Below the pieces are notes generated by a model. The model worked only from the letters and a program-made list of their open reading frames with translations, was not told where the DNA came from and ran no database searches. A DNA stretch of 64,000 bases from contig JAAZVX010000001.1 in NCBI GenBank assembly GCA_018623095.1, positions 7,725 to 71,724 on the forward strand, given 5' to 3'. The DNA comes from Marinobacterium sp. (GTDB lineage: Bacteria > Pseudomonadota > Gammaproteobacteria > Pseudomonadales > Balneatricaceae). Below are positions 1-64,000 of the stretch, in pieces; positions within the stretch are counted from its first letter, which is position 1, and every line of letters starts with the position of its first letter. The position numbers and the translations under genes are program-made.

Positions 1-1
1 C

Positions 2-847
2 AAGGCCCCCGTTCTTCTTCTTGAAGGTTGCTTTTCAGAAGATGAGTTAATCACCTGCGAAGAACAGAATTTTTGGCTGGTCTGTCACAGTGACTATCAA
101 ATCGAGTGGCTGACTAAACACCTACTTACCTCAGATTGGCGACCACTTATTTGGTTGAAAATCGATTCAGGTATGCATCGCCTCGGTTTTGATCCAAGTG
201 AGGTACCACGTGTAAAGTCGCAACTTGCTTCGATAGGCGGGCTTCCTGAACCGATATCCATGAGTCACTTTGCGTGCGCCGACCAACCCGATCACCCTCG
301 CAATGAGGTGGCTAAGTCACGATTTGACTCAGTTAAAACAGAGGCGAGCAGTTTTGCCAACTCAGCTGGCATTTTTACGCAAGCAGCGCTTGCTGATAGT
401 TGGCAGAGATTAGGTATTGGTCTCTATGGTGGAACGCCAAGTGAACTCGGTTTGCAGGGTTTGCAGCCTGTTATGAGGCTCAAGACCGCCATCATCGCTT
501 TGCGCGATATCTCTCCCGGCGAATCAGTGGGTTACGGTGCTACGTATACCGCAGAATCCACTCGAAAAATCGCTACGATAGCCATCGGTTATGCCGATGG
601 CTATCCTCGCCAGGCCAGGCAGGGTACCCCAGTTTTAGTGAATGGGGTTGAAGTGCCGATCGTCGGTCGTGTCTCGATGGATATGATTACAGTCGACGTG
701 ACAGAATTGGCGTCAGTATCGGTAGGGGATGAGGTGATCATGTTTAATGATCAGTTGATTGCCGATCGTGTGGCTAAGTGCTGCGATACCATCGATTACA
801 CCCTGTTTGCAGGACTAACGGCGCGGGTACCGAGGCGGTACGTGTGA
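2..847 (+). CDS. alr: alanine racemase (5' partial; reading frame open to window edge)
   Basis: Frame +2 is open from base 2 (KAPVLLLEGCF...WLKIDSGMHRLG). Motifs MSHFACAD, GYGATY, IGYADGYPR and IVGRVSMDMITVD are typical of Alr. Confidence 0.95.
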   Translation, partial: KAPVLLLEGCFSEDELITCEEQNFWLVCHSDYQIEWLTKHLLTSDWRPLIWLKIDSGMHRLGFDPSEVPRVKSQLASIGGLPEPISMSHFACADQPDHPRNEVAKSRFDSVKTEASSFANSAGIFTQAALADSWQRLGIGLYGGTPSELGLQGLQPVMRLKTAIIALRDISPGESVGYGATYTAESTRKIATIAIGYADGYPRQARQGTPVLVNGVEVPIVGRVSMDMITVDVTELASVSVGDEVIMFNDQLIADRVAKCCDTIDYTLFAGLTARVPRRYV

Positions 848-892
848 TGGCTGGGTTTTACGTTTAACCCTTTGGAAATCGCTTAGAGTGAA

Positions 893-915
893 GGGTCAGA
901 CCAGAGGTCAGACCC
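893..915. repeat. REP-like palindrome, copy 1 (gggtcAgacc-aga-ggtcAgaccc)
   Basis: Inverted repeat with an internal A.A mismatch between convergent alr and DUF2058 genes; related copy at 47864-47888. Confidence 0.55.
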
Positions 916-937
916 CACTTTCAAATTGCGCTCTCAA

Positions 938-1495
938 TTACCACATCAAATCATCAGGAATCGCGTAATCCGCATAAGGGTCATCCTCATCACTGGCTTG
1001 CTGATCAATGGATAGTGGAATAATCCGTTCCGGACGACGCTGTTCAATTCGCTCTGCAACGACAGCAGGTACTAATGCGTAACCCTCGCCGAGCTTTGCA
1101 ACGCGTATCTGCGCACGAGTGAGCGGCTGAAACATCGGCTCATCAATGTAGATATGTTTAATCGTTTTGCCGTCGGCGAACTGATATCGAGTCTCTGCTC
1201 TATCTGAAACAGTGATCTGGTGGTGCTCAATCAGCTGTTTCACTTGAGCGTCAATTGCTCTTTCTGCCTGTTCAGCATCACGTGCTTCGTTAAGAGCGCG
1301 ATCTTGGGCCGCTTTTTGCTCGCGTTTGGCTTGAATCTCAGCTTGCTGTTTGGCCTTTTCGGCAGCGACCTCATCAGGTGACTGCTTTCTCTTTTTACGC
1401 TTCTCAATCGTCGCCTTTTTGGCTTGTTGTTTGTTAGCAAGGCCCGCATTTAACAATTGGTCCTGAAGTGATCCCGCCATGACACCTGTTTCCAT
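938..1495 (-). CDS. DUF2058 (YaiL-like) family protein
   Basis: N-terminal SLQDQLLNAGL, charged coiled coil and C-terminal DDPYADYAIPDDLMW are characteristic of DUF2058. The true start may be the internal Met (MAGSLQ). Confidence 0.85.
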   Translation of the reverse strand: METGVMAGSLQDQLLNAGLANKQQAKKATIEKRKKRKQSPDEVAAEKAKQQAEIQAKREQKAAQDRALNEARDAEQAERAIDAQVKQLIEHHQITVSDRAETRYQFADGKTIKHIYIDEPMFQPLTRAQIRVAKLGEGYALVPAVVAERIEQRRPERIIPLSIDQQASDEDDPYADYAIPDDLMW

Positions 1496-1538
1496 AAGTT
1501 CTAGAATGCGCGGAGTTTAACATAGCTTTCTTGTTGAG

Positions 1539-2159
1539 GTGTTTGTGAATTTAGTTGAGTGGTTAACCCTAGTAACTGTTTGTACTTTGGGGGCTGTCTC
1601 GCCTGGTCCTAGTCTATTAGTGGTTGTTAACCAAGCGTTAAATTGGTCACGAGTGCATGGATTTCTGACAGCTATATCACACGGTTTAATGGTCGGTGGA
1701 TGGGCTCTATTGACGGTTATCGGGTTAAGTCAGCTACTGGCTCGTTTGCCTTGGATTGAGGTGGGTTTGACCGTTGTCGCAGCTCTTTATCTACTGAATA
1801 TGGCGCGCAGCGCTTGGCAGGGTGGATCGATGCAGATTGCGCCTGAAGAGCGAGCGAGAACCAGTTATTGGGGGGCGATTCGTGATGGAGCAGTCATAGC
1901 GACCTTCAATCCTAAGTTAATGCTCTTTTTTATTGCAATTTTTACACCCTTTGTTGGTTCTGATTCGACTTTTGAAACACAAGTTCTGCTGGTCGTGACA
2001 CCTTGGGTCACTGATACACTCTGGTACATCATTGTGGCCATGCTGTTAAGTACTCGAAAAAGTCTGGCCCTTTTAGAACGACATGAGCAAGGTATTAACA
2101 GAGGTATGGCGGTCGCATTGACGCTCTTGGCTGGCGTGATGCTTTCTGGTCTGCTGTAA
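1539..2159 (+). CDS. LysE family translocator
   Basis: SPGPS motif near the N-terminus, FNPK motif, about 6 hydrophobic segments, 206 aa. Confidence 0.85.
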   Translation: MFVNLVEWLTLVTVCTLGAVSPGPSLLVVVNQALNWSRVHGFLTAISHGLMVGGWALLTVIGLSQLLARLPWIEVGLTVVAALYLLNMARSAWQGGSMQIAPEERARTSYWGAIRDGAVIATFNPKLMLFFIAIFTPFVGSDSTFETQVLLVVTPWVTDTLWYIIVAMLLSTRKSLALLERHEQGINRGMAVALTLLAGVMLSGLL

Positions 2160-2165
2160 CTTCAT

Positions 2166-2194
2166 TTGCATTAGCCTAGCGGGGTGCTTATACT
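2166..2194 (+). promoter_or_regulatory. sigma70 promoter of ffs
   Basis: TTGCAT (2166-2171), 17 bp spacer, TATACT (2189-2194), followed by a GC-rich discriminator (tcgcgc) as in stable-RNA promoters. Confidence 0.7.
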
Positions 2195-2222
2195 TCGCGC
2201 TCCTCATTTGAGGTGTTTTTGT

Positions 2223-2332
2223 GGTGGCTCCATTGGTCCTCCCGCAATGATAAACCGTGAACCTGGTCAGGCCCGGAAGGGAGCAGCCACAGCGGTGGAT
2301 TCATGTGCCGGGATGTGGCTGGTGGGGCCATC
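2223..2332 (+). ncRNA. ffs: signal recognition particle 4.5S RNA
   Basis: Conserved core GGTCAGGCCCGGAAGGGAGCAGCC with GGAA tetraloop; terminal stem ggtggctcc/ggggccatc; canonical position upstream of dnaX. Confidence 0.92.
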
Positions 2333-2425
2333 TCCATTTCTGGCAAAAATTCCCGCTGTTTGACTCTCCCTCATCCCTGATAAATGTTAGTATCGGGTTA
2401 AAGTTTCTCGACCACTGAGGATAGG

Positions 2426-4444
2426 ATGAGTTATCAGGTTTTAGCCCGTAAATGGCGCCCCCGTCGTTTCATCGAAACGGTAGGGCAGGAGCATGTTCTT
2501 AAGGCGCTTGTAAATGCGCTTGACGAGAACCGTTTGCACCACGCTTATCTGTTTACCGGTACTAGGGGTGTCGGTAAAACCTCCATTGCACGTCTGTTTG
2601 CTAAAGCGCTGAACTGCCAAGAGGGCGTCAGCTCAGAGCCATGTGGTCGTTGTAGTTCATGTATCGAAATTGCTGAAGGCCGCTTTGTTGATCTGATTGA
2701 GGTCGATGCGGCGTCGCGCACCAAGGTTGAAGATACCCGTGAACTATTAGAGAACGTTCAATACGCTCCGACTCAAGGTCGTTACAAAGTTTATCTGATA
2801 GACGAGGTTCACATGTTATCGACCTCGTCATTCAATGCGTTGCTGAAAACGTTGGAAGAACCCCCTCCGCACGTTAAGTTCTTATTAGCCACGACTGATC
2901 CGCAGAAACTACCAGTCACCATTTTGAGTCGTTGTCTTCAGTTCAATCTGAAGAACATGGCGCCAGAAAAGATTGTCTCTCATCTACAGTTTGTTCTCGG
3001 TGAAGAGTCCATTCCATTTGATGACGCATCACTCTGGCTAATTGCACGTTCAGCCGATGGTTCAATGCGTGATGCGCTCTCTTTGACCGATCAGGCCATC
3101 GCTTTTGGGTCTGGATCACTAAGCGAAGATGATGTGCGTGCCATGTTGGGTACTATTGATCATCGATTGGTGTTTGATCTGCTTGATGCGATTGTGGCCG
3201 GTGACGGTAAAGCAACTATCGATCGTGTGGCTGCCATGGCTGAATTTTCACCCGATTTCTCAGGCGTGTTAGCTGAGATGATCTCTATTCTCCATCGTGT
3301 TGCGCTTGCTCAAGTGGTGCCGAGTGCGATCGATAATAGCTTAGGCGATCAGGCTCAGGTTCAAGCGCTTGCAGCTAAGGTGCGTGCTGAAGAGGTGCAG
3401 CTTTATTACCAGATCGCATTAACGGGGCGTCGCGATTTGCCAATGTCTCCTAACCCTCGTGAAGCGCTAGAGATGTGTATGTTACGCATGCTTGCATTCC
3501 GCCCGGTTGATCAACGTCCCATCGATGCGCAGCCAGTGCAGCCTTTAGAAGGGACTCAGCCTGTCGTAAGCGAGACTGTACCCCAGCCAGTTGTTGAGAG
3601 TTCGCCTGTCAAACCTGCTATTGAAACGACTGCTGAGCCAGTTATTAAACAGCCGAACGAGCCTCAAACTACACCACTCCCTCCGCAACCAGATCGGGCT
3701 GTGGACAATGATCCACCTCCCTGGGAGGAGATACCTGCTGAGGCTTACGCAGAGCAGGAGCCTTCTGCAAAAAAGTCTGAAGCGGACTCTATGGAGGCCG
3801 TATCGGCTCCGTTGGAGTCCGCTACGGTTGTGCAATCTGAGCCATCATCGCCATCGGAGCTCATTGAAGAGTCAGCTACTCAATCCGTTGAATCAAACGA
3901 CAGTGCGATTGATCTGTTCGGTGAAGAGACACCGTTAGCGACCTACGATAAGCCTGATGAGAACGCTGTTGCTGAAGAGTCTAAGCCTGTTGAACAGGTT
4001 GAACAGGTTGAACAGGCTAATAATCCCGTAGCAAAATCGATTACGCTCTCTAATGTTGCTTTAGAGGATTGGGTGCATTTAATTGCTCAACTGGACCTTA
4101 CCGGTATGACAGAGAGCTTGGCAAAGGCGATGTCCTTGGAATCACTCCAGGGTAATCGGATGGTCTTGCACTACACCGCAGAACAAGAGGCGCTGTTCAA
4201 TGATCAACACCAACAGCGTATCACCGATGCCATTACCGCATTTTTCCAAGAGCCGATATCGGTCGATTTTAAGTTGGCTGAACAGACACGAGAAACGCCG
4301 GTGAACTACCGCATTCGCCGTGCTGAAGAGCGACGGATAGCGGCGGTAAGGCATTTGAAACAAGATCCCAATGTGGAAAGATTAATTGAGATGTTCGACG
4401 GTCAGTTAGATGAGCTTTCCGTTGAGCCTTTAGAGATAGAGTGA
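2426..4444 (+). CDS. dnaX: DNA polymerase III subunit tau (and gamma by -1 frameshift)
   Basis: [12 protein letters not shown], Walker [10 protein letters not shown], zinc Cys cluster, DEVHML, SRC motif, Pro/Glu-rich linker and C-terminal domain V. Confidence 0.97.
3756..3823 (+). other. programmed -1 ribosomal frameshift element of dnaX
   Basis: AGGAG at 3756-3760; slippery A AAA AAG at 3769-3775 in the correct phase; -1 frame stop TGA at 3778-3780; long stem-loop 3781-3823. Confidence 0.85.
3989..4015 (+). repeat. 9-bp tandem repeat (gttgaacag x3) encoding VEQVEQVEQ in the tau linker
   Basis: Three perfect in-frame copies. Confidence 0.9.
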
Positions 4445-4454
4445 GGTCATAGTT

Positions 4455-4781
4455 ATGATGAAAGGTGGAATGGGCAACCTTATGAAGCAGGCCCAAAAGA
4501 TGCAAGAGGACATGCAGAAAGCGCAAGAGGAGATCGCTCGCGCTGAAGTGACCGGAGAAGCAGGTGCAGGTCTTGTTAGCATCGTTATGAATGGTCGTCA
4601 CGACGTAAAGCGTGTCAGCATCGATGACTCTTTGATGGAAGAGGATAAAGAGATTCTAGAAGATCTGATTGCCGCGGCGGTGAATGATGCGGTGCGTAAA
4701 GTTGAATCTACTAGCCAAGAGCAGATGTCAAAAATCACCCAGGGAATGGGTATGCCACCTGGCTTTAAGATGCCGTTCTAA
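4455..4781 (+). CDS. ybaB: YbaB/EbfC nucleoid-associated protein
   Basis: [17 protein letters not shown]...GEAGAGLV...[11 protein letters not shown]; lies between dnaX and recR. Confidence 0.95.
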
Positions 4782-4783
4782 TT

Positions 4784-5386
4784 ATGTCATTAACCCCCAA
4801 GCTAGAGTCGTTAATCAGCGCACTGCGCCGCCTACCTGGAGTCGGTCCCAAGACCGCCCAGCGTATGGCACTTCACCTGTTGGAGCGTGATCGTGATGCG
4901 GCCATTCAGATTAGTGGTGCACTTGCCGATGCGGCGCATAACATTGGCGAGTGTGAACAGTGTCACTCGCTCTCTGAACAGACAGTCTGTGATCTCTGCA
5001 ACAATGCCGCGCGTGATCGAAAAACCTTGTGTGTTTTAGAGTCACCGATTGATTTGATGGCGATTGAGCAGACAGGGGGATACGCTGGTCTCTATTTTGT
5101 CTTGGGCGGACACCTTTCGCCGATCGATGGAATAGGGCCAGAAGATTTGAAAATCGATCAGCTATTGGAGCGAGTCTACCAAGGCGAAATTACCGAGCTT
5201 GTGTTGGCAACCAACCCGACGGTAGAGGGTGAAGCGACCGCACACTACATTGCTGAACAGCTGCGTGAAGTTGACGTTAGCATCAGTCGTATTGCACACG
5301 GTGTGCCAGTGGGTGGTGAGCTTGAGTATGTTGATGGCGGTACGTTGGCTCACGCGCTTGCCGGTCGTCGACAGATGGAGCAGTAA
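4784..5386 (+). CDS. recR: recombination mediator RecR
   Basis: Hh[13 protein letters not shown]4 zinc finger, Toprim [29 protein letters not shown]. Confidence 0.97.
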
Positions 5387-5387
5387 G

Positions 5388-6569
5388 TTGATTGATTTTA
5401 GTGGTTACGATTTTCCGAAGCTGAGACAGGCGGCAGAGAGCCCAATCTGGATTGATACCGAAGAGCAACTGGCTCACTACTGCAAGCAGTGGTTAGAAGC
5501 GCCGTTGATTACCTTGGACACCGAGTTCATTCGTACCTCTACGTTCTACGCAAAGCCTGGTCTGATTCAGGTTGCTGATCAACACCGTTGTTATTTAATT
5601 GATCCACTGCCAATAAAGCGCTGGCGCCCATTCAGAGAGTTGCTGGAAGCGCCGCAGGTTCTAAAAGTACTGCACGCCTGTGGCGAAGATGTTGAGTTGT
5701 TTAAACATCGTTACAAAGCCGCGCCGTCACCACTATTTGATACGCAGGTTGCGGCCGCTTTTTGTGGCTGGGGCTTTAGTATGGGGCTGCAGCGCCTTGT
5801 TAAGCATGCGCTGGATATCGACCTAGATAAGGGTGAGACGAAGTCTGACTGGTTGCAGCGCCCATTGACTGACAATCAGACACTCTATGCTGCTTTAGAT
5901 GTCTGTTACCTTGCTGAAATTGCTCAGATGCAGTTTAAAGCGCTCGAACAGCTTGGTCGAACTGATTGGGTCAAAGAGGAGTGTGAAGAGCTGGTTAATG
6001 GTGTCATCGCCAACGAGGCGAATGTAGAGGGTTATTACCGCCGCTTCTCACAACTTTGGAACATTCCGACCCGTAAGTTGGCCGCGCTGCGGGATCTCAC
6101 TATCTGGCGTGAGCGCACCAGTCGTTTGCGAGATAAAGCGCGTAATCGCATCCTTTCGAACCATCAGATTATCGATGTGATTCAACAGTGGCCAAACAGT
6201 CGCGATGGACTTAGAAAAATTGAAGGCTTGCGCTCAGGGAATGTGTGGGATTTTGGTAATGATATTATTCGTTGTCTTAAGAATGCCGATAAGTCAGCTC
6301 AAGAGAATCCACCTGAGCCGATAGAGCAGCCACTAAAATTTAAGTTTCATGCCCACCTCAAAGCCTTGCGTGCCGTGGGTGCAAAAAAAGCCGAAGAGCA
6401 CAATGTTGCGCCTGAGCTTATGTTAAGAAAACGAGATATCGAAGCGTTGATTCGTTCAGGCGTTGAGACTGGTCGCTACGAGTTACCAGATAGCTTGAGC
6501 GGATGGCGTAAACCTTTGATTGGTCAGGCGCTGCTTGATCAGTTAGCAGAACTAAATGAGTCAAACTGA
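5388..6569 (+). CDS. rnd: ribonuclease D
   Basis: DEDDy motifs LDTEF, HACGED, FDTQVAA, YAALDV plus an HRDC domain. The start is placed at TTG 5388 (GGAG 7 nt upstream) rather than at the called 5229, which lies inside recR. Confidence 0.9.
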
Positions 6570-6856
6570 TGTTAATTTGTTCAATCTATAAAAGTTCAAA
6601 AAAAGATGAGATGTATCTATACGTTGATAAGCGCGAAGGCTTAGAGCGCGTTCCGGATGCCCTCACCGAGATCTTTGGAACGCCTGTTCACTCTATGGAT
6701 ATGCCTCTAACGGCCGAGCGTAAATTGGCGCGCGCTGATACGGCTAAAGTCCTTGAAAGCATACGTGATCAAGGGTTTTACCTACAGATGCCTCCTCCCA
6801 AAGAGGACTACATGCTGGATATCCACATGGATCGTCCTGAGACAGGCGTTCGCTAA
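6569..6856 (+). CDS. ycgL: YcgL domain protein
   Basis: [16 protein letters not shown]...QGFYLQMPP; start overlaps the rnd stop (TGATG). Confidence 0.9.
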
Positions 6857-7296
6857 TGTCAGAGGTGTTTTGGCGCAGTAAATCACTGGAGCAGATGAGT
6901 CACGATGAGTGGGAGTCGCTCTGTGATGGCTGTGCACTCTGTTGTCTTCACAAGCTAGAGGATGAAGATACCGAAGAGGTCTACTACACCACCGTCGTTT
7001 GTCACCTTCTAAATACCGACAACTGTCAGTGCACGGATTACCCTAATCGGTCAATACGCCAACCCAGTTGTGTCAAACTGCATCCCAAAGATGTGAAAGA
7101 GTCTCACTGGCTACCGCAAAGCTGTGCCTACCGCCTGATCTATGAGGGGCATGAACTCCCGCAATGGCATCCGTTGGTCAGCGGTAATCAGCGCAGTGTC
7201 ATCGAAGCGAACGCCTCTGTCTTGAGCTACTACGAAGTCAAAGATAATGAAATCACAGAAGATGAATTCATCGATTACGTGATTGAGCCAGAGTAG
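6856..7296 (+). CDS. ycgN: YcgN/UPF0260 cysteine-cluster protein
   Basis: [18 protein letters not shown] CxxCxxCC motif; WLPQSCAYR. Confidence 0.9.
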
Positions 7297-7318
7297 GCTG
7301 CATTTAAAAGAAATCACT

Positions 7319-7576
7319 ATGTCTCAATTTAAGTGTGCCAATCTATGGCAGATGAAACGGGGTATTCAAACTATTATTGAAGGGTTCAACCCTGCTTTGG
7401 ATGCCTCTGTGAAAGCGCGATTGAAAGAGTTAGGGTTCCATCAAGGTGCACGCGTTTTATGCACACAAGCCCCTCGATTGGGCGCTCCTAAATTGTATAA
7501 AGTGGGTAACGCAGTCTACTCACTTGAAAAGACAATCGCAGAGTGTGTGATTGCACATCCGGTCACGTCTGAATAA
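7319..7576 (+). CDS. feoA: ferrous iron transport protein A
   Basis: RLKELGF and APRLGAP SH3-like FeoA motifs; directly upstream of feoB. The start is placed at ATG 7319. Confidence 0.8.
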   Translation: MSQFKCANLWQMKRGIQTIIEGFNPALDASVKARLKELGFHQGARVLCTQAPRLGAPKLYKVGNAVYSLEKTIAECVIAHPVTSE

Positions 7577-9414
7577 TGAAACAACTCTTACTTGTCGGGA
7601 GTCCCAACTCTGGAAAATCAATGCTGTTCAATCGTTTAACCGGTATGAATCAGCGAGTGGCGAACTTTCCTGGAATCACAGTCGATACCTCAACTGGCCC
7701 AGCGGTAGGCCGATCAGACCTATTGGTGGTTGATTTTCCTGGCGCTTACTCTTTAACCCCTCTGTCCGGTGAAGAGCAGGTTGCCGTTGATGCCTTTTAC
7801 AAACTGTTGGACGTTCCTGTTGGTCACATAGAAGCCGTTGTTTGTGTTGTCGATGCGACCCGTATGGAGAAAGGTCTGGTATTTGCCTTGCAGGTCAGGG
7901 AAGCCTGTCGACGTGCGGGTCACCCCGTGATGATTGTGACCAATATGCATGATGTTCTAGAGCGTCATAATCAGAGCGTCGATGTTGAAGGATTATCGCA
8001 ACGCTTGGATCTGCCTGTCATTCCTATCTCTGCAAAGAGCGGTGCGGGCGTCGATCAAATCATTACACGCTCAGGGCATGGGATAGAGGTTCCCAAGAGT
8101 GAGTTGAAAGAGGATCTGATTGCGTTTGACTCTTCTGCGTTTCGCAATCTAGCGGAATCGTTGGCAAATGAGTTTGGACCCCAAGGGGACTACCTGCTTC
8201 TGGTTCATAATCGAGTGGATCAATTCTTCCTCAGTACCCTGACGGGCGGTCTGAGTTTTCTGTTGATCATGTTTTTACTATTCCAAGCGATATTTAGTTG
8301 GGCCGCTCCTTTGATGGATGGCGTAGAGTCACTCATTGGACTCACGGCAGACTCTGTGTTGCCTCTGATACCAAGCGGTATGCTGCATGACTTTGTCAAA
8401 GATGCTCTGTTTGGCGGGTTGGGTGCTTTTTTGGTGTTTGTACCTCAGATTTTCATTCTGACATTGATCGTCGGTTTTATGGAGGACTCAGGGTACCTCG
8501 CTAGGGCTGCTGTCATCTGCCACAGACCGCTTCGCGCATTTGGTTTAACCGGTAAAAGTTTCGTGCCCATGTTATCGGGTGTCGCCTGTGCGATTCCAGG
8601 TATCTATGCGGCACGAACCATCGAATCCCCGAGGCGTCGCTGGTTAACCTACTTTGCCATTCCGCTTATGCCTTGTTCGGCTCGACTACCTGTCTATGGG
8701 CTTCTTATTGTCGCGTTTATTCCCAATGAGTCACTTCTAGGTGGTGCAGTAGGGTTGCAAGGTCTGGCCATGTTGGCGATCTATCTATTCGGAATCGTTA
8801 TGGCCCTTTTGGTCGTGTCGTTGATCTCCAGAGTAAAGGTAGGTAAGGGGAGTGATCTCCCTTTTGTACTCGAGATGCCTCCCTATCGTCTACCGGGTGC
8901 AAAAACTTTAGGCCAGTTGGCGTGGTCCCGCAGTGGTGATTTTGTGAAACGTGCAGGTCCCGTGATCTTCTGGGTCAGTGTGGTGGTTTGGGTGTTAGGC
9001 TACTTCCCTAATCAGGGAGCTAATTTGGGTGAGTCCTGGTTGGGGGCTATTGGTAAATTCATAGCGCCTATCTTTGAACCCATCGGCCTTGATTGGAAGT
9101 ACGGTGTTGCCATTATCGCGTCGTTCCTAGCGCGTGAGGTCTTTGTCGGCACACTGGGTACACTCTATGGTATTGAAGGTGCCGAGGAGGAGTTTACATC
9201 CTTGGCTCAACAGATTCAGGATTCGGGCATCTCTTTGGCTTCTGGGGTCGCTCTGTTTGTCTTCTTCGCCATTGCTGCGCAGTGCGTCTCAACACTTGCA
9301 ACGTTGCGCAGGGAGAGCGGTAGCTGGTCGCTGCCGGCCGGTCTGTTCGTTGGTTATGGTGTTTTGGCTTACAGCTTGGCTTTGATGGCCTTTACTCTGA
9401 TAGTTGGCGATTAG
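7576..9414 (+). CDS. feoB: ferrous iron transport protein B
   Basis: G1 GSPNSGKS, G2 NFPGITVD, G3 DFPG, G4 NMHD; membrane domain with MEDSGYLARAA, CSARLP, FVLEMPPYRLP and SFLAREVFV. Confidence 0.95.
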   Translation: MKQLLLVGSPNSGKSMLFNRLTGMNQRVANFPGITVDTSTGPAVGRSDLLVVDFPGAYSLTPLSGEEQVAVDAFYKLLDVPVGHIEAVVCVVDATRMEKGLVFALQVREACRRAGHPVMIVTNMHDVLERHNQSVDVEGLSQRLDLPVIPISAKSGAGVDQIITRSGHGIEVPKSELKEDLIAFDSSAFRNLAESLANEFGPQGDYLLLVHNRVDQFFLSTLTGGLSFLLIMFLLFQAIFSWAAPLMDGVESLIGLTADSVLPLIPSGMLHDFVKDALFGGLGAFLVFVPQIFILTLIVGFMEDSGYLARAAVICHRPLRAFGLTGKSFVPMLSGVACAIPGIYAARTIESPRRRWLTYFAIPLMPCSARLPVYGLLIVAFIPNESLLGGAVGLQGLAMLAIYLFGIVMALLVVSLISRVKVGKGSDLPFVLEMPPYRLPGAKTLGQLAWSRSGDFVKRAGPVIFWVSVVVWVLGYFPNQGANLGESWLGAIGKFIAPIFEPIGLDWKYGVAIIASFLAREVFVGTLGTLYGIEGAEEEFTSLAQQIQDSGISLASGVALFVFFAIAAQCVSTLATLRRESGSWSLPAGLFVGYGVLAYSLALMAFTLIVGD

Positions 9415-10189
9415 AGACTGGATTACTTCCTGGACAGTGAATGACTACATCATTTTGAATTAAAAGATTGGCGAACTGATCATCGGGGCAGTCATTCGTA
9501 AACAGTCTTGATATGTCTTTGATGTGTCCAAGTTTCACCATGGGTGTTCTACCAAATTTGGAGTTGTCGCTACAAAGCAGTACTTCAGAGGCATTGGCTA
9601 TGATGGCTTGTGAAACTTTAACTTCCCTAAGGTCGTAATCAAGCAGGGTGCCATCCGGTTGAATGCCACTTATACCAATGATTGCATACTCCATCTGAAA
9701 GGTATTTATAAGATCTGTCGCGGGAGAGCCGACAATACCTCCATCACTGTTTCGAACTTCGCCGCCTGCAACAATGACTGTGAAGTCACTCTTTGAGGAT
9801 AATGTAACAGCGACATTTAAATTGTTGGTCACTACGGTCAAATTTTGTTTGCTCAACAGCGCTTCTGCGACCGCTTCTGTTGTAGTACCGATATTTATAA
9901 AGAGGGATGCGCCATCGGGAATATAATCAGAAACCAGTTTTGCAATAGTTTGTTTAGCATCCGAATTCACACTCTTACGAGTTTTATAAGAGCTATTTGT
10001 TGTACTGTTCTCAACTGCACCAACGCCGCCATGATAACGTTTTACACGACCTTCCATTTCCAATTGAGTGACATCACGTCTTATAGTTTGGGGCGTCACT
10101 TTAAGTGATGAAGTGAGCTCATCTATAGTGACAAAATCGTTTTCAGCGATCTTATCCAATATGAATTCAAATCTATGATGTTGGCGCAT
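9392..10189 (-). CDS. glpR: glycerol-3-phosphate regulon repressor (DeoR family)
   Basis: HTH VTPQTIRRD, INIGTTTE, TNNLNVA, GISGI..DGTLLDYD; adjacent to glpD. Confidence 0.88.
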   Translation of the reverse strand: MRQHHRFEFILDKIAENDFVTIDELTSSLKVTPQTIRRDVTQLEMEGRVKRYHGGVGAVENSTTNSSYKTRKSVNSDAKQTIAKLVSDYIPDGASLFINIGTTTEAVAEALLSKQNLTVVTNNLNVAVTLSSKSDFTVIVAGGEVRNSDGGIVGSPATDLINTFQMEYAIIGISGIQPDGTLLDYDLREVKVSQAIIANASEVLLCSDNSKFGRTPMVKLGHIKDISRLFTNDCPDDQFANLLIQNDVVIHCPGSNPVSNRQLSE

Positions 10190-10256
10190 CTAACATTCCA
10201 CATTCGTCTGTTTTATTATCATAGTCATATATCGGGCTGATAGCTATTGGGCTTTT

Positions 10257-11771
10257 CTAACCACCTCCTGTTGCAAGGTAAGCATTAAGCTTTGCTTTGT
10301 GCTCCGTATCGATACTTAAGCCTAGCTTCGTTCTTCGCCATAAAATATCTTCAACAGTTTTTGCCCACTCGTTCTCCTGTAACCAGTTCACCTCTAATTC
10401 ATAAAGGCTTGAGCCAAAATGCTGACCTAGATCTTCAATATTGGCTGCCTTACCAAGTATATTGAAAGTGTCTGTACCATAAGTTCTTAGCATTCGTTTT
10501 GCCCAACGGTTGTCAAGGAACGGGTATTTCGTCTGAATCTGATTAAGCAGTTTTATACTATCTGTCAGTTCATAGTCTCCCCCTGGTAATGGGACACCCG
10601 CTGTCCATGCTTTACCCATTTGGGGATGGAATTTTTCTATCTCTTTTAATGCAGACTCAGCTAGTTTTCGATAAGTTGTAATCTTTCCTCCAAACACATT
10701 GAGTGCCGCAGCTTTACCGTCAACCGCATCAACCTTAAGAACGTAGTCCCTAGTTGCCTCTGTGGCTGAGGAGGCATTGTCATCGTAAAGCGGGCGAACA
10801 CCAGAGTAGGTCCAGACAACATCAAACTCTTTAACTGGTTGTTCAAAGTATTCTGATGCGGCTTTCAAAAGATAATCTTGTTCTTCCGGAGTGCAGTACG
10901 CTTTATCAGCAGGACCTTCATGATCCACGTCAGTCGTGCCAATCAATGTGAAGTCATCTTCATAGGGAATGGCAAAAATGATCCGGTTATCGCTCTGTTG
11001 GAAAATATAGGCGCGATCGTGATCATACAGTTTTTTAACAACGATATGACTTCCGCGAACTAGCCTCACACCATGTTTTGAGTTCAGGTGAAGGCTGTTA
11101 TTAAGGACATCGGCTACCCAAGGTCCAGCACAGTTAATTACTGTTTTAGCCTGAACATGCATTTGTTCATTAGTGTTTGAATCTCTAACGGTGACTTGCC
11201 ATAAGCCATCCACTCTTTTTGCGGACTCAACACGTGTCCTAGTGTGAATTTTGGCACCGCGCTCTTGTGCGTCTCTTGCATTAAGAACCACTAAGCGAGC
11301 GTCATCGACCCAGCAATCAGAGTACTCAAACCCTTTCTTTAATGATTTCTTAAGAGGAATACCGGTTTTGTCCTGTGCAAAATTCAGTGTTTTGGTGGCA
11401 GGTAAGATTTTTCTTCCCCCGAGATGGTCGTAGATGAAAAGTCCCACTCTTAATAGCCAGCTAGGACGTAGCCCTTTGTGGTGCGGCAGTACGAATCGAA
11501 GAGGCCAGCTGATATGCGGCATGGCTTGAAGCAAGCGCTCACGTTCGATAAGCGCTTCGCGAACGAGTCTGAACTCGTAATACTCTAGGTAACGCAATCC
11601 GCCGTGAAATAACTTGGTTGAACCTGATGAGGTTGCTTGAGCAAGATCACCCATCTCGAATAGAGAAACACTTAATCCTCTACCAGCAGCATCACGTGCT
11701 ATGCCACAACCGTTTATGCCACCACCTATAATAACCAGGTCTTTTACATCATTATGTTGGAATCTGTTCAT
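10257..11771 (-). CDS. glpD: aerobic glycerol-3-phosphate dehydrogenase
   Basis: GGGINGCGIARDAAGRG FAD motif, ATSSGSTKLFHGGLRYLE, VFGGKITTYR, DILWRRTKLG. Confidence 0.96.
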   Translation of the reverse strand: MNRFQHNDVKDLVIIGGGINGCGIARDAAGRGLSVSLFEMGDLAQATSSGSTKLFHGGLRYLEYYEFRLVREALIERERLLQAMPHISWPLRFVLPHHKGLRPSWLLRVGLFIYDHLGGRKILPATKTLNFAQDKTGIPLKKSLKKGFEYSDCWVDDARLVVLNARDAQERGAKIHTRTRVESAKRVDGLWQVTVRDSNTNEQMHVQAKTVINCAGPWVADVLNNSLHLNSKHGVRLVRGSHIVVKKLYDHDRAYIFQQSDNRIIFAIPYEDDFTLIGTTDVDHEGPADKAYCTPEEQDYLLKAASEYFEQPVKEFDVVWTYSGVRPLYDDNASSATEATRDYVLKVDAVDGKAAALNVFGGKITTYRKLAESALKEIEKFHPQMGKAWTAGVPLPGGDYELTDSIKLLNQIQTKYPFLDNRWAKRMLRTYGTDTFNILGKAANIEDLGQHFGSSLYELEVNWLQENEWAKTVEDILWRRTKLGLSIDTEHKAKLNAYLATGGG

Positions 11772-11788
11772 TTGTGTTGTTTTTCTTC

Positions 11789-11918
11789 ATTCGTTTATAT
11801 TCGTATTAACTGAAAGCTACCAAAAAGAAAATTTAAGTCAATAAAAATTTTCTCTTGACTTCCTTTGCTTTCGTTTGCGAATATCGACTTTAACGAATGA
11901 TTTCTAGATCACTTCGTT
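11789..11918. promoter_or_regulatory. divergent glpD / glp-ABC promoter region with candidate GlpR operators
   Basis: Inverted TTGACT hexamers (minus strand 11836-11841; plus strand 11855-11860); TTCG-N4-CGAA palindrome at 11870-11881; repeated TTCGT half-sites. Confidence 0.55.
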
Positions 11919-11947
11919 GATAAAAATAATGAAGATGGAGAAAGACC

Positions 11948-13681
11948 ATGAAGAAAAAGCTAGCCTTGGCTGTCGCGTTTGCTTCGGCAACAATCACAAG
12001 CGCTGCTTATGCAGACATCAACGCTGCTAAGAAGTGGGTTGATAGTGAGTTTCAACCCTCCGCACTCACTAAAGAGCAACAAATCGAAGAGATGCAGTGG
12101 TTTATTAATGCTGCGAAACCATTCGCAGGAATGGAAATCAATGTGCTCTCAGAAACTATCCCTACACATACTTACGAGTCTACGGTTCTCGCAAAAGCCT
12201 TTGAAGAGATTACGGGTATTAAGGTAAATCACCAATTGCTGGGTGAAGGGGAGGTTGTTCAGGCCGTTCAAACTCAAATGCAGACTAAGCGCAATCTCTA
12301 CGATGCCTATGTGAACGACTCAGATTTAATTGGTACTCACTCCCGTCTTCAGTTGGCTCATAGCTTGACTGATTTCATGAACGGTCCCGCTAAAGACATC
12401 ACTAACCCTAATCTTGATCTAGACGATTTTATGGGGCTTGAGTTTACGACTGGTGCAGATGGCGAAGTATATCAACTGCCAAGTCAGCAGTTTGTTAACC
12501 TTTACTGGTTCCGTAAAGACTGGTTTGATCGCGAAGATCTCCAAAAACAGTTCAAAGATATCTATGGCTATGATCTAGGTGTGCCCGTTAACTGGTCCGC
12601 TTATGAGGACATTGCTGAGTTCTTCTCCGTTCACGTCAAAGAGATTGATGGAACTCCAATCTACGGTCACATGGATTACGGTAAACGTGCACCTGACCTT
12701 GGTTGGCGTATGACGGATGCTTGGTTATCCATGGCGGGTGCCGGTTCTGCTGGTCAACCAAACGGACGTCCTATTGATGAATGGGGTATCCGTATGGAAG
12801 AGGGTAGTTGTAATCCAGCAGGCGCTAGTGTTTCTCGTGGTGGTGCTGCAAACGGTCCTGCTGCAGTATACGCTATTCGTAAGTGGGATGAGTGGCTACG
12901 TAACTATGCTCCTCCTGGTGCCGCATCTTACGACTTCTATCAATCTCTTCCAGCTTTAAGCCAAGGCAATGTTGCTCAACAGATCTTCTGGTACAGCGCG
13001 TTTACGGCTGACATGGTTAAATCCCAAGCTGAGGGTAACAATACGGTTGATGCTGAAGGAACACCATTGTGGCGTATGGCTCCAAGCCCTCACGGCCCAT
13101 ACTGGCAAGAAGGTCAGAAGGTTGGTTACCAGGATGTTGGTTCTTGGACCATCCTAAAATCGACACCTGAAGATCGCGCCAAAGCGGCTTGGTTGTATGC
13201 TCAGTTTGTGACTTCAAAAACAGTTGATGTGAAAAAGTCGCACGTGGGTCTCACCTTCATTCGTGACTCCTCTATTAATCACGAATCCTTCACAGAGCGA
13301 GCTCCAAAACTGGGTGGTCTAGTTGAGTTCTACCGTTCACCAGATCGTAATATGTGGTCCCCAACCGGTGTCAACGTTCCTGACTATCCAAAGCTGGCTC
13401 AAATTTGGTGGCAACAGATTGGTGACGTGAACTCTGGCGCATTTACACCTCAAGAGGCTATGGATCGTCTAGCTGAAGAAATGGATATCACTATGGCTCG
13501 TATGGAACGTGCTGATAAAGGTGCAGGCGTTTACGGCGGTTGTGGTCCTCGTCTGAACGAAGAGAAAGATCCCTCTTACTGGTTGGGTCGTGAAGGTGGT
13601 CCTAAGGCTAAACTTGCAAATGAGAAGCCACAGGGTCAAACCGTTAATTATGATGAGCTTGTTAAAAGCTGGACTAACTAA
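11948..13681 (+). CDS. glycerol/sugar ABC transporter substrate-binding protein (GlpV-like)
   Basis: Signal peptide and 577-aa extracellular solute-binding fold; heads an ABC operon lying between glpD and glpK. Confidence 0.85.
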   Translation: MKKKLALAVAFASATITSAAYADINAAKKWVDSEFQPSALTKEQQIEEMQWFINAAKPFAGMEINVLSETIPTHTYESTVLAKAFEEITGIKVNHQLLGEGEVVQAVQTQMQTKRNLYDAYVNDSDLIGTHSRLQLAHSLTDFMNGPAKDITNPNLDLDDFMGLEFTTGADGEVYQLPSQQFVNLYWFRKDWFDREDLQKQFKDIYGYDLGVPVNWSAYEDIAEFFSVHVKEIDGTPIYGHMDYGKRAPDLGWRMTDAWLSMAGAGSAGQPNGRPIDEWGIRMEEGSCNPAGASVSRGGAANGPAAVYAIRKWDEWLRNYAPPGAASYDFYQSLPALSQGNVAQQIFWYSAFTADMVKSQAEGNNTVDAEGTPLWRMAPSPHGPYWQEGQKVGYQDVGSWTILKSTPEDRAKAAWLYAQFVTSKTVDVKKSHVGLTFIRDSSINHESFTERAPKLGGLVEFYRSPDRNMWSPTGVNVPDYPKLAQIWWQQIGDVNSGAFTPQEAMDRLAEEMDITMARMERADKGAGVYGGCGPRLNEEKDPSYWLGREGGPKAKLANEKPQGQTVNYDELVKSWTN

Positions 13682-13690
13682 CGGTTAAAA

Positions 13691-13713
13691 CGAGAGGGCT
13701 AATGGCCCTCTCG
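13691..13713 (+). terminator. intercistronic stem-loop after the binding-protein gene
   Basis: cgagagggc-taatg-gccctctcg followed by atttcttt. Confidence 0.65.
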
Positions 13714-13736
13714 ATTTCTTTCCCAGAGATATTTCC

Positions 13737-14801
13737 ATGAAATTAGAATTAAAAGATGTTGCGAAGCGCGTCGGCGCCGAAATGCACATACACGAGACAA
13801 ATCTTGTTCTTGAACCTGGTGAGTTTAACGTTTTATTGGGTGCGACTAACGCCGGTAAAACAACACTGATGAAACTGATGGCAGGATTGGATACGCCCAC
13901 GAGTGGCTCGGTTTTGTTTGGCGGCGTAGATGTTACGAAAACACCACCGCAAAAGAGAAGCATCAGTTTTGTGCATCAGTTCTTCATTAACTATCCCCAT
14001 TTAAGTGTACGAGATAACATTATTTCACCACTTAAATTATCAAAAATGTCTGATGCGGAGATTAATAAACGACTGGAATCCACAGTTGATTTGCTTCGGT
14101 TAGGACCAATGTTGGATCGAAAGCCACATGAGCTTTCAGGTGGCCAACAGCAGCGCTGTGCTTTAGCTAGGGCGCTGATTAAAGACTCTACAGCTGTCTT
14201 TCTTGATGAACCTCTTGCTAACTTAGATTACAAATTGCGTGAAGAGTTACGTGCAGAGTTGCCCGCTATTTTTGCGGATCGTGGTTCAATTGTTGTTTAC
14301 GCCACATCCGAACCTGCTGAAGCCTTGATGTTAGGTGGTCATACCGCAGCTCTTAATGAAGGTCATATTGCTCAGTTTGGTGCAACTTCTGATGTTTACC
14401 GTACGCCAATCAACCAGACTGCAGCGGAAGTGTTCTCTGACCCTCCTTTAAATACAACCAGTGTCAAAAAGTTTGATGGTCGCATTCATGTGAATGAAAC
14501 CTTGAGCTGGCCTGCAGAGGGTGTCGCTAAGAGTATGCAGGATGGCAACTATACATTGGCTGTTCGCCCTCATTTTGTCAGTCCGACTGGACATGGTGAT
14601 AGTGCTGTTGAGTTAAGTGGGCGTATTCAGGTCACTGAATTATCAGGTTCAGAAAGTGTCGCTCATTTTTCAATGGGGAGTGGTACTTGGGTTTCACAAG
14701 CGAATGGACTGCACCCATTCAAGGTGGGAGAGCACCATCATTTTTATCTTGATAGCAGTAAATGCTTCTACTTTGATTCCCACGGACAAGCGGTTAGGTA
14801 G
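13737..14801 (+). CDS. ABC transporter ATP-binding protein (GlpS-like)
   Basis: Walker A variant GATNAGKT, signature LSGGQQQR, Walker B FLDEP, TOBE-like C-terminus. Confidence 0.9.
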   Translation: MKLELKDVAKRVGAEMHIHETNLVLEPGEFNVLLGATNAGKTTLMKLMAGLDTPTSGSVLFGGVDVTKTPPQKRSISFVHQFFINYPHLSVRDNIISPLKLSKMSDAEINKRLESTVDLLRLGPMLDRKPHELSGGQQQRCALARALIKDSTAVFLDEPLANLDYKLREELRAELPAIFADRGSIVVYATSEPAEALMLGGHTAALNEGHIAQFGATSDVYRTPINQTAAEVFSDPPLNTTSVKKFDGRIHVNETLSWPAEGVAKSMQDGNYTLAVRPHFVSPTGHGDSAVELSGRIQVTELSGSESVAHFSMGSGTWVSQANGLHPFKVGEHHHFYLDSSKCFYFDSHGQAVR

Positions 14802-14806
14802 TAACA

Positions 14807-15895
14807 ATGGCTAAAATAAAACTTGATAACATAAGACACTCCTACTACCCCAATCCATCGTCTGATGATGATTTTGCCTTGAAAAGGGTTCACTTTGATT
14901 GGGATGATGGCGGCGCTTACGCTCTATTGGGCCCCTCTGGTTGTGGTAAAACAACCTTGCTAAATATCATTTCGGGTCTTTTAGAGCCGAGTCATGGCAA
15001 GTTGCTTTTTGATGAAACTGAGGTCACAAGCCTCTCTCCATCAGAGCGAAATATAGCCCAAGTATTTCAGTTTCCAGTGATCTACGACACGATGACGGTT
15101 TACGATAACTTGGCTTTTCCGTTGAGAAATCGAGGGGTCGATGAAGCTAGGATCGATGTGAAAGTTAGAGAGATCTCATCAATGCTGGAGATCGATGATC
15201 TTTTACAAACAAAAGCGGCAGGGCTTTCCCCAGATAACAAGCAAAAAATCTCGCTAGGTCGAGGCTTGGTGCGAGAGGATGTTAACGTCATCATGTTTGA
15301 TGAACCGTTAACTGTCATTGATCCACATCTGAAGTGGAAGCTTCGCTCTAAGCTGAAAGAACTGCACCAAAAAGTCAAAACAACAATGATCTATGTGACG
15401 CATGACCAGACAGAGGCGCTCACATTTGCTGATCAGGTAGTGGTAATGAACTTCGGTCAGGTGCTGCAGGTTGGTACGCCAGATGCGCTATTTGAACGAC
15501 CTGAACATACGTTTGTCGGCCACTTTATCGGTTCACCAGGTATGAATGTCTTGCCTGTTGAAATTGTTGACGGTCAAGTATCACTGGGTGGCCATGTCGT
15601 TGAAGTAAGCAGTCCTCTTGTTGAGGCAGAGGGTAAGTCTTTAGAGATAGGCGTACGCCCCGAATTTGTGAGAATTTCCGAGCAAGGAATACCGGCAACA
15701 GTAGTCAATGTTATGGACGTTGGACGTCATAAAGTCCTACAAACAATAGTCGGGACACAAAAGGTCTTTGCCGTTTTGAATGAAGATCAACCTGTTCCTG
15801 AAGGGAGCACTTACCTTTCTTTTGATAAGCCACAAACTCGTCTTTATAAAGATGGATGGTTGGTAGATCTAACCTATGAGTACGAGGTTTTATAG
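14807..15895 (+). CDS. ABC transporter ATP-binding protein (Rhizobium GlpT-like NBD)
   Basis: GPSGCGKTT, degenerate signature LSPDNKQK, MFDEP, YVTHDQ. Confidence 0.9.
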   Translation: MAKIKLDNIRHSYYPNPSSDDDFALKRVHFDWDDGGAYALLGPSGCGKTTLLNIISGLLEPSHGKLLFDETEVTSLSPSERNIAQVFQFPVIYDTMTVYDNLAFPLRNRGVDEARIDVKVREISSMLEIDDLLQTKAAGLSPDNKQKISLGRGLVREDVNVIMFDEPLTVIDPHLKWKLRSKLKELHQKVKTTMIYVTHDQTEALTFADQVVVMNFGQVLQVGTPDALFERPEHTFVGHFIGSPGMNVLPVEIVDGQVSLGGHVVEVSSPLVEAEGKSLEIGVRPEFVRISEQGIPATVVNVMDVGRHKVLQTIVGTQKVFAVLNEDQPVPEGSTYLSFDKPQTRLYKDGWLVDLTYEYEVL

Positions 15896-15897
15896 CA

Positions 15898-16758
15898 ATG
15901 AAAACCGAAAACCCTAGAGCATGGCTCCTCGTTTTACCTGTGATTTTGTTGGTGGCGTTTAACGCTCTTATACCACTGATGACAGTTGTGAATTACTCTG
16001 TTCAAGAGACGTTTGGTAATAATGTCTTTTTTTGGCAGGGTGTAGATTGGTTTGAGCAGGTTCTGCATTCAGAACGCTTTCATGATGCCTTGGGGAGACA
16101 GTTCCTGTTCACGGGCATAATTCTCGCAGTGGAAATTCCACTCGGTGTTGCAATTGCCTTGGCGATGCCTCGAAAGGGAATCTGGGTTCCTGTCTGCTTA
16201 ATTTTAATGTCTCTGCCACTCCTCATTCCATGGAATGTTGTTGGTGCAATGTGGAACATCTTTACTCTCCCAGATATTGGCCTAATGGGCTACGGGTTAA
16301 ACTGGCTTGGTATTGATTACAACATGACTCAGAGTCCTCTTGCTGCGTGGGTTACTCTGATCATTATGGATGTTTGGCATTGGACCTCGTTAGTTGTTTT
16401 GCTCTCTTATGCAGGTCTTGTCTCAATTCCAGATGCCTACTATCAAGCGGCTGAGATTGATGGTGCCTCTAAATGGTCTGTCTTTAGATACATTCAATTA
16501 CCTAAGATGAAGCAGGTTTTAATGATTGCGATCCTTTTACGCTTTATGGATAGCTTCATGATCTATACAGAACCGTTCGTATTGACCGGTGGAGGTCCAG
16601 GTAATTCCACAACACTACTGTCTATCGATTTGGTTAAAGTGGCTCTTGGTCAGTTTGACCTAGGACCTGCTGCAGCCATGTCACTCATATACTTCGCGAT
16701 CACTCTACTGGTGAGTTGGGTGTTCTACACAATAATGAACAAAGATGTGAAGGAATAA
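15898..16758 (+). CDS. carbohydrate ABC transporter permease (GlpP-like)
   Basis: EAA loop YYQAAEIDGASKW; multiple TM helices. Confidence 0.9.
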   Translation: MKTENPRAWLLVLPVILLVAFNALIPLMTVVNYSVQETFGNNVFFWQGVDWFEQVLHSERFHDALGRQFLFTGIILAVEIPLGVAIALAMPRKGIWVPVCLILMSLPLLIPWNVVGAMWNIFTLPDIGLMGYGLNWLGIDYNMTQSPLAAWVTLIIMDVWHWTSLVVLLSYAGLVSIPDAYYQAAEIDGASKWSVFRYIQLPKMKQVLMIAILLRFMDSFMIYTEPFVLTGGGPGNSTTLLSIDLVKVALGQFDLGPAAAMSLIYFAITLLVSWVFYTIMNKDVKE

Positions 16759-16767
16759 GGGGGCGAT

Positions 16768-17565
16768 ATGAAACTTAAAAGCTTAGCGCCAATTTTGTAC
16801 ATTATCTTTTTGATGCTTCCTATTTACTGGTTGCTTTCAATGAGTTTTAAAACAACTAACGAAATTTTGAGTGGCTTCTCTTTTTTTCCACAAGAGTGGA
16901 CGCTTGAAAACTATGCTGTCATTTTTAATGACCCGACATGGTATTGGGGTTACATAAACTCCACTACCTATGTGTTAATCAATACGGTTATCTCTTTGTG
17001 TGTAGCCCTTCCGGCAGCATACGCATTCAGTCGCTACCGTTTTATGGGTGATAAGCATCTATTCTTTTGGTTGCTGACTAACCGAATGGCACCACCGGCA
17101 GTATTTGCCTTGCCATTCTTTCAGTTGTACTCGGCCGTTGGCTTATTTGATACTCATATTGCTGTGGCTTTAGCCCACTGTCTTTTCAACATCCCGCTTG
17201 CTGTATGGATATTGGAAGGATTCATGAAAAGCATCCCCAAAGAGTTAGATGAAACTGCTTATGTCGATGGCTACTCGTTCCCACGATTCTTTGTGACAAT
17301 TTTTATGCCAAATATCAAAGCGGGTATTGGGGTGGCAGCTTTCTTTTGCTTCATGTTCTCTTGGGTCGAATTGTTGTTGGCAAAAACCTTAACCTCCATC
17401 GATGCTAAGCCGATCGCAGCAACAATGACCAAAACTGCATCGAGTGCTGGATATGAGCTTGGTCTGTTAGCAGCCGCTGGGTGTTTGACCATTATCCCAG
17501 GTGCGATTGTGGTCTATTTCGTTAGAAATCATATTGCGAAAGGTTTCGCTATGGGGAGGGTGTAA
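16768..17565 (+). CDS. carbohydrate ABC transporter permease (Rhizobium GlpQ-like)
   Basis: EAA loop ELDETAYVDGYS; MalG-like TM pattern. Confidence 0.9.
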   Translation: MKLKSLAPILYIIFLMLPIYWLLSMSFKTTNEILSGFSFFPQEWTLENYAVIFNDPTWYWGYINSTTYVLINTVISLCVALPAAYAFSRYRFMGDKHLFFWLLTNRMAPPAVFALPFFQLYSAVGLFDTHIAVALAHCLFNIPLAVWILEGFMKSIPKELDETAYVDGYSFPRFFVTIFMPNIKAGIGVAAFFCFMFSWVELLLAKTLTSIDAKPIAATMTKTASSAGYELGLLAAAGCLTIIPGAIVVYFVRNHIAKGFAMGRV

Positions 17566-17843
17566 TGTTTAGTTGGATGGCTTGGACGTTACCTACAGCT
17601 TTGGTATTCGTTTTTATTTTCTCATGCATTGGTATTCTGGCATTCCTAGAAGTTAAATATCCTGGAGGAGCGGAGCGAACGGGCGTATTTGGTATTACAA
17701 CCACCCGAGGTGATCGTCTGTTTATCTCGATCTTGGGTACAGTGTTTATTATGCTTGGTTGGTTGGGATTGATGGGGACGCCTTTGTGGGGTGGTTTAAC
17801 TCTATCAATTATTTGGGCTGTATTCGTTTTTAGGAAAGTCTAG
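17565..17843 (+). CDS. small membrane protein DUF2160 (GlpU-like)
   Basis: MFSWMAWT...[13 protein letters not shown]; 92 aa with TM helices; translationally coupled on both sides. Confidence 0.8.
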
Positions 17844-19357
17844 TGGATAAATACGTTCTCTCTATCGACCAAGGGACCACCTCATCGCGAGCAATTTTAT
17901 TTGATAAGGATCTTAAAATTGTCTCGTCTGGTCAGCAGGAATTTACTCAGTATTTCCCTAATTCAGGGTGGGTAGAACATGATCCTGAAGAGATATGGTC
18001 CACGACTGCCGGTGTTTGTCGTCAAGCCATTGAGATGGGTGGTATAGATAGCTCCAATATAAAAGCTATAGGCATAACCAATCAGCGCGAAACGGTCGTT
18101 GTTTGGAATAAACATACTGGAAAGGCTGTCTATAACGCGATTGTCTGGCAAGACCGACGTACGGGTGAGTTTTGTAACGAGTTGAAGTCTAAAGGTTACG
18201 AACAAACCTTTATCGATAAAACCGGTCTATTACTTGACCCCTATTTTTCTGGCACAAAACTCGCTTGGATATTAGATAATGTCGAAGGTGCTCGCACCTC
18301 GGCGGAGTCCGGTGATTTGTTGTTTGGCACGGTAGATTGTTACCTTATTTGGCGCCTTACAGGTGGGGCTGTTCATGCAACTGACGCTACTAATGCGTCC
18401 AGAACATTAATCTATAACATTCATGATGGTTGCTGGGATGAGGAGCTTCTGTCTTTACTTGATATACCAGCATGCATGCTACCTGAGGTTAAAAACTGTG
18501 CGGATGACTTTGGCAAAACACGTGAAGATCTGTTCGGTGGAAATGCTATTCCGATCTGTGGTGTTGCAGGGGATCAGCAAGCCGCTACGATAGGTCAGGC
18601 TTGTTTTAGACCAGGTATGCTCAAGTCCACATACGGAACAGGCTGTTTTGCTCTTCTAAATACTGGGGAGCAATGTGTGAAGTCTGAGCATCGCCTTCTT
18701 AGTACTATTGCCTATCAGCTGAATGGGAAGCCAACCTACGCACTAGAGGGTTCTATTTTCATTGCGGGTGCTGTCGTTCAATGGTTGCGCGATGGTTTGA
18801 AGATTATTCGTGATGCAAAAGATACCGAAGCATTAGCGAGTGAGGCCAAACCAGAGAATCGTGTCTATTTAGTCCCAGCATTTACAGGCCTTGGCGCTCC
18901 TTATTGGGATACAGAGTGTCGAGGTGCCATTTTTGGTTTGACTCGCGACACTGGATTTGCTGATTTGGCCAGAGCTGCGCTTCGATCCGTTGCATACCAG
19001 ACTCGCGATCTGTCTGACGCTATGCGATCAGATTGGATTAACTCTGGCGGTACCAATGTTGAATCTGTTCTTCGGATCGATGGCGGTATGGTCGCTAACG
19101 ATTGGATGGCTCAATCTCTTTCGGATATTTTGCAAGCTCCTGTTGATCGCCCGGAAATTATTGAAACAACAGCATTGGGTGCTGCTTGGCTAGCGGGTAT
19201 GCATGTTGGTTTTTATCCAGACCAAGAGGGTTTTGCAAAAACTTGGGCACTGAATCATCATTTTGAACCGCTTATGACCGTTGAGGATGCCAACGAGCGT
19301 TACGCTGGTTGGCGTGACTCGGTTGCAAGACTTCTCATCAACCCTAATAACCTCTGA
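17843..19357 (+). CDS. glpK: glycerol kinase
   Basis: [58 protein letters not shown]; GTG start overlaps the upstream TAG. Confidence 0.97.
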
Positions 19358-19399
19358 TGTACCATTAAAGACACAATTTTCTCCAATCCAATTAGTCTT

Positions 19400-19425
19400 G
19401 CCGGCGTACCTAACGCCGGTTTTTT
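19400..19425 (+). terminator. rho-independent terminator of the glp operon
   Basis: gccggcgt/acgccggt stem followed by a T-tract. Confidence 0.7.
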
Positions 19426-20320
19426 ATGGAACTTCAGACCCTTTTGCCGCTGTCATGAGTTCAAACCAGGTCTCTCGATCAAGCTCAACATGATTGACCT
19501 GATTAAGTGCCTCTATTCGATCTAGATTGTTTGTGCCAACAACAGGAAGAATATTGGCTGGGTGCATTCTTAACCATGCCAGTGCGATATGTTCACGCTG
19601 GCACTGTTGGCTCTGCTCAATTCTACTAAGTAGGCTCTCAAGCTCTGAATTAAGTGGTTGGTTAAACAGCTGGCCACCAGCCAGTGGGGACCAGGCCATT
19701 GGTAGCAGCTGATCGAGTTGCATCGCTTCCAGCGTTCCATCCCAGAGTGAACTCTGTTCAAAGAGATTGATTTCGATTTGATTGGTGATCAGTCGATTCG
19801 TCATTTTCGACTGGAGTAGTTTCCATTGCCAAACTGAAAAGTTAGAGACACCTACGGATCTGACTAACCCCTCTTTAATGAGTTCATCCAATGCTGAGCC
19901 GGTCTCTTCGGCATCCATTAAAGGATCAGGTCTGTGTATTAAAAGGGTGTCTAAATGGTCTGTATGTAAGTGTATTAGACTCTGTTTAACCTGCTGGAAA
20001 ATGTAGTCTCGCGAGGTGTCGTAGTATTTTACCCGTCGTTCTGGGTATTTATCTGAGATCAGTGCTATATCACATTTGCTAATCAACTCCATCTGACGTC
20101 TCAGGGATGGATCGGCTTGCAGCGCTTCACCAAAGAGCTGCTCACACTGATAATCACCATAGATATCGGCGTGATCAAAGGTGGTGATGCCCTGATCCAA
20201 ACAGGCGTGGATTTTGGCTGCAGTGTTTGATGTCGAGGGGTTAGATTCAGCCAGGCGCCAAACGCCATAAGCGAGTTCGCTGAATGTTAAATCTGTTTGA
20301 AGAGTTTGAATGCGTCTCAC
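19424..20320 (-). CDS. aldo/keto reductase (YdhF-like)
   Basis: GITTFDHADIYG, ISKCDI, LLIHRPDPLMD, VGVSNF, AWSPLAGG. Confidence 0.9.
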   Translation of the reverse strand: MRRIQTLQTDLTFSELAYGVWRLAESNPSTSNTAAKIHACLDQGITTFDHADIYGDYQCEQLFGEALQADPSLRRQMELISKCDIALISDKYPERRVKYYDTSRDYIFQQVKQSLIHLHTDHLDTLLIHRPDPLMDAEETGSALDELIKEGLVRSVGVSNFSVWQWKLLQSKMTNRLITNQIEINLFEQSSLWDGTLEAMQLDQLLPMAWSPLAGGQLFNQPLNSELESLLSRIEQSQQCQREHIALAWLRMHPANILPVVGTNNLDRIEALNQVNHVELDRETWFELMTAAKGSEVP

Positions 20321-20386
20321 TCTGAAGTCCTATTACTGAATTTTTATCAGTCTAATCAGAGTGAAAGGGTGTATCAATAGGGGCTA

Positions 20387-20420
20387 ATAAGCCCTGTAGA
20401 TTGTTAACTACAGGGCTTAT
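20387..20420 (-). terminator. perfect 13-bp inverted repeat after the fasciclin gene
   Basis: ataagccctgtag-N8-ctacagggcttat, 4 nt past the stop codon. Confidence 0.65.
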
Positions 20421-20424
20421 CGGT

Positions 20425-20907
20425 TTAGGGAAGAATTACTTTGTCAATGACATGAATCACCCCGTTTGAGGCCTTAATATCTGCAGAGACGACTTTAGCG
20501 CCATCGATTGTGACACCATTCCAGCCCTGAACCATCGCTTTACTACCGTTGAGCATTTCCACGTTCAGTTTTTTACCATTTACATCACTCGCCATGACCT
20601 CGCCACTCATGACATGGTAGGTAAGAATGTTAACCAACTGATCCTTGTTTTCAGGTTTTAAAAGAGTCTCCACGGTTCCTTGAGGTAGTGCTGCAAAGGC
20701 ATCATCGGTTGGTGCAAAGACGGTCAAGGGTCCATCGCCCTTTAATGCGTCAACTAAGCCTGCTGCTTTGACAGCGGCCACAAGTGTGTTGAACGAACCT
20801 GCTTCGACAGCGACATCGACGATGTCAGCCTTCATGTGCCCACCGGCATGAACTTGAGTTGCGAATGTGGTTGCTAAAGCTGCGGCTAGAAAAAATCTAC
20901 GTTTCAT
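20425..20907 (-). CDS. secreted fasciclin (FAS1) domain protein
   Basis: Signal peptide; H1 motif [16 protein letters not shown]2 motif [13 protein letters not shown]. Confidence 0.93.
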
Positions 20908-21105
20908 TGTTTTTCTCCAAATTAATCATCAAGTGTGTGCGCACATGAGCTGTTACGGAGCGTTATTTCTGTTTAGATTGCCGACAAATGCAGTTAATTT
21001 CGTCGATTTAGTTTGCTTTTGCGTACAACTATGACAGTTGTGTCATGGTAAATTTTAATTGATTAATGCGAGTTGATAGATTTTTGCAAAGCAGTATTAT
21101 CGGCC

Positions 21106-21134
21106 AAAAAAAAGAGCGCCGAAGCGCTCTTTTT
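21106..21134 (-). terminator. rho-independent terminator of stand-alone rpsA
   Basis: On the minus strand: GAGCGC-TTCG-GCGCTC (UUCG tetraloop) followed by 8 T. Confidence 0.9.
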
Positions 21135-21156
21135 CAGTGTGTCGGTAATCTCAAGA

Positions 21157-22830
21157 TTACTGACCCATCTGCTGTTTGATAAGGTCACCGATAGTCGTTG
21201 GACCAGCAGTTTCAACTTCAGCGTTCTGTACGGCTTTAAGAGCAGCTTTCTCTTCAGCTTGATCTTTCGCACGGATAGAGAAGGTGATAACGCGGTTGCG
21301 ACGATCAACACCTACAATCTTACCTTCAACGCTGTCGCCAACGTTTAGAGCAGTTGTAGCGTCTTCGATGCGCTCTGCAGCGATGTCAGATGCTTTAAGA
21401 ACAGCTTCGATACCTTCAGCAAGTTCAACAGAAGCAGCGCGTGGCTCAACTGCTGTAACAGTACCGGTAACGATTGCGCCTTTCTCGTGGCCCGCTAGGA
21501 ACTCAGAGAATGGATCGCTTTCTAGCTGTTTAACGCCAAGAGAGATACGCTCTTTCTCTGCGTCAATAGACAGGATAACTGCTTCAACTTCGTCGCCTTT
21601 CTTGTAGTCGCGAAGTGCAGCTTCAGCATCAGCTTCCCAAGTGATGTCTGACATGTGTACTAGGCCGTCTAGATCGTTGTCTAGACCAACGAAGATACCG
21701 AAGTCAGTGATCGTCTTGATTGTGCCAGATACTTTATCGCCTGCAGCGTACTGCTCAGAGAATGCAGCCCATGGGTTAGTAGTACACTGTTTGATACCCA
21801 ATGAGATACGACGACGCTCTTCATCAACGTCTAGAACCATAACTTCTACAGCATCACCAACCTGAACGATTTTAGATGGGTGGATGTTTTTGTTAGTCCA
21901 AGACATTTCAGAAACGTGTACTAGACCTTCTACACCATCTTCTAGAGATGCGAAACAGCCGTAATCAGTTAGGTTTGTAACCTTACCTGATACACGAGTA
22001 CCTGCTGGGTAACGGTTCTTGATCGCTTCCCATGGATCTTCAGATAGCTGCTTAAGACCTAGAGAGATACGACCGCTCTCTTTGTCGAATTTGATGATCT
22101 TAACGTCGATCTCATCACCTGGAGTTAGCATTTCGCTTGGGTGAGAGATACGTTTCCACGCCATGTCAGTGATGTGTAGAAGACCGTCAACGCCGCCAAG
22201 GTCGATGAACGCACCGTAGTTAGTAAGGTTTTTAACGTAACCTTTAACTGCTTGGCCTTCTTCAAGATCAGCAAGGATCTCATCGCGCTGTGCGCTGTTA
22301 GCTTCTTGAAGAACTGCGCGGCGAGAAACAACAACGTTGTTACGCTTCTGATCAAGTTTGATCAGTTTGAATTCAAGTTCTTTGCCTTCTAGGTGATCAA
22401 CGTCACGTACTGGGCGAACGTCTACCAATGAACCTGGTAGGAAGCCCTGGATGTTGTTGACGTTTACAGTGAAACCACCTTTAACTTTGCCAGAGATGTA
22501 ACCTTTTACGATCTCTTCCGCTTCAAACTTAGTCTGAAGAACTTCCCATGCTTCTGCACGTTTCGCTTTCTCGCGAGAAAGTTTAGTTTCACCGAAACCG
22601 TCTTCTACAGCTTCTAGTGCAACTTTAACGTCGTCACCAATGTTGATTTCAAGTTCATTCGCATCGTTAAGGAACTGAGAGCGTGGAATAACCGCTTCAG
22701 ACTTAAGACCAGCGTTAACAGTTACCCAATCAGCATCGATATCAACAACAGTACCAGTTACTAGGGTACCTGGAGTCATCGCAAGTTCTTGGAGGGATTC
22801 TTCAAACAGTTCAGCAAAGCTTTCGCTCAT
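21157..22830 (-). CDS. rpsA: 30S ribosomal protein S1, copy A (stand-alone locus)
   Basis: [13 protein letters not shown]-terminus, six S1 repeats ([43 protein letters not shown]), 557 aa, strong high-expression codon bias. Confidence 0.97.
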
Positions 22831-22994
22831 GAAAGTGTCCTATTTTGGGTGCCAGAGGGTGGCACACTAGCCTATGACATCAGCTCCATAGGGTCGGTTC
22901 ATCGTCATCTCCGATCGCTTGCTTGGCTGATGGATGCAAGGGTGCGGAGTTATAAAGAGGGCGAAATTATACAGAAGTGTGAGGGGCGTGCAAA
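22831..22994 (-). promoter_or_regulatory. promoter and structured 5' leader of rpsA copy A
   Basis: Minus strand: TTGCAC/TTTGCA, 16-17 bp spacer, TG-TATAAT (22966-22971), GC-rich discriminator; leader hairpins at 22871-22892 (cctatg/catagg) and 22849-22865 (gtgcca/tggcac). Confidence 0.7.
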
Positions 22995-23021
22995 GCGGAA
23001 TTGTTGTTTTTTTGACCAGTC

Positions 23022-25073
23022 TCAGCCAGCTAGCCGAGACTGATCCTCTTCAAAGAACATCTCGATCATATCGATACTCAGCTCGCTCGCTTCACGAAGC
23101 ACTGCTTCACTGTCAGGATCTTTGATCTCTTCACCCGCTGTGACTTCAGTCAGGAGTTCATCAAGCGATTTAACGGGTTGTTCTCCTTTAGCCATGCGAC
23201 GTTGATTCTCTAGATCAAGTTGATCTTGCTCCATTTGATCTCGCTGAGCTTTTAACCGCTCTTCATTGAGTGGTAACCACTGCATCGATTTTTGTTCGTT
23301 GATCAATGCGATTGTATCGCGCATGTGTTGGAAGTCTGGATCGTTTTGCGTTCTTTGACTGTGGCGGTTTTGCAGTTCAGGTACCCAACGATCAAGCGAA
23401 GAGTAGCTGCCATAGCGAACAGGTCTGACTTTATCCCAAGGTAGGGCAAAGTCGAGGGCGCTTTCACCAATTTCGGTTTGATCAAACATCGATGGAAACT
23501 CAATGTCTGGAGCTACGCCTTGGTGCTGAGTACTTTCACCAGAGATGCGGTAGAACTTAGCAGTTGTGAACTTCAACTGACCGTGGCGCAGAGCTTGCAG
23601 CGTTTGCACAGTCCCTTTCCCGAACGTCCGACTACCAACAACTAAACCTCGGCGGTAGTCCTGTATCGCACCGGCAAAGATCTCTGAAGCGGACGCACTT
23701 AGGCGATCGATCACAACGGTTAACGGCCCGGTCCATGTGGTCTCCGGATTGTAGTCACCTAGAACATCGACTCGACCTTCGAGATCACGAATCTGAACAG
23801 TAGGACCGCGGCTTATAAATAGCCCAACCAACTCGTTTGCTTCGCGCAGTGAGCCACCACCATTTTCACGCAGGTCAACAACCAGTGCATCAACTCCTTG
23901 ATTCTTCAGGTCCTCGATAAGAACTGCGACATCACGTGTGGTGCTTCGGTAATCTTTTTCCCCTTTTCTAAGGGCAGCAAAATCGATATAGAAAGTTGGA
24001 ATATCGATGATGCCGACTTTATAGATGGCGCCATCGCGTTCAACCTCCATGACTCTAGATTTAGCAGCTTGCTCTTCTAGCTTCACACGCTGACGTTCTA
24101 GTTTAACGATCTTTCGTGTGCTTTTATCGGCCGATGTGGAAGGAATAATTTCTAAACGCACGACGGATCCTTTAGGACCGCGGATCCTATCAACAACATC
24201 ATCTAGACGCATGCCGACCACATCCTCAATTTCACCGTCGTTATCTTGTCCGACGCCCACAATCAAATCGGCCGGTTTAAGTTGGCCACTTTTATCAGCC
24301 GGTCCTGCCGGTACTAGGCTGACAATTTTCGTGAACTCATCCTCGCTTTGGAGCACCGCGCCGATCCCTTCAAGTGATAGGCTCATGTTGATCTCGAAGT
24401 TCTCAGATGTTGCTGGTGAGAAGTAGGCCGTATGAGGATCGTAAAGACGCGCTAACACATTGGCAAACGATTGAAAGATATCTTCATTGTTAGTCTGCAA
24501 AGCACGATTTAGTTGTGATTCGTAACGTTTGATCAACGTCTCTTTGGCTTCTTCGACACTCTTATCAGAAAGTTTTAGATTTAAAACAGCACTTTTAAGG
24601 CGCAACGCCCAGTACTGATCTTGTTCGCCCTTAGATTGAAACCAAGGCTTCTCTTCGCGACTGATCGGAAGTCTGTCGTCGAGAGTGAAATCAAATGTAT
24701 GATCCGATTTGAGACGATCGATCAGCTGCTCAGTACGCTCTTGGAATCGCGTTAAAAAAAGCTCATAGGCAGCATATGCGAAGGTTAGATTTCCAGAGCG
24801 CATATCATCGTCTAGGGCACGCTTATGGTGAGCTAGCGAGTCGATATCACTCTGCAGTAGATAACTTCTGGTTGGATCGATAGCGTCAAAGTAGTTATTA
24901 AAGAGTGTTTCTGACAGTTCATCGTCGACGGCCTGTTCACGGTAGTGGTGAGATTCCAACCCCGCGACAAGCGACTGAATGGCATTCGAGTGGACGGCCT
25001 CAGGCTTAAGGGAGGCCTGTACACCTGTCGCTATCGTTAATGATAAAACCAAAAAGAGCTGTAACGCTCGCAT
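23022..25073 (-). CDS. prc: carboxy-terminal processing protease Prc (tail-specific protease)
   Basis: DPHTAYFSP, GIGAVL PDZ motif, DLRENGGGSL, SASASEIFAGAIQDY (catalytic Ser), TFGKGTVQ (catalytic Lys). The start is placed at MRALQL with a signal peptide. Confidence 0.93.
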   Translation of the reverse strand: MRALQLFLVLSLTIATGVQASLKPEAVHSNAIQSLVAGLESHHYREQAVDDELSETLFNNYFDAIDPTRSYLLQSDIDSLAHHKRALDDDMRSGNLTFAYAAYELFLTRFQERTEQLIDRLKSDHTFDFTLDDRLPISREEKPWFQSKGEQDQYWALRLKSAVLNLKLSDKSVEEAKETLIKRYESQLNRALQTNNEDIFQSFANVLARLYDPHTAYFSPATSENFEINMSLSLEGIGAVLQSEDEFTKIVSLVPAGPADKSGQLKPADLIVGVGQDNDGEIEDVVGMRLDDVVDRIRGPKGSVVRLEIIPSTSADKSTRKIVKLERQRVKLEEQAAKSRVMEVERDGAIYKVGIIDIPTFYIDFAALRKGEKDYRSTTRDVAVLIEDLKNQGVDALVVDLRENGGGSLREANELVGLFISRGPTVQIRDLEGRVDVLGDYNPETTWTGPLTVVIDRLSASASEIFAGAIQDYRRGLVVGSRTFGKGTVQTLQALRHGQLKFTTAKFYRISGESTQHQGVAPDIEFPSMFDQTEIGESALDFALPWDKVRPVRYGSYSSLDRWVPELQNRHSQRTQNDPDFQHMRDTIALINEQKSMQWLPLNEERLKAQRDQMEQDQLDLENQRRMAKGEQPVKSLDELLTEVTAGEEIKDPDSEAVLREASELSIDMIEMFFEEDQSRLAG

Positions 25074-25183
25074 GCCAACACTCCAAAACCGCAGTAAAAA
25101 TAGAAAATCTGATAAAGAGCAGTTTAGGCCAGCTCTCCTCATGATGTAAAATAACTTTCTTTTACTACGCGGGAGTCGTTGCG

Positions 25184-25720
25184 GTGGTTTTGCGAATTGC
25201 GGGTTTAGCGATTGTTTCTTTCATTTTGGTTGCTTGTGACAGCGGATCTAACCGTGATGAAATCGAGGATAAAGAGGCTTTTCGAAAAGAGTTGATTGAT
25301 AAAGCACTGAACGATGATACTCGCAAGGCGGGCGAGGCGTTTCTTGCTGAAAATAGTCAGAAGTCAGGTGTGATTGTTCGTAAGTCTGGACTTCAGTACC
25401 GCGTCATTGTTGAAGGTCAGGGTAAGCAGCCAGAGTATGACAGTGTTGTGCTGGTTGAATACGAAGGTCGACGTGTCGATGGCGGTGTCTTCGATAAGAC
25501 CGAAGCCGGAAAGCCGATCAAATTCCCGCTCAATCAGGTGATTAAGGGTTGGCGAGAAGGCTTGGGGTTAATGAAAGAGGGTGCGCAATATGAGCTCTAC
25601 ATTCCTGCTGATTTGGCCTACGGCGCGCGTAGTCCCAGTCGTGAAATTCCACCCAATTCAGCTTTGATATTTGATGTTAGGTTAATAGAAGTACTTGAGA
25701 AGGGTGCGGAGAAAGAGTGA
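25184..25720 (+). CDS. FKBP-type peptidyl-prolyl cis-trans isomerase (probable lipoprotein)
   Basis: Lipobox LVAC; [43 protein letters not shown]. Confidence 0.92.
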
Positions 25721-27000
25721 TGGAACAAGAGCGTTTTAACCAAGATCTACTGACCTTTTTAGCGGATAGTCCGACTCCCTTTCATGCCACTCAACAGATG
25801 GCTGAGCGATTAAGTCAGGCAGGTTTTATCGAACTGTTTGAAAGTGAAGCGTGGAATCCAGTCGCTGGCGAGAGTTACTTCATTCGTCGTAATGGCTCGT
25901 CGATCATTGCTTGGCGTCATGCCGCAAACATGGATGCAGGTTTTCGAATGGTGGGTGCTCATACCGACTCACCCTGTCTTCGAGTTAAACCGACACCAGA
26001 ACTGTACAGACAAAACTACCTTCAACTCGGCGTTGAAGTCTATGGTGGCGCTCTATTAAATCCTTGGTTTGATCGAGACTTGTCGCTAGCGGGACGAGTG
26101 ACTTTCCGTCAAGCTGACGGTTCTCTAGACACTGCTCTGATTGACTTCAAAGAGGCTATCGCGACGATCCCAAGCCTCGCTATTCACTTAGACCGTGAGG
26201 CCAACAAAGATCGCACGGTTAACCCGCAATTGCACCTGCCCGTGCTATTAGGGCAAGCAGAACAGAAGCAGGATTTCAGAGCGCTGCTCAAATCTAAGCT
26301 GCTGGAGCAGGGTGTGACTGAGGTTGTGGATGTCCTAGATTACGAGCTCTCTTTCTACGACGTTCAAGCGCCTGCAATGGTGGGATTGAACAGAGAGTTT
26401 ATCGCTTCGGCCCGTCTGGATAACCTGTTGAGCTGTTTCATTGGTTTACAGTCTCTTATTAACAGTGATGGTCAACAGGCTGCAGTACTGGTCTGTACGG
26501 ATCATGAAGAGGTTGGCAGTGCGAGTGCCTGTGGTGCTCAGGGCCCGATGTTGGCTCAGTGGCTAGAGCGTCTCTTGCCGAACAACGAAGAGCGCAACCG
26601 TGTGATCAGCCGTTCTATGATGATCTCAGCTGATAACGCCCACGGCGTGCACCCCAATTACGCCGATAAACACGATCAGAATCATGGCCCACTGATTAAC
26701 GCGGGACCTGTTATCAAAATTAATGCTAATCAGCGCTACGCCACCAATAGTGAAACCAGTGCAACGTTCCGTGCCATTGCACAAGATGTCAATGTGCCTG
26801 TGCAGAGCTTTGTAGTTCGTACAGACATGGGGTGCGGCAGCACTATTGGTCCAATTACGGCATCAGAGGTTGGTATCCGCACAGTGGATATCGGTTGCCC
26901 ACAATTTGGTATGCACTCAATTCGTGAGCTGTGCGGCAGTAATGATGCGCACTCTCTCTACCTGATTCTGCAACACTATTACGATAAAGCCAGAGTTTAA
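25717..27000 (+). CDS. M18 family aminopeptidase (aspartyl aminopeptidase-like)
   Basis: [53 protein letters not shown]. Confidence 0.93.
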
Positions 27001-27012
27001 GAGGGTTAAGAC

Positions 27013-27423
27013 GTGTTACAAACGGTTCAAGAGCTTAATGATTTTCTAACCAACCACTTTCCGCAAGGTGAAGGCTTTGGTGCCGTTGAAGAGGCGGGTG
27101 ATGGTTGGGTATTGATGCGTTTAACGGTTGAAGATAGCCATTTGCGTCCCGGTGGTACGGTCTCAGGGCCCACTATGATGGGGATGGCGGATGTGGCTAT
27201 CTGGTCCGCGTTGCAAACCAAGATTGGTCCTTCGCCGATGACGGTGACTGGTAACCTAAATATCAATTTCTTAAGTAAGCCCAAGCCCGTTGATATGTTG
27301 GCACGTGCGCGGGTACTTCGTGTTGGTCGCAGAAACGGGGTCGGTGAGTGTTACATCTACTCAGGTGATGAAGATTCGATGGTGGCTCACGTAACGGCAA
27401 CCTATTCAATACCGGCTAAGTAA
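27013..27423 (+). CDS. PaaI family hot-dog thioesterase
   Basis: LRPGGTVSGPTMMGMAD, VTGNLNINFL, ARVLRVGRR. Confidence 0.88.
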   Translation: MLQTVQELNDFLTNHFPQGEGFGAVEEAGDGWVLMRLTVEDSHLRPGGTVSGPTMMGMADVAIWSALQTKIGPSPMTVTGNLNINFLSKPKPVDMLARARVLRVGRRNGVGECYIYSGDEDSMVAHVTATYSIPAK

Positions 27424-27459
27424 GGCCCAAGTAATATTTGCGACAAGGAATAGTCGATC

Positions 27460-29631
27460 ATGGAAATTAAAGTTAACTATCTCGATAACTTGCGCCTAGA
27501 GGCAAAGTTCGATGACTTCACCGTGATCGCTGATCAGCCGGTACGCTACAAAGGGGACGGATCCGCCCCCGGTCCGTTCGACTATTTTTTGGCCTCATCA
27601 GCCTTATGTGCTGCCTATTTTGTAAAGGTTTACTGCGAAGCGCGGGGGATCTCTACCGATAATATCCGTCTTGCTCAGAACAACATTGTCGATCCCGAGA
27701 ACCGCTATAAACAGATCTTTAAGATCAGTGTAGAGCTGCCAGAGGATCTTAGTGACAAAGACCGAACGGGTATTCTGCGTTCTATTGAGCGTTGTACCGT
27801 GAAAAAAGTGGTGCAAGAGGGGCCTGAGTTTCAGATAGAGGTGGTTGAAAGCCTTGATGAAGATGCACAAGCTCTATTGGCGGTCGCCACAGACAGTGAA
27901 ACCTTCATCGAGGGTAAAGACGCTCCACTTGAACAGACCATCGCGAAGATGACGCAGATTCTGGCAGACTTGGGTATGAAAATTGAGGTTGCCTCTTGGC
28001 GAAATATCGTTCCCAATGTTTGGTCACTGCACATTCGTGATGCGGCTTCCCCTATGTGTTTTACCAATGGTAAAGGTGCCACGAAAGAGGCTGCACTGGC
28101 GTCGGCTTTAGGCGAGTTTTTAGAGCGTCTCTCCTGCAACTTTTTCTACAACGATCAATACTTTGGCCAAGAGCTGGCCGAAGCAGAGTTTGTTCATCGC
28201 CCAGACGAGCGTTGGTTTGAGCTGACTGAAGAGGATGAGATTCCAGAGGGGTTGCTAGACGACTATACACTGGAGATCTACGACCCTGATCAGGACCTGA
28301 GTGGCTCAAATTTAATCGACACGAACTCTGGAAATGAGGAGCGAGGTATCTGCGCTCTGCCATTCCAGCGTCGCTCCGATGGTGAAACCATCTACTTCCC
28401 CTCTAACCTGATCGAGAACCTCTTTTTAAGTAACGGTATGAGTGCCGGCAACACCCTTGAAGAGGCTCAGGTGCAGTGTCTCTCTGAGATCTTTGAACGT
28501 GCCGTTAAACGTCAGATCCTTGAGCAGGAGATTGCACTTCCGGATGTTCCTCTTAAGGTTCTTGAACGCTGGCCAGGCATCGTTGAGGGAATTCAAGCAC
28601 TTGAAGAGCAAGGCTTCCCGGTATTGGTCAAGGATGCCTCTTTGGGCGGTCAGTTCCCAGTCGCTTGCGTCACTCTAATGAACCCTAAAACGGGTGGGGT
28701 ATTTGCTTCGTTCGGTGCCCACCCCAGCCAGCATGTCGCGATTGAAAGAAGTCTGACAGAATTGCTGCAAGGCCGTAGCTTTGAGGGCTTAAACGACCTG
28801 CCACCACCGACCTTTAATTCACACGAGCTGACAGAACCTAATAACTTTGTTGAGCACTTTATCGACTCAAGTGGTGTTGTGAGCTGGCGCTTCTTTAGTG
28901 ACGCGTTTGATTACGATTTTGTGGATTGGGATTTCTCGGGTTCCAATACAGAGGAGGCTGAAACCCTGTTTGGTATTCTGGAATCGATGGGCAAAGAGTC
29001 CTATCAAGCGGTCTATGATGATCTGGGTGTACCAGCGGTTAGAATATTGGTCCCTGACTATTCAGAGGTATACCCCGTTGAAGATCTGATTTGGGATAAC
29101 ACCAATAAATCACTGGAGTTTCGCGAGGCGATTCTCTGTCTGCATGAGCTGTGTGATGAGGATTTAGCAGAGTTGCTGGTTCGTTTAGAGGAGAGCGAGC
29201 TGGATAACTACACCGATATCCGCACATTGATCGGCATTGAGTTTGACGAGAATAGCGTCTGGGGACAGCTCACCATACTTGAGCTGAAACTGATGATTCA
29301 CTTGGCCTTGGGTCAGTTACCTCAGGCTAAAGAGTTGGTCGAGGCCTTTTTACAGTACAACGATAACACCCTAGACCGAGTATTGTTCTACCGTGCAATG
29401 GATGCTGTCATTGAGGTGGAGTTAAATTCAGAAATGGCTCTTGAGCACTACCTCAACAACTTTACTCGAATGTTCGGTAAAGAGAGAGTCGAGGCTGTGG
29501 TTGGGTCTGTGAATGGATCGATTCGTTTTTATGGACTTGAGTCAGTGGGTATGGAACTTACCGGTTTAGAACGCCATCAACGCCTGATTCAGAGTTATCA
29601 GAAATTGCATCAATGGCGTGCCTCTAAATAG
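27460..29631 (+). CDS. OsmC-domain / YcaO-domain fusion protein
   Basis: N-terminal OsmC-like domain (GDGSAPGPFDYFLASSALC ... IERCTV), then a YcaO domain (GKGATKEAALASALGEFLER, SNGMSAGNTLEEA, EIFER, SFGAHP). Confidence 0.9.
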   Translation: MEIKVNYLDNLRLEAKFDDFTVIADQPVRYKGDGSAPGPFDYFLASSALCAAYFVKVYCEARGISTDNIRLAQNNIVDPENRYKQIFKISVELPEDLSDKDRTGILRSIERCTVKKVVQEGPEFQIEVVESLDEDAQALLAVATDSETFIEGKDAPLEQTIAKMTQILADLGMKIEVASWRNIVPNVWSLHIRDAASPMCFTNGKGATKEAALASALGEFLERLSCNFFYNDQYFGQELAEAEFVHRPDERWFELTEEDEIPEGLLDDYTLEIYDPDQDLSGSNLIDTNSGNEERGICALPFQRRSDGETIYFPSNLIENLFLSNGMSAGNTLEEAQVQCLSEIFERAVKRQILEQEIALPDVPLKVLERWPGIVEGIQALEEQGFPVLVKDASLGGQFPVACVTLMNPKTGGVFASFGAHPSQHVAIERSLTELLQGRSFEGLNDLPPPTFNSHELTEPNNFVEHFIDSSGVVSWRFFSDAFDYDFVDWDFSGSNTEEAETLFGILESMGKESYQAVYDDLGVPAVRILVPDYSEVYPVEDLIWDNTNKSLEFREAILCLHELCDEDLAELLVRLEESELDNYTDIRTLIGIEFDENSVWGQLTILELKLMIHLALGQLPQAKELVEAFLQYNDNTLDRVLFYRAMDAVIEVELNSEMALEHYLNNFTRMFGKERVEAVVGSVNGSIRFYGLESVGMELTGLERHQRLIQSYQKLHQWRASK

Positions 29632-29640
29632 TTAGTGCTC

Positions 29641-30513
29641 TTAGTTACTAAGAGCATTAACTTGTTCATAGGTCTGATCAACCGAATACTTGCCTTTAGC
29701 ATCCTTCGTTACACGACCCATAGCTACAAAAGGGTCGTGGACAAAGAGTAATCGTCCGCCCCGACTCTCTAACCCTTCAAGTAACTGGCGTTTCTCATCA
29801 ATCAGCTGCTCAGGGAAACGGTCGTAGCCCATGGTGATGGGAAGGTGAACCCAAGCGCTACCAGGGATTAAATCCCCAGGGTAGACGACAGGTCCCTCTG
29901 GCATCTCGATCTCTGGCAATATTTGCCCAGGTGTATGGCCCGAACTCTCATGCAGTCTCCATCCATCTCCCAGAGTAGATGACTGTTGGCCTTCAGGAAT
30001 GATCTCTAATCGACCTGACTCTTCGAGCAGTTTGATCAGCAAAGGAATGTATGAGGCGCGGTCACGAGCGTGAGGGTCTTTTGCACGCTGCCACTGGACT
30101 TCACCGACTAGGTATTTCGCATTCGGAAAGAGCAGGTAAGGGTCTTCACCCTCTTGCCACTCTGACAGTAACCCACCGGCATGATCAAAATGGAGGTGGG
30201 TGAGCAGAACGATGTCAATCTCGTCGTCAGAAACACCTGCAGTCCTAAGGTTGTTAATAAGACAGTGCTCTTGTTCCTGAATACCGTAGCGATCTTTCAT
30301 CTCGGGACTGAAAAATGCACCGACGCCAGTCTCGACTAAAATGTTACGTTTGGGATTGCTCTCTTGAACCAGCATTGCACGGCAAGCCAATGGAATGCGG
30401 TTGAGATCATCAGGCTCTATCCAGCGCTGCCATAGCGCGCGAGGTGCATTCCCAAACATGGAACCACCATCTAACTTCTGAGTATTGCCTTCTATAGAAG
30501 TAATGCTACGCAT
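29641..30513 (-). CDS. MBL-fold metallo-hydrolase
   Basis: LDGGSMFG, THLHFDHAGG, GHTPG, GDL, HDP. Confidence 0.9.
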   Translation of the reverse strand: MRSITSIEGNTQKLDGGSMFGNAPRALWQRWIEPDDLNRIPLACRAMLVQESNPKRNILVETGVGAFFSPEMKDRYGIQEQEHCLINNLRTAGVSDDEIDIVLLTHLHFDHAGGLLSEWQEGEDPYLLFPNAKYLVGEVQWQRAKDPHARDRASYIPLLIKLLEESGRLEIIPEGQQSSTLGDGWRLHESSGHTPGQILPEIEMPEGPVVYPGDLIPGSAWVHLPITMGYDRFPEQLIDEKRQLLEGLESRGGRLLFVHDPFVAMGRVTKDAKGKYSVDQTYEQVNALSN

Positions 30514-30515
30514 GA

Positions 30516-31502
30516 TTAAGCAAACTCTTCGGTGTCGATTTCAGCCTGTTGGCCGGCACTGTAGCGCTCGCCCGCAATGCTGTCCCGGTTAATGAGCTGC
30601 TCCAGATCAGTCACAATGTCGCTACTTAATGTGACATCAGCTGCACCTAAATTGTCACGCATATGGTCAACAAAGCGGGTGCCTGGGATTGAAACAATCG
30701 AAGGGTCCTTCGCACGAATCCAAGCCAAGGCCAGTTGCGCCGGTGTACAGCCAGCACGCTCAGCAATAGCAACATACTCAGCGAGTAGCGCTTTGTTCTG
30801 CTCAAAATTCTCAGGGTAGAAACGAGGCATGGCTCGACGAATGTCTTTCTCAGCCAGTTCGTCTAAGCTGTCGATAGTAAGACTTAAAAAGCCACGAGCC
30901 AGTGGGCTGAAGGCAACGAACGTGACGTCTAGCTCACGACAGGCATCCAGAACAGCGATCTCTGGATTACGAGTCCACAATGAATACTCTGTTTGAATAG
31001 CAGCCACAGGACACTCTTTATGGGCGGCTCTTAATGTGTCAGCCGACATTTCAGAGAGACCGTAGCTCGCAATTTTACCCTCTTTGATCAGGTCGGCCAT
31101 CGCGCCGGCGCTCTCTTCAATTGGAACGTTAAAGTCACGGCGGTGCAGGTAGTAGAGGTCGATATGATCTGTCTGTAGGCGTTTTAAACTGGCTTCACAC
31201 TGTGCTTTGATGGTTTCAGGGCGGCCATCAAGCGCTTTACCTTTTTCAGGGTCGATGTAGAGAACACATTTCGACGCTAGAAAGATCTCATCTCGAACTG
31301 ATTTGAGTGCTTCGCCAACCACTTTTTCATTCTTACCGCCTCCGTAGAGGGTTGCTGTATCAAAATGACGGTACCCCATATCAAAGGCTTCACGAAACCC
31401 TTTAATCGCTTCATCGTCCGATACAGGAGTGTTGTAGGCGTGTGACATGTTCATACAACCCAAACCGATTGGGTTATTGCGTAGCATCTCAAGTTTGCTC
31501 AT
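30516..31502 (-). CDS. aldo/keto reductase
   Basis: IGLGCMNMS, FDTATLYG, IDLYYLHR, QTEYSLW, AFSPLARG, IPGTR. Confidence 0.92.
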   Translation of the reverse strand: MSKLEMLRNNPIGLGCMNMSHAYNTPVSDDEAIKGFREAFDMGYRHFDTATLYGGGKNEKVVGEALKSVRDEIFLASKCVLYIDPEKGKALDGRPETIKAQCEASLKRLQTDHIDLYYLHRRDFNVPIEESAGAMADLIKEGKIASYGLSEMSADTLRAAHKECPVAAIQTEYSLWTRNPEIAVLDACRELDVTFVAFSPLARGFLSLTIDSLDELAEKDIRRAMPRFYPENFEQNKALLAEYVAIAERAGCTPAQLALAWIRAKDPSIVSIPGTRFVDHMRDNLGAADVTLSSDIVTDLEQLINRDSIAGERYSAGQQAEIDTEEFA

Positions 31503-31607
31503 GAAAAATCCTTAAAAATGAGTCAATTTGTTGAGAAGATTAACAAGTTAGTGCAGACGAGTGAACTCGAAAAGGGGAATTAGCTATTCGAAAAAAGAAA
31601 AGCATTA

Positions 31608-31632
31608 GGGTGCCAGCTAGACGTTGGCACCC
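31608..31632 (-). terminator. stem-loop downstream of tpx
   Basis: gggtgcca/tggcaccc; the A-rich run at 31590-31601 gives a U-rich tract on the minus strand. Confidence 0.55.
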
Positions 31633-31642
31633 CTAGGAGGCA

Positions 31643-32143
31643 TTAGGCCGTTGCGGCGTTTAACGCGGCTTCGTAGTTTGGTTGTTGTGCAATCTCTTGA
31701 ACCAGTTCTGAATGTAACACTTTGCCGTCTCGAATCACCACAATCGCTCTAGCGAGCAACCCGCGCATACCCGAATCGATGATTTCGACGCCAAAGCTTT
31801 TACCAAACTCTGGATTGCGGAAGCTTGATGCATTGCTGACACGCTCCAGCCCCTCGGCACCACAAAAACGAGCTTGTGCAAAAGGTAGATCAGCCGAAAC
31901 ATTGATCACTTCTACCCTTTCATGACTTGCCAGCTGTTCGTTGAACGTGCGGACTGAGGTGGCACAGGTTGGGGTGTCGATGCTAGGGAAGATATTCAAA
32001 ACGACCGTTCTGCCTGCAAGGTCAGATAGAGAAAATTCGGAAAGGTCGGCAGCCGTCAGTGTGAAATCTGGACAGTCGCTCCCTGCAGCAGGAACATCCC
32101 CATATGTGTGTAAAACATCACCGCGTCGCGTAATTTGAACCAT
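31643..32143 (-). CDS. tpx: thiol peroxidase (atypical 2-Cys Prx)
   Basis: NIFPSIDTPTCA, SADLPFAQARFCGAEG. The start is placed at MVQITRRG (32143). Confidence 0.93.
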   Translation of the reverse strand: MVQITRRGDVLHTYGDVPAAGSDCPDFTLTAADLSEFSLSDLAGRTVVLNIFPSIDTPTCATSVRTFNEQLASHERVEVINVSADLPFAQARFCGAEGLERVSNASSFRNPEFGKSFGVEIIDSGMRGLLARAIVVIRDGKVLHSELVQEIAQQPNYEAALNAATA

Positions 32144-32219
32144 ATTGAAGCCTCGCAATAAAAGGTTATTAGTTTGTAGTAGTCTCCTTACGTGCAAGGC
32201 CTGGGGTTAGATCCTCAGC

Positions 32220-32423
32220 TTAAATGCCTTGGTCAGAGGTGCCGATTGCGTTTTTAATTTTCTTATCGGTTTTGTACTGGCTAAGCGCGTAGACAGACCA
32301 GATCGCAGCCGGTATCCAGCCAATCAACGTCAGCTGAAGTATCAGGCAGAAAATGCCAGCAATTGGGCGACCAATGGTAAAAAATTGTAGCCAAGGTAGT
32401 AGTAGGGCAAGTAACAGTCTCAT
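32220..32423 (-). CDS. YqaE/Pmp3 family small membrane protein
   Basis: MRLLLALLLPW...LTLIGWIPAAIWSVY. The start is placed at 32423. Confidence 0.85.
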   Translation of the reverse strand: MRLLLALLLPWLQFFTIGRPIAGIFCLILQLTLIGWIPAAIWSVYALSQYKTDKKIKNAIGTSDQGI

Positions 32424-32483
32424 GATTTTTCCTCTGTGTGATTGGATAACTTTAATGTAGAACAAAGATTGAAAAATGCTCGA

Positions 32484-32513
32484 AAAAAAAACCGGCTATT
32501 GCCGGTTTTTTTT
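32484..32513. terminator. rho-independent terminator (bidirectional type) after the thiolase
   Basis: A8-CCGGC-TATT-GCCGG-T8. Confidence 0.88.
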
Positions 32514-32526
32514 AATAGTTAAACGA

Positions 32527-33714
32527 TTAGATGCGTTCAAATACTACCGCGATGCCTTGACCGCCACCGATACACATCGTCACTAGCGCGTATTTACCAC
32601 CAACACGCTGCAGCTCGTGAATCGCTTTTGTCGCGATGAACGCACCCGAACAGCCTACAGGGTGACCCAATGCGATAGCGCCACCGTTCGGGTTGGTTTT
32701 ATCAGCAGGAAGGCCAAGACCTTTAGAGACAGCAATCGCTTGCGCAGCAAAGGCTTCGTTGGATTCGATCACATCCATATCATCAATCGTTAGACCGGCT
32801 TTCTCTAGTGCGGCTTTTGATGATGGGATAGGGCCTTCACCCATGATGTGGTTAGGGACACCAGCCACCGCGTAAGAGACGATTTTGGCAATCGGTGTTT
32901 CACCGTTCGCTTTAGCCGTTTCAGCATCGGCAAGTACAAGGAAGGCAGCGCCGTCGTTAATCCCAGATGCGTTGCCTGCTGTAACGGTACCGTCTTTCTT
33001 GAATGCTGGGCGCATACCGCTCAGTTTCTCGGCTGTTGTACCTGGTTTAGGGTGTTCGTCCGTATCAAATACGGTTTCACCTTTGCGAGATTTCAACGTG
33101 ATTGGAACGATCTGATCTTTGAATCGACCCTCATTGATTGCGACTTCAGCACGACGTTGCGACTCTGCAGCAAACGCGTCTTGCTCTTCACGAGAGATGT
33201 CCCATTTTTCAGCCAAGTTTTCTGCTGTAATGCCCATGTGGCCTGCGCCAAATGGATCGGTTAGCACGGAGACCATCGCGTCGATCATACCCGTATCGCC
33301 CATGCGAGCACCGGTACGCATAGCTGGCGCCATGTAGGTACCACGTGACATCACCTCAACGCCACCGCCAACAGCGTAGTCACACTGACCTAGTTCAATC
33401 TGTTGCGCACTAGACACGACAGCCTGCAGGCCTGAAGCACAGAGGCGGTTAACGGCCATCGCAACCGAGTTCATGGGCAGACCTGCCTGGATAGAGGCAA
33501 CACGTGCAACGTATGGGTAGCGTGATTCAGTAGGAATACAGTTACCAACGGTGACATAGTGAATCTTTTCAGGGTTCGCGTTAGAACGTACAACGGCCTC
33601 TTTCATGACAGTTCCGGCGAGCTCTGCAGGCTCCATAGAACTTAGGCTGCCGCCAAAAGCACCGATAGGTGAGCGCATTGCGCTCAGAACAACTACTTCA
33701 CGTGTCATCTGCAT
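32527..33714 (-). CDS. acetyl-CoA C-acyltransferase (beta-ketothiolase, BktB-like)
   Basis: NRLCASG, SGINDGAA, ESNEAFAAQ, GGAIALGHPVG, TMCIGGGQG; YPYVARVASI is BktB-like. Confidence 0.93.
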   Translation of the reverse strand: MQMTREVVVLSAMRSPIGAFGGSLSSMEPAELAGTVMKEAVVRSNANPEKIHYVTVGNCIPTESRYPYVARVASIQAGLPMNSVAMAVNRLCASGLQAVVSSAQQIELGQCDYAVGGGVEVMSRGTYMAPAMRTGARMGDTGMIDAMVSVLTDPFGAGHMGITAENLAEKWDISREEQDAFAAESQRRAEVAINEGRFKDQIVPITLKSRKGETVFDTDEHPKPGTTAEKLSGMRPAFKKDGTVTAGNASGINDGAAFLVLADAETAKANGETPIAKIVSYAVAGVPNHIMGEGPIPSSKAALEKAGLTIDDMDVIESNEAFAAQAIAVSKGLGLPADKTNPNGGAIALGHPVGCSGAFIATKAIHELQRVGGKYALVTMCIGGGQGIAVVFERI

Positions 33715-33825
33715 ATCTCCTTATGCAAAGTTAATTTGAGTATTCCGACAATATATAGGGTTATCGCTACAATTACATGACGAAATCGACTAATTGATAG
33801 TTATAATCGATAAAAGTTTATTGAG

Positions 33826-34482
33826 GTGCTTATGTTTGTTTTTTTCGATATGGATGGTGTGTTAGTAGATTCCGAGCCGCAGTGGAAGCTTGTCGAACAG
33901 GAGGTGTTGGCCAAATTTGGTATCCATATGGAGATCGAGGAGCTCAAAAAACACGCCGGTGCAACGACTTTTGATTTCATGACCAAGATGAAGCGTCTCT
34001 ACCCTGAAAAAGGCCTAGTGGTTGAAGAGATGGTTGACCAAGTTGTTTATGAAATGGAAAAGCGGCTGGTAGAGCTGCCGTTAATGAAAGGTGTGGCCGC
34101 GTTCATCGGTCAGTTACAGTCGGATGGTGTTCCCATAGCGATTGCCTCGAGTTCAGCGCTACGATTGATTGAAGCCGTCATCAAGACCCACAACTTACCA
34201 ATCACTGTCTATGCGTCAGGCTCTGAAATTGGACTCTCTAAACCCCACCCAGAGGTGTTTCTGCAAGCTGCAACATTGATCGGTGCTCACCCTTGGCAAG
34301 TGTTGATTATCGAAGATTCTGTAAATGGCACCATTGCAGGTAAAGCGGCTTCTATGGCGGTAGCAGTTGTTCCGGAGAGTTTCCCGCCACGACCTGAGCT
34401 GTCGATAGCGAATCACGCCTTTGAGACTATGACCGATCTGCACGACTTCTATAAAGACGGTGGGTTCGCCTACTTAGATTGA
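33826..34482 (+). CDS. HAD family phosphatase (HxpB/CbbY-like)
   Basis: DMDGVLVDSE, ASSS, KPHPEVF, IEDSVNG. Confidence 0.88.
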   Translation: MLMFVFFDMDGVLVDSEPQWKLVEQEVLAKFGIHMEIEELKKHAGATTFDFMTKMKRLYPEKGLVVEEMVDQVVYEMEKRLVELPLMKGVAAFIGQLQSDGVPIAIASSSALRLIEAVIKTHNLPITVYASGSEIGLSKPHPEVFLQAATLIGAHPWQVLIIEDSVNGTIAGKAASMAVAVVPESFPPRPELSIANHAFETMTDLHDFYKDGGFAYLD

Positions 34483-34526
34483 CCATTAGTTATGCTCAGA
34501 CATGCGATCAGAGTTAGGGTATGCGG

Positions 34527-35270
34527 TTATTGGTTGGAGGTCGATTTTTGAGCGTTGCTAATTCGTTTCATTTCGACATCAAACAGCACTTTTAATGCCT
34601 CTCTAACATGACGTACATGGTCCATGGCAGCCGTTCGAGCCCAGGCGGATTGACCGGTGGTGACCGCTTGGTAGATCTCGCTGTGGTGTTTGTCGACCAC
34701 CTGCTTGAAGCCCCCTTTTTGATTGAAGTTTCTAACAGCCTCCTGGATGCTGATCAGCGTCAGATCTTTCAAGCTTGAAAGGGTATGTATCAATACGGAG
34801 TTGTGAGAGGCCTCAATCACTCGTCTATGAAATTCATGGTCTAAATTAGCATCCCAATTGGGAGCTACCGACTCCATCTTCTTGAACGCTTCACGAATGC
34901 GGTACTGGTCTCGAGCGGTCGCTCGTTGTGCGGCTAGAAAGCAAGCCTGCCCCTCAAGCTGTTCGCGGACCTCAAGAATCTCCAATACGGCCTTAGGGTC
35001 TTGACCGAATAGATTGATCAGGGCGGACTTATTTTCAGAGCTGGTGACCGCGCAGGAGACAAAGGATCCACGACCATGGTGTGTTTCAATGATGCCCTTG
35101 CCAGAGAGAATGTGCAGAGCTTCTCGCACGATCGCACGCGATACGCCTAAGCGTGTCGAGAGCGCACGCTCAGACGGGATCTTACTCTCCGGCCCTAACT
35201 CTCCCTCAGCAATTAGTTTTTGCAGATATTGAGTGACCTCGTTCACTGCGCTGCTTGCAGATTGGCTCAT
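34527..35270 (-). CDS. glcC: glc operon transcriptional regulator (GntR/FadR family)
   Basis: PSERALSTRLGVSRAIVREAL HTH plus FCD domain; divergent from glcGDEF. Confidence 0.85.
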   Translation of the reverse strand: MSQSASSAVNEVTQYLQKLIAEGELGPESKIPSERALSTRLGVSRAIVREALHILSGKGIIETHHGRGSFVSCAVTSSENKSALINLFGQDPKAVLEILEVREQLEGQACFLAAQRATARDQYRIREAFKKMESVAPNWDANLDHEFHRRVIEASHNSVLIHTLSSLKDLTLISIQEAVRNFNQKGGFKQVVDKHHSEIYQAVTTGQSAWARTAAMDHVRHVREALKVLFDVEMKRISNAQKSTSNQ

Positions 35271-35291
35271 CTATTTCACATCTCGGTATAG

Positions 35292-35306
35292 ATTGGTCTG
35301 ACCAGT
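35292..35306. promoter_or_regulatory. candidate GlcC operator 1 (TGGT-CTG-ACCA)
   Basis: FadR/PdhR-type palindrome about 20 bp upstream of the glcC start. Confidence 0.65.
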
Positions 35307-35403
35307 TTCCCACGCCATCAATTGAAACGCAAGCCCCATCTGGGTTTGAATGCAGTATCGTTTCATTAATTCGATTAGCAGCAATTTTGTCACCTAAAGT
35401 TAA

Positions 35404-35416
35404 CTGGTCATACCAG
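35404..35416. promoter_or_regulatory. candidate GlcC operator 2 (CTGGT-CAT-ACCAG)
   Basis: Perfect 5-3-5 palindrome matching operator 1. Confidence 0.68.
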
Positions 35417-35493
35417 CTAACAGCTGCGTAAGTTTATGTGACAGCATCGCACAGGTGATCTGTTTCATTACCCAATTTAATGAGGTTGAACTT

Positions 35494-35922
35494 ATGCTCG
35501 AATTGAAACGGTTAGATATTCAGGATGCTCGTCTGTTAATTGAAGGGGCTCGAAACAAAGCCAACGAAATTGGTGTACCTATGTGCATCGCAATTACAGA
35601 CGAGTCAGGAAATTTGGTGGCTTTTGAGCGGATGGATGGCGGTAAAACTACCAGCGTTACCATTGCTCAGGATAAAGCCTACACGGCTGCAGCCGCTCGT
35701 AAAGCGACGCATGAATATAACGCAGCTTGTACACCCGGTTCCCTGGTGTTCGGTATTCACACCTCCATGGGAGGGCGTTTGTGTGTCGTAGGTGGTGGCT
35801 ATCCCGTTGAGTCTAACGGGCAAGTGGTGGGTGGTATCGGATTGAGCTCTGGTACACCAACGCAGGATATGGAGTGTGCTCAAGCTGGTATAGAGTATTG
35901 GCAACAGCAGACTCAACAATAA
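35494..35922 (+). CDS. glcG: GlcG/HbpS heme-binding family protein
   Basis: IAITDESGNLVAFERMDG, AQDKAYTA, GGIGLSSGTPTQD. The start is placed at MLELKR. Confidence 0.88.
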   Translation: MLELKRLDIQDARLLIEGARNKANEIGVPMCIAITDESGNLVAFERMDGGKTTSVTIAQDKAYTAAAARKATHEYNAACTPGSLVFGIHTSMGGRLCVVGGGYPVESNGQVVGGIGLSSGTPTQDMECAQAGIEYWQQQTQQ

Positions 35923-35951
35923 ACAGTACCCAGAATGGGTCGGAGATCATT

Positions 35952-37463
35952 ATGCAGAGTGCAGTAGCTAGCCCAGATCGTGTTGCTAAGCGTCAACGTA
36001 TTGCGCAGCGATTCGGTGAGTTCATTGATTCTCACTACGTTATTAGTGACAGTGAAACGCTAAAACCTTATGAGTGTGATGGTCTATCAGCCTATTGCGA
36101 AGAGGCCTTGATCGTTGTTCTACCCTCAACGGTTGAGCAGGCACAGAAGGTTCTTAAAATCTGTCATGAAGAGAATGTTCCGGTGGTTGCTCGTGGTGCG
36201 GGTACAGGTTTGTGTGCTGGTGCCATGCCTCATGGTGATGGCGTCGTTCTATCGATGGCGAAGTTTAATAAGATCCTAGAGATCGATACTGAAGCGAGGG
36301 CGGCACGTGTTCAACCTGGTGTTCGTAACTTAGCCATCAGTGAAGCGGCGGGAGACTATAACCTCTATTACGGCCCAGACCCCTCATCGCAGATCGCCTG
36401 CACCATTGGCGGTAACGTTGCAGAGAACTCAGGTGGTGTTCACTGTCTTAAATATGGATTGACCGTACACAACCTTTTGAGTGTCCAGTTTCTGACGATG
36501 GAAGGGGAACTACTCACCATCGGTTCTGAAGGCCTTGATAGCTGTGGTATGGATCTAATGGCGCTATTTACTGGCTCCGAGGGTCTATTAGGCGTGGTGA
36601 CTGAAGTTCGAGTTAAGCTTTTGCCTAAGCCTGAGCGTGCTCAGGTAGTGGTTGCAGGTTTCGACTCGGTACCCAAAGCGGGCGATGCGGTCGGTGAGAT
36701 CATTGCCAAGGGTATCATCCCAGGTGGCCTTGAAATGATGGATGGCTTTGCCATTAAAGCCGCTGAAGATTTCGCCAAAGCGGGGTATCCAGTAGATGCT
36801 CAGGCTTTGTTGCTCTGTGAGGTTGATGGTACTGATGAAGAGGTAGCCGAGCACATCGAAGCTGTTGAAACACTGTTCCGTGAACTGGGAGCTACCTCGG
36901 TACGCACATCCCAAAGTGAAGATGAACGAGCGCGTCTGTGGGCGGGGCGAAAATCTGCCTTCCCTGCCGTTGGACGTATTTCACCTGACTACTACTGCAT
37001 GGACGGCACGATTCCGCGTGGCCAGCTAACACATGTATTGCTAGAGATGCAGAAAATGTCAGAGCATTACGGTCTACGTGTTGCCAACGTTTTCCATGCG
37101 GGTGATGGCAACCTGCATCCACTGATTCTGTTTGATGCGAATGTGCCGGGAGAGTTGGAGCGCACCGAAGAGTTCGGTGGCAAAATTCTTGAGCTCTGTG
37201 TTGAAGTGGGCGGCTGCATCACAGGCGAGCACGGTGTGGGTTATGAAAAACTCCGTCAAATGCCTGCTCAGTTTAGTGATTCAGAAATCGAGCAGTTCCA
37301 TAAAGTGAAGCGAGCTTTTGATGCAAAAGAGCTTCTCAATCCCGGTAAAGGTATACCGACGTTAAGAAGTTGTCAGGAGTACCGCTCGTTGGATCTGGAT
37401 CTAACGCCTAATGCTCAGGTTACCGCCAACCGCAATGCTGATGCAGGAGAGTTTCGTGTCTGA
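35952..37463 (+). CDS. glcD: glycolate oxidase subunit GlcD (FAD-linked)
   Basis: YECDGLSAY, ARGAGTGLCAGA, PDPSSQIACTIGGNVAENSGG, FHAGDGNLHP, GEHGVG, LLNPGK. The start is placed at ATG 35952. Confidence 0.95.
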   Translation: MQSAVASPDRVAKRQRIAQRFGEFIDSHYVISDSETLKPYECDGLSAYCEEALIVVLPSTVEQAQKVLKICHEENVPVVARGAGTGLCAGAMPHGDGVVLSMAKFNKILEIDTEARAARVQPGVRNLAISEAAGDYNLYYGPDPSSQIACTIGGNVAENSGGVHCLKYGLTVHNLLSVQFLTMEGELLTIGSEGLDSCGMDLMALFTGSEGLLGVVTEVRVKLLPKPERAQVVVAGFDSVPKAGDAVGEIIAKGIIPGGLEMMDGFAIKAAEDFAKAGYPVDAQALLLCEVDGTDEEVAEHIEAVETLFRELGATSVRTSQSEDERARLWAGRKSAFPAVGRISPDYYCMDGTIPRGQLTHVLLEMQKMSEHYGLRVANVFHAGDGNLHPLILFDANVPGELERTEEFGGKILELCVEVGGCITGEHGVGYEKLRQMPAQFSDSEIEQFHKVKRAFDAKELLNPGKGIPTLRSCQEYRSLDLDLTPNAQVTANRNADAGEFRV

Positions 37464-38520
37464 TTTAACCAATGAATTGATTAGCCAAGTCCGTGAAGCG
37501 GTTGACGCTAAAGAGACGCTAGCCATATCAGCGGGTGGCAGTAAGGTGTTCATGGGTCGTCAGATTGAGACGGATCGTAAGATCGATGTCAGTGGACACA
37601 CGGGTATTGTCAGTTATCAACCGGTCGAGCTAGTAATGACCGCCCGTGCGGGAACGACGCTTGCAGAGATCGAATCTGCTCTAGCTGAAAATAATCAGAT
37701 GTTGGCCTGCGAACCCCCTCGATTTAATAGCAAAGCAACGCTTGGCGGTACCTTGGCCGCCAACGTGTCTGGTCCAGGGCGCCCATGGTTCGGGTCCATT
37801 AGAGATCATGTGCTGGGTGTAACGCTTATCAATGGCGAAGCAGAACAACTTCGATTCGGTGGTCAGGTGATGAAGAATGTTGCTGGCTACGATCTTTCTC
37901 GCCTGCAAGCCGGTGCAATGGGCGGATTAGGCCTTATGACTGAGATCTCGTTAAAAGTTCTACCAAAACCTGCGACCACCCGTACTTTGAAGTTCACAAT
38001 GGATCAAGCCGAAGCGATTCAGCGCATGAACGCAATGTCAGGTCAGCCAAAGCCAATTACGGCGGCGTATTGGAACAACGGTGAGTTGTTTGTTCGTTTG
38101 GCAGGTGCTGCCTCTGCCGTTGATGCAACTGCAAAAAGTTGGGGAGGTGATGAGCTTGCCCCTGAGATCGCTTCAGTGCTTTGGGCGGACCTTCAAGATC
38201 AAAAGCCTGCTATTTTCAACGAATCCAAAGTGTGGCGCTTTTCTGTTAAAAGCAGTGCGGATGTCCTACCCATTGAGGGTGACTCTTTGATCAACTGGGG
38301 TGGTGCAGAGCGATGGTATGCTGGCGATCACGATTTTGATCGTATGGTGACGCTAGCCGAGAGTGCAGGTGGTCAGGTTTCACTCTATCGTGGTGGAAAT
38401 CGAACCGAAGAGGTACTTCATCCGGTCAACCCATCCCTTCAAACTCTGCAACAACGCATTAAAGCGTCTGTAGATCCGCAGGGTATTTTTAACCCTGGTC
38501 GTGCATATGGTTGGCTGTAG
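37456..38520 (+). CDS. glcE: glycolate oxidase subunit GlcE
   Basis: YQPVELVMTARAGT, FGGQVMKNVAGYDLSRL, FNPGR; GTG start at 37456 with AGGAGA SD. Confidence 0.93.
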   Translation: MSDLTNELISQVREAVDAKETLAISAGGSKVFMGRQIETDRKIDVSGHTGIVSYQPVELVMTARAGTTLAEIESALAENNQMLACEPPRFNSKATLGGTLAANVSGPGRPWFGSIRDHVLGVTLINGEAEQLRFGGQVMKNVAGYDLSRLQAGAMGGLGLMTEISLKVLPKPATTRTLKFTMDQAEAIQRMNAMSGQPKPITAAYWNNGELFVRLAGAASAVDATAKSWGGDELAPEIASVLWADLQDQKPAIFNESKVWRFSVKSSADVLPIEGDSLINWGGAERWYAGDHDFDRMVTLAESAGGQVSLYRGGNRTEEVLHPVNPSLQTLQQRIKASVDPQGIFNPGRAYGWL

Positions 38521-38531
38521 GAGTTAGTGCA

Positions 38532-39740
38532 ATGAAAACGAATATAGTTCAGACCTATCTAGCAACGCCTGAAGGTCAAGAAGCGGAAGAGATTCTTCGC
38601 AGTTGTGTTCACTGTGGTTTCTGCACAGCGACCTGCCCAACCTATCAAGAGCTAAATGATGAGCGAGATGGTCCACGTGGTCGTATCTATCTGATCAAAC
38701 AGCTGTTAGAGACCGATGAGGTGACCGAAAAAACTCGAACTCACCTTGATCGCTGTCTGACCTGTCGTTCATGTGAAACGACCTGCCCATCAGGCGTTCA
38801 ATACGGTCGCTTAGTCGATATCGGACGAGGCATTGTCGAGAAGAAATTGGATCGACCTGTCACGGATAAAGTGGTGCGTTGGGGGTTACGACAGGTACTG
38901 CCTCACGCTAAGCGCTTTGGTCCACTGCTTAAAGTTGGACAGGTTTTCAAACCCGTTCTACCAGGCGCTTTGGGTAAGAAAGTACCGCCTAAACGTAAAG
39001 CGTCTCCTTGGCCGGCCAAACGACATGCTCGAGTGATGATGGCGTTAGCGGGTTGTGCTCAACCCAGTGCTGCACCAAACACTAATGCGGCGACGGCTAG
39101 AGTACTGGATAAGCTTGGAATTACTCTGGTTGAAGCACCACAGGCTGGCTGTTGTGGGGCGGTTAATTATCACCTATCTGCACACGATGCAGGTCTGAAT
39201 GAGATGCGCAACAACATTGACGCGTGGTGGCCGGCAATTGAAGGCGGTTGCGAAGCCATTGTGATGACCGCGTCTGGTTGTGGTGCAATGGTTCAGGAGT
39301 ATGGGCATCTTCTGCGAGATGACCCAGCATACGCTGAGAAGGCCAAGCGAGTGAGTGAGCTGACAAAAGATATCAGTGAAGTTCTACTGGCTGAAGATCT
39401 GTCACCACTGTCACCATCAACTGACGGTGAAAAGATCGCTTTCCACTGCCCATGTACCTTACAGCACGCCATGAAACAGAGCGGCGCCGTTGAAAAAGTA
39501 CTCGAGCAAGTGGGCTTTGACCTGGCCAAAACCAAGGACAAGCATCTCTGTTGTGGCTCCGCAGGTACCTACTCGATTCTTCAACCGAAGATCAGTCAAA
39601 AGCTGTTGGCCAATAAGGTTGAAGCATTGACCGGCGATAACCCGACTCAGATCGCTACTGCCAATATTGGCTGTCAGTTACACATTGAGACCGCCTCGCC
39701 GGTACCGGTGAATCACTGGATTGAACTGCTAGATCGATAA
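38532..39740 (+). CDS. glcF: glycolate oxidase iron-sulfur subunit GlcF
   Basis: CVHCGFCTATCP and CLTCRSCETTCP 4Fe-4S motifs, two CCG domains. The start is placed at ATG 38532. Confidence 0.95.
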   Translation: MKTNIVQTYLATPEGQEAEEILRSCVHCGFCTATCPTYQELNDERDGPRGRIYLIKQLLETDEVTEKTRTHLDRCLTCRSCETTCPSGVQYGRLVDIGRGIVEKKLDRPVTDKVVRWGLRQVLPHAKRFGPLLKVGQVFKPVLPGALGKKVPPKRKASPWPAKRHARVMMALAGCAQPSAAPNTNAATARVLDKLGITLVEAPQAGCCGAVNYHLSAHDAGLNEMRNNIDAWWPAIEGGCEAIVMTASGCGAMVQEYGHLLRDDPAYAEKAKRVSELTKDISEVLLAEDLSPLSPSTDGEKIAFHCPCTLQHAMKQSGAVEKVLEQVGFDLAKTKDKHLCCGSAGTYSILQPKISQKLLANKVEALTGDNPTQIATANIGCQLHIETASPVPVNHWIELLDR

Positions 39741-39758
39741 GATCACAGTCGCTATCAA

Positions 39759-39778
39759 AGGGGCCTCAATAGGCCCCT
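39759..39778. terminator. stem-loop between convergent glcF and MFS genes
   Basis: aggggcct-caat-aggcccct. Confidence 0.7.
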
Positions 39779-39780
39779 AT

Positions 39781-41025
39781 TTATTGGTCACTGCTTCTGT
39801 TGCCAGCCTCGATTTCGGGGGGAACGAGATGATCTCGGTTCCAAAGCGTCGGGTAGAGTGGAATCCAAAGCGCTACCAGGGCTAGGGTGCCAACGCCACC
39901 AAATAGGATTGAGGGAACGGCACCAAGCCAGGCTGCGAGTGCGCCCGACTCAAACTCACCCAGCTGGTTAGAGGTTGCTATAAAGAGTGAGTTAACCGCA
40001 CTGACCCGTCCGCGCATTTCATCGGGTGTTTCAACCTGAACCAGGGTCGATCGAATCACAACACTGACCATATCAGCGGCACCAAGAATAAATAGCGCAC
40101 TCAACGATAACCACATGACCTCAGAGAACCCGAAGGCGAGAGTGCCTAAACCAAAGACCCACACGGAAGCATAGAGCCAGCGCCCTGAGTGACGTTGAAT
40201 CGGATACTTCGCAAGCAGGATTGACATCGCGACGGCACCTGCCGCTGGCGCACTTCTCAACAGGCCTAAGCCTACAGAATCCGTTTGCAGAATATCATGC
40301 GCAATCATAGGCAGCAGCGCGGTCACACTGCCGATAAACACCGCCAAGGTATCGAGCATCATCGAACCCCAAACGGCTTTGTTGCGCCAGACGTGGACAA
40401 ACCCCTCAAATAACTCTTTACGACGCTGCTCGCTTCGGTCTTTTTTGATGGCGGTGTCTCTCATGCCAAACAGCGTCACAATAGAGATCAAGACGAACAG
40501 CATGCTGGCGGCATAGAGAGTGCCGGCCCCTAGAATATAGATGACACCCCCTAAGGCAGGGCCAATAATTGTAATGCTTTCACGAGCTGAAGCGGTCAGT
40601 GTCATTGCTTGGGTCAAAAGCTGGCGCGGAACCAGATTAGGCACCATCGCCTGTCCCGCAGGCATGCTGAATGTTCTAGAGACACCCAGCATGAAGCAGG
40701 CGATGTAGATGATCGATTCCGTAATGGTCTCCGTGAAGCTGGTGTAGGAGAGTGCACCAATAGTGACTAGTAGCAGTACTCGACTCCAGATCATAACCTT
40801 GTGTCGGTCGTATCGATCGGCCATATCGCCCGCGTGCAGGGTGAATAGAACCTGTGGCACATAACGTGCTAAACCGACCCAGCCAAGCGCCATGGCACTC
40901 TCGGTCATTAGGTATACCTGCCAACCCAAACCGATCAACATCATCTGTATCGCCATGCCTGAAGTTAGCTGGCTGGTTAGAAAACGGACAAATAACCCCT
41001 GTTTTAGTAGCTGGGGATTGCTCAT
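39781..41025 (-). CDS. MFS transporter (EntS/H+ antiporter-like)
   Basis: GDMADRYDRHK motif A variant, about 12 TM segments, TPDEMRGRV. Confidence 0.88.
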   Translation of the reverse strand: MSNPQLLKQGLFVRFLTSQLTSGMAIQMMLIGLGWQVYLMTESAMALGWVGLARYVPQVLFTLHAGDMADRYDRHKVMIWSRVLLLVTIGALSYTSFTETITESIIYIACFMLGVSRTFSMPAGQAMVPNLVPRQLLTQAMTLTASARESITIIGPALGGVIYILGAGTLYAASMLFVLISIVTLFGMRDTAIKKDRSEQRRKELFEGFVHVWRNKAVWGSMMLDTLAVFIGSVTALLPMIAHDILQTDSVGLGLLRSAPAAGAVAMSILLAKYPIQRHSGRWLYASVWVFGLGTLAFGFSEVMWLSLSALFILGAADMVSVVIRSTLVQVETPDEMRGRVSAVNSLFIATSNQLGEFESGALAAWLGAVPSILFGGVGTLALVALWIPLYPTLWNRDHLVPPEIEAGNRSSDQ

Positions 41026-41702
41026 AGATCTGAATCCTTAGAAGGATTTCTGGCCTCTTCATGGCTCTCTAATTTATGGCCTGCGTCGATAAATTTGGGC
41101 AGTCTTAAGTTACCGAAGATGGCGGCCAGTCGTATTAGGAAAATGACTAACATCGCCAGGTAGGAGAGAAGTGTTGGGTCTATGTAACCTTCGCCTAATA
41201 CAAATACCAGAGCACCCAGTATGGTACAGGTTGCGTAGAGCTCACCGTCGCCGCCCCCAAGGATCATTGGGTTTTCGTTGGTTAACACATCACGAATAAG
41301 GCCTCCAGCAACGGCTGTTATGCAGGCCATCATGACGACCAGTAGGGGCGATAGATCAGCCATCTGTGCCTTTTGTGCACCGATGATCGCAAACAGTGAT
41401 ATGCCGGCGGCATCAAAAATCAACAAAAGTCGACGCGGATAACGTAGGTAACGAGCTAGTATAAAGGTTACGAGACCAGCAATAAGAGCCGTTGAGATAT
41501 ACCAAGTCTCTTCCAGCCAAAAGATAGGGCCGTTGTTGATGGTTAGATCACGAATTGTACCACCACCGACCGCGGTCACAACGGCCAGTACCATCACGCC
41601 AAATATATCGATGCGCTTACCAGTAGCGGCTAGGGCGCCGGTGATTGCAAAGACAACCGTCCCTAGAAACTCGGCTACGAATAGTGGCTGACTCAACAAC
41701 AA
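41022..41702 (-). CDS. trimeric intracellular cation channel / UPF0126 (YadS-like) membrane protein
   Basis: Duplicated GGGTIRD / AGGLIRD motifs; FAITGA, DAAG. Confidence 0.88.
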   Translation of the reverse strand: MLLSQPLFVAEFLGTVVFAITGALAATGKRIDIFGVMVLAVVTAVGGGTIRDLTINNGPIFWLEETWYISTALIAGLVTFILARYLRYPRRLLLIFDAAGISLFAIIGAQKAQMADLSPLLVVMMACITAVAGGLIRDVLTNENPMILGGGDGELYATCTILGALVFVLGEGYIDPTLLSYLAMLVIFLIRLAAIFGNLRLPKFIDAGHKLESHEEARNPSKDSDL

Positions 41703-41829
41703 AAGCCTCCCTTTGCTCTCTTTGGATGCAAGCTTATCTGTGCGACAATCGGATTCATATTTCTATGGATCGGTGTTGGTATGAATTGTGCATTCTTTCA
41801 CTCAAATCATCCATGAGTAAAGGATCTAT

Positions 41830-43248
41830 TTGATTATGAAAATTTCTGAAGCGGGCGTTAAATTTGGTACCAGCGGCGTTCGAGGCCTGGTCAGCGAGCT
41901 AACCGATGAGGTCGCTTATGCCTTTGCTGCGGCATTTTGGCAAGCGGCAGGCCAGGGCGATCGAGTAGTCATTGGTCACGATCTGCGACCCTCTAGCCCA
42001 GACATTACCCGCGCATGCATGGCGGCAATGAGAGATTTAGGGATCGAGGTGATCTATGTCGGTGCGTTGGCGACGCCGGCGGTGGCTTACTTCGCATCTA
42101 AGATGCGAGCGCCTGCCATTGTGGTGACCGGCAGCCATATTCCTTTTGATCGTAACGGCATCAAGTTCTACAGCGTTGATGGCGAAATCAATAAAGCACA
42201 TGAGGAATTGATTTCATCGGCTGAGGTGGTGCTGCCTCAACCTGTAGAGTGTCCTGAGTTACCTAATATTGAGGCTGGCGCTAAGTCGGCTTACCTGTCA
42301 CGCTATCTCGACTATTTCGGTCAGGATCTATGCTCTGGTTTGAAGGTGGCTATCTATCAGCACTCCAGTGTCGCACGTGATCTATTGAGAGAGCTGTTCG
42401 AAGCGATGGGTGCTGAGGTGGTTGCCCTTGGCCGAACAGAGCAGTTTGTCCCGATTGATACTGAAGCGGTGCGAGCAGAGGATATTGAACAAGCTAAGTG
42501 TTGGGCGTCTGATGTTGGTTTTGATCTACTGGTCTCTACTGATGGTGATGCCGATCGCCCCTTAATCGCCGATGAGACAGGGACCTTCTTCCGCGGTGAT
42601 ATCCTAGGTGTCCTGACAGCAAAAGCGGTCGGCGCAGACACTGTCATTACACCCGTTAGTAGTAATACAGCATTGGAGTTGAGTGGTTGGTTTAAACAGA
42701 CCCTGCGTACTCGAATTGGTTCGCCTTATGTCATTGCTGGTATGGAGTCGGTCGCTGAGGGTGTCGTAGCTGGTTTTGAGGCGAACGGCGGGTTCTTGCT
42801 GGGCAGTGATGTTGTTCTGAACGGATCGACGCTCTCCACTCTTGCCACTCGTGATGCGGTACTGCCCATGCTAGCCGTAATCTACCTTGCCAAGCAGAAT
42901 CAGCTTAAGGCGAGTCAACTGACATTGGAGCTACCTGACCGATACACCGCATCGGATCGTATTCCGGGGATTGCGACTGAGTGGAGTCAGTCAATGTTGG
43001 GTCGTCTCGATGATGGGCAACTTCAATTTGAAGAGTTAATGCCTCGATGGCTAGGGGCTATTCGTTCGGTTGATCAAACGGATGGATATCGTGTCGATTT
43101 TGATACCGACACGATTGTACACCTGCGTCCCTCCGGAAATGCACCAGAGCTGCGTTGTTATGTTGAGATGGAGAGTGAACAAGAGGCGACTGAACTCTGC
43201 CACTCAGTTCTCAACAAGGTTGAACAACTATTTAAAGCCGAGGCTTAG
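41830..43248 (+). CDS. phosphomannomutase/phosphoglucomutase
   Basis: FGTSGVRG, TGSHIP..RNGIK (phosphoserine), DGDADRP metal loop, GFEANGG, HLRPSGNAPELRCY. Confidence 0.92.
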   Translation: MIMKISEAGVKFGTSGVRGLVSELTDEVAYAFAAAFWQAAGQGDRVVIGHDLRPSSPDITRACMAAMRDLGIEVIYVGALATPAVAYFASKMRAPAIVVTGSHIPFDRNGIKFYSVDGEINKAHEELISSAEVVLPQPVECPELPNIEAGAKSAYLSRYLDYFGQDLCSGLKVAIYQHSSVARDLLRELFEAMGAEVVALGRTEQFVPIDTEAVRAEDIEQAKCWASDVGFDLLVSTDGDADRPLIADETGTFFRGDILGVLTAKAVGADTVITPVSSNTALELSGWFKQTLRTRIGSPYVIAGMESVAEGVVAGFEANGGFLLGSDVVLNGSTLSTLATRDAVLPMLAVIYLAKQNQLKASQLTLELPDRYTASDRIPGIATEWSQSMLGRLDDGQLQFEELMPRWLGAIRSVDQTDGYRVDFDTDTIVHLRPSGNAPELRCYVEMESEQEATELCHSVLNKVEQLFKAEA

Positions 43249-44034
43249 ATGCTAAATTTTGCTGCTAACCTATCGTTTCTATTTACAGATCAACCCTTTC
43301 TAGAGCGTTTTGTTGCGGCAAAAAAGGCTGGTTTTGATTCGGTCGAGTATCTTTTCCCCTACGACTACCCTGCAGAACAGATTAGAGACGTTTTAAATGA
43401 GTCTGGTTTGGAGCAGGCACTTTTTAATGCTTCTGCCGGTGATTGGGGTGCTGGTGAACGTGGTCTGGCTGCACTGGTCGGTCGCGAATCTGAGTTTAAA
43501 GCCTCGATTGAACAGGCGGCTTCTTATGCTGAGGTGCTGGGCAATCGACGTCTGCATATTATGTCAGGATTGGCCGATTTCTCGGATCCAAAGGCATTTG
43601 AAACCTATCTAAGCAATATTAGCTGGGCGGCCGATCAACTGAACTTAGTAGGCATCAACGCTTTAATTGAGCCGATCAACACTCGTGATATGCCGGGCTA
43701 CTTTTTAACGACACCTGAGCAAGCTGCAGAGGTTATTCAGTCGGTCAATCGTGCCAATTTAAAGATGCAGTTTGATCTCTACCATGCGCAAATCATGTGC
43801 GGCGATCTCATTACCCGTTTAGAGCGATATTGGTTTCTGATCGACCACATTCAGATTGCATCTGTGCCCGATCGTAATGAGCCCTCAAGCGGTGAAGTTA
43901 ACTATCCTTATCTCTTCAATTGGCTCGATCAAAAAGGGTATCAAGGGTTCATCGGTTGCGAATATCGACCTAAAACAACCACTTTAGAGGGGTTGGATTG
44001 GTTATCTGTCTTCAAAAGGTCATTCAATGGATAA
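43249..44034 (+). CDS. hydroxypyruvate isomerase family protein (2-oxo-tetronate isomerase OtnI-like)
   Basis: FAANLSFLF, EPINTRDMPGYFL, DLYHAQI, HIQIASVPDRNEP, GCEYRP. Confidence 0.85.
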   Translation: MLNFAANLSFLFTDQPFLERFVAAKKAGFDSVEYLFPYDYPAEQIRDVLNESGLEQALFNASAGDWGAGERGLAALVGRESEFKASIEQAASYAEVLGNRRLHIMSGLADFSDPKAFETYLSNISWAADQLNLVGINALIEPINTRDMPGYFLTTPEQAAEVIQSVNRANLKMQFDLYHAQIMCGDLITRLERYWFLIDHIQIASVPDRNEPSSGEVNYPYLFNWLDQKGYQGFIGCEYRPKTTTLEGLDWLSVFKRSFNG

Positions 44035-44971
44035 ACCCAAGGCGCTCCTTGTCGCCGGCATCAGCACCGAACTCAAAAGCCTTTTGGCAGAGGTGGTTGA
44101 ACTGGTTCCGCTCAATAAACAGGGTGATACGACTCGCTACCTATCGGAGCAGGGTGCTGCTTTTGAGCTGGTTATTACCAGTGCCGGTAAAGGTTGTGCA
44201 AATGAGTTAATGGAGCAGCTGCCCAACCTTAAAGTGATCTTTAACTGGGGAGTAGGCTATGACAAAGTGGATGTCGAGTTTGCGACTTCACGCAACGTGC
44301 AAGTGACCAATACACCGAATGTGCTTAATGAGTGTGTAGCAGATATGGCGATTGGGATGCTGATCGCTCAAGCGCGTTGTATCGGTGAGGCTGAACGATT
44401 TGTTCGTCGCGGTGAGTGGCTTATCAATCCAACGCCACCCATGGGGCAAAAAGTCACCGGCAAACGTTTAGGCATTGTTGGATTAGGGCGCATTGGATTG
44501 GAGGCAGCAAAGAGAGCCGCGGCGTTCTCAATGCAGATTAAATACTGCAATCGAAACCCTAGAGATGACGTTGATTACCCTTATGAGTCGTCCATCCTTG
44601 AGTTGGCTAAATGGTCTGACTACCTGTTGCTGCTCTGTCCAAGTACGCCAGAAACCCATCAGATAATCGATCGAGACGTCTTAAAAGCATTGGGGCCGAA
44701 AAGTTCGTTGATCAATATTGCACGCGGTGCAGTAGTGGATCAGAAGGCACTTGTCGATCTTTTGTTGTCAGGTGAGTTAGGCGGCGCGGCGTTGGACGTC
44801 TTTGAGAAAGAGCCTGAGGTACCAAAGGCGATCATGGATCTACCGAATGTATTGTTATTACCACACGTGGGTAGCGCTACATTTGAAACCAGAACGGCAA
44901 TGGCTCAGCTAGTTGTCGATAATGTTAGGGCTTATATCGAATCAGGAAGTCTGGTTACGCCCGTCAACTAG
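44027..44971 (+). CDS. D-isomer 2-hydroxyacid dehydrogenase (glyoxylate/hydroxypyruvate reductase-like)
   Basis: GVGYD, GIVGLGRIG, INIARG, LDVFEKEP, LPHVGSAT. Confidence 0.9.
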   Translation: MDKPKALLVAGISTELKSLLAEVVELVPLNKQGDTTRYLSEQGAAFELVITSAGKGCANELMEQLPNLKVIFNWGVGYDKVDVEFATSRNVQVTNTPNVLNECVADMAIGMLIAQARCIGEAERFVRRGEWLINPTPPMGQKVTGKRLGIVGLGRIGLEAAKRAAAFSMQIKYCNRNPRDDVDYPYESSILELAKWSDYLLLLCPSTPETHQIIDRDVLKALGPKSSLINIARGAVVDQKALVDLLLSGELGGAALDVFEKEPEVPKAIMDLPNVLLLPHVGSATFETRTAMAQLVVDNVRAYIESGSLVTPVN

Positions 44972-45741
44972 TCCAGTAGGTAAACGCTAGTAAAGAACCA
45001 TAGAGTGATGGCGGTGCTGGCAAAAATGATCGCCACTCTAACCCAGCTGTTAGGAATTCTCTTAGAAACGACCCCTGCTGCATAGCCTCCAATCAATGTG
45101 CCAACCAGCAGTATCAGTGTTTCGTTCCAGCTAATCAGATCATTGATCAAGAACAGCACAATGGCGCAACCTGATATGGTCGATGAGTAGAGCAGTTTGA
45201 GGGCATTCATCTCATTAACCGAGCGGTAACCTGCTAAGCTGCAGTAACTCAGCAGTAATATCCCCAGTCCTGCATTAAAAAATCCACCGTAGATCGATAC
45301 GCCTACAAACAGCAGGGTAAATAACCCGTTTTGAGCTTTATCGATGTGGCGATGTTTTTCACTCCACTTTTGTAATGTCTTATTAAACTGCCCGCCAAAA
45401 ATAAATAGCAGAGTCGCGAAAAGCAGTAGCCAAGGAATGGCTTTTTCAAATTCACTGTTCGAGGTTTGTGTTAATAGGTAAGCGCCAATTATTCCACCGA
45501 TCGCAGAGATAAAAGAGAATATTAGAAGTTTTTTAGGTGAATCTTTTATCTCTTGTCGAAGCGCATAAGTGCCTGAAAGATAGCCGGCAGTTGCAGCAAA
45601 GGTGTTGCTTGCATTGGCGATGACAGGTGGAACTCCAACCGCAATTAGAGCGGGGAAAGTAATAAAACTTCCCCCGCCGGCGAGAGAGTTAACAATGCCC
45701 CCTAAAATACCTGCAGCGGCAAGAAATAGAATGTCGTCCAA
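44968..45741 (-). CDS. TauE/SafE family sulfite exporter
   Basis: NSLAGGGSFITFP, YGGFFNAGLG. The start is placed at TTG 45741, 2 nt after the dsbB-like stop. Confidence 0.85.
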   Translation of the reverse strand: MDDILFLAAAGILGGIVNSLAGGGSFITFPALIAVGVPPVIANASNTFAATAGYLSGTYALRQEIKDSPKKLLIFSFISAIGGIIGAYLLTQTSNSEFEKAIPWLLLFATLLFIFGGQFNKTLQKWSEKHRHIDKAQNGLFTLLFVGVSIYGGFFNAGLGILLLSYCSLAGYRSVNEMNALKLLYSSTISGCAIVLFLINDLISWNETLILLVGTLIGGYAAGVVSKRIPNSWVRVAIIFASTAITLWFFTSVYLLD

Positions 45742-45743
45742 TG

Positions 45744-46241
45744 TTAGTTGCTCTTCAACTGGGTAATTAGGTGCCAAACAGAGAGTGCAAAAGAGACCGT
45801 AGCTGTGACAATAAGGACCTCAGCCATAGTGATGCCTTTTATAATCTCTGGCGTATAGCCACATAGTTCCCATGGCTCGAACATGGCTGGGAGCCAAAGG
45901 TGAAGAGGTAGCCAGCTTGGGAATGGGTCGCTTAGGGTGCAGCTGCTCTCAAACCAATAACGCTCGATACCCAGAACTTGGTAGCTCTGATAGAGCAGTA
46001 GAGCCATAAGTGCCAACAGCAAAAAGGCGAGTAGCAACTGTACTGAGCGCGCAGTGAAGAGCTTGCCAGTAACCGCTAGAATGAAAGCACCGAACAGTGT
46101 GGCACGTATCTGCACGCAGAGTGTACAGGGGCCGTAGTCGAGTAGGTATTGAAACACTAAGGCGCCTGCCTCAAGGCATAACGCAAGTATAAGGGTGTAG
46201 CTCCAGATGAGCGGTTTTGGAGATTCTCTGAATTTAAACAT
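45744..46241 (-). CDS. disulfide bond formation protein DsbB family
   Basis: PCTLCVQIR CxxC plus a second periplasmic Cys pair (SSC...ELC); PSWLPLHLWLP. Confidence 0.85.
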   Translation of the reverse strand: MFKFRESPKPLIWSYTLILALCLEAGALVFQYLLDYGPCTLCVQIRATLFGAFILAVTGKLFTARSVQLLLAFLLLALMALLLYQSYQVLGIERYWFESSCTLSDPFPSWLPLHLWLPAMFEPWELCGYTPEIIKGITMAEVLIVTATVSFALSVWHLITQLKSN

Positions 46242-46381
46242 AGCTTCTTTTGATGGATATTTATTGAAGGATTCTAATCCTCTTTTTATTCGCTGTCGCC
46301 ATTTAACATGAGATCGATTGAAATTTACTTTAATGGATTTAATCCGGGATTAATTTAAAATAAAGGCCATTTTTTAATGGG

Positions 46382-46409
46382 TTGCATTTTTTAAATTAAT
46401 TTTTATATT
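46382..46409 (+). promoter_or_regulatory. candidate sigma70 promoter of hns in a very AT-rich region
   Basis: TTGCAT-16 bp-TATATT. Confidence 0.45.
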
Positions 46410-46482
46410 GAGTAAACCATTTAATCTTATATATTATGTGTCAGTTAAATAAATCTCGGTATCCATTTCATATTAGGAATTA

Positions 46483-46887
46483 ATGATGAGCGATTTTATT
46501 AAAACTCTTTTACGCAAAAACTCTCTTCGTAAACAGTGCCAATCGGTTGGCGTTGATGAAATTGAAAAAGTCATTGCTGATCTTACGGATATTCTAGAGG
46601 AGCGTCGTGCAGAAGAGGCTGCTTTGCGTGAGCAAAACCGTGCGAAGCTAGAAGCTATTGAAGCGATTCGTCAGAAGATGCGTGAAGCAGGTATCGCTCT
46701 TGATGAGTTAACCGGCATTGCTGAGTCAGCACCTAAATCTCGCAAAGAGGTAAAAGCTAAGTATCAAATTACCGATGCTAACGGCGAGAAACACACTTGG
46801 ACTGGTCGTGGTCGTACGCCATCTGTCTTTGCTGAATACATGGCCTCTCGGGGTATTACAAAAGATCAGCTGCCGACCCTTTATTGA
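46483..46887 (+). CDS. H-NS family nucleoid protein
   Basis: N-terminal oligomerisation helix; C-terminal AKY...TWTGRGRTP DNA-binding motif. Confidence 0.93.
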   Translation: MMSDFIKTLLRKNSLRKQCQSVGVDEIEKVIADLTDILEERRAEEAALREQNRAKLEAIEAIRQKMREAGIALDELTGIAESAPKSRKEVKAKYQITDANGEKHTWTGRGRTPSVFAEYMASRGITKDQLPTLY

Positions 46888-46909
46888 TATATAATGCACG
46901 AATGAGTGA

Positions 46910-46935
46910 AGGCCCTTCCTCGGAAGGGTCTTTTT
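46910..46935 (+). terminator. rho-independent terminator of hns
   Basis: aggcccttcc/ggaagggtct stem followed by a T-tract. Confidence 0.75.
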
Positions 46936-46962
46936 GTTTCTATGTTTTGAGGTTGCGTCCGC

Positions 46963-47856
46963 ATGTCTGATGAAAAATTGCAAAAAGTGTTGGCGCGCTC
47001 CGGTGTAGGCTCACGTCGTGAGATGGAGCGTTGGATCGAAGAGGGTCGCGTCGAAGTAAACGGCACATTGGCGACTCTTGGTGATCGTGTTACTGCTGAA
47101 GATGAAATTAAGGTCGACGGCAAATTAATTGAATTGAATACAGCGGGCAATCAAACCGCTCGTGTTCTTATTTACAATAAGCCCATTGGCGAAGTCTGCA
47201 CGCGCCATGACCCTGAGGGTAGACCGACCGTCTTTGATAACCTACCAAAGCTTAAATCTGAGCGTTGGGTGGCTATTGGGCGTCTGGATATCAACACATC
47301 GGGTCTACTGGTCTTTACCACCGATGGTGAGATTGCCAACAAGATGATGCACCCCTCCAGCAACATTGACCGTGAGTATGCGGTTCGTGTGCTAGGTGAT
47401 GTCAGTGATGCCGTTCTTAAGCGCCTAACCGACGGTGTGCTGCTGGAAGACGGCATGGCTAAATTTACTGACGTTCGTTACTTCAACGGCGAGGGGGCCA
47501 ATAAATGGTTCCACTGTTGTGTAATGGAAGGACGTAATCGTGAAGTGCGTAGGCTCTGGGAGTCGCAGGAGCTACAAGTTAACCGACTGAAGCGTGTCCG
47601 TTTCGGACCGGTATTTCTACCCAGTGACGTTAAAGTGGGTACTTGGCGAGAGCTTGGTCAGAAAGAGGTCGATATTCTGACCGATGAGCTGATGCTTGAA
47701 CGTCGAAAGGTCCCTGCTGTTAACCCGGAGGAGCTTGAGCGTAAGGAGCGTGAGTTTAAACGCCAAAAAATACGTCAAAGTACCGACTATAACCGAGACT
47801 CAGCGCGACAGGATCGCCGTAAGCGTAAAGTTCGCGTTGTCGGTAAGCGCGGCTAA
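46963..47856 (+). CDS. rluB: 23S rRNA pseudouridine(2605) synthase RluB
   Basis: S4 domain EKLQKVLARSGVGSRRE; GRLDINTSGLL catalytic Asp; EGRNREVRRLWE. Confidence 0.93.
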   Translation: MSDEKLQKVLARSGVGSRREMERWIEEGRVEVNGTLATLGDRVTAEDEIKVDGKLIELNTAGNQTARVLIYNKPIGEVCTRHDPEGRPTVFDNLPKLKSERWVAIGRLDINTSGLLVFTTDGEIANKMMHPSSNIDREYAVRVLGDVSDAVLKRLTDGVLLEDGMAKFTDVRYFNGEGANKWFHCCVMEGRNREVRRLWESQELQVNRLKRVRFGPVFLPSDVKVGTWRELGQKEVDILTDELMLERRKVPAVNPEELERKEREFKRQKIRQSTDYNRDSARQDRRKRKVRVVGKRG

Positions 47857-47863
47857 TTGTAGA

Positions 47864-47888
47864 GAGGTCTAACCTTCGGTTTGACCTC
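47864..47888. repeat. REP-like palindrome, copy 2 (inverted relative to copy 1)
   Basis: Reverse complement gaggtcAaacc-gaa-ggttAgacctc; 17/23 identical to 893-915, with compensatory stem changes. Confidence 0.55.
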
Positions 47889-47895
47889 GTTTTCT

Positions 47896-48663
47896 CTAGC
47901 TAAAATCCTTAGCTGACAGTGCACCTTGTGCATCTATGTTCTGTCCATTGACCCCGTTGCTATCTGGCCCCATCAGAAATAGGTACGCCGGTTGGATATC
48001 GTCGGGTGTTGCAATAGTGCTTGGATCCTCTGCTGGGTAAGCGTAAGCGCGCATAGCGGTAGCGGTGCCGCCTGGGTTGATGGCGTTGATGCGGATGCTC
48101 GGGTCGTTCTCCAGTTCATCGGCAAGCGTTTCCATCAGACCAAGCGTGGCAAATTTAGAGACACAGTAGGCGCCCCAGTATGCACGTCCCTTGGTTGCGA
48201 CACCGGACGTCACAAAAATCACCGAGGCGTCCTCGGACTGTCTAAGAAGGGGCATCAGTGTTTGGGTCAGTATGAAGGGTGCGTTGACGTTCACGCGCAT
48301 GACCTGTTCCCAGATGATTGGGTCGTAATTTTCGATCGAGGTTCTTAACCCAATGATGCCTGCATTATGCAAGATGCCATCCAGTTTGCCGAAGGTCTCA
48401 TCCAGAAGGTTAGCGAGTTCAATGTAGTCAGGTTCGGCCGCTTTATCGAAATCGATCGGTACGATAGCTGGTTGATTACAACCTAATGCCTCTATCTCAT
48501 CATAGACGGCCTCAAGTTTCTCCTCAGTGCGCCCGGCTAAAATGACGGTCGCACCCGCTTTGGCGTAAGCGATGGCTGATGCTTTGCCAATGCCATCACC
48601 GGCGCCGGTCACCAAAATGGTTCTCCCTTCAAGAAGTTGCTTCGGAGCGTTGTACTTAAACAT
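47896..48663 (-). CDS. yciK: YciK family short-chain oxidoreductase
   Basis: TGAGDGIG, HNAG, YWGAYCVSK (YxxxK), INPGGTAT..RAYAYPAED. Confidence 0.9.
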   Translation of the reverse strand: MFKYNAPKQLLEGRTILVTGAGDGIGKASAIAYAKAGATVILAGRTEEKLEAVYDEIEALGCNQPAIVPIDFDKAAEPDYIELANLLDETFGKLDGILHNAGIIGLRTSIENYDPIIWEQVMRVNVNAPFILTQTLMPLLRQSEDASVIFVTSGVATKGRAYWGAYCVSKFATLGLMETLADELENDPSIRINAINPGGTATAMRAYAYPAEDPSTIATPDDIQPAYLFLMGPDSNGVNGQNIDAQGALSAKDFS

Positions 48664-48665
48664 TG

Positions 48666-49331
48666 CTAGACCTTTTGAATAAATTGTTCTTTAAGAAACG
48701 AGAGGAGACTCTCAGAATCATGAAGTGTATGTGTCGCTTGCCAATCTCGGTAATCCTCTCCCTCAGCTAAATAACCGAAGGTGCAGGCTACTGTAGGGGT
48801 ACCTGCCGCTTTTCCAGCGACGATATCGCGAATGTGGTCGCCAAAATAGAGCGAGTGTTCAGCTTTGGCATTAATGCTTTTTAGTGCTTTGATGATCCCT
48901 TCAGGGTCAGGCTTGGATTGGCTGACATCCTCTGGGCAGATGCAGACGCTACAGCGGTTCGTCAGTTGAAGCTGTTCAAGCACAATGTCTGTCAATTCAC
49001 GGGGTTTGTTCGTCACAATGCCCCAAGGAATTCTCTGCTCTTCAAGCCAGAATAAGGCCTTGTTAAATCCTGGGAATAGATCGCCACTCTCGACAGGGTT
49101 GCTTCTGTAAAGGGCAAGGAATTCATTGTGAAGCTCTGTTTCATTGGCAATGAACTGCTCAGGGAAAGCGGCTTTTAGCATCGGTTTGCCACCGTTAGAG
49201 GCGTTGTCCCTAATCAGTTGGTAATCGGGTTGGGTGAAACCGTGGATCAGTGCCTGGTCGCAGATGATGCGATAAAAATCAGGTGCTGTATCCAATAGTG
49301 TGCCGTCTAAATCAAATAGTGCAGATCTCAT
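48666..49331 (-). CDS. HAD-IA phosphatase (MupP/Gph-like)
   Basis: [28 protein letters not shown]; the position between ubiG and yciK matches Pseudomonas mupP. Confidence 0.8.
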
Positions 49332-50044
49332 AAAGGCTTGGTCGCTGCCACCAGGTAGTTAACACTGACGTCATCTGCATCCAGTGCGTACACTTTGGTC
49401 AGTGGGTTATAGGTCATGCCCGATAAGTCATCGACTTCCAGTCCGGCCGCGCGCATATGGTTGGCTAGCTCAGCTGGGCGGATGAACTTATCAAAGTCAT
49501 GGGTGCCGTTAGGAACCAGTTTCAGTAAGCGTTCTGCACCTAAGATGGCAAACAGGTAGGCTTTCGGATTGCGATTCAGTGTAGAGAAGAAAACCCGCCC
49601 ACCAGGTTTGGTGAGAGCGGCACAGGCTTTAACAACGGATGCGGGGTCAGGTACGTGCTCAAGCATCTCCATGCAGGTGACCACATCAAACTGTTCAGGG
49701 TTCTGTTCTGCGAACTCTTCCGCTGTTGTGCGTGTGTAATCGACTTTCACACCAGACTCAAGACCATGTAACTTGGCAATTTTCAGCGGTGCTTCACCCA
49801 TATCGATTCCGCTAACGGATGCGCCACGATGCGCCATTGCCTCCGATAAAATGCCGCCGCCACAACCTACATCCAGCACCGTTTTACCGGCAAGGTCAGC
49901 ATGACGATCAATGTAACCCACTCGCAGCGGGTTGATGTCGTGAAGGGGTTTGAACTCACTCTCTTTGTCCCACCAACGTGATGCTAACTCTTCAAATTTA
50001 GAGATCTCTTGCGGGTCAATGTTCTGGTTTGTGTGATCGGTCAT
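49328..50044 (-). CDS. ubiG: 3-demethylubiquinone-9 3-O-methyltransferase
   Basis: [48 protein letters not shown]. Confidence 0.96.
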
Positions 50045-50139
50045 TTAGGCTACCAAAGTGGCAATTCATTAATGGTTAATGTTGCTAGTTTATCACCCCT
50101 TTGAATAAGGCCCAAAAGCTGATTTGATTCAATTGTTTG

Positions 50140-50148
50140 TGTTATGAT
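50140..50148 (+). promoter_or_regulatory. candidate extended -10 promoter of gyrA
   Basis: TG-T-TATGAT about 60 bp upstream of the start codon. Confidence 0.45.
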
Positions 50149-50209
50149 GTGGACTTTATTTTTGCACCGGGTGGCGGTGCGAACAGAAGACTAAAAGGAA
50201 CGCCAGATA

Positions 50210-52861
50210 ATGGGTGACCTAACCAAAGAAGTTCTTCCGGTTAATATCGAAGACGAACTGAAGCAATCCTACCTAGATTACGCTATGAGCGTGATCGTCG
50301 GCCGTGCACTCCCTGATGCTCGTGACGGCCTTAAACCGGTTCACCGTCGCGTGCTGTTTGCGATGAATGAGCTAGGCAATGATTGGAACAAACCCTACAA
50401 AAAATCTGCTCGTGTGGTCGGTGATGTAATCGGTAAATACCACCCTCACGGCGACAGCGCGGTTTACGACACGATCGTTCGTATGGCGCAAGACTTCTCT
50501 ATGCGTTACATGCTGGTGGATGGTCAGGGTAACTTTGGTTCGGTTGATGGTGACTCTGCTGCGGCAATGCGTTACACCGAGATACGAATGAAGAAGATTT
50601 CACATGAACTTCTTTCGGATCTGGATAAAGAGACCGTTGATTACGTTGACAACTACGACGGTACTGAGAAAATTCCTGCGGTTCTTCCAACGCGCGTACC
50701 CAACCTGTTAGTGAATGGCTCGGCCGGTATCGCGGTAGGTATGGCAACGAACATTCCTCCTCACAACTTGGGTGAAGTGGTTCGTGGTTGTCTAGCACTG
50801 ATTGAAAATCCAGATATCACCATTGATGAGCTGCTTGAGTTCATTCCGGGGCCAGACTTCCCAACGGGCGGGATCATCAATGGCCGTGCCGGCATTCTGC
50901 AAGCGTACCGTACAGGCCGTGGTCGTATCTATGTGCGAGCAAAACACCATGTGGAAGATCACCCTAAAAACGGTCGTCCGATGCTGGTCATCACCGAGAT
51001 CCCATACCAGCTCAACAAAGCTCGTTTGATCGAAAAGATCGCAGATCTTGTTAAAGAGAAAAAGATCGAGGGCATCAGCGAGCTGCGTGACGAGTCTGAC
51101 AAAGATGGTATGCGTATTGTCATTGAGCTGCGTCGCGGTGAAGTGCCAGATGTCATCATCAATAACCTATTTGCCCAGACATCGCTGCAGAGCGTGTTTG
51201 GTATCAATATGGTCGCCCTCGTTGATGGTCAGCCACGTCTGTTGGATCTTAAGAGCGCGCTTGAGTGTTTCGTTCGCCACCGTCGTGAAGTGGTGACACG
51301 CCGTACTGTCTACTTACTTCGTAAAGCACGTGAACGTGGCCACATCTTGGAAGGTTTGGCGATAGCACTGGCAAATATCGATCCAGTTATTGAATTGATT
51401 AAGAAATCTCCAACCCCTGCAGAGGCAAAAGAGGCACTGATCGCGACTGCTTGGGCACCGGGTCAAGTGTTGGATATGCTCGAGCGTGCAGGTGAAGATG
51501 CTTGTCGTCCTGAAGGCCTAGAAGCTCAGTATGGTCTGCGTGATAACAGCTACTACCTATCACCTGCTCAAGCGCAAGCGATTCTTGAGTTGCGCCTACA
51601 CCGTCTAACCGGTCTAGAGCACGAAAAACTGATCGAAGAGTACCGCGATCTCATTGAGCGCATCGCGGAGCTACTGGAGATTCTTGGTTCTCACGTCCGT
51701 TTGATGGAAGTGATCACTGAAGAGCTGAATCAGCTTGTAGCTGAGTATGATGATGAACGACGCACTGAGATTACAGCGTCCTCGCACGATTTGACCATCG
51801 CAGACCTGATCACTGAAGAGGAGATGGTCGTCACTATCTCTCACGGTGGTTATGCGAAGACTCAACCGCTTGAGGCCTACCAAGCTCAGCGTCGCGGCGG
51901 TAAAGGTAAGTCGGCGACAGCAATGAAAGACGAGGACTTCGTTGAGCATCTGCTAGTGACGAACAGTCACGACACGATCCTATGTTTTACTAACTTCGGT
52001 AAGGTCTACTGGTTGCGTGTGTTTGAGATTCCTCAGGCAAGCCGTACGGCTCGTGGCCGACCTATGGTTAATATTTTGCCGTTGGCTGAGGGTGAGCGCA
52101 TCAGCACGATTCTCCCCGTTAAAGAGTTTGATGAAGAGCGTTGCATCTTCATGGCGACCGCTAATGGTACGGTTAAGAAGACTCGTCTGTCGGCCTTCTC
52201 ACGCCCACGCAGCACGGGACTAATTGCTTTAGACATCGTTGAGGGGGATCGTCTAATCGGTGCATCACTTACCAGCGGTAACGACGATGTCATGCTAGTG
52301 ACCTCTGCAGGTAAGGCGATTCGATTCAACGAGACTGATGTTCGTGAGATGGGTCGTACCGCTCGCGGTGTTCGTGGTGTTAAGTTGGATGATGTCGCTA
52401 AAGTCATCTCATTGATGGTGCCTCAAGAGGGTGGTCAGGTGTTGACGGCCTCTGAGAAGGGTTATGGCAAAAAGACAGCGATCTCAGAGTTCCCAATTCG
52501 TGGTCGCGGCGGCATGGGTGTTATTGCCATGCAGTGCACTGATCGTAACGGAGCATTGGCTGGTGCTGTTCAGGTATTCGATGGCGATGACATCATGCTG
52601 ATCAGTGATCTCGGTACCATGGTTCGTACTCGTACTTCAGAGATCTCATCGCTTGGTCGAAACACCCAGGGTGTTCGCCTAATTCGTGTTGCGGATGACG
52701 AGACTCTTATCGGTCTTGCACGAATCGAAGAGCCTGAAGAGGACGAAGAGAGTGCTGAGAGTTCTGATGTGACTGAAGAGAGTAATTCAACTGGAGCTAC
52801 CGCGTCAGAAGAGAGTCCGCAAGAGGAGTCTGATGATTCCGAAGGCAGTGAAGAAGAGTAA
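50210..52861 (+). CDS. gyrA: DNA gyrase subunit A
   Basis: [10 protein letters not shown], catalytic AAMRYTE, GyrA-box QRRGGKG, acidic C-terminal tail. Confidence 0.98.
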
Positions 52862-52884
52862 TTGAGGCTCGGAACCCCTACGAC

Positions 52885-53964
52885 ATGAATCGTCTATTTA
52901 ACTTCAGCGCTGGACCTGCAGCGCTGCCAACTGAAGTACTGGAAATCGCCCAATCTGAAATGCTGGATTGGCATGCCAAAGGCCTCTCTATTATGGAGAT
53001 GAGCCATCGAAGCGCTGAGTTTGTGAGCGTGGCTGAAGGTGCAGAGCAGGATCTGCGTGAACTGATGAACATCGGTGACGACTACGCCGTTATGTTCCTT
53101 CAAGGGGGCGCAACCAGTCAGTTTGGTATGGTGCCCATGAACCTTTCACAAGGTGGCAAGGTCTCATACATTAATACGGGTGTTTGGTCTAAAAAGGCGA
53201 TCAAAGAGGCACAGCGTTTTGCCGATGTCTCTATCGCTGCATCGACAGAATCATCAAGCTTTAGTGAAGCACCTTTGCAGTCAGATCTCACTATTGAGCC
53301 GACGGCTAAGTACCTTCATTACACCACCAACGAAACCATTGGTGGGGTTCAATTTGACTACATTCCTGATGCGGGTAATGTGCCACTGGTTGCCGACATG
53401 TCGTCAGACATCTTATCGGCGCCGATCGATGTCTCTCGTTTTGGGTTGATCTATGCAGGAGCGCAGAAGAACATCGGTCCTGCCGGATTAACGGTTGTCA
53501 TCGCACGTAAAGATCTATTAGGAAACCCATTAAGCTCAGCGCCGACTATGTATGATTATGCTGTTCATGCGGCCAATGGTTCGATGCACAACACACCACC
53601 GACACTGGCTTGGTATCTATCGGGACTGGTGTTTCAGTGGATTAAGCGCCAAGGTGGATTGTCGGCAATGGCGGAATTGAATCATCGCAAAGCCTCTAAG
53701 CTCTATGCGGCTATTGATGGAAGTGACTTTTTTGCCAACCCAGTTGCTGTTCGCAACCGTTCCATTATGAATGTTCCCTTTACGTTGGCTGACTCCGCTC
53801 TGGACAAGGCATTCTTGGCTGAATCTGAAGAGGCGGGATTGTTGAATCTTAAAGGGCATCGCTCTGTCGGTGGTATGCGCGCAAGTATCTATAACGCCGT
53901 TCCTGAACAAGCGGTGGATGCTCTGATCGACTTTATGGCTGATTTCGAGAAGCGTCGAGGCTAA
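52885..53964 (+). CDS. serC: 3-phosphoserine/phosphohydroxythreonine aminotransferase
   Basis: FNFSAGPAALP, NETIGG, DMSS, GAQKNIGPAG, HRSVGGMRAS. Confidence 0.97.
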   Translation: MNRLFNFSAGPAALPTEVLEIAQSEMLDWHAKGLSIMEMSHRSAEFVSVAEGAEQDLRELMNIGDDYAVMFLQGGATSQFGMVPMNLSQGGKVSYINTGVWSKKAIKEAQRFADVSIAASTESSSFSEAPLQSDLTIEPTAKYLHYTTNETIGGVQFDYIPDAGNVPLVADMSSDILSAPIDVSRFGLIYAGAQKNIGPAGLTVVIARKDLLGNPLSSAPTMYDYAVHAANGSMHNTPPTLAWYLSGLVFQWIKRQGGLSAMAELNHRKASKLYAAIDGSDFFANPVAVRNRSIMNVPFTLADSALDKAFLAESEEAGLLNLKGHRSVGGMRASIYNAVPEQAVDALIDFMADFEKRRG

Positions 53965-53966
53965 TA

Positions 53967-54737
53967 ATGGGTCAGCAGAATCTCTATCAAGGGTTGACTC
54001 AAGATGAGGCACTGGCACAGGTGCGTGATGAGATCGATCAGATTGATCAAGAGATTCATTCCCTGTTAAATAAACGTGCTGAGTGCGCTCAGCGAGTCGC
54101 TGATATTAAGCACAGTTTTGGTGCTGACTCCCCCATTTTCTATCGACCTGAACGTGAGGCGCAGGTGCTTCGCAAAGCGATGCAGCGTAATGAGGGGCCG
54201 CTTCCTGATCAAGAAATTGCCCGTCTCTTCAGAGAGGTGATGTCAGTCTGTTTGGCGCATGAGCACAGAATGAATGTTGGTTTCATTCAAAGCCCAGGAT
54301 TGGATGCTGAGCAAGCCGCTCTTAAACAGTTTGGCCATTCAGTAGAGCCTATTGCGTTTCCTAAGGCGACTGAAGCGCTGCTAAGCCTTGCAGAAGAGGG
54401 GTTGCACTACGCGGTTATCTCCGTGAATTCACTCTCTGAGGTCTTGTCTCTTCTGATCACTCATCAGCTTAATGTGGTCGGTGAAGTGAATGTGCATGGC
54501 GATGAAGCCTATTTGGTACTGGGGCATCAAGCGGTTTCCGCTTCCGGAAATGATAAAACAGCTGTGATTATTGAAGGGTCTGAATCAACGGTAGCTGACT
54601 ATTCTCGTGCCCTTAGTGATGGAAACCTAACCTATTTAGAGCTTGATGGCGCAGTGTCGGTTGATGGCGTTCAATCTCTGGTTGGACCTGAGCTCAATTT
54701 TCACTACCTGGGACTCTTTCCCAAAGCGGTTTTTTAG
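53967..54737 (+). CDS. pheA: PheA-derived protein: intact chorismate mutase with an internally deleted, degenerate prephenate dehydratase/ACT region
   Basis: AroQ domain RDEIDQID..RA..K..YRPEREAQVL is intact. The PDT part is only about 160 aa and lacks the PxENS and TRF motifs. C-terminal LGxFPKAV is retained. Confidence 0.85.
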   Translation: MGQQNLYQGLTQDEALAQVRDEIDQIDQEIHSLLNKRAECAQRVADIKHSFGADSPIFYRPEREAQVLRKAMQRNEGPLPDQEIARLFREVMSVCLAHEHRMNVGFIQSPGLDAEQAALKQFGHSVEPIAFPKATEALLSLAEEGLHYAVISVNSLSEVLSLLITHQLNVVGEVNVHGDEAYLVLGHQAVSASGNDKTAVIIEGSESTVADYSRALSDGNLTYLELDGAVSVDGVQSLVGPELNFHYLGLFPKAVF

Positions 54738-54748
54738 GGAATTTAATT

Positions 54749-55849
54749 GTGACTATTGATCAAAAAACATTCGCAGTGTCGGGTGTTCAAAAGTTGACAC
54801 CTTACCAACCCGGTAAACCGATTGAAGAATTAGAGCGTGAACTGGGTATCAGTGAGTCGATTAAGCTTGCTAGTAATGAAAATCCCTTGGGCCCAAGCCC
54901 TATCGCCCTTAAAGCCGCTACCGACAGCTTGCAAGATGCGACACTCTATCCTGATGCGTCTGGCACCGAGCTCAAGCGTAGATTAAACACTGAATATGGT
55001 CTGGCAGAAGATCGTTTGACCTTGGGTAACGGATCAAATGACCTGTTGGAGTTGATCGCCAGAGTATTTGTGCGCCCCGAAGATGAGGTGATTTACTCGG
55101 AGTTCGCCTTCATCGTTTATCCGCTGGTGGCTCAAGCCTGTTGTGCGGTGTCGGTGGTAACTCCTGCGAAAGAGTATGGTCACGATTTGGATGCTATGGC
55201 TAATGCGATCACTGATAAGACGCGCCTTATCTTCCTAGCCAACCCCAACAACCCGACCGGAACAGTCTTCTCAGACGATCAGTTTCGCGCGTTTATGGCT
55301 CGTGTTCCTGAGCAGGTCATGGTGATTCTAGATGAGGCTTACACTGAGTATTTGACGGCTCAAAACATGCCAAACGGACTGCAGCTGGCTGATGAGTTCG
55401 ATAACTTAATCGTCACGCGAACCTTCTCTAAGGCTTGGGGCTTAGCTGGCCTTCGTTGCGGTTTCGCTTATGCTTCGGTAGCAGTAACCGATCTTCTTAA
55501 TCGTGTTCGCCAGCCCTTCAATGTCAGTTTGCCCGCTTTAGCGGCGGCACAGGCGGTACTGTCCGACTCTGAATACCTCAAGCGCAGCCAAGAGGTTAAC
55601 CAGCAGGGTCTTGAACAGATGTACGAAGGGCTTACTCAACTGGGTGTTTCGTTTGTACCAAGTCAGGGTAATTTTGTGCTGATCGACTTGGGACAGCCAG
55701 CCATGCCGATCTACCAGTCGATGCTATTGATGGGGGTTATTACTCGTCCAGTCGGTAACTACGGCCTCCCGAACCATCTAAGAGTCAGTATCGGCCTTGC
55801 TCATGAAAATGAGCGTTTCTTAAAAGCCTTAGCGGAGGCGATCGCTTAA
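54749..55849 (+). CDS. hisC: histidinol-phosphate / aromatic aminotransferase
   Basis: YQPGKPIEEL, KLASNENP, GNGSND, ANPNNPTG, DEAY, RTFSKAWGLAGLR. Confidence 0.95.
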   Translation: MTIDQKTFAVSGVQKLTPYQPGKPIEELERELGISESIKLASNENPLGPSPIALKAATDSLQDATLYPDASGTELKRRLNTEYGLAEDRLTLGNGSNDLLELIARVFVRPEDEVIYSEFAFIVYPLVAQACCAVSVVTPAKEYGHDLDAMANAITDKTRLIFLANPNNPTGTVFSDDQFRAFMARVPEQVMVILDEAYTEYLTAQNMPNGLQLADEFDNLIVTRTFSKAWGLAGLRCGFAYASVAVTDLLNRVRQPFNVSLPALAAAQAVLSDSEYLKRSQEVNQQGLEQMYEGLTQLGVSFVPSQGNFVLIDLGQPAMPIYQSMLLMGVITRPVGNYGLPNHLRVSIGLAHENERFLKALAEAIA

Positions 55850-58059
55850 TGGCGTTCAAAGCTGAACGTGTTTTAGTCGTCGGACTGGGTCTGATTGGCG
55901 GCTCTTTTGCACGTGCAGCAAAAGAGTTGGTCAGCGTTAAGCAGGTGGTTGGCTTTGATCTCAACGAGGAAGAGTGTGATCTGGCGGTTGCTCTTAACGT
56001 GGTCGATCGTATCGCAACCGATCTAGAGGTGGCGGTCAAAGAGTCTGATCTAATTCTATTAGCCGTTCCCGTCAAAGCGATAGAGAGAGTGATGCAACAG
56101 ATCGCTCCATGGCTAAAGCCTGAAGCGATACTAACCGACGTTGGCAGTACCAAACTCAATATCCTTCAGGCAGCAAAAGGTATTTGGCCTGAAGGACTAC
56201 CAGCTGGGTTTATACCTGGCCACCCAATAGCGGGTGCTGAGAAGAGCGGTGTCTCGGCATCGCAGGCGGATCTTTTTAATCATAAAAAAGTTATTTTGAC
56301 GCCCCCCGAGGGAGCCTCTGATCAGGCTACATTGACGTTGGCTCGTGTCTGGCAGTCGATTGGTGCTGAAGTGGTTCAAATGGAACCTAAGCGCCATGAT
56401 CAGGTATTAGCGGCAACCAGTCATCTACCTCATCTATTAGCCTTCTCGCTAGTCGATACGCTCGCGGCGGAGGCAGAGAGTACTGATATATTTCGCTATG
56501 CGGCGGGCGGTTTTAGAGACTTCACCCGCATTGCGGCAAGTGATCCAACCATGTGGCATGACGTCTGTTTCGCCAATCGTGAACAGCTGTTAGAGCAGAT
56601 TGATCGCTTTATGGCGGGCGTACAAGATTTAAGATCAGCCGTCGATCAGGGCGATAGCCAGAGTCTGTTGGGGATTTTTACTCGAGCTAAGGCATCTCGT
56701 GAGCATTTCTCATTGGTACTAGAGCGTGCTGGGTATGCGGAGCTCAGGGGCGACGCCATTGATACTCTTGTTTCATCTCCAACGGCTACTTTGAACGGTG
56801 AATTGCGAGTGCCCGGTGATCGCTCTATCTCGCAACGTGCCATCATGTTAGCGGCTATTGCTGAGGGTGTGTCTGAAATTGATGGCCTGATTGAGAGTGA
56901 AGATACTCTAGCAACCATTCAAATTTTTCGTGATATGGGCGTGGTAATAGAGGGACCGCACCAGGGGCGCGTTAGGGTATTTGGTGTCGGCCTAAACGGG
57001 CTGCAAGCCCCGTCTGCGCCTCTCTATTTTGGTAGTTCGATGACCTCATTGCGAATGTTGTTAGGTCTTCTGTCCGCTCAGTCTTTTGATGTGACGTTAA
57101 CCGGCAGTGAGCTGCTGTCTAAGATCACTTTACAGGAGATTATTGACCCTCTTACTCAGATGGGCGCTTCCATTGAGAGTAATAAAGGATCGCTTCCGAT
57201 CACTATCAAGGGCGGCCAAACCTTTAAGTCCATCACCTATGCGCCGAGTCATGCCAGTGCTCAGATAAAAGGCGCATTGCTGCTGGCAGCCATGACTGCG
57301 GGCATTGAGTTAGAGGTCTATGAACCCAACACTACGCGTGATCATACTGAGCGACTGTTGGCTGCCTTCGGGGTTCAGTTGGATAGAGAGGGACGTCGAC
57401 TGTTTATCGAGTCAGGTGTTTCGCTAACAGCCTGTTCAGTTCAAGTGCCCGCCGATCTGAGTTTTGCTTTTGCGTTTGCGGTAGGGGCTCTTTTGCAAAA
57501 AGAGTCCAATTTGATTATCGATAATGTCAGTGCTAATCCCACTCGTTTGCACTCGTTGCGCCTGCTTGAACGCATGGGTGCGCAGATAACGCTGAATAAT
57601 AATCGCCATGCTGGTGGTGAGCCAGTTGCTGATCTCAAGGTGAAAGCGTCGGAGCTATTGGGTATTGAGTGCCTATCATCGGAGTTGGTCTCGGTTGGAG
57701 ATGATCTTCCGCTTCTGTTGTTGGCGATGGTATCTGCTCAGAGTGAATCGACTATTTTAGGAATCGATCGAATTCCTGAGCGACAAAGGGCCCTATTTAA
57801 GACGACGGTTGATGAATTAATAAAAGCCGGTGCCGACATCTCAATGTCACAGAGTGATGTCACTATTTCGCCGGTTTCGCAGTGGCACTCGTGTGAGTTA
57901 GAGGCCGCAGAACACCCTGCACTGGCGTTAGCTCTGCTGATGTTAAGTTTACGTTTTGATCAGCCCATTCGAATTAACGGATGTCGAGCGATCATTACCG
58001 CCTTTCCTGAACTGATTGATCAGGCGCGAAGGGTCGGTATTAAATTGATTGAGGAGTAG
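55849..58059 (+). CDS. TyrA-AroA fusion: intact prephenate dehydrogenase plus degenerate EPSP synthase domain
   Basis: TyrA motifs are intact (GLGLIGGS, GHPIAGAEKSG, SHLPH, GGFRDFTRIAASDP). The AroA scaffold is recognisable but catalytic motifs are altered (PGDRS, GSSMT, SKITL, EHP). Confidence 0.88.
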   Translation: MAFKAERVLVVGLGLIGGSFARAAKELVSVKQVVGFDLNEEECDLAVALNVVDRIATDLEVAVKESDLILLAVPVKAIERVMQQIAPWLKPEAILTDVGSTKLNILQAAKGIWPEGLPAGFIPGHPIAGAEKSGVSASQADLFNHKKVILTPPEGASDQATLTLARVWQSIGAEVVQMEPKRHDQVLAATSHLPHLLAFSLVDTLAAEAESTDIFRYAAGGFRDFTRIAASDPTMWHDVCFANREQLLEQIDRFMAGVQDLRSAVDQGDSQSLLGIFTRAKASREHFSLVLERAGYAELRGDAIDTLVSSPTATLNGELRVPGDRSISQRAIMLAAIAEGVSEIDGLIESEDTLATIQIFRDMGVVIEGPHQGRVRVFGVGLNGLQAPSAPLYFGSSMTSLRMLLGLLSAQSFDVTLTGSELLSKITLQEIIDPLTQMGASIESNKGSLPITIKGGQTFKSITYAPSHASAQIKGALLLAAMTAGIELEVYEPNTTRDHTERLLAAFGVQLDREGRRLFIESGVSLTACSVQVPADLSFAFAFAVGALLQKESNLIIDNVSANPTRLHSLRLLERMGAQITLNNNRHAGGEPVADLKVKASELLGIECLSSELVSVGDDLPLLLLAMVSAQSESTILGIDRIPERQRALFKTTVDELIKAGADISMSQSDVTISPVSQWHSCELEAAEHPALALALLMLSLRFDQPIRINGCRAIITAFPELIDQARRVGIKLIEE

Positions 58060-58062
58060 TGG

Positions 58063-58764
58063 ATGGATCCACTCAATAGTGAAAATTCATGTCCTATTAT
58101 TACCGTTGATGGGCCAAGCGGTTCGGGTAAAGGCACTATCTGTCGTTTACTTTCTCAAGAGCTAGGTTGGAGCTTGTTGGACAGCGGTGCTCTTTACCGT
58201 CTTACGGCGTTAGCTGCGATACACCATGGTGTCGATCTTAATGATGAAGAGGCGCTTCAGGTTTTGGCTGAGCATCTCGATGTGCGCTTTGTCGCGTCAG
58301 AACAGGACGATGAAGTGGTCATTTTGCTCGAAGGTGAAGAGGTGACTCATGCCATTCGAGCTGAGCAGGTTGGTAACGATGCATCCAAAGTGGCTGCTAT
58401 TTCGTCAGTCCGCTCTGCTCTGTTAAATCGCCAGCGCGATTTTGCGCAGTTACCCGGGTTAGTTGCTGATGGCAGAGATATGGGGACTGTCGTATTTCCA
58501 AAGGCACCTTTGAAGATCTATCTAGATGCTTCCGCTGAAGTTCGAGCCGATCGTCGTTATAAGCAGTTGATAGATAAGGGACTGAGTGCTAGCCTTGAAA
58601 TAATATTAGAAGATATTCGTGCACGAGATGATCGTGATATGAACCGTTCGGTTGCGCCGCTTCGACCAGCCGATGATGCCGTTATTCTTGATAGTACTTC
58701 TATGTCTATCGAAGAAGTTTTGAGAACTGTGCTTGAACAAGCACGCCACAAAGGGTTGCGTTAG
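58063..58764 (+). CDS. cmk: cytidylate kinase
   Basis: [34 protein letters not shown]. Confidence 0.97.
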
Positions 58765-58789
58765 CGCCCCGTAAACTGAGGCTTAGACC

Positions 58790-60469
58790 ATGAGCGAAAG
58801 CTTTGCAGATCTGTTTGAAGAGAGTCTTGAACAGGTCAACATGAAACCAGGTTCCATCATTACTGGAACCGTAGTAGGTATTGAAAACGATTTTGTTGTT
58901 GTTACAGCAGGTCTTAAGTCAGATGGGGTCATTCCTATCGATCAGTTTAAAAATGCTGCAGGTGAACTAGAGGTCGCTGTCGGTGATGAGGTGCAAGTGG
59001 CACTTGAATCATTGGAAGATGGTTTCGGTGAAACCAAGTTATCTCGTGAGCGTGCGAAACGTGCAGAGGCATGGGCGGTTCTTGCAAAAGCTTACGAAGC
59101 TGGCGAAACAGTGACCGGTCGTATCAGTGGTCGTGTTCGAGGTGGTCTAACGGTCATGGTAAATGGCATAAACGCCTTCTTACCAGGTTCTTTGGTGGAT
59201 ACACGCCCACTGCGCGACACTAGTCATCTTGATGATCAAGACCTAGAGCTTAAAATCGTTAAGCTCGATGAGAAAAGTAACAACATTGTTGTGTCACGTC
59301 GTGCCATTCTTGAAGAGGCGAACAGCGAAGAGCGTGAGAAGCTGCTTGAACAGATGGAAGAGGGTGCAACCTTTAAAGGCGTTGTTAAGAACCTTACCGA
59401 TTACGGTGCTTTCATCGATCTAGGTGGTATCGATGGTCTCCTTCATATTACTGATATCTCTTGGAAACGTATCAAACACCCAAGCGAAATGCTGACTGTG
59501 GGTGATGAGATCGACGTTAAAGTTCTTCGCTACGATCAAGAGCGTAAGCGCGTATCCCTAGGCATGAAGCAGCTAGCGGCTGATCCATGGACGACAGCAA
59601 TCGAGAACTATTCAGTTGGTCAACGCGTTATGGCTAAGGTGACTAAGCTTGCTGACTACGGCTGTTTTGCTCAAATTGGTGAGGGTGTTGAAGGTCTAGT
59701 CCATGTCTCTGAAATGGATTGGACAAATCGCAACATTCATCCATCTAAGGTGGTTCAGGTTGGTGATGAAGTTGAAGTTCAGATTCTAGACATTGATCAA
59801 CAACGTCGTCGTATCTCGCTGGGTATCAAACAGTGTCGCGAAAACCCATGGAATGCTTTTGCATCTTCAACGAACAAGGGTGACAAAGTGTCTGGTACTG
59901 TCCGCTCAATCACAGACTTCGGTATCTTCATCGGTTTAGAGGGTGGTGTTGATGGTCTTGTGCATCTGTCTGATATCTCTTGGGATGAGCCAGGTGAAGA
60001 GGCTGTTAAGCGTTTCAATAAAGGCGATATCGTGGAAGCGGTCATCCAACAAGTGGATGCTGAGCGCGAACGTATCTCTTTAAGCATTAAAGCACTGGCC
60101 TCTGATCCATTCAGTAGCTTTGTAGAAGCGAACGGTAAGGGTTCAAAAGTTTCCGGTACAGTTGTCGCAGTGGATGCTCGTCAGGCTGAAATTGAAGTGG
60201 CTGATGGTCTGAACGCTATTTTGAAAGTGGCTGAGTTTGCCCGTGAGCGAACTGAAGATCTCTCGGCAGAGCTCTCTGTAGGTGACAGCGTTGAAGCGAT
60301 TGTGATCAATGTTGATCGTCGTAATCGTTCGATCTTCTTGTCAATCAAAGCGATTGAAGCCAAAGAGCAGCAAGAGGCACTTAAAGCGGTTCAGTCAGCT
60401 CCAAGCGATATGGATGCAGGCGCAACAACCATTGGTGATCTCATCAAAGAGCAGATGGGTAAAAAATAG
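58790..60469 (+). CDS. rpsA: 30S ribosomal protein S1, copy B (canonical cmk-rpsA-ihfB locus)
   Basis: [12 protein letters not shown], six S1 repeats, 559 aa, intact ORF; only 25 nt downstream of cmk. Confidence 0.96.
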
Positions 60470-60476
60470 TGATTGA

Positions 60477-60502
60477 AAACAGGGTGACCTTTCACCCTGT
60501 TT
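60477..60502. terminator. stem-loop between rpsA copy B and ihfB
   Basis: aaacagggtga-cctt-tcaccctgttt. Confidence 0.7.
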
Positions 60503-60523
60503 CACTATGAATAGGAAGTGGGT

Positions 60524-60820
60524 ATGACTAAGTCTGAGCTGATCGAACGCCTGATAGACAAACATCCGGAACTCTCTGTTAAAGATGTCGAGTTGGCTGT
60601 GAAAATCATGTTAACTCAAATGGCCGATACCTTGGCCGAAGGCGAGCGAATTGAGATTCGCGGCTTCGGTAGCTTCTCACTTCACTATCGTGCCCCTCGT
60701 GTTGGCCGTAATCCGAAAACCGGTGAATCCGTCTCGTTGCCAGCAAAGCATGTTCCTCACTTCAAGCCAGGCAAAGAGTTACGTGAGCAGGTCAACGCCA
60801 GCTTGAAAGACGAGTATTAA
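60524..60820 (+). CDS. ihfB: integration host factor beta subunit
   Basis: [42 protein letters not shown]. Confidence 0.97.
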
Positions 60821-60822
60821 GC

Positions 60823-61128
60823 TTGAGAGCCATTAAACTACTTATAACGTCAGCTATTGCGCTGTTAGTTCTGTTAACAGGCATTATTCTAACTATTCAC
60901 AACACAACCCCGGTCGAAATTGATCTGGTTTGGGTTACCCTGCCCGAGGCAAGTCTCTCGATCTGGTTGATCATATCAATGGTTGTCGGCCTGTTAGTCG
61001 GTATTCTATTGACCAGTGCGCGAGTACTGACTCTGCGGGCAAAGTTGCTCGGCTCTAATCGAAAGTTACGAAAAGCTGAACAACAAATTGAGACGTTGAA
61101 TCGTGAGGTTCAACGAGGCGCAGAATGA
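60823..61128 (+). CDS. lapA: lipopolysaccharide assembly protein LapA family
   Basis: Two TM helices and a C-terminal coiled coil; lies between ihfB and lapB. Confidence 0.8.
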   Translation: MRAIKLLITSAIALLVLLTGIILTIHNTTPVEIDLVWVTLPEASLSIWLIISMVVGLLVGILLTSARVLTLRAKLLGSNRKLRKAEQQIETLNREVQRGAE

Positions 61129-62309
61129 GTGCCAACTCCCCCTACCTGCTTTTTCTTTTTCTTCTGCTTGCAGTTGCCATAGGTTGGTATCTGGGCAGTC
61201 GACGACTGAAGAGAAAAGAGCGCCGGAACCAAGCGCTGCCACCTGCTTACCTTTCCGGACTTGATCACCTGATTGATAACCGAACGGAAGAGGCGATCGA
61301 ATCGTTCATTCATGCCCTCGAGGTTAACTCTGACAATCTGCCTGCCCACATTGCTTTGGCCAAGCTATTAAGGCGCAAAGGCGATATAGATCGTGCCGTT
61401 CAAATTCATGAGCGCATGTTAAAGCGTAAAGATCTTTCAGTTTATGATCGTCAGCGTGTGAAATTAGCGCTAGCACGGGACTTCTTCGCTTTGGGGCTGT
61501 TAGATCGTGCTGAAGATGCCGCTGCGCCACTGGCTAAACAGACCGATTATCCAGAACTAAGGTATCGAGCGATCGTTCTGCTCATCCGTCTTTATGAGCA
61601 AGAGGGTGAGTGGCATCAAGCGCTGCAAAGCGCTGATATTCTGCCCAACAAAAATCGTAAAGAGTTGGTCAATGAGCTCTCACATTATCACTGTGAGCTT
61701 GCTCAAAATCAGATCGCTAATGGTGAATTAGAGGCTGCCCTCAGCGAGTTGGAGTTAGCGCTTTCAACCGATGCAAAGTGTGTGCGAGCTAATTTGATTT
61801 TAGCTCGAGTTTATATGTTGAAGTCGCAATGGCGTGCTGCGATCAAAGCGTTGCAAAGTATTGCTGAACAAGATCCTCTGTTTATCCCTGAGACACTCAA
61901 TCCGCTCAGACGCTGTTTTGAGTCGTTAGGGGATGAGCTTGGCCTAAGCCAGTATCTCAATGATCTAATGAGACGGCACCCCTCAACCAGTTTAATGCTC
62001 TCCTTAGCAGAGTTAAAACGGGATAAAGAGGGCGTTTTTGCAGCGGGCTTATTCATTACTGAAGCGTTGAAGAGCCGTCCATCGGTTAAAGGCTTCAACC
62101 GCTTAATAGATATGCACATTGAGCATGGCTCATCGAGCGCACGCGAGAGTCTGTTGAATTTGCGTTCGCTGACGCAGCAGCTTGAGATGTCCAAGCCAGT
62201 CTATCGCTGCGGAAATTGCGGTTACGCGGCACGCAGTTTGGTTTGGCAGTGTCCAAGTTGTAAGCGATGGGGTAGTATCCGCCCAATCCAAGGTTTAGAA
62301 GGTGAATAG
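61125..62309 (+). CDS. lapB: lipopolysaccharide assembly protein LapB
   Basis: N-terminal TM, TPR repeats, C-terminal rubredoxin-like YRCGNCGY...[10 protein letters not shown]. Confidence 0.93.
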
Positions 62310-63042
62310 AGTGTCCATTGAAGATAATAAACGCGTCATAGTTGCCCTAGATTATCCAGAAGCCGATAGCGCTCTATCGATGGCTAAACAGCTAGACCCT
62401 GCGGTCTCTCGCGTCAAAGTAGGCAAGGAGCTATTCACGCGTTGTGGACCTGACGTGGTTGAACGTCTCCATGCTCTCGGTTTTGAAGTCTTTTTGGATC
62501 TTAAGTTTCATGACATTCCTAATACCGTTGCCAAAGCCTGTGGTATTGCAGCTGAGCTAGGTGTCTGGATGGTGAATGTTCATGCCAGTGGTGGCCGTCG
62601 AATGATGGAGGCTGCTCGTGACGAGGTCGAGAAGCGCAGTCGTGGTCCACAACGCACCTCACTGATTGCTGTGACGGTTCTAACCAGTATGGAGCGAGGC
62701 GATTTAGCTGAAATGGGCTTGGATATTGACCCAATCGATCAGGTGAAACGTCTCGCAGCGCTGACTGAGCGCTCAGGGCTTGATGGTGTGGTCTGTTCTG
62801 CACAAGAGGCTGCTGCTATTAGGGCTCAAGCCTCTGATCAATTCCAGCTTGTGACACCTGGTATACGCCCAGCAGGATCGGCTGTGGGCGATCAGCGCCG
62901 CATTATGACACCGGCTGACGCGATTGCTGCAGGTAGCACCTATTTAGTGGTTGGACGTCCAATAACCGGTGCTGAAGACCCAGCGGTGGCGGCTGCAGCG
63001 GTTCAGGTCGAAGTGGATGCTGCGTTGGCTGGTTCTGATTAA
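62302..63042 (+). CDS. pyrF: orotidine-5'-phosphate decarboxylase
   Basis: [45 protein letters not shown]. Confidence 0.97.
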
Positions 63043-63208
63043 ATACTCTGCGGTTTCTGGGAATTGCTGATGTTGTCGTGTCAGGCTTAAGCCAGACACG
63101 CATTGTCGAAAAAATATAAATATTTTTTGGCGTTTTTTAATCCATGGTCTAGTTTGAATAGTGAGAGTAAGGATAGCTCTCATTTCAAATAAGACATGGA
63201 GGTTCATT

Positions 63209-63505
63209 ATGAACATCAAATCTCTCGCTTCACGCGTGTTCGCACCACTCTTACTCACTCTTTTTTCATCGACTGCAATAGCAGGTTACCCGGTTAACAT
63301 AAACTCAGCGGATGCCATTGAGTTGGCCGATGCATTAGAGGGTATTGGTCAATCCAAAGCAGAGGCGATCGTTGCTTACCGTGATCAAAACGGCCCTTTT
63401 AACTCGGTTGAATCGCTGACTGCTGTTCGTGGTATAGGCGTCGCAACCGTTGAGAAAAATGTAGAGTACATTCTTCTAGAGCCTGCGAAACCAATGAATG
63501 AGTAG
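63209..63505 (+). CDS. ComEA family helix-hairpin-helix DNA-binding protein
   Basis: Signal peptide; VNINSADA, GIGQSKAEAIVAYR..NGPF, VRGIG; ATG 63209 with GGAGG SD. Confidence 0.9.
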   Translation: MNIKSLASRVFAPLLLTLFSSTAIAGYPVNINSADAIELADALEGIGQSKAEAIVAYRDQNGPFNSVESLTAVRGIGVATVEKNVEYILLEPAKPMNE

Positions 63506-63518
63506 TGGCTTGTAATGA

Positions 63519-63539
63519 GGAGGCTCCAGTGGGGCCTCC
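63519..63539. terminator. stem-loop between convergent comEA-like and AEC genes
   Basis: ggaggctcc-agt-ggggcctcc. Confidence 0.65.
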
Positions 63540-63548
63540 CTAATTTGA

Positions 63549-64000
63549 TTAAAGTACGAAAAAGAGCGTGAGAGGAATGAACGCCAAGCTTGCTAAATTA
63601 CCGATCAGTACAATAGAAGCAACGGTCTCAGGTTGTTGGTTGTAGCGCTCAGCAAACATGTAATTCAGAACAGCCGGTGGCAGTACACTAAAGAGCACTA
63701 TATAGGCTGTAAACTCATCCGAGAGCCCCATGATCCAGGCAAAAGGTATCGCAAAAACCAAGCTGCTAAGCGGTGAAAAGATTGCGCCATAGAGGCCTAT
63801 TTTCCATTGGCTCAGATCGACTGTGATCATCCTGACCCCTAAAGCAAAGAGCATCAGCGGAATCGATATCTGACCAACCATATCAATGGGGGTCGCCAGC
63901 CAGGTAGGTAGGGGTAGCTTGAACAGTGCCCAAGCAAGTCCCGCAAAAGTGGATAAAATGATTGGATTTTTTAAAAGCCCTGTTAGTTTGGCGTTTTCAT
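63549..64000 (-). CDS. AEC (auxin efflux carrier) family transporter, 5' partial
   Basis: SIPLMLFALG and LPPAVLNYMFAERY are C-terminal AEC motifs; the reading frame continues toward the window end. Confidence 0.8.
   Translation of the reverse strand, partial: ENAKLTGLLKNPIILSTFAGLAWALFKLPLPTWLATPIDMVGQISIPLMLFALGVRMITVDLSQWKIGLYGAIFSPLSSLVFAIPFAWIMGLSDEFTAYIVLFSVLPPAVLNYMFAERYNQQPETVASIVLIGNLASLAFIPLTLFFVL

Follow-up and report, generated by a model that had tools for sequence, protein, structure and literature searches.

Two diverged full-length genes for ribosomal protein S1 in one family of Gammaproteobacteria: a probable main copy at a derived locus and a probable accessory copy at the ancestral one

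In Gram-negative bacteria, the ribosomal protein bS1 captures mRNAs and opens up their structure, and it is normally the product of a single, essential and self-regulated gene. Cells with more than one bS1-related S1-repeat protein, or with an S1 homologue dispensable for translation, have been encountered elsewhere—the two homologues Rps1a and Rps1b in cyanobacteria and plastids, and the non-essential YpfD in Bacillus—but those proteins consist of three or four S1 domains, whereas both copies described here are complete, collinear and six-domain, and the pair apparently goes back to a recent duplication at the level of the family. The bS21 paralogs of Francisella, which create heterogeneous ribosomes, are comparable in being small-subunit paralogs located near the mRNA-binding platform, with a proposed bias in the mRNAs translated; they concern, however, another protein and have experimental support, whereas a comparable effect of the S1 pair would be hypothetical. 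Diverged second paralogs under different regulation are also represented by the C+/C− pairs (Zur) of bL31 (bL31A/B), bL36, bS18 and uS14 and by the mycobacterial AltRP (PMC7431078), the second form of which may stand in for the main one on some of the ribosomes. Those proteins are small, contain zinc ribbons and are exchanged when zinc is limiting, whereas S1 is a 60-kDa mRNA-recruiting protein with no apparent zinc logic, and the expression signature of its second copy is constitutive and operon-embedded. Concerning rpsA of Escherichia coli, autogenously controlled within cmk-rpsA-ihfB, S1 no longer represses its own synthesis once the weak Shine-Dalgarno sequence (SD) has been made canonical, and domain 6 (D6) of S1 is required for the repressor activity (PMC10931766). 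The present copies, designated A and B, both share with it the six-domain bS1 with the S2-anchoring helix; the likeness in gene neighbourhood is found in B and that in the SD-poor, structured type of leader in A. The differences are that the gene occurs twice, that the locus is with B and the leader, the promoter and the high-expression signature are with A, and that B has the canonical SD, without a leader, of the kind that frees S1 from repression in E. coli.

The window—the whole stretch of 64,000 nucleotides analysed, from Marinobacterium sp. (assembly GCA_018623095.1, contig JAAZVX010000001.1)—contains the two genes as follows:

21157..22830, minus strand: rpsA copy A with 557 aa, the probable main bS1, at the derived locus (ORF and NF004954)
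58790..60469, plus strand: rpsA copy B with 559 aa, the probable accessory bS1, still in the ancestral locus (ORF and NF004954)

The NCBIfam rpsA equivalog NF004954 (cut-off 727 bits) recognises A with 911 bits and B with 895 bits, over positions 1–558 of 560 in either case, and each copy carries six Pfam PF00575 S1 stretches. Both align end to end with the E. coli bS1 (A with 806 bits and 67% identity, B with 762 bits and 63%), gap-free across residues 1–541 in A and 1–536 in B, while the BLASTP comparison of A with B gives 347/558 identical residues (62%), 79% positives and one gap. A and B are intact, full-length, collinear six-domain bS1 proteins. The initial annotation, made from the letters of the DNA, had given the coordinates and lengths of both ORFs correctly and counted six S1 repeats in each; its 126 identities over the first 200 residues were recounted as exactly 126, all its motifs, including the MSESFA(E/D) start, the D2–D5 variants and the TTIGDLIK tail, were found, and the E. 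coli consensus forms given in it match the E. coli bS1 alignments. Its principal statement, that one genome holds two full-length, deeply diverged and intact rpsA genes, is borne out by the 62% identity and by NF004954. Gene conversion between the copies was considered and rejected, the A–B identity within a genome (62%) being no higher than that between genomes (55–65%).

Both copies were found in 33 of the 36 genomes of the host's family, covering 16 genera and including complete genomes and type strains, among others those of Marinobacterium and Neptuniibacter. This family, which we take to be the Nitrincolaceae in GTDB, includes Marinobacterium, Nitrincola, Neptuniibacter, Amphritea, Motiliproteus and Ca. 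Njordibacter as named members and is abundant in polar and bloom-associated seawater. In all other families of the order (24/24) there is one rpsA copy each, and among 200 class-level genomes of other Gammaproteobacteria, the 194 with a match have one copy each and none has two. The single-copy norm assumed from the beginning thus holds for these sister families and class-level genomes, whereas the host's family departs from it; literature searches turned up no account of two full-length rpsA genes, neither for this family nor for the Gammaproteobacteria at large. Copy A is present in all 36 family genomes and has never been lost, which suggests that it is essential. As for copy B, cmk and ihfB are adjacent to each other with rpsA-B gone in two genomes (G028 and G033), and a frameshifted remnant is left in a third (G016); with three independent losses or pseudogenisations, its contribution is therefore dispensable. 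The genus g14 possesses three rpsA copies. The pair is thus strongly asymmetric: A is the main copy, and B an accessory one that can be dispensed with.

The locus of copy A comprises the following features:

23022..25142, minus strand: gene of a prc-like tail-specific protease (ORF), upstream neighbour of A; the name is a tentative reading of the protein
22966..22994, minus strand: promoter-like site of A, with TTTGCA, 17 nt, TATAAT and then the G+C-rich discriminator TTCGCCCTC
22831..22959, minus strand: leader of A, about 130 nt, with the SD-poor start region AUAGGACACUUUC-AUG and UAGGA at 22838–22842
22849..22865, minus strand: leader hairpin H3
22871..22892, minus strand: leader hairpin P2
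22926..22932, minus strand: leader segment complementary to the P2 loop
21105..21134, minus strand: intrinsic terminator of A, AAAAAGAGCGC-TTCG-GCGCTCTTTTT and then a T run, read directly from the sequence

Copy A stands alone, as had been annotated, with prc on one side and a fasciclin-like gene on the other. Family-wide, the A-type copy adjoins prc in 28 of 37 cases and is never situated in tyrA/aroA-cmk-rpsA-ihfB; a rough comparison of its coordinates in nine complete genomes, made with a view to a gene-dosage gain nearer the replication origin, gave no consistent pattern. The promoter-like site has 10 of 12 matches, and CTGTATAAT in the sequences upstream of A is conserved across genera. 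The start-region motif, which resembles that of the outgroup rpsA, is kept in nearly all A copies. The P2 hairpin together with its upstream complement was detected in 33/37 A copies, in 13/23 outgroup loci and in all three B loci of the genera g13 and g16, whereas in the B loci of the main clade it was seen once (1/31), i.e. at the background level of 3.7%. It should be pointed out that the homology of the leaders rests on this self-devised motif scan, accompanied by genomic and shuffled controls. When 13 hairpin cores of the outgroups were made into an nhmmer profile, neither the window nor the family loci contained a match, and a covariance model of 41 positions (R1; 16 outgroup hairpins; information content 0.6 bits per position) produced chance-level matches in the window and missed the leader of A, both being too low in information because the stems covary; in Rfam, the leader matched no family, whether by gathering or by E-value threshold. 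The terminator of A was missed by the pattern scanner.

Around copy B, the following features were recognised:

55849..58059, plus strand: tyrA/aroA fusion gene (ORF and synteny), ending 3 nt before cmk
58063..58764, plus strand: cmk (ORF), ending 25 nt before copy B
58765..58789, plus strand: cmk–rpsA-B spacer of 25 nt, with an SD-like GAGG at 58778–58781 and no leader
60518..60820, plus strand: ihfB (ORF), downstream partner in the ancestral cmk-rpsA-ihfB arrangement

The gene order tyrA/aroA-cmk-rpsA-ihfB-lapA-lapB makes B a distal gene of a tightly packed string starting at the tyrA/aroA fusion, and its cmk-rpsA-ihfB context, already noticed in the initial annotation, is confirmed by the ORFs and by synteny. 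This neighbourhood is shared by all outgroups and all B loci, but not by A. No promoter-like site was found directly upstream of B. The spacer between cmk and rpsA has 20–44 nt in most main-clade B loci versus 114–403 nt in the outgroups, and 25/31 B copies of the main clade have a canonical SD core, compared with 0/37 A copies and 2/23 outgroup sequences; in g13 and g16, B retains the ancestral leader. An identical regulation of interchangeable copies, raised at the outset as an objection to two distinct S1s, thus finds no counterpart in the regulatory signals, the leader, SD and spacer being very different.

Concerning codon usage, the rplB cluster of the sister species G004 served as the reference for the codon adaptation index (CAI), since the genome of the window, a metagenome-assembled one (MAG), is without this cluster. 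With a CAI of 0.819, copy A is at the top of the 813 ORFs of at least 250 aa (median 0.429), and copy B, with 0.603, is at the 94th percentile of the same set. The ENC is 30.3 for A and 40.2 for B, and it is lower for A than for B in all 33 genomes holding both. Between G000 and G004, the dS of A is 0.037, against 0.64 for B and 0.40–1.31 for ten neighbouring genes, so that the value of B is typical of its surroundings. Taking codon bias and dS as proxies, A is predicted to be very highly expressed. In the same pair of genomes, B is 97% identical, with dN/dS of 0.022, and more conserved than eight of nine neighbouring genes, the exception being ihfB. Across the family, dN/dS is 0.02–0.10 for A and 0.02–0.13 for B, far from the value near 1 that had been thought of as a sign of a decaying copy, while the dN of B is mostly 2–18 times that of A, with very long B branches in some genera. 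Judged by these ratios, both copies are under strong purifying selection, B being the faster-evolving one in protein sequence.

The initial annotation had also proposed a complementary divergence, with A close to the E. coli consensus in D2/D3 and B in D4/D5. The counts per domain do not agree with it: the identity to E. coli is higher for A in D2 (0.81 vs 0.67) and in D4 (0.80 vs 0.73), equal in D3 (0.74 for both) and nearly equal in D5 (0.68 for A, 0.70 for B). When a consensus of 23 outgroup families is taken as the reference, B comes nearer to it in D3 and D5, by 0.01–0.02, and in the other S1 domains A is at least as close as B. What stands is a weaker version, without two equal specialists, in which A carries family-fixed derived residues in D3–D5 where B is ancestral: A has 10 such residues fixed family-wide, seven of them in D3–D5, including D310S (EMSW) and I387L, and B keeps the ancestral residue at all 10 positions. 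B, for its part, shows two conservative clade-wide fixed substitutions versus 21 relaxed sites, which fits relaxed constraint better than a new specificity. Its least conserved S1 domain is D6, with a between-genus identity of 0.44 against 0.68 for A; the identity to the outgroup consensus is 0.69 in D2 (0.82 for A) and 0.40 in the D3–D4 linker (0.74 for A). In g13 and g16, on the other hand, B is nearer the outgroup consensus than A (0.75 vs 0.69).

The origin of the pair bears on two of the explanations to be weighed. An artefact of assembly or binning, i.e. a chimeric contig or contamination by a second organism, might be suspected from the window genome, a fragmented MAG of 148 contigs and 1.55 Mb in which the rplB cluster is missing. 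Both copies, however, share one contig of even composition, the sister species G004 has the same pair in the same orientation with the same 37.7-kb spacing, and nine complete single-contig genomes as well as the type strains hold both. Because of these complete genomes and the arrangement in G004, the loci are not joined by a chimera, about which the initial annotation had cautioned, and the artefact retains virtually no probability, being counted as refuted already. That one copy was acquired horizontally from another lineage, rather than duplicated within the family, would be in line with the non-ancestral locus of A and with its identity of 66–71% to the outgroup S1 proteins, compared with 62% to B; the latter difference, though, arises because B evolves faster. 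In the evolutionary tree, A and B are jointly split from all 23 sampled outgroup families (support 99/82; 98% of bootstrap trees), and the leader architecture of A is that of the family's own ancestral locus, so that such a transfer seems very improbable. The A clade itself has a support of 100/99, and a monophyletic B is compatible with the AU test (p=0.24). Since the free, unconstrained tree makes B paraphyletic, the pair may stem either from a single duplication at the base of the family or from a later one followed by transfer inside it.

The initial annotation had offered two hypotheses of function, ribosome heterogeneity based on S1 and a non-ribosomal S1 paralog. As to what B does, it might mainly be an extraribosomal RNA chaperone or regulator with S1 domains, acting, for instance, in mRNA stability, transcription or trans-translation, with A alone serving the ribosome. 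Off-ribosome functions of bS1 are documented (PMC10931766), the relaxation of B is strongest in the D3–D4 linker and in D2, which is among the two domains proximal to the ribosome, and its expression is uncoupled from a promoter and leader of the ribosomal-protein type. If docking on S2 had been lost, however, the anchor residues would be expected to go, and all of them are kept: F5, F9, K43 and S44 are invariant in the 37 A, 34 B and 23 outgroup sequences, very long-branch B copies included (34/34), and in its N-terminal helix B matches the conservation of the canonical S1 (0.73 vs 0.74–0.76). Phe5 and Phe9 are needed for binding to S2 and the ribosome (PMC4288201), and Lys43 lies in D1; the residue corresponding to the E. 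coli Asp39 is conserved in none of the three groups. These invariant residues favour a ribosome-binding B and leave the extraribosomal role unlikely. Another view would see in B an equivalent spare under weak dosage selection, drifting to loss with no specialisation, which the three losses or pseudogenisations, the ratio of relaxed to fixed sites and the faster evolution with its long branches could all reflect. We regard this, too, as rather improbable, given the low dN/dS and strong conservation of B in the lineage of the window, its retention in 33/36 genomes and 16 genera, even in streamlined genomes of 2.0–2.4 Mb, its codon adaptation, and the loss of the leader coordinated with the gain of an SD, which points to selected expression.

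Based on the above results, it appears probable that A is the housekeeping, autoregulated S1 and B a dispensable accessory S1 outside the feedback, probably still binding the ribosome. In the family ancestor, a single rpsA was apparently duplicated together with its promoter and leader. Copy A took up a new locus, usually beside prc, retaining the promoter with the G+C-rich discriminator, the SD-poor structured leader and the terminator, whereas B stayed in cmk-rpsA-ihfB and, in most genera, lost the leader and gained a canonical SD. A would thus be the growth-rate-controlled and autogenously repressed bS1, while B would be co-transcribed with cmk, translated from its SD outside the S1 feedback loop, and still able to dock on the 30S subunit through S2. 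As autorepression in E. coli depends on D6, the relaxation of this domain in B fits a protein relieved of repressing its own message. B may supply a second kind of S1, either when the synthesis of A is shut down or with a somewhat different handling of RNA. In g13 and g16, where B has the ancestral leader and is nearer the outgroup consensus, the division of labour may differ. More tentatively, and with considerable doubt, the family might build two kinds of ribosomes distinguished by their S1: those with A in fast growth, and a rising share with B when the stringent-type promoter and autorepression shut A down, changing the mRNAs recruited and unfolded, the message for B being SD-driven, feedback-free and placed inside the aromatic-amino-acid/cmk operon.

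The same data suggest that the main role of an essential gene has migrated from its ancestral locus to a duplicate, and the three copies in genus g14 could point to a second such event. A family that stably keeps two diverged S1s of opposite regulatory design represents a natural experiment, opening the questions of whether bacterial ribosomes can be heterogeneous at the step of mRNA entry, of which roles belong to the autoregulatory leader and to domain 6—what has changed in B mirrors the mutagenesis performed in E. coli—and of how an essential, highly expressed gene changes its chromosomal home via duplication and handover of its role. Since cultured type strains of Neptuniibacter and Marinobacterium carry both genes, these questions are directly testable. 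Should the reading with two kinds of ribosomes be true, it would represent the first case of specialised ribosomes founded on a paralog of the very protein that selects the mRNAs.

The window carries two intact open reading frames for ribosomal protein bS1, located and sized as the initial annotation had proposed:

21157-22830, minus strand: rpsA copy A, intact ORF, 557 aa
58790-60469, plus strand: rpsA copy B, intact ORF, 559 aa

The two proteins share 62% identity and 79% similarity, with one gap. Both exceed the 727-bit cut-off of the NCBIfam equivalog model for gammaproteobacterial bS1 (copy A 911 bits, copy B 895 bits), contain six Pfam S1 stretches each and align without gaps to E. coli bS1, its sequence taken from ribosome structures, with 806 and 762 bits, respectively; by all the sequence criteria applied, both are bS1 members. 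The earlier hand count of 126 identities over the 200 N-terminal residues proved exact, and every motif quoted with it was found. Copy B is part of the classical gene string tyrA/aroA-cmk-rpsA-ihfB-lapA-lapB, and copy A is a stand-alone unit flanked by genes for a prc-like protease and a fasciclin-like protein. The window also contains an ordinary feature, the bacterial small SRP RNA (2231-2327, plus strand; Rfam RF00169, 76 bits).

A copy-number survey of relatives, as initially suggested, places the pair family-wide and finds it absent in the other families sampled. Among the 60 relatives searched, two full-length rpsA genes occur in 33/36 genomes of the same family, covering 16 genera, one of these 33 carrying three copies; exactly one rpsA is present in all 24 other families of the order, and at most one per genome in 200 further class-wide genomes (~190 families). 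The closest named relatives are Marinobacterium, Nitrincola, Neptuniibacter, Amphritea, Motiliproteus and Ca. Njordibacter, the family probably being Nitrincolaceae in GTDB. Both copies are found in Neptuniibacter sp. PT1, N. marinus ATR 1.1, Marinobacterium lutimaris, M. mangrovicola, M. alkalitolerans and Ca. Njordibacter; Oceanobacter kriegii, outside the family, has a single rpsA. A single essential copy is the rule for bS1, and it is broken in this family. The window corresponds to contig 15 in a fragmented assembly of 1.55 Mb, which might raise the suspicion of an assembly or binning artefact, the chimera considered initially; this is, however, hardly credible, as the composition is even along the contig, the pair recurs across the family, including nine complete single-contig genomes, and the sister species G004 repeats both the 37.7-kb spacing and the orientation.

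Concerning the origin of the pair, the maximum-likelihood tree of 94 S1 proteins (LG+C20) separates the family from the 23 outgroup families, i.e. other families of the order with one rpsA each (support 99/82; 98% of bootstrap trees). The counterparts of copy A outside the cmk locus (A-type) form a single clade (100/99); those at the cmk locus (B-type) are paraphyletic around it, a single B clade not being rejected by the AU test (p=0.24). Acquisition of one copy by horizontal transfer is very unlikely, since the tree gives no support to transfer of either from another sampled family, and a single duplication at the family's base would be the simplest history. Because every outgroup has cmk-rpsA-ihfB, the B-type gene occupies the ancestral locus and the A-type is the relocated copy, adjoining prc in 28/37 cases.

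The two copies have evolved at unequal rates. Across genera, identity to copy A is 75-93% among A-type proteins, and identity to copy B only 55-84% among B-type proteins; in within-genus pairs, dN is mostly 2-18 times as high in B as in A. Purifying selection is strong on both, with dN/dS of 0.02-0.10 for A (within-genus pairs) and 0.02-0.13 for B (pairs with unsaturated dS), so that neither approaches the value near 1 named at first for a copy that is never expressed. Between the window and G004, copy B is 97.3% identical, better conserved than eight of nine neighbouring genes. In the same comparison, dS is 0.037 for A, 0.64 for B and 0.40-1.31 for ten neighbouring genes, the deficit of copy A (21157-22830) relative to its neighbours being about 17-fold; codon selection is the likely cause, and a recent gene-specific sweep or recombination could also be responsible. 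With the ribosomal-protein cluster of G004 as the CAI reference, chosen because the window's own assembly lacks that cluster, copy A has a CAI of 0.819, the highest of 813 long ORFs of the genome (ENC 30.3), and copy B 0.603, the 94th percentile (ENC 40.2), the genome median being 0.429. ENC is lower in A than in B in all 33 genomes with both copies. As for the assembly itself, a MAG, rplB is absent, and the S10-spc ribosomal protein cluster is therefore probably missing; the assembly measures 1.55 Mb versus 2.0-2.4 Mb in sister species, though it was scored 90% complete, and it is likely less complete than estimated. The three single-copy genomes of the family have all retained A: in two (G028 and G033), cmk lies directly next to ihfB with rpsA-B cleanly absent, and the third (G016, genus g9) has between them a ~1.1-kb remnant, frameshifted and internally deleted (L189:4831-5958), which is accessory copy decay in progress.

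At the protein level, the complementary domain divergence originally proposed finds no support in the per-domain identities. In the RNA-binding core D3-D5, B and A are equally near the outgroup consensus; B is relaxed chiefly in D2, the D3-D4 and D5-D6 linkers, D6 and the tail, D6 being the S1 domain that it conserves least (identity between genera 0.44; A 0.68, outgroups 0.64). Site by site, B has 21 relaxed positions and only two fixed changes, both conservative. A has ten family-wide fixed derived residues, seven of them in D3-D5, including EMSW and part of another motif quoted initially, a pattern that reads as a burst of change and then a freeze. The N-terminal helix shows the same degree of conservation in B as in canonical S1.

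The regulatory regions differ as well. Copy A has a promoter-like site (TTTGCA-17-TATAAT, then a G+C-rich discriminator) and a ~130-nt leader; its start region, AUAGGACACUUUC-AUG, lacks a canonical SD, and a terminator with a clear stem-loop and T-run follows the gene. The start-region motif is kept in A copies family-wide and resembles that of outgroup rpsA, and A and outgroup leaders share a hairpin CCnnnn-loop-nnnnGG, its loop complementary to a segment 30-60 nt upstream. In copy A this is:

22871-22892, minus strand: leader hairpin, loop GCUGAUG
22926-22932, minus strand: upstream complement, CAUCAGC

Both segments covary between genera (for example CATCAGC/GCTGATG, CATCGGC/GCCGATG, CGTCAGC/GCTGACG and TCGCCAGT/ACTGGCGA), with similar hairpins in loci L005-L031 and L115-L184. 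This covariation points to a pseudoknot or a contact made by the loop, and high-affinity binding of pseudoknots by bS1 has been reported (PMC10931766). No Rfam family matched the rpsA leader of this order, and its homology rests on a purpose-devised motif scan, small formal sequence/structure models having failed to recover it.

Occurrence of the leader hairpin (main-clade B, B loci outside genera g13 and g16)
A loci: 33/37
Outgroup loci: 13/23
B of g13 and g16: 3/3
Main-clade B: 1/31
Control, random genomic windows: 3.7%
Control, shuffled A leaders: 1.2%

Upstream of copy A, a near-perfect hairpin (23014-23045, minus strand; arms ~15 bp, GACCAGTCTCGGCTAGCTGGCTGAGACTGGTC on the plus strand) overlaps the stop codon of prc, with an A run after it; Rfam flagged it only through chance-level microRNA matches. 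The cmk-rpsA spacer measures 20-44 nt in most main-clade B loci versus 114-403 nt in outgroups, and a canonical SD core precedes the start in 25/31 main-clade B, 0/37 A and 2/23 outgroup genes. In E. coli, S1 competes with the ribosome and thereby represses its SD-less mRNA; domain 6 is required for this repressor activity, and replacement of the weak SD by a canonical one abolishes the autorepression (PMC10931766). The B configuration is therefore exactly one that would be expected to escape S1 feedback.

In the two basal genera g13 and g16, the B copies (L152, L158, L183) have the long ancestral leader, score like outgroup S1 and are the more conservative proteins; the A-type copies (L153, L159, L184) are shorter (549-551 aa) and do not adjoin prc, codon bias being already stronger in A. 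The state of these two genera looks intermediate in the handover and division of labour between A and B. One genome of genus g14 (G034) has three rpsA genes (L178, L179, L180), namely a weakly codon-biased A-type at the prc locus (ENC 48), a strongly biased A-type at another site (ENC 33), and B; in its congener G021, just the second of these A-types and B are present. The pattern of duplication, relocation and takeover may have occurred a second time in g14.

The results establish an ancient family-wide duplication with an asymmetric fate of the copies and split regulatory designs. On the genomic evidence, it is fairly probable that A serves as the housekeeping S1, under growth-rate control and autorepression, and B as an accessory S1 made together with cmk outside the feedback loop, probably still capable of docking to S2 and dispensable in some lineages. 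That B acts mainly off the ribosome is unlikely: Phe5 and Phe9, needed for S2 and ribosome binding, and Lys43, which forms a salt bridge with S2 (PMC4288201), are invariant in 34/34 B proteins, including those on very long branches. A nearly neutral spare copy would agree with the loss or decay of B in three genomes and with its many relaxed sites and scarce fixed changes, but is rather improbable given the strong purifying selection on B. The closest known concept to the favoured housekeeping/accessory pair is that of alternative ribosomal protein paralogs (bL31A/B, mycobacterial AltRP), which, unlike the S1 pair, are small and zinc-switched; the literature search turned up no description of a full-length rpsA duplication, either in this family or in Gammaproteobacteria. 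The S1 pair is genuine, has a sharp taxonomic boundary and can be tested in culture.

Follow-up and report, generated by a model that had tools for sequence, protein, structure and literature searches.

The window analyzed here is a 64,000-nucleotide stretch from a draft Marinobacterium sp. genome assembly (1.55 Mb in 148 contigs, 90% complete). It contains a supraoperon of the order serC-pheA-hisC-tyrA, with gyrA upstream of the first three genes and a fused tyrA gene downstream of them (Table 1). The gene at the pheA position encodes 256 residues in a frame that, when the DNA is read directly, opens with ATG and closes with TAG, in agreement with a preliminary description of this locus. Its place in the supraoperon is orthologous to that of genes for bifunctional P-protein PheA, and the serC-pheA-hisC order is conserved for both short and long forms of pheA in nearly all of 60 related loci. 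The TyrA fusion would be a consumer of the prephenate made by the short protein. A promoter and terminator scan of positions 52700-56000 gave no signal above chance.

Table 1. Coordinates of the genes, domains and motifs at the short pheA locus of the window (CM, chorismate mutase; PDT, prephenate dehydratase).
Feature	Position	Strand	Description	Basis
serC	52885..53964	+	359 aa; upstream, 2-nt gap before the pheA start	ORF list
pheA, short orthologue	53967..54737	+	256 aa; CM, PDT N-lobe remnant and reduced ACT	ORF list, sequence, Pfam/NCBIfam, AF2
AroQ CM domain	54000..54263	+	P-protein subtype, residues 12-99, three helices	CM_2, TIGR01807, AF2
PDT remnant	54267..54524	+	residues 101-186, N-terminal lobe only (β-α-β-α-β-α-β-β), active-site motifs lost	PF00800, AF2, Foldseek
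ISVNS	54417..54431	+	replaces the (V)PIEN(S) substrate-site motif	sequence, alignments
Lobe-excision junction	54480..54524	+	GEVNV (54480-54494), HGD (54495-54503), EAYLVLG (54504-54524)	sequence read directly, alignments
Linker and reduced ACT	54543..54734	+	SGNDK linker and residues 193-256 (β1-β2-β3-α2-β4); helix α1 and GAL loop deleted, ESRP degenerate	no PF01842 match, AF2, alignment
SGNDK	54543..54557	+	linker motif	
LGLFPKAVF	54708..54734	+	C-terminal segment; LGxFPKAV retained	
hisC	54749..55849	+	366 aa; downstream, 11-nt gap after pheA	ORF list
tyrA fusion	55849..58059	+	736 aa, tyrA fused to an EPSP-synthase-like domain	ORF list

The N-terminal part of the short protein is a CM domain. 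Pfam CM_2 (PF01817) covers residues 19-99 (E = 9e-23; 80.7 bits against a cut-off of 27) and on the NCBIfam model TIGR01807 (CM_P2, cut-off 69.55) the protein reaches 99.4 bits, which bears out the intact AroQ domain reported initially. The helices of this domain span residues 12-50, 61-74 and 81-97 in our AF2 model. Residues R20, R37, K48, E62, R63 and E64, which we take to correspond to the catalytic residues of EcCM, are invariant among 120 homologues, full-length PheA proteins included. From these features we infer that the 256-aa protein acts as a chorismate mutase. A whole-assembly search with the AroQ and AroH profiles gave one CM_2 match and no CM_1 (AroH) match; no second CM of either class was found. 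The short PheA is therefore the only CM detected in the genome. The missing 10% of the assembly could hide a second CM or PDT, but closed relatives argue against this: in five near-complete short-form relatives, two of which are closed genomes, the short gene provides the single CM_2 match.

The remainder of the protein is far less complete. The PDT profile (PF00800) aligns residues 115-177 with profile positions 12-79 of 181, and its score of 19.9 bits lies below the cut-off of 25.2. The Pfam ACT profile (PF01842) has no match in the 256-aa protein, and NF007910 gives 25 bits against a cut-off of 577. These searches, proposed earlier as a check on the PDT and ACT regions, agree with the view of a PheA reduced to a CM and a putatively dead PDT remnant, as the profile match stops at position 79 and the motifs are lost. 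The SVNS tetrapeptide at 54420-54431 stands where ENS is expected, so that ENS reads NS, and EAY (54504-54512) occupies the TRF position on the strand that normally bears TRF. These two replacements, and the almost direct passage from GEV to AYLVLG and GNDKT, had been described from the sequence and can all be read in the DNA; the same holds for the ACT motifs, where GAL is deleted and ESRP degenerate while the terminal LGxFPKAV is kept.

Alignment with full-length orthologues locates the missing material. Between V176 and E180, ~88 PDT residues are absent (35 residues between fixed anchors that are 123 residues apart in the orthologues), a block that equals roughly Pfam positions 80-170 and residues 84-176 of a stand-alone PDT encoded in the same genome. 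A second gap of ~17-20 residues in the ACT region removes helix α1 together with GAL. The overall shortfall is ~110-117 aa relative to orthologues of 363-373 aa. A clean in-frame deletion of about 100 residues had been proposed for this protein. The in-frame loss is real, but it is divided between two separate gaps, one in the PDT and one in the ACT domain; moreover, the PDT gap is old, and the same lobe has been lost independently in several lineages. The age of the PDT gap in the window's clade is evident from its occurrence throughout the genus and from the long branches that have accumulated since.

The likeness to bifunctional P-proteins of the Pseudomonas type and of Oceanospirillales (363-373 aa) otherwise remains clear. 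The window protein shares with them the serC-pheA-hisC locus, the TIGR01807 CM subtype, the N-lobe, an SGxDK linker and a C-terminal segment that reads LGSYPKAV in the long proteins, with 45-50% identity over the common parts. What it lacks is the middle lobe of the PDT domain, TRF and ENS, and helix α1 of the ACT domain with GAL and ESRP, and neither the PDT nor the ACT model accepts it. Because three of the features that define a P-protein, namely a complete two-lobe PDT domain, TRF with ENS, and an ACT domain with GAL and ESRP, are absent, it ought not to be classed as a bifunctional PheA. The threonine of TRF is essential for PDT catalysis. The PDT active site is the cleft between the two lobes (PMC8192741). 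With one lobe lost, TRF changed to EAY and EN to NS, PDT activity in the 256-aa protein is very unlikely. Because the Phe-binding motifs and ACT helix α1 are gone, insensitivity to Phe is plausible, and the protein is probably a Phe-insensitive CM.

An AF2 model of the 256-aa protein, computed from an alignment of 120 sequences, has a pLDDT of 89.6 and a pTM of 0.85. The model contains the three-helix CM, a single β-α-β-α-β-α lobe and an ACT-like β-β-β-α-β unit without helix α1. The lobe is closed by a hairpin of two strands (residues 169-176 and 180-186) that would otherwise lead into and out of the second lobe, while the ACT remnant is composed of strands 196-203, 212-217, 221-227 and 245-252 and helix 232-239. 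In a Foldseek comparison with the PDB, the best matches were the PDTs 7alz_A, 4lub, 3mwb and 6vh5, with E values from 2e-7 to 4e-4 and 7alz_A first (2e-7). 7ALZ is the crystal structure of selenomethionine GqqA (SeGqqA), in which proteolysis during crystallization removed the middle subdomain (residues 86-170); its N-terminal and ACT domains keep their fold (rmsd 0.76 Å) and L-Phe is still bound (PMC8192741). The lobe missing from SeGqqA is the same as that missing here. As the N-lobe and ACT domain of 7ALZ are folded without it, this structure explains how a lobe-less protein can still fold. However, the SeGqqA loss was an in vitro accident in a stand-alone PDT that has no CM domain and in which the ACT domain is intact and holds Phe, whereas the loss in the window protein is genetic and ancient and was followed by further decay.

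A draft in so many contigs might produce a shortened gene through faulty assembly or gene calling, or the lobe might be encoded elsewhere as part of a split gene. The chance of either is almost nil. A 256-aa form with 81% identity to the window protein, which NCBI lists as ‘chorismate mutase [unclassified Marinobacterium]’, is present in a relative that is 99% complete in 10 contigs. A protein search also recovered a graded set of short relatives, 256-304 aa long, in assemblies from NCBI, JGI, ENA and Logan, and the PF00800 scan of the window genome found the stand-alone PDT and the remnant but no separate lobe. An assembly error, raised as a concern in the preliminary description, is thus contradicted by the same 256-aa form in the more complete relative and by sequences from five public sources.

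The stand-alone PDT detected in the PF00800 scan is a 288-aa protein encoded on a contig other than that of pheA (locus L001, G000:C41:1135-2001). It scores 381.5 bits against the NF008866 equivalog model (cut-off 359), aligns with positions 1-180 of the 181 in PF00800 (E = 4e-53) and has the NTTRF motif. Among solved structures it comes closest to 6vh5, a Brucella PDT that has Phe bound (E = 7e-75). The reduced PheA had been taken to imply either Phe auxotrophy or a replacement dehydratase, and a genome search for a second dehydratase had been suggested. The replacement exists, as the complete PDT on contig C41, but auxotrophy is not implied, with the dehydratase step predicted to be covered by this separate gene. 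The protein is of an alphaproteobacterial type, with Brucella 6vh5 and Komagataeibacter GqqA as its nearest relatives of solved structure.

Orthologues of the stand-alone PDT are found in all 151 sampled genomes of the family, with 58-98% identity. In 141 genomes sampled across the order (~53 families), the same type is confined to this family and two others. A gene that is universal in the family and found in only two others of the order suggests an old horizontal acquisition, which would have prepared the ground for the lobe losses. Because every family member also has the stand-alone enzyme, the PDT domain of the fusion protein is redundant, and this redundancy made loss of the lobe possible. 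Eight of the stand-alone PDT matches (in G136, G128, G143, G007, G125, G106, G001 and G369) have 1-2 in-frame stops within the alignment and open frames of ~290 aa; these stops are probably alignment overhang beyond the true stop codon.

Taken with the locus, the intact CM and the separate dehydratase, these data make it likely that the window protein is an in situ P-protein orthologue that has become the sole, monofunctional CM, with a PDT domain that died by lobe excision and is backed by the stand-alone PDT, and with a remnant that serves as a scaffold. The path to this state can be sketched as follows. First, one of the two lobes of the PDT domain, whose fold resembles that of periplasmic binding proteins, would have been excised whole and in frame, taking away half of the active-site cleft and thereby inactivating the dehydratase. 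The catalytic threonine of TRF and the ENS motif would then have been lost by substitution, and a second, small deletion would have removed ACT helix α1 with the Phe-binding loop. The resulting short CM would feed prephenate to TyrA and to the separate dehydratase, and the N-lobe and ACT remnant (~155 aa) would be kept as a folded, non-catalytic module that no longer senses Phe.

To place this protein among its relatives, we defined a short form as a pheA orthologue with an open frame of 250-335 aa and scored 151 genomes of the family. Short forms, 256-300 aa in length, are present in 36 of them, distributed over 5 genera. All 8 scorable genomes of the window's genus (g1) and all 14 of genus g5 have a short form, as do 11 of the 13 genomes of g10, two genomes of g4, which contains named Marinobacterium species, and one of g6 (Pontibacterium). 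The remaining 11 genera have no short form, and their PheA proteins are 360-400 aa long. Outside the family, no genuine short form was found in the 141 genomes from ~53 families of the order. Three order-level candidates proved to be ORFs cut by contig ends, and a Thiotrichales contig encodes an ordinary long PheA of 361 aa. In public records, the short forms go under the name ‘chorismate mutase’ or under ‘chorismate mutase / prephenate dehydratase’. A pathway reconstruction in which they stand for PheA would give the dehydratase step to the wrong gene.

The short forms do not share one junction. Each clade has its own, including GEVNV|HGDEAY, GEV|SELGSRY, GEVEWRSH|RSDNTARF, CIHQH|GRSG..RVEF, GEVELTPEAA..RCPRY, GEVELELDPS..ADTRY and GEVSVPVAKDQIF. 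On a tree of SerC and HisC combined, six changes between short and long forms are needed, at least three of which are forced by strongly supported branches, and an AU test rejects a single short-form clade (p = 1.9e-46). The SerC tree alone also runs against a single origin. A PheA tree computed without the deleted columns again rejects a single clade (AU p = 0.0018). A single origin, or the spread of one short allele, is thus ruled out by the flanking-gene and PheA trees together with the differing junctions. These data show that the same lobe was excised independently at least three to six times within the family, every time in genomes that already had a second PDT. In the PheA tree the short forms lie mostly on long branches, indicating that they accelerated after the lobe was lost.

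The excisions have been caught at different ages. In G097 the pheA gene (L011, contig G097:C13), aligned with the closest long forms, shows an exact in-frame gap of 84 aa at the junction GEVEWRSH|RSDNTARF, and its other PDT motifs and its ACT motifs are intact; in g5 and g10 the ACT domain and the motifs of the N-lobe are preserved in full in the alignment after loss of the lobe; and in the window's clade both the motifs and the ACT helix are gone. G097 is a Marinobacterium-group genome on a short branch, and its lobe excision is the least derived. Together, these proteins constitute a replicated natural experiment in which the same lobe was cut repeatedly from a two-lobed enzyme domain, in genomes where a stand-alone enzyme duplicated its function. 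From this series one can see which deletions an essential fusion protein will bear and how a dead domain is pared down without being discarded.

We assessed the constraint on what was kept by comparing the window with its closest relative. The dN/dS values are approximate, since dS is 0.8-1.6 and near saturation, and are 0.034 for the CM domain, 0.109 for the PDT lobe remnant and 0.253 for the ACT remnant, relative to 0.028 for serC and 0.036 for hisC. Other within-genus pairs give a similar ranking; the values for the three parts of the protein span 0.03-0.06, 0.09-0.12 and about 0.25-0.30, respectively. In one comparison of 50 codons with a copy cut by a contig end, the ACT value reached 0.73, and part of the ACT remnant may be drifting. 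Among the 120 homologues, A117, K120, F122, G123, G172, D196 and K197 are invariant or nearly so, and the C-terminal positions L248, G249, P252, A254 and V255 (LGxxPxAV) are nearly invariant. The remnant is thus under purifying selection, its constraint relaxed yet clearly present.

These values bear on whether the remnant might simply be functionless, decaying sequence that is tolerated until further deletions remove it. PDT HMM scores are graded from 82 to 35, 25 and 20 bits with the ACT match lost, the short forms mostly have long branches and the remnant has evolved at 3-8 times the rate of the CM domain, all of which decay would produce. However, dN/dS is well below 1 in both remnant parts, the predicted fold is confident, several remnant positions are invariant or nearly so across the 120 homologues, and a bare CM of ~100 aa was found in none of the 36 short-form genomes. 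Thus, functionless decay is scarcely credible. On its own, the CM domain of the E. coli P-protein retains activity, so a scaffold is not intrinsically needed by a CM. Even so, our reading of the retained module is that it is most probably a structural or oligomerization scaffold for the essential CM.

Another way to account for the retention is that the remnant is still allosteric, with the N-lobe and ACT unit binding Phe or another aromatic metabolite and regulating the CM. Such a sensor is likely in some of the relatives: in the short forms of g5, g10 and G097 the motifs of the ACT domain (PGAL/PGVL and SLTRLE[ST]R) and of the N-lobe (GPEGTFT and PIES/N) have come through the loss of the lobe fully conserved, throughout entire genera, which suggests that the g5 and g10 short proteins may still be Phe-sensing CMs, and the lobe-less SeGqqA crystal retains its L-Phe (PMC8192741). 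The window's clade is different. Helix α1 and the GAL loop are missing, ESRP is degenerate, the ACT HMM has no match and the N-lobe motifs are substituted, and the ACT remnant is the part of the protein under the weakest constraint (dN/dS 0.25-0.3). For the window protein, a regulatory remnant is therefore unlikely.

The remnant could also serve for docking: either the ACT-like sheet or the N-lobe would pair with the stand-alone PDT to re-form a non-covalent CM:PDT complex that permits channeling and control by Phe in trans. ACT domains of PDTs dimerize via sheet complementation (PMC8192741), a sheet of four strands persists in the remnant, as do the conserved segments SGxDK and LGxxPxAV, and short forms are seen only where a stand-alone PDT exists. 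Yet this co-occurrence is equally explained by plain redundancy, and the short pheA and stand-alone PDT genes are unlinked; we consider such docking highly unlikely. A broader proposal is that the remnant is an interaction module for the stand-alone PDT or another enzyme of the aromatic pathway, in effect a non-covalent P-protein, and that the repeated excision of the lobe is an adaptive rewiring of the Phe/Tyr branch point and not neutral decay. In our estimate this is distinctly unlikely.

A parallel to the loss of the dehydratase is found in the same supraoperon of another organism. In Pseudomonas syringae, TyrA carries a truncated AroF (EPSP synthase) domain, and a discarded fusion domain of this type was called unusual (Song et al. 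2005, PMC1173090). As in the short PheA proteins, one catalytic domain of an aromatic-pathway fusion has been lost, the partner is active and a second gene supplies the activity (PMC1173090). The two situations differ in the enzyme and the fold, and the P. syringae protein is a single case whereas in the window's family the same lobe was lost repeatedly. We found no description of lobe-deleted P-proteins in the literature covered, which leaves out most subscription journals. The biochemistry implied by the short forms is ordinary; their value lies in providing a natural model for the trimming and retention of redundant domains. They are also ready-made constructs with which the contributions of the PDT N-lobe and ACT domain to CM stability, oligomerization and regulation could be dissected, and the G097 protein is a good choice for such experiments.

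The proteins most similar in layout are the alphaproteobacterial PRK06034 CM proteins (NF004695-NF004698), which are ~255-285 aa long, are annotated ‘hypothetical protein’, and consist of a CM_2 domain followed by ~150 aa that Pfam does not recognize, with a stand-alone PDT alongside. The window protein, however, scores only 33-55 bits on these four models against cut-offs of 311-413 (55 against 311 at best). When a Brevundimonas member was compared by hhalign with a profile of short and long PheA proteins, the match extended from the CM into the first β-α-β-α-β of the lobe, at 97% probability with the CM included. The C-terminal parts of PRK06034 proteins alone gave an E value of 0.015, which is not significant. 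For the alphaproteobacterial protein, AF2 gave a weak model (pLDDT 65.6), whose top structural match, again 7alz_A, is marginal (E = 0.016). A full-length PheA (P0024) and a short form (P0017) align with the NF004695-NF004698 models for up to 40-55 residues beyond the CM. The PRK06034 group is at most an older parallel and is not the same family. At one Brevundimonas locus (L065:6-1196 and 1429-2196), the PDT frame stops a few residues past TRF (...NRTRFVLLSAQDG, then stop), apparently without an ACT domain, and lies ~230 nt upstream of a 255-aa CM-family gene with an unrecognized C-terminal extension.

When 1.8 billion representative proteins were searched without a profile, ~30 more clusters came up, 246-294 aa in length, whose match is unbroken through about residue 205; some of these may be fragments. 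The lobe-less architecture probably recurs beyond the family. One of these proteins, P0250 (260 aa, 32% identical), has a CM and a PDT remnant and is encoded on an AT-rich metagenomic contig (L069:3937-6637). Its operon context differs: the gene overlaps both its neighbours, which encode DAHP synthase (upstream) and prephenate dehydrogenase (tyrA, downstream), and a second DAHP synthase gene and an AbiEii gene lie nearby on the same contig.

Follow-up and report, generated by a model that had tools for sequence, protein, structure and literature searches.

A tyrA-aroA fusion gene of the marine bacterium Marinobacterium sp., located in the stretch of 64,000 nucleotides analysed here (referred to as the window), probably encodes a pseudoenzyme domain: its fused AroA domain appears to be catalytically dead, with EPSP synthase activity being supplied by a class-I aroA gene and the fold of the dead domain being kept for the attached TyrA. 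The fusion ORF contains neither a stop codon nor a frameshift. Its N-terminal TyrA and C-terminal EPSP synthase domains, encoded within a hisC-tyrA/aroA-cmk operon, correspond to the architecture of family NF011381 (Table 1). The prephenate dehydratase remnant of the operon pheA represents a parallel case of displacement in the same operon.

Table 1. The tyrA-aroA locus and the altered motifs of its AroA-like domain (window positions; residue changes in E. coli AroA numbering)
Feature	Position	Strand	Basis or remark
pheA: intact chorismate mutase domain and truncated, degenerate prephenate dehydratase (PDT) remnant	53967..54737	+	
hisC (aminotransferase), upstream operon neighbour	54749..55849	+	
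tyrA-aroA fusion ORF	55849..58059	+	736 aa; ATG overlaps hisC stop (TAATG)
TyrA (prephenate/cyclohexadienyl dehydrogenase) domain, residues 1-291	55849..56721	+	PDH_N and PDH_C matches, intact motifs
Interdomain linker, residues 292-301, predicted disordered	56722..56751	+	pLDDT <50
EPSP-synthase-fold domain, residues 305-736, catalytic residues gone	56761..58056	+	PF00275, residue tables, AF2/Foldseek
PGDRS: K22R; S23 kept, R27 kept just 3'	56812..56826	+	HMMER/MAFFT alignments
GSSMT: N94S and G96M; T97 kept	57031..57045	+	HMMER/MAFFT alignments
SKITL: R124I; RPM of SKRPM gone	57118..57132	+	HMMER/MAFFT alignments
DLSFA	57454..57468	+	Motif position confirmed
RIPERQRAL in place of LRVKESDRI (K340/E341/R344)	57769..57795	+	HMMER/MAFFT alignments
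AEHP in place of GDHR (R386P; H385/R386 motif gone)	57907..57918	+	HMMER/MAFFT alignments
cmk, downstream operon neighbour	58063..58764	+	

Active-site residues and predicted structure of the fusion

Residues of the AroA-like domain were called by HMMER alignment to the solved EPSP synthase of Acinetobacter baumannii (5bs5), with which its 432 residues align end to end as a full-length domain, and by a MAFFT alignment that included 13 functional fused orthologues as well as E. coli AroA. The residue set K22, G96, R124, K340, E341, R344, H385 and R386 (E. coli numbering), which we take from the literature on 1G6S to be the PEP-binding and catalytic positions, was found not to be preserved in this domain. 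Replacement of K22 by arginine alone is tolerated in plant EPSP synthase. The roles assigned to the PEP-binding and catalytic residues are partly echoed in PMC10305266. S23, R27, T97, R100, S170, Q171 and D313 are kept, those implicated in S3P binding (S23, R27, S170/Q171 and D313) being invariant in the genus, and the RDHTER, NPTR and GGEPVAD motifs are also still present.

This pattern of degenerate residues was observed in nine genomes of the genus and in 21 metagenome clusters. Among degenerate copies, G96 is replaced by M, I, S, A, D or V and R124 by I, L, Q, Y or H, and the KESDR and DHR motifs are gone; as the PEP-binding and catalytic positions differ among close relatives, they are no longer constrained. 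Degenerate copies were shown to retain on average 72% of the 156 columns that are invariant in functional fused domains, compared with 30% of the PEP-binding and catalytic positions (resampling, P = 1e-4). The loss of catalytic residues exceeds chance drift, with PEP-binding and catalytic positions being lost preferentially and structural invariants being kept. These replacements suggest that the fused domain would be inactive as an EPSP synthase.

The AroA-like domain derives from a class-II-type EPSP synthase and matches PF00275 with 245 bits (residues 312-724). Its TIGR01356 score of 251 bits falls below the curated equivalog cut-off (287.25) and compares with 400-431 bits for functional fused domains, while the complete fusion scored 853.9 bits against NF011381, which represents proteins with both functions and has a curated cut-off of 902.

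The AF2 model displayed pLDDT values of 85-95 throughout the AroA-like domain, and Foldseek comparison with A. baumannii EPSP synthase (5bs5/5buf) returned TM scores of 0.90-0.91; the EPSP synthase fold is therefore predicted to be kept in the degenerate domain. The TyrA half is intact, as judged by its matches to PDH_N (128.6 bits) and PDH_C (98.6 bits) and by the motifs GLGLIGGS, GHPIAG, SHLPH and GGFRDFTR (including GxGxxG), which are unchanged throughout 40 homologues. Its model superimposes on solved TyrA structures with Foldseek TM scores of 0.89-0.92. A confident packing of TyrA against AroA was sought in the AF2 model and none was found (pTM 0.61, with a disordered linker at residues 292-301). 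The motif changes in a full-length, stop-free domain that had been put forward in the original prediction were all confirmed, as were the intact TyrA half and the retained scaffold motifs. Its suggestion that the domain serves as a scaffold for TyrA is tempered by the lack of confident packing and by the deletion of the domain in genus g10 (see below).

The class-I aroA gene and the distribution of fusion states

A class-I (E. coli-type) aroA gene with intact catalytic motifs was identified on contig C123 of the source metagenome-assembled genome (MAG), its product exhibiting 63% identity to E. coli AroA and 97% to the copy of Marinobacterium sp. xm-d-530. The contig ends inside the gene, of which the first ~300 residues are assembled, and a tblastn search of the source MAG for the C-terminal third retrieved no remainder; the full-length gene was read from the 97%-identical copy of genome G004 and from other genomes of the genus. 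Class-I aroA and the fusion are both present in all eight genus genomes (8/8), being located on one chromosome in the single-contig genome G001. This gene supports the expectation of the original prediction that the activity comes from another aroA, and the alternative of scavenging is unneeded. The source MAG also contains aroB, aroK and aroE, while searches with E. coli queries and TIGR00033 did not find aroC and DAHP synthase in it. Since three genus genomes carry aroC, the genes missing from the source MAG most likely represent an assembly gap rather than pathway loss.

Among 27 fused domains analysed at the residue level, 14 were degenerate, all of them (14/14) from genomes with a class-I aroA. 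Every catalytic residue is kept in the fused domains from genomes without class-I aroA (10/10), and three further domains (G018, G020 and G035) keep all catalytic residues despite the presence of class-I aroA in the genome. In the first 41 genomes, likewise, a degenerate fused domain was always accompanied by class-I aroA, and genomes with the fusion only were always catalytically intact. A survey of the family (111 genomes, 16 genera) found this link to class-I aroA again, in domain scores that grade from 430 down to 250 bits. The fused domain seems to have degenerated in four lineages or more. A clean deletion of the domain is seen in three genomes of genus g10, where tyrA stands alone and is directly followed by cmk, and two congeners still possess a degenerate fusion; this clean deletion represents the end point of the degeneration series.

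Selection on the degenerate domain and competing explanations

As saturation affected many of the pairwise dS values in the genus, dN/dS was calculated from close pairs only. For the source MAG and genome G004, values of 0.053 (AroA-like domain), 0.035 (TyrA), 0.035 (hisC), 0.055 (cmk) and 0.018 (class-I aroA) were obtained. Close pairs in genera g3, g4 and g5 yielded 0.06-0.11, with every ORF being open; in high-GC genera codon bias leads to low pS, hence both domains were compared inside the same gene. All of ~30 diverged fusion copies are open (734-736 aa), and ~50 independent copies in five genera, many of them separated by saturated synonymous divergence, are all open and full length. The degenerate domain is under strong purifying selection and is not in neutral decay, in agreement with the proposal in the original prediction that it is retained by selection; the frequent stops that it associated with neutral decay were not found among these orthologues. 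Missing key catalytic residues, purifying selection (dN/dS 0.05-0.11) and an active counterpart in the same genome are features by which pseudoenzymes are recognized, and all three were observed here.

The likeliest reading of these data is that a non-catalytic domain is retained through its covalent attachment to the essential TyrA. The fused domain would have lost its catalytic residues because the second, ordinary aroA does the job: with that gene in place, the fused domain would no longer be selected for catalysis, and PEP-binding and catalytic residues could then be replaced in a domain that would remain covalently joined to essential TyrA. Any mutation causing this domain to unfold or to be cut short would harm the fusion protein as a whole, so that selection would keep a passenger that stays well folded in the shape of an EPSP synthase and that could be removed only by clean in-frame deletion. 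Maintenance of this domain's fold for the benefit of TyrA, rather than a new ligand-binding role, would be the selected property.

Some observations weigh against this reading. The dN/dS of 0.05 is as low as that of working housekeeping enzymes of the same operon, arguably a tighter constraint than a simple passenger would be expected to show, so that a positive function is conceivable, and the S3P side (S23, R27, S170, Q171 and D313) is kept in nearly all degenerate lineages, which would fit retained ligand binding. Both would be explained if the dead domain were a ligand-binding regulatory module that binds S3P or a related anion and modulates TyrA or reports pathway flux, an idea also raised for the Pseudomonas syringae remnant by Song et al. 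2005 (PMC1173090), and one that we consider possible, though unlikely. In its favour, R100 is kept along with the S3P side in almost all degenerate lineages (at least five genera), in contrast to the lost PEP side, and Arg has repeatedly been substituted for K22, preserving the charge. The stem branch, moreover, is long (1.65 substitutions per site for the AroA-like domain versus 0.29 for TyrA) and is followed by tighter constraint inside the genus. Such a module was not chosen as the main explanation because the S3P side did not prove significantly better retained than the background for its lobe (P = 0.076; lobe mean 0.82). Also weighing against it are the former pocket position G96, which is free to vary in close relatives, the loss of K340, deletion of the whole domain in some relatives, the absence of confident AF2 contacts with TyrA and the mostly conservative nature of the 21 fixed differences in the AroA-like domain. 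Slightly more doubtful is the specific proposal that the S23/R27/S170/Q171/D313 half-site binds S3P or a related pathway anion in a sensor that tunes TyrA, the former catalytic domain having been turned into an allosteric module repeatedly within one family.

It is very improbable that the domain has gained a catalytic activity with no relation to enolpyruvyl transfer. The burst of change followed by conservation would be consistent with such a gain, as would the presence in the genus of 21 fixed differences and of some Arg residues that have become invariant. However, these differences are scattered as well as mostly conservative, and a search among them for a new conserved catalytic constellation revealed none that was evident; the cleft shows no obvious new cluster of conserved polar residues, the former pocket residues vary, and the substitutions differ from genus to genus.

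Slightly less credible again is a domain that still functions as an EPSP synthase through an atypical active site, as one of two isozymes in the genome. The full length, confident fold and strong purifying selection of the domain, together with its retention of D313, R27, S23 and Q171, are compatible with activity, and G018, G020 and G035 demonstrate that two intact copies can coexist. Nevertheless, none of R124, K340/E341/R344 and R386 is present any longer and a bulky Met or Ile occupies the position of G96, while variation of catalytic positions in close relatives is incompatible with a conserved catalytic site. The score under the equivalog cut-off points in the same direction, and single-copy genomes all keep every such residue.

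Least probable of all is a pseudogene in progress, decaying neutrally ahead of its first stop codon: the lost catalytic residues, the faster evolution of the degenerate domain (2-5 times the rate of TyrA, compared with 0.7 times for functional domains), its deletion in one genus and the truncated PDT domain of the neighbouring pheA would fit, but dN/dS values of 0.05-0.11 at dS ~1, the open, full-length state of the ~50 independent copies and the retained structural invariants contradict it.

Relation to known fusions and pseudoenzymes

In the literature search a full-length dead EPSP synthase domain was not found to be described, the truncated case of P. syringae (PMC1173090) being the only one encountered. 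This truncated AroA remnant, in which a TyrA-AroF(EPSPS) protein with a disrupted AroF domain occurs alongside a stand-alone, laterally acquired aroF (Song, Bonner, Wolinsky and Jensen 2005, BMC Biol 3:13; PMC1173090), is the closest precedent. Both systems share the fusion protein and the serC-pheA-hisC-tyrA/aroA-cmk-rpsA supraoperon, and in both a stand-alone gene takes over EPSP synthase, with fused catalysis being discarded and TyrA kept. They differ in that ~200 residues are deleted from the P. syringae domain, whereas the present domain shows no such large deletion and has kept its full length, its catalytic residues having been exchanged by point replacements. The replacement gene is CP4-like class-II in P. 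syringae and class-I (E. coli-type) here. Purifying selection is measurable in the present case, and the process has taken place in several genera of one marine family, in which all stages between intact and deleted can be seen.

Functional TyrA/EPSP synthase fusions of Pseudomonas and Acinetobacter (NF011381; 5bs5/5buf of A. baumannii) agree with the present protein in architecture, fold (TM 0.90, 38-39% identity) and position in the operon, but here the PEP-binding and catalytic residues are absent, scores are below the cut-offs and the fused aroA is not the sole copy. The trypanosome AdoMetDC 'prozyme' (PMC5201418), a dead paralogue, is likewise homologous to an active enzyme, is missing catalytic residues and has been retained under purifying selection; for prozyme-type pseudoenzymes a regulatory mechanism has been demonstrated, whereas the present domain is deletable in some relatives.

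Relatives of this protein are named 'bifunctional prephenate dehydrogenase/EPSP synthase' in databases, and the degenerate ones very probably lack the second activity, judging from their residues. Genome-based predictions of glyphosate sensitivity or counts of pathway genes would miscount organisms with degenerate fusions. The family represents an unusually complete natural series on the fate of a fused enzyme domain after another gene takes its job, comprising intact domains without and with a second copy, point-mutated full-length domains under selection, and clean deletions. It offers a tractable system for asking why dead domains persist, be it owing to a folding burden that falls on the fusion partner or to a newly gained regulatory role. 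Marinobacterium sp. xm-d-530, which shows 91% identity, is a cultured isolate.

Catalytic residue loss in the AroA-like domain

The window, positions 7725-71724 of contig C15, contains the classical supraoperon serC-pheA-hisC-tyrA-aroA-cmk-rpsA (see table), in which the stop codon of hisC overlaps with the ATG of the fusion gene (TAATG). The source metagenome-assembled genome (MAG; 1.55 Mb, 148 contigs) is most closely related, among named genomes, to Marinobacterium sp. xm-d-530, the fusion proteins being 91% identical. In the TyrA half, the GxGxxG, GHPIAG, SHLPH and GFRDFTR motifs are kept, and these were shown to be invariant in 40 homologues.

Locations of the features discussed (nucleotide positions in the window unless a contig or residues are given)
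Feature	Location	Strand	Remark
rpsA, additional gene	21160-22830	-	
serC	about 52885-53961		
pheA (operon)	53967-54737	+	
hisC	54749-55849		
tyrA-aroA fusion	55849-58059		736 aa
PDH_N (Pfam)	fusion residues 20-176		
PDH_C (Pfam)	fusion residues 180-277		
EPSP_synthase (Pfam)	fusion residues 312-724		
cmk	58063-58764		
rpsA (operon)	58790-60469	+	
Stand-alone PDT-ACT gene	contig C41, 1126-1998		source genome
Sulfur-oxidation cluster	contig C123, 1428-15323		source genome
Fused gene, locus L073	G123:C1:1043481-1045652		relative G123

The best solved relative of the AroA-like domain is the EPSP synthase of Acinetobacter baumannii (5bs5/5buf, E = 9e-95). HMMER alignment to 5bs5 revealed replacement of PGDKS by PGDRS, GNSGTSMR by GSSMTSLR, SKRPMER by SKITLQE, DISSA by DLSFA, LRVKESDRI by DRIPERQRA and HDHRIAM by AEHPALA, and all motifs and coordinates put forward for this domain in the original prediction, which had proposed a full-length EPSP synthase pseudoenzyme, proved correct on re-reading. 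Alignment with E. coli AroA and 26 fused orthologues of relatives identified the changes K22R, N94S, G96M and R124I (E. coli numbering) and no counterpart of K340/E341/R344 or H385/R386, while S23, R27, T97, R100, S170, Q171 and D313 are still present. The domain scores 251 against TIGR01356 (equivalog cut-off 287.25) and the fusion 853.9 against NF011381 (curated cut-off 902), both below threshold. With the ligand-contact roles of individual residues presumed to be those assigned in the E. coli 1G6S literature (partly echoed in one paper), these alignments indicate that residues for PEP binding and enolpyruvyl transfer catalysis have been lost.

An AlphaFold2 model of the fusion, built with a 40-sequence alignment, showed a mean pLDDT of 87.9, with residues 305-736 at 85-95 throughout and a disordered linker (residues 292-301, pLDDT below 50); with a pTM of 0.61, it is uncertain how the two halves are positioned relative to each other. 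Foldseek matched the AroA-like domain model to A. baumannii EPSP synthase (TM 0.90-0.91, rmsd 2.3-2.5 Å); for the N-terminal half, the matches were TyrA structures from Aquifex and Sinorhizobium (TM 0.89-0.92).

Proposed displacement by a stand-alone class-I aroA

The proposal that chorismate is supplied through another aroA, or by scavenging, was supported in its first part, as a whole-genome Pfam search identified three PF00275 genes: the fused domain, MurA (contig C111) and a class-I aroA that lies at the beginning of contig C123 and has intact LPGSKS, GNAGTAMRPL, RMYERPI and SSQFLTALL motifs. Its product shares 63% identity with E. coli AroA and 97% with the full-length copy of relative G004; the contig ends ~300 residues into the gene, which is thus partly assembled, and the remainder was not found in the MAG assembly. 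The genes aroB, aroK and aroE are present; aroC was not found in the MAG and occurs in three genomes of the genus, so that the pathway is very probably complete. The MAG has an estimated completeness of 90% at 1.55 Mb, compared with 2.0-3.4 Mb in genus relatives, an estimate which may be optimistic, and absences should therefore not be over-read. Adjoining the class-I aroA is a sulfur-oxidation gene cluster, identified by eye from translations alone (SoxB-like 5'-nucleotidase-fold protein, cytochromes, SoxY/Z-like ORFs and a sulfite-dehydrogenase-like molybdoenzyme).

Among 40 relatives sampled, a stand-alone class-I aroA (453-482 bits) is present in all eight members of the genus, where the fused domain reaches only 210-267 bits, compared with 404-431 bits in fusion-only genomes of the family. 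All ten fused domains of single-copy genomes possess every residue tabulated (K22, S23, R27, N94, G96, T97, R100, R124, S170, Q171, D313, K340, E341, R344, H385 and R386). Degeneration of the fused domain was always accompanied by a canonical aroA (14/14), and both copies are intact in three genomes (G018, G020 and G035). In a survey of 111 genomes from 16 genera, fused-domain scores were graded (about 430, 400, 355, 320, 300 and 250 bits) and the association was repeated genus by genus. On the TyrA-domain tree the degenerate state occupies at least four separate places (genera g1, g4 and g5 together; G010; G014; G023), with G014 and G023 each adjoining an intact-domain lineage, and the subsets of catalytic residues lost differ between genera. 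A search of 5.8 billion proteins added 21 genus-type clusters with 51-91% identity over the domain; each is 734-736 aa long, with K22R and without R124, KESDR and DHR. Close relatives vary at position 96, which is occupied by M, I, S, A, D or V. The fused gene at L073 lies within a 1077-codon stop-to-stop frame, compared with the usual ~750, which may represent an open upstream frame of a high-GC genome rather than a further fusion.

In three genomes of genus g10 (G084, G017 and G047; loci L075, L076 and L077), tyrA stands alone as a 333-355 codon open frame with a short non-homologous tail, followed directly by cmk and rpsA, showing that the degenerate domain can be removed by clean deletion; congeners G060 and G073 retain it in heavily degenerate form.

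The displacement logic is already known from P. syringae, whose fusion has lost about 200 residues of its EPSP synthase domain by deletion; that loss was linked to a stand-alone gene gained by lateral transfer, and conversion of the remnant into a regulatory domain was speculated upon (Song et al. 2005, PMC1173090). What is new in the present case is that the domain is full length with point-mutated catalytic residues, and that the replacing gene is of class I. Full-text literature searches found no description of a full-length, point-mutated fused EPSP synthase domain with such displacement; likewise new are the quantified purifying selection and the recurrence within one marine family, with each stage visible.

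Selection on the degenerate domain and its persistence

Per-domain dN/dS (Nei-Gojobori, unsaturated pairs only) agreed with the proposed retention of the domain under selection: for G000 (the source genome) and G004, the AroA-like domain is under purifying selection at 0.053, compared with 0.035 for TyrA, 0.035 for hisC, 0.055 for cmk, 0.034 and 0.154 for the chorismate mutase part and prephenate dehydratase (PDT) remnant of pheA, and 0.018 for class-I aroA. The G006-G008 pair yielded 0.048 (AroA-like) and 0.021 (TyrA), and close pairs in genera g3, g4 and g5 0.06-0.11 versus 0.02-0.05. Purifying selection keeps the domain as a folded, full-length unit. The protein-level rate of the AroA domain relative to TyrA is 0.69x in functional and 1.6x in degenerate fusions, so that constraint is relaxed roughly 2.4-fold, yet still strong; the stem branch to the genus measures 1.65 substitutions per site on the AroA-domain tree versus 0.29 for TyrA. 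Residue loss is targeted: in degenerate copies, PEP/catalytic positions are retained at only 30%, compared with a genus-weighted mean of 72% for 156 columns invariant in functional domains (P = 1e-4). S3P-side positions, at 87%, showed no significant excess over this background (P = 0.076).

We favour fold maintenance as the reason for retention. Since the AroA-like domain is tethered to the essential TyrA, destabilising or truncating changes would be selected against, and catalytic positions would be free to drift; this fits the targeted loss, the variable former pocket at position 96 and the deletion lineages. The main rival reading, in which the domain has been recycled as a ligand-binding or regulatory module, is supported by a dN/dS that is very low, by retention of the S3P half-site and by the repeated occurrence of K22R, and is considered rather improbable. 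Three further readings are unlikely: residual EPSP synthase activity in a domain with these losses, neutral decay at such dN/dS values, and acquisition of a new catalytic activity.

Displacement within pheA and a duplicated rpsA

In the operon pheA, only 256 aa long, the chorismate mutase domain is intact (PF01817, 80.7 bits) and the PDT domain is a remnant (PF00800, 19.9 bits versus a 25.2 cut-off, profile positions 12-79 only); a domain search of its 256 aa found no ACT domain. The same genome carries a separate PDT-ACT gene, every family genome sampled has two PDT genes, and degeneration or truncation affects the operon copy in most of the genus (G002 excepted) and in G012, G013 and G017. 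With its truncation, the operon pheA adds a second case of displacement to this operon. The window also carries two genes for ribosomal protein S1 (rpsA), the second copy showing 62% protein identity over the full length.
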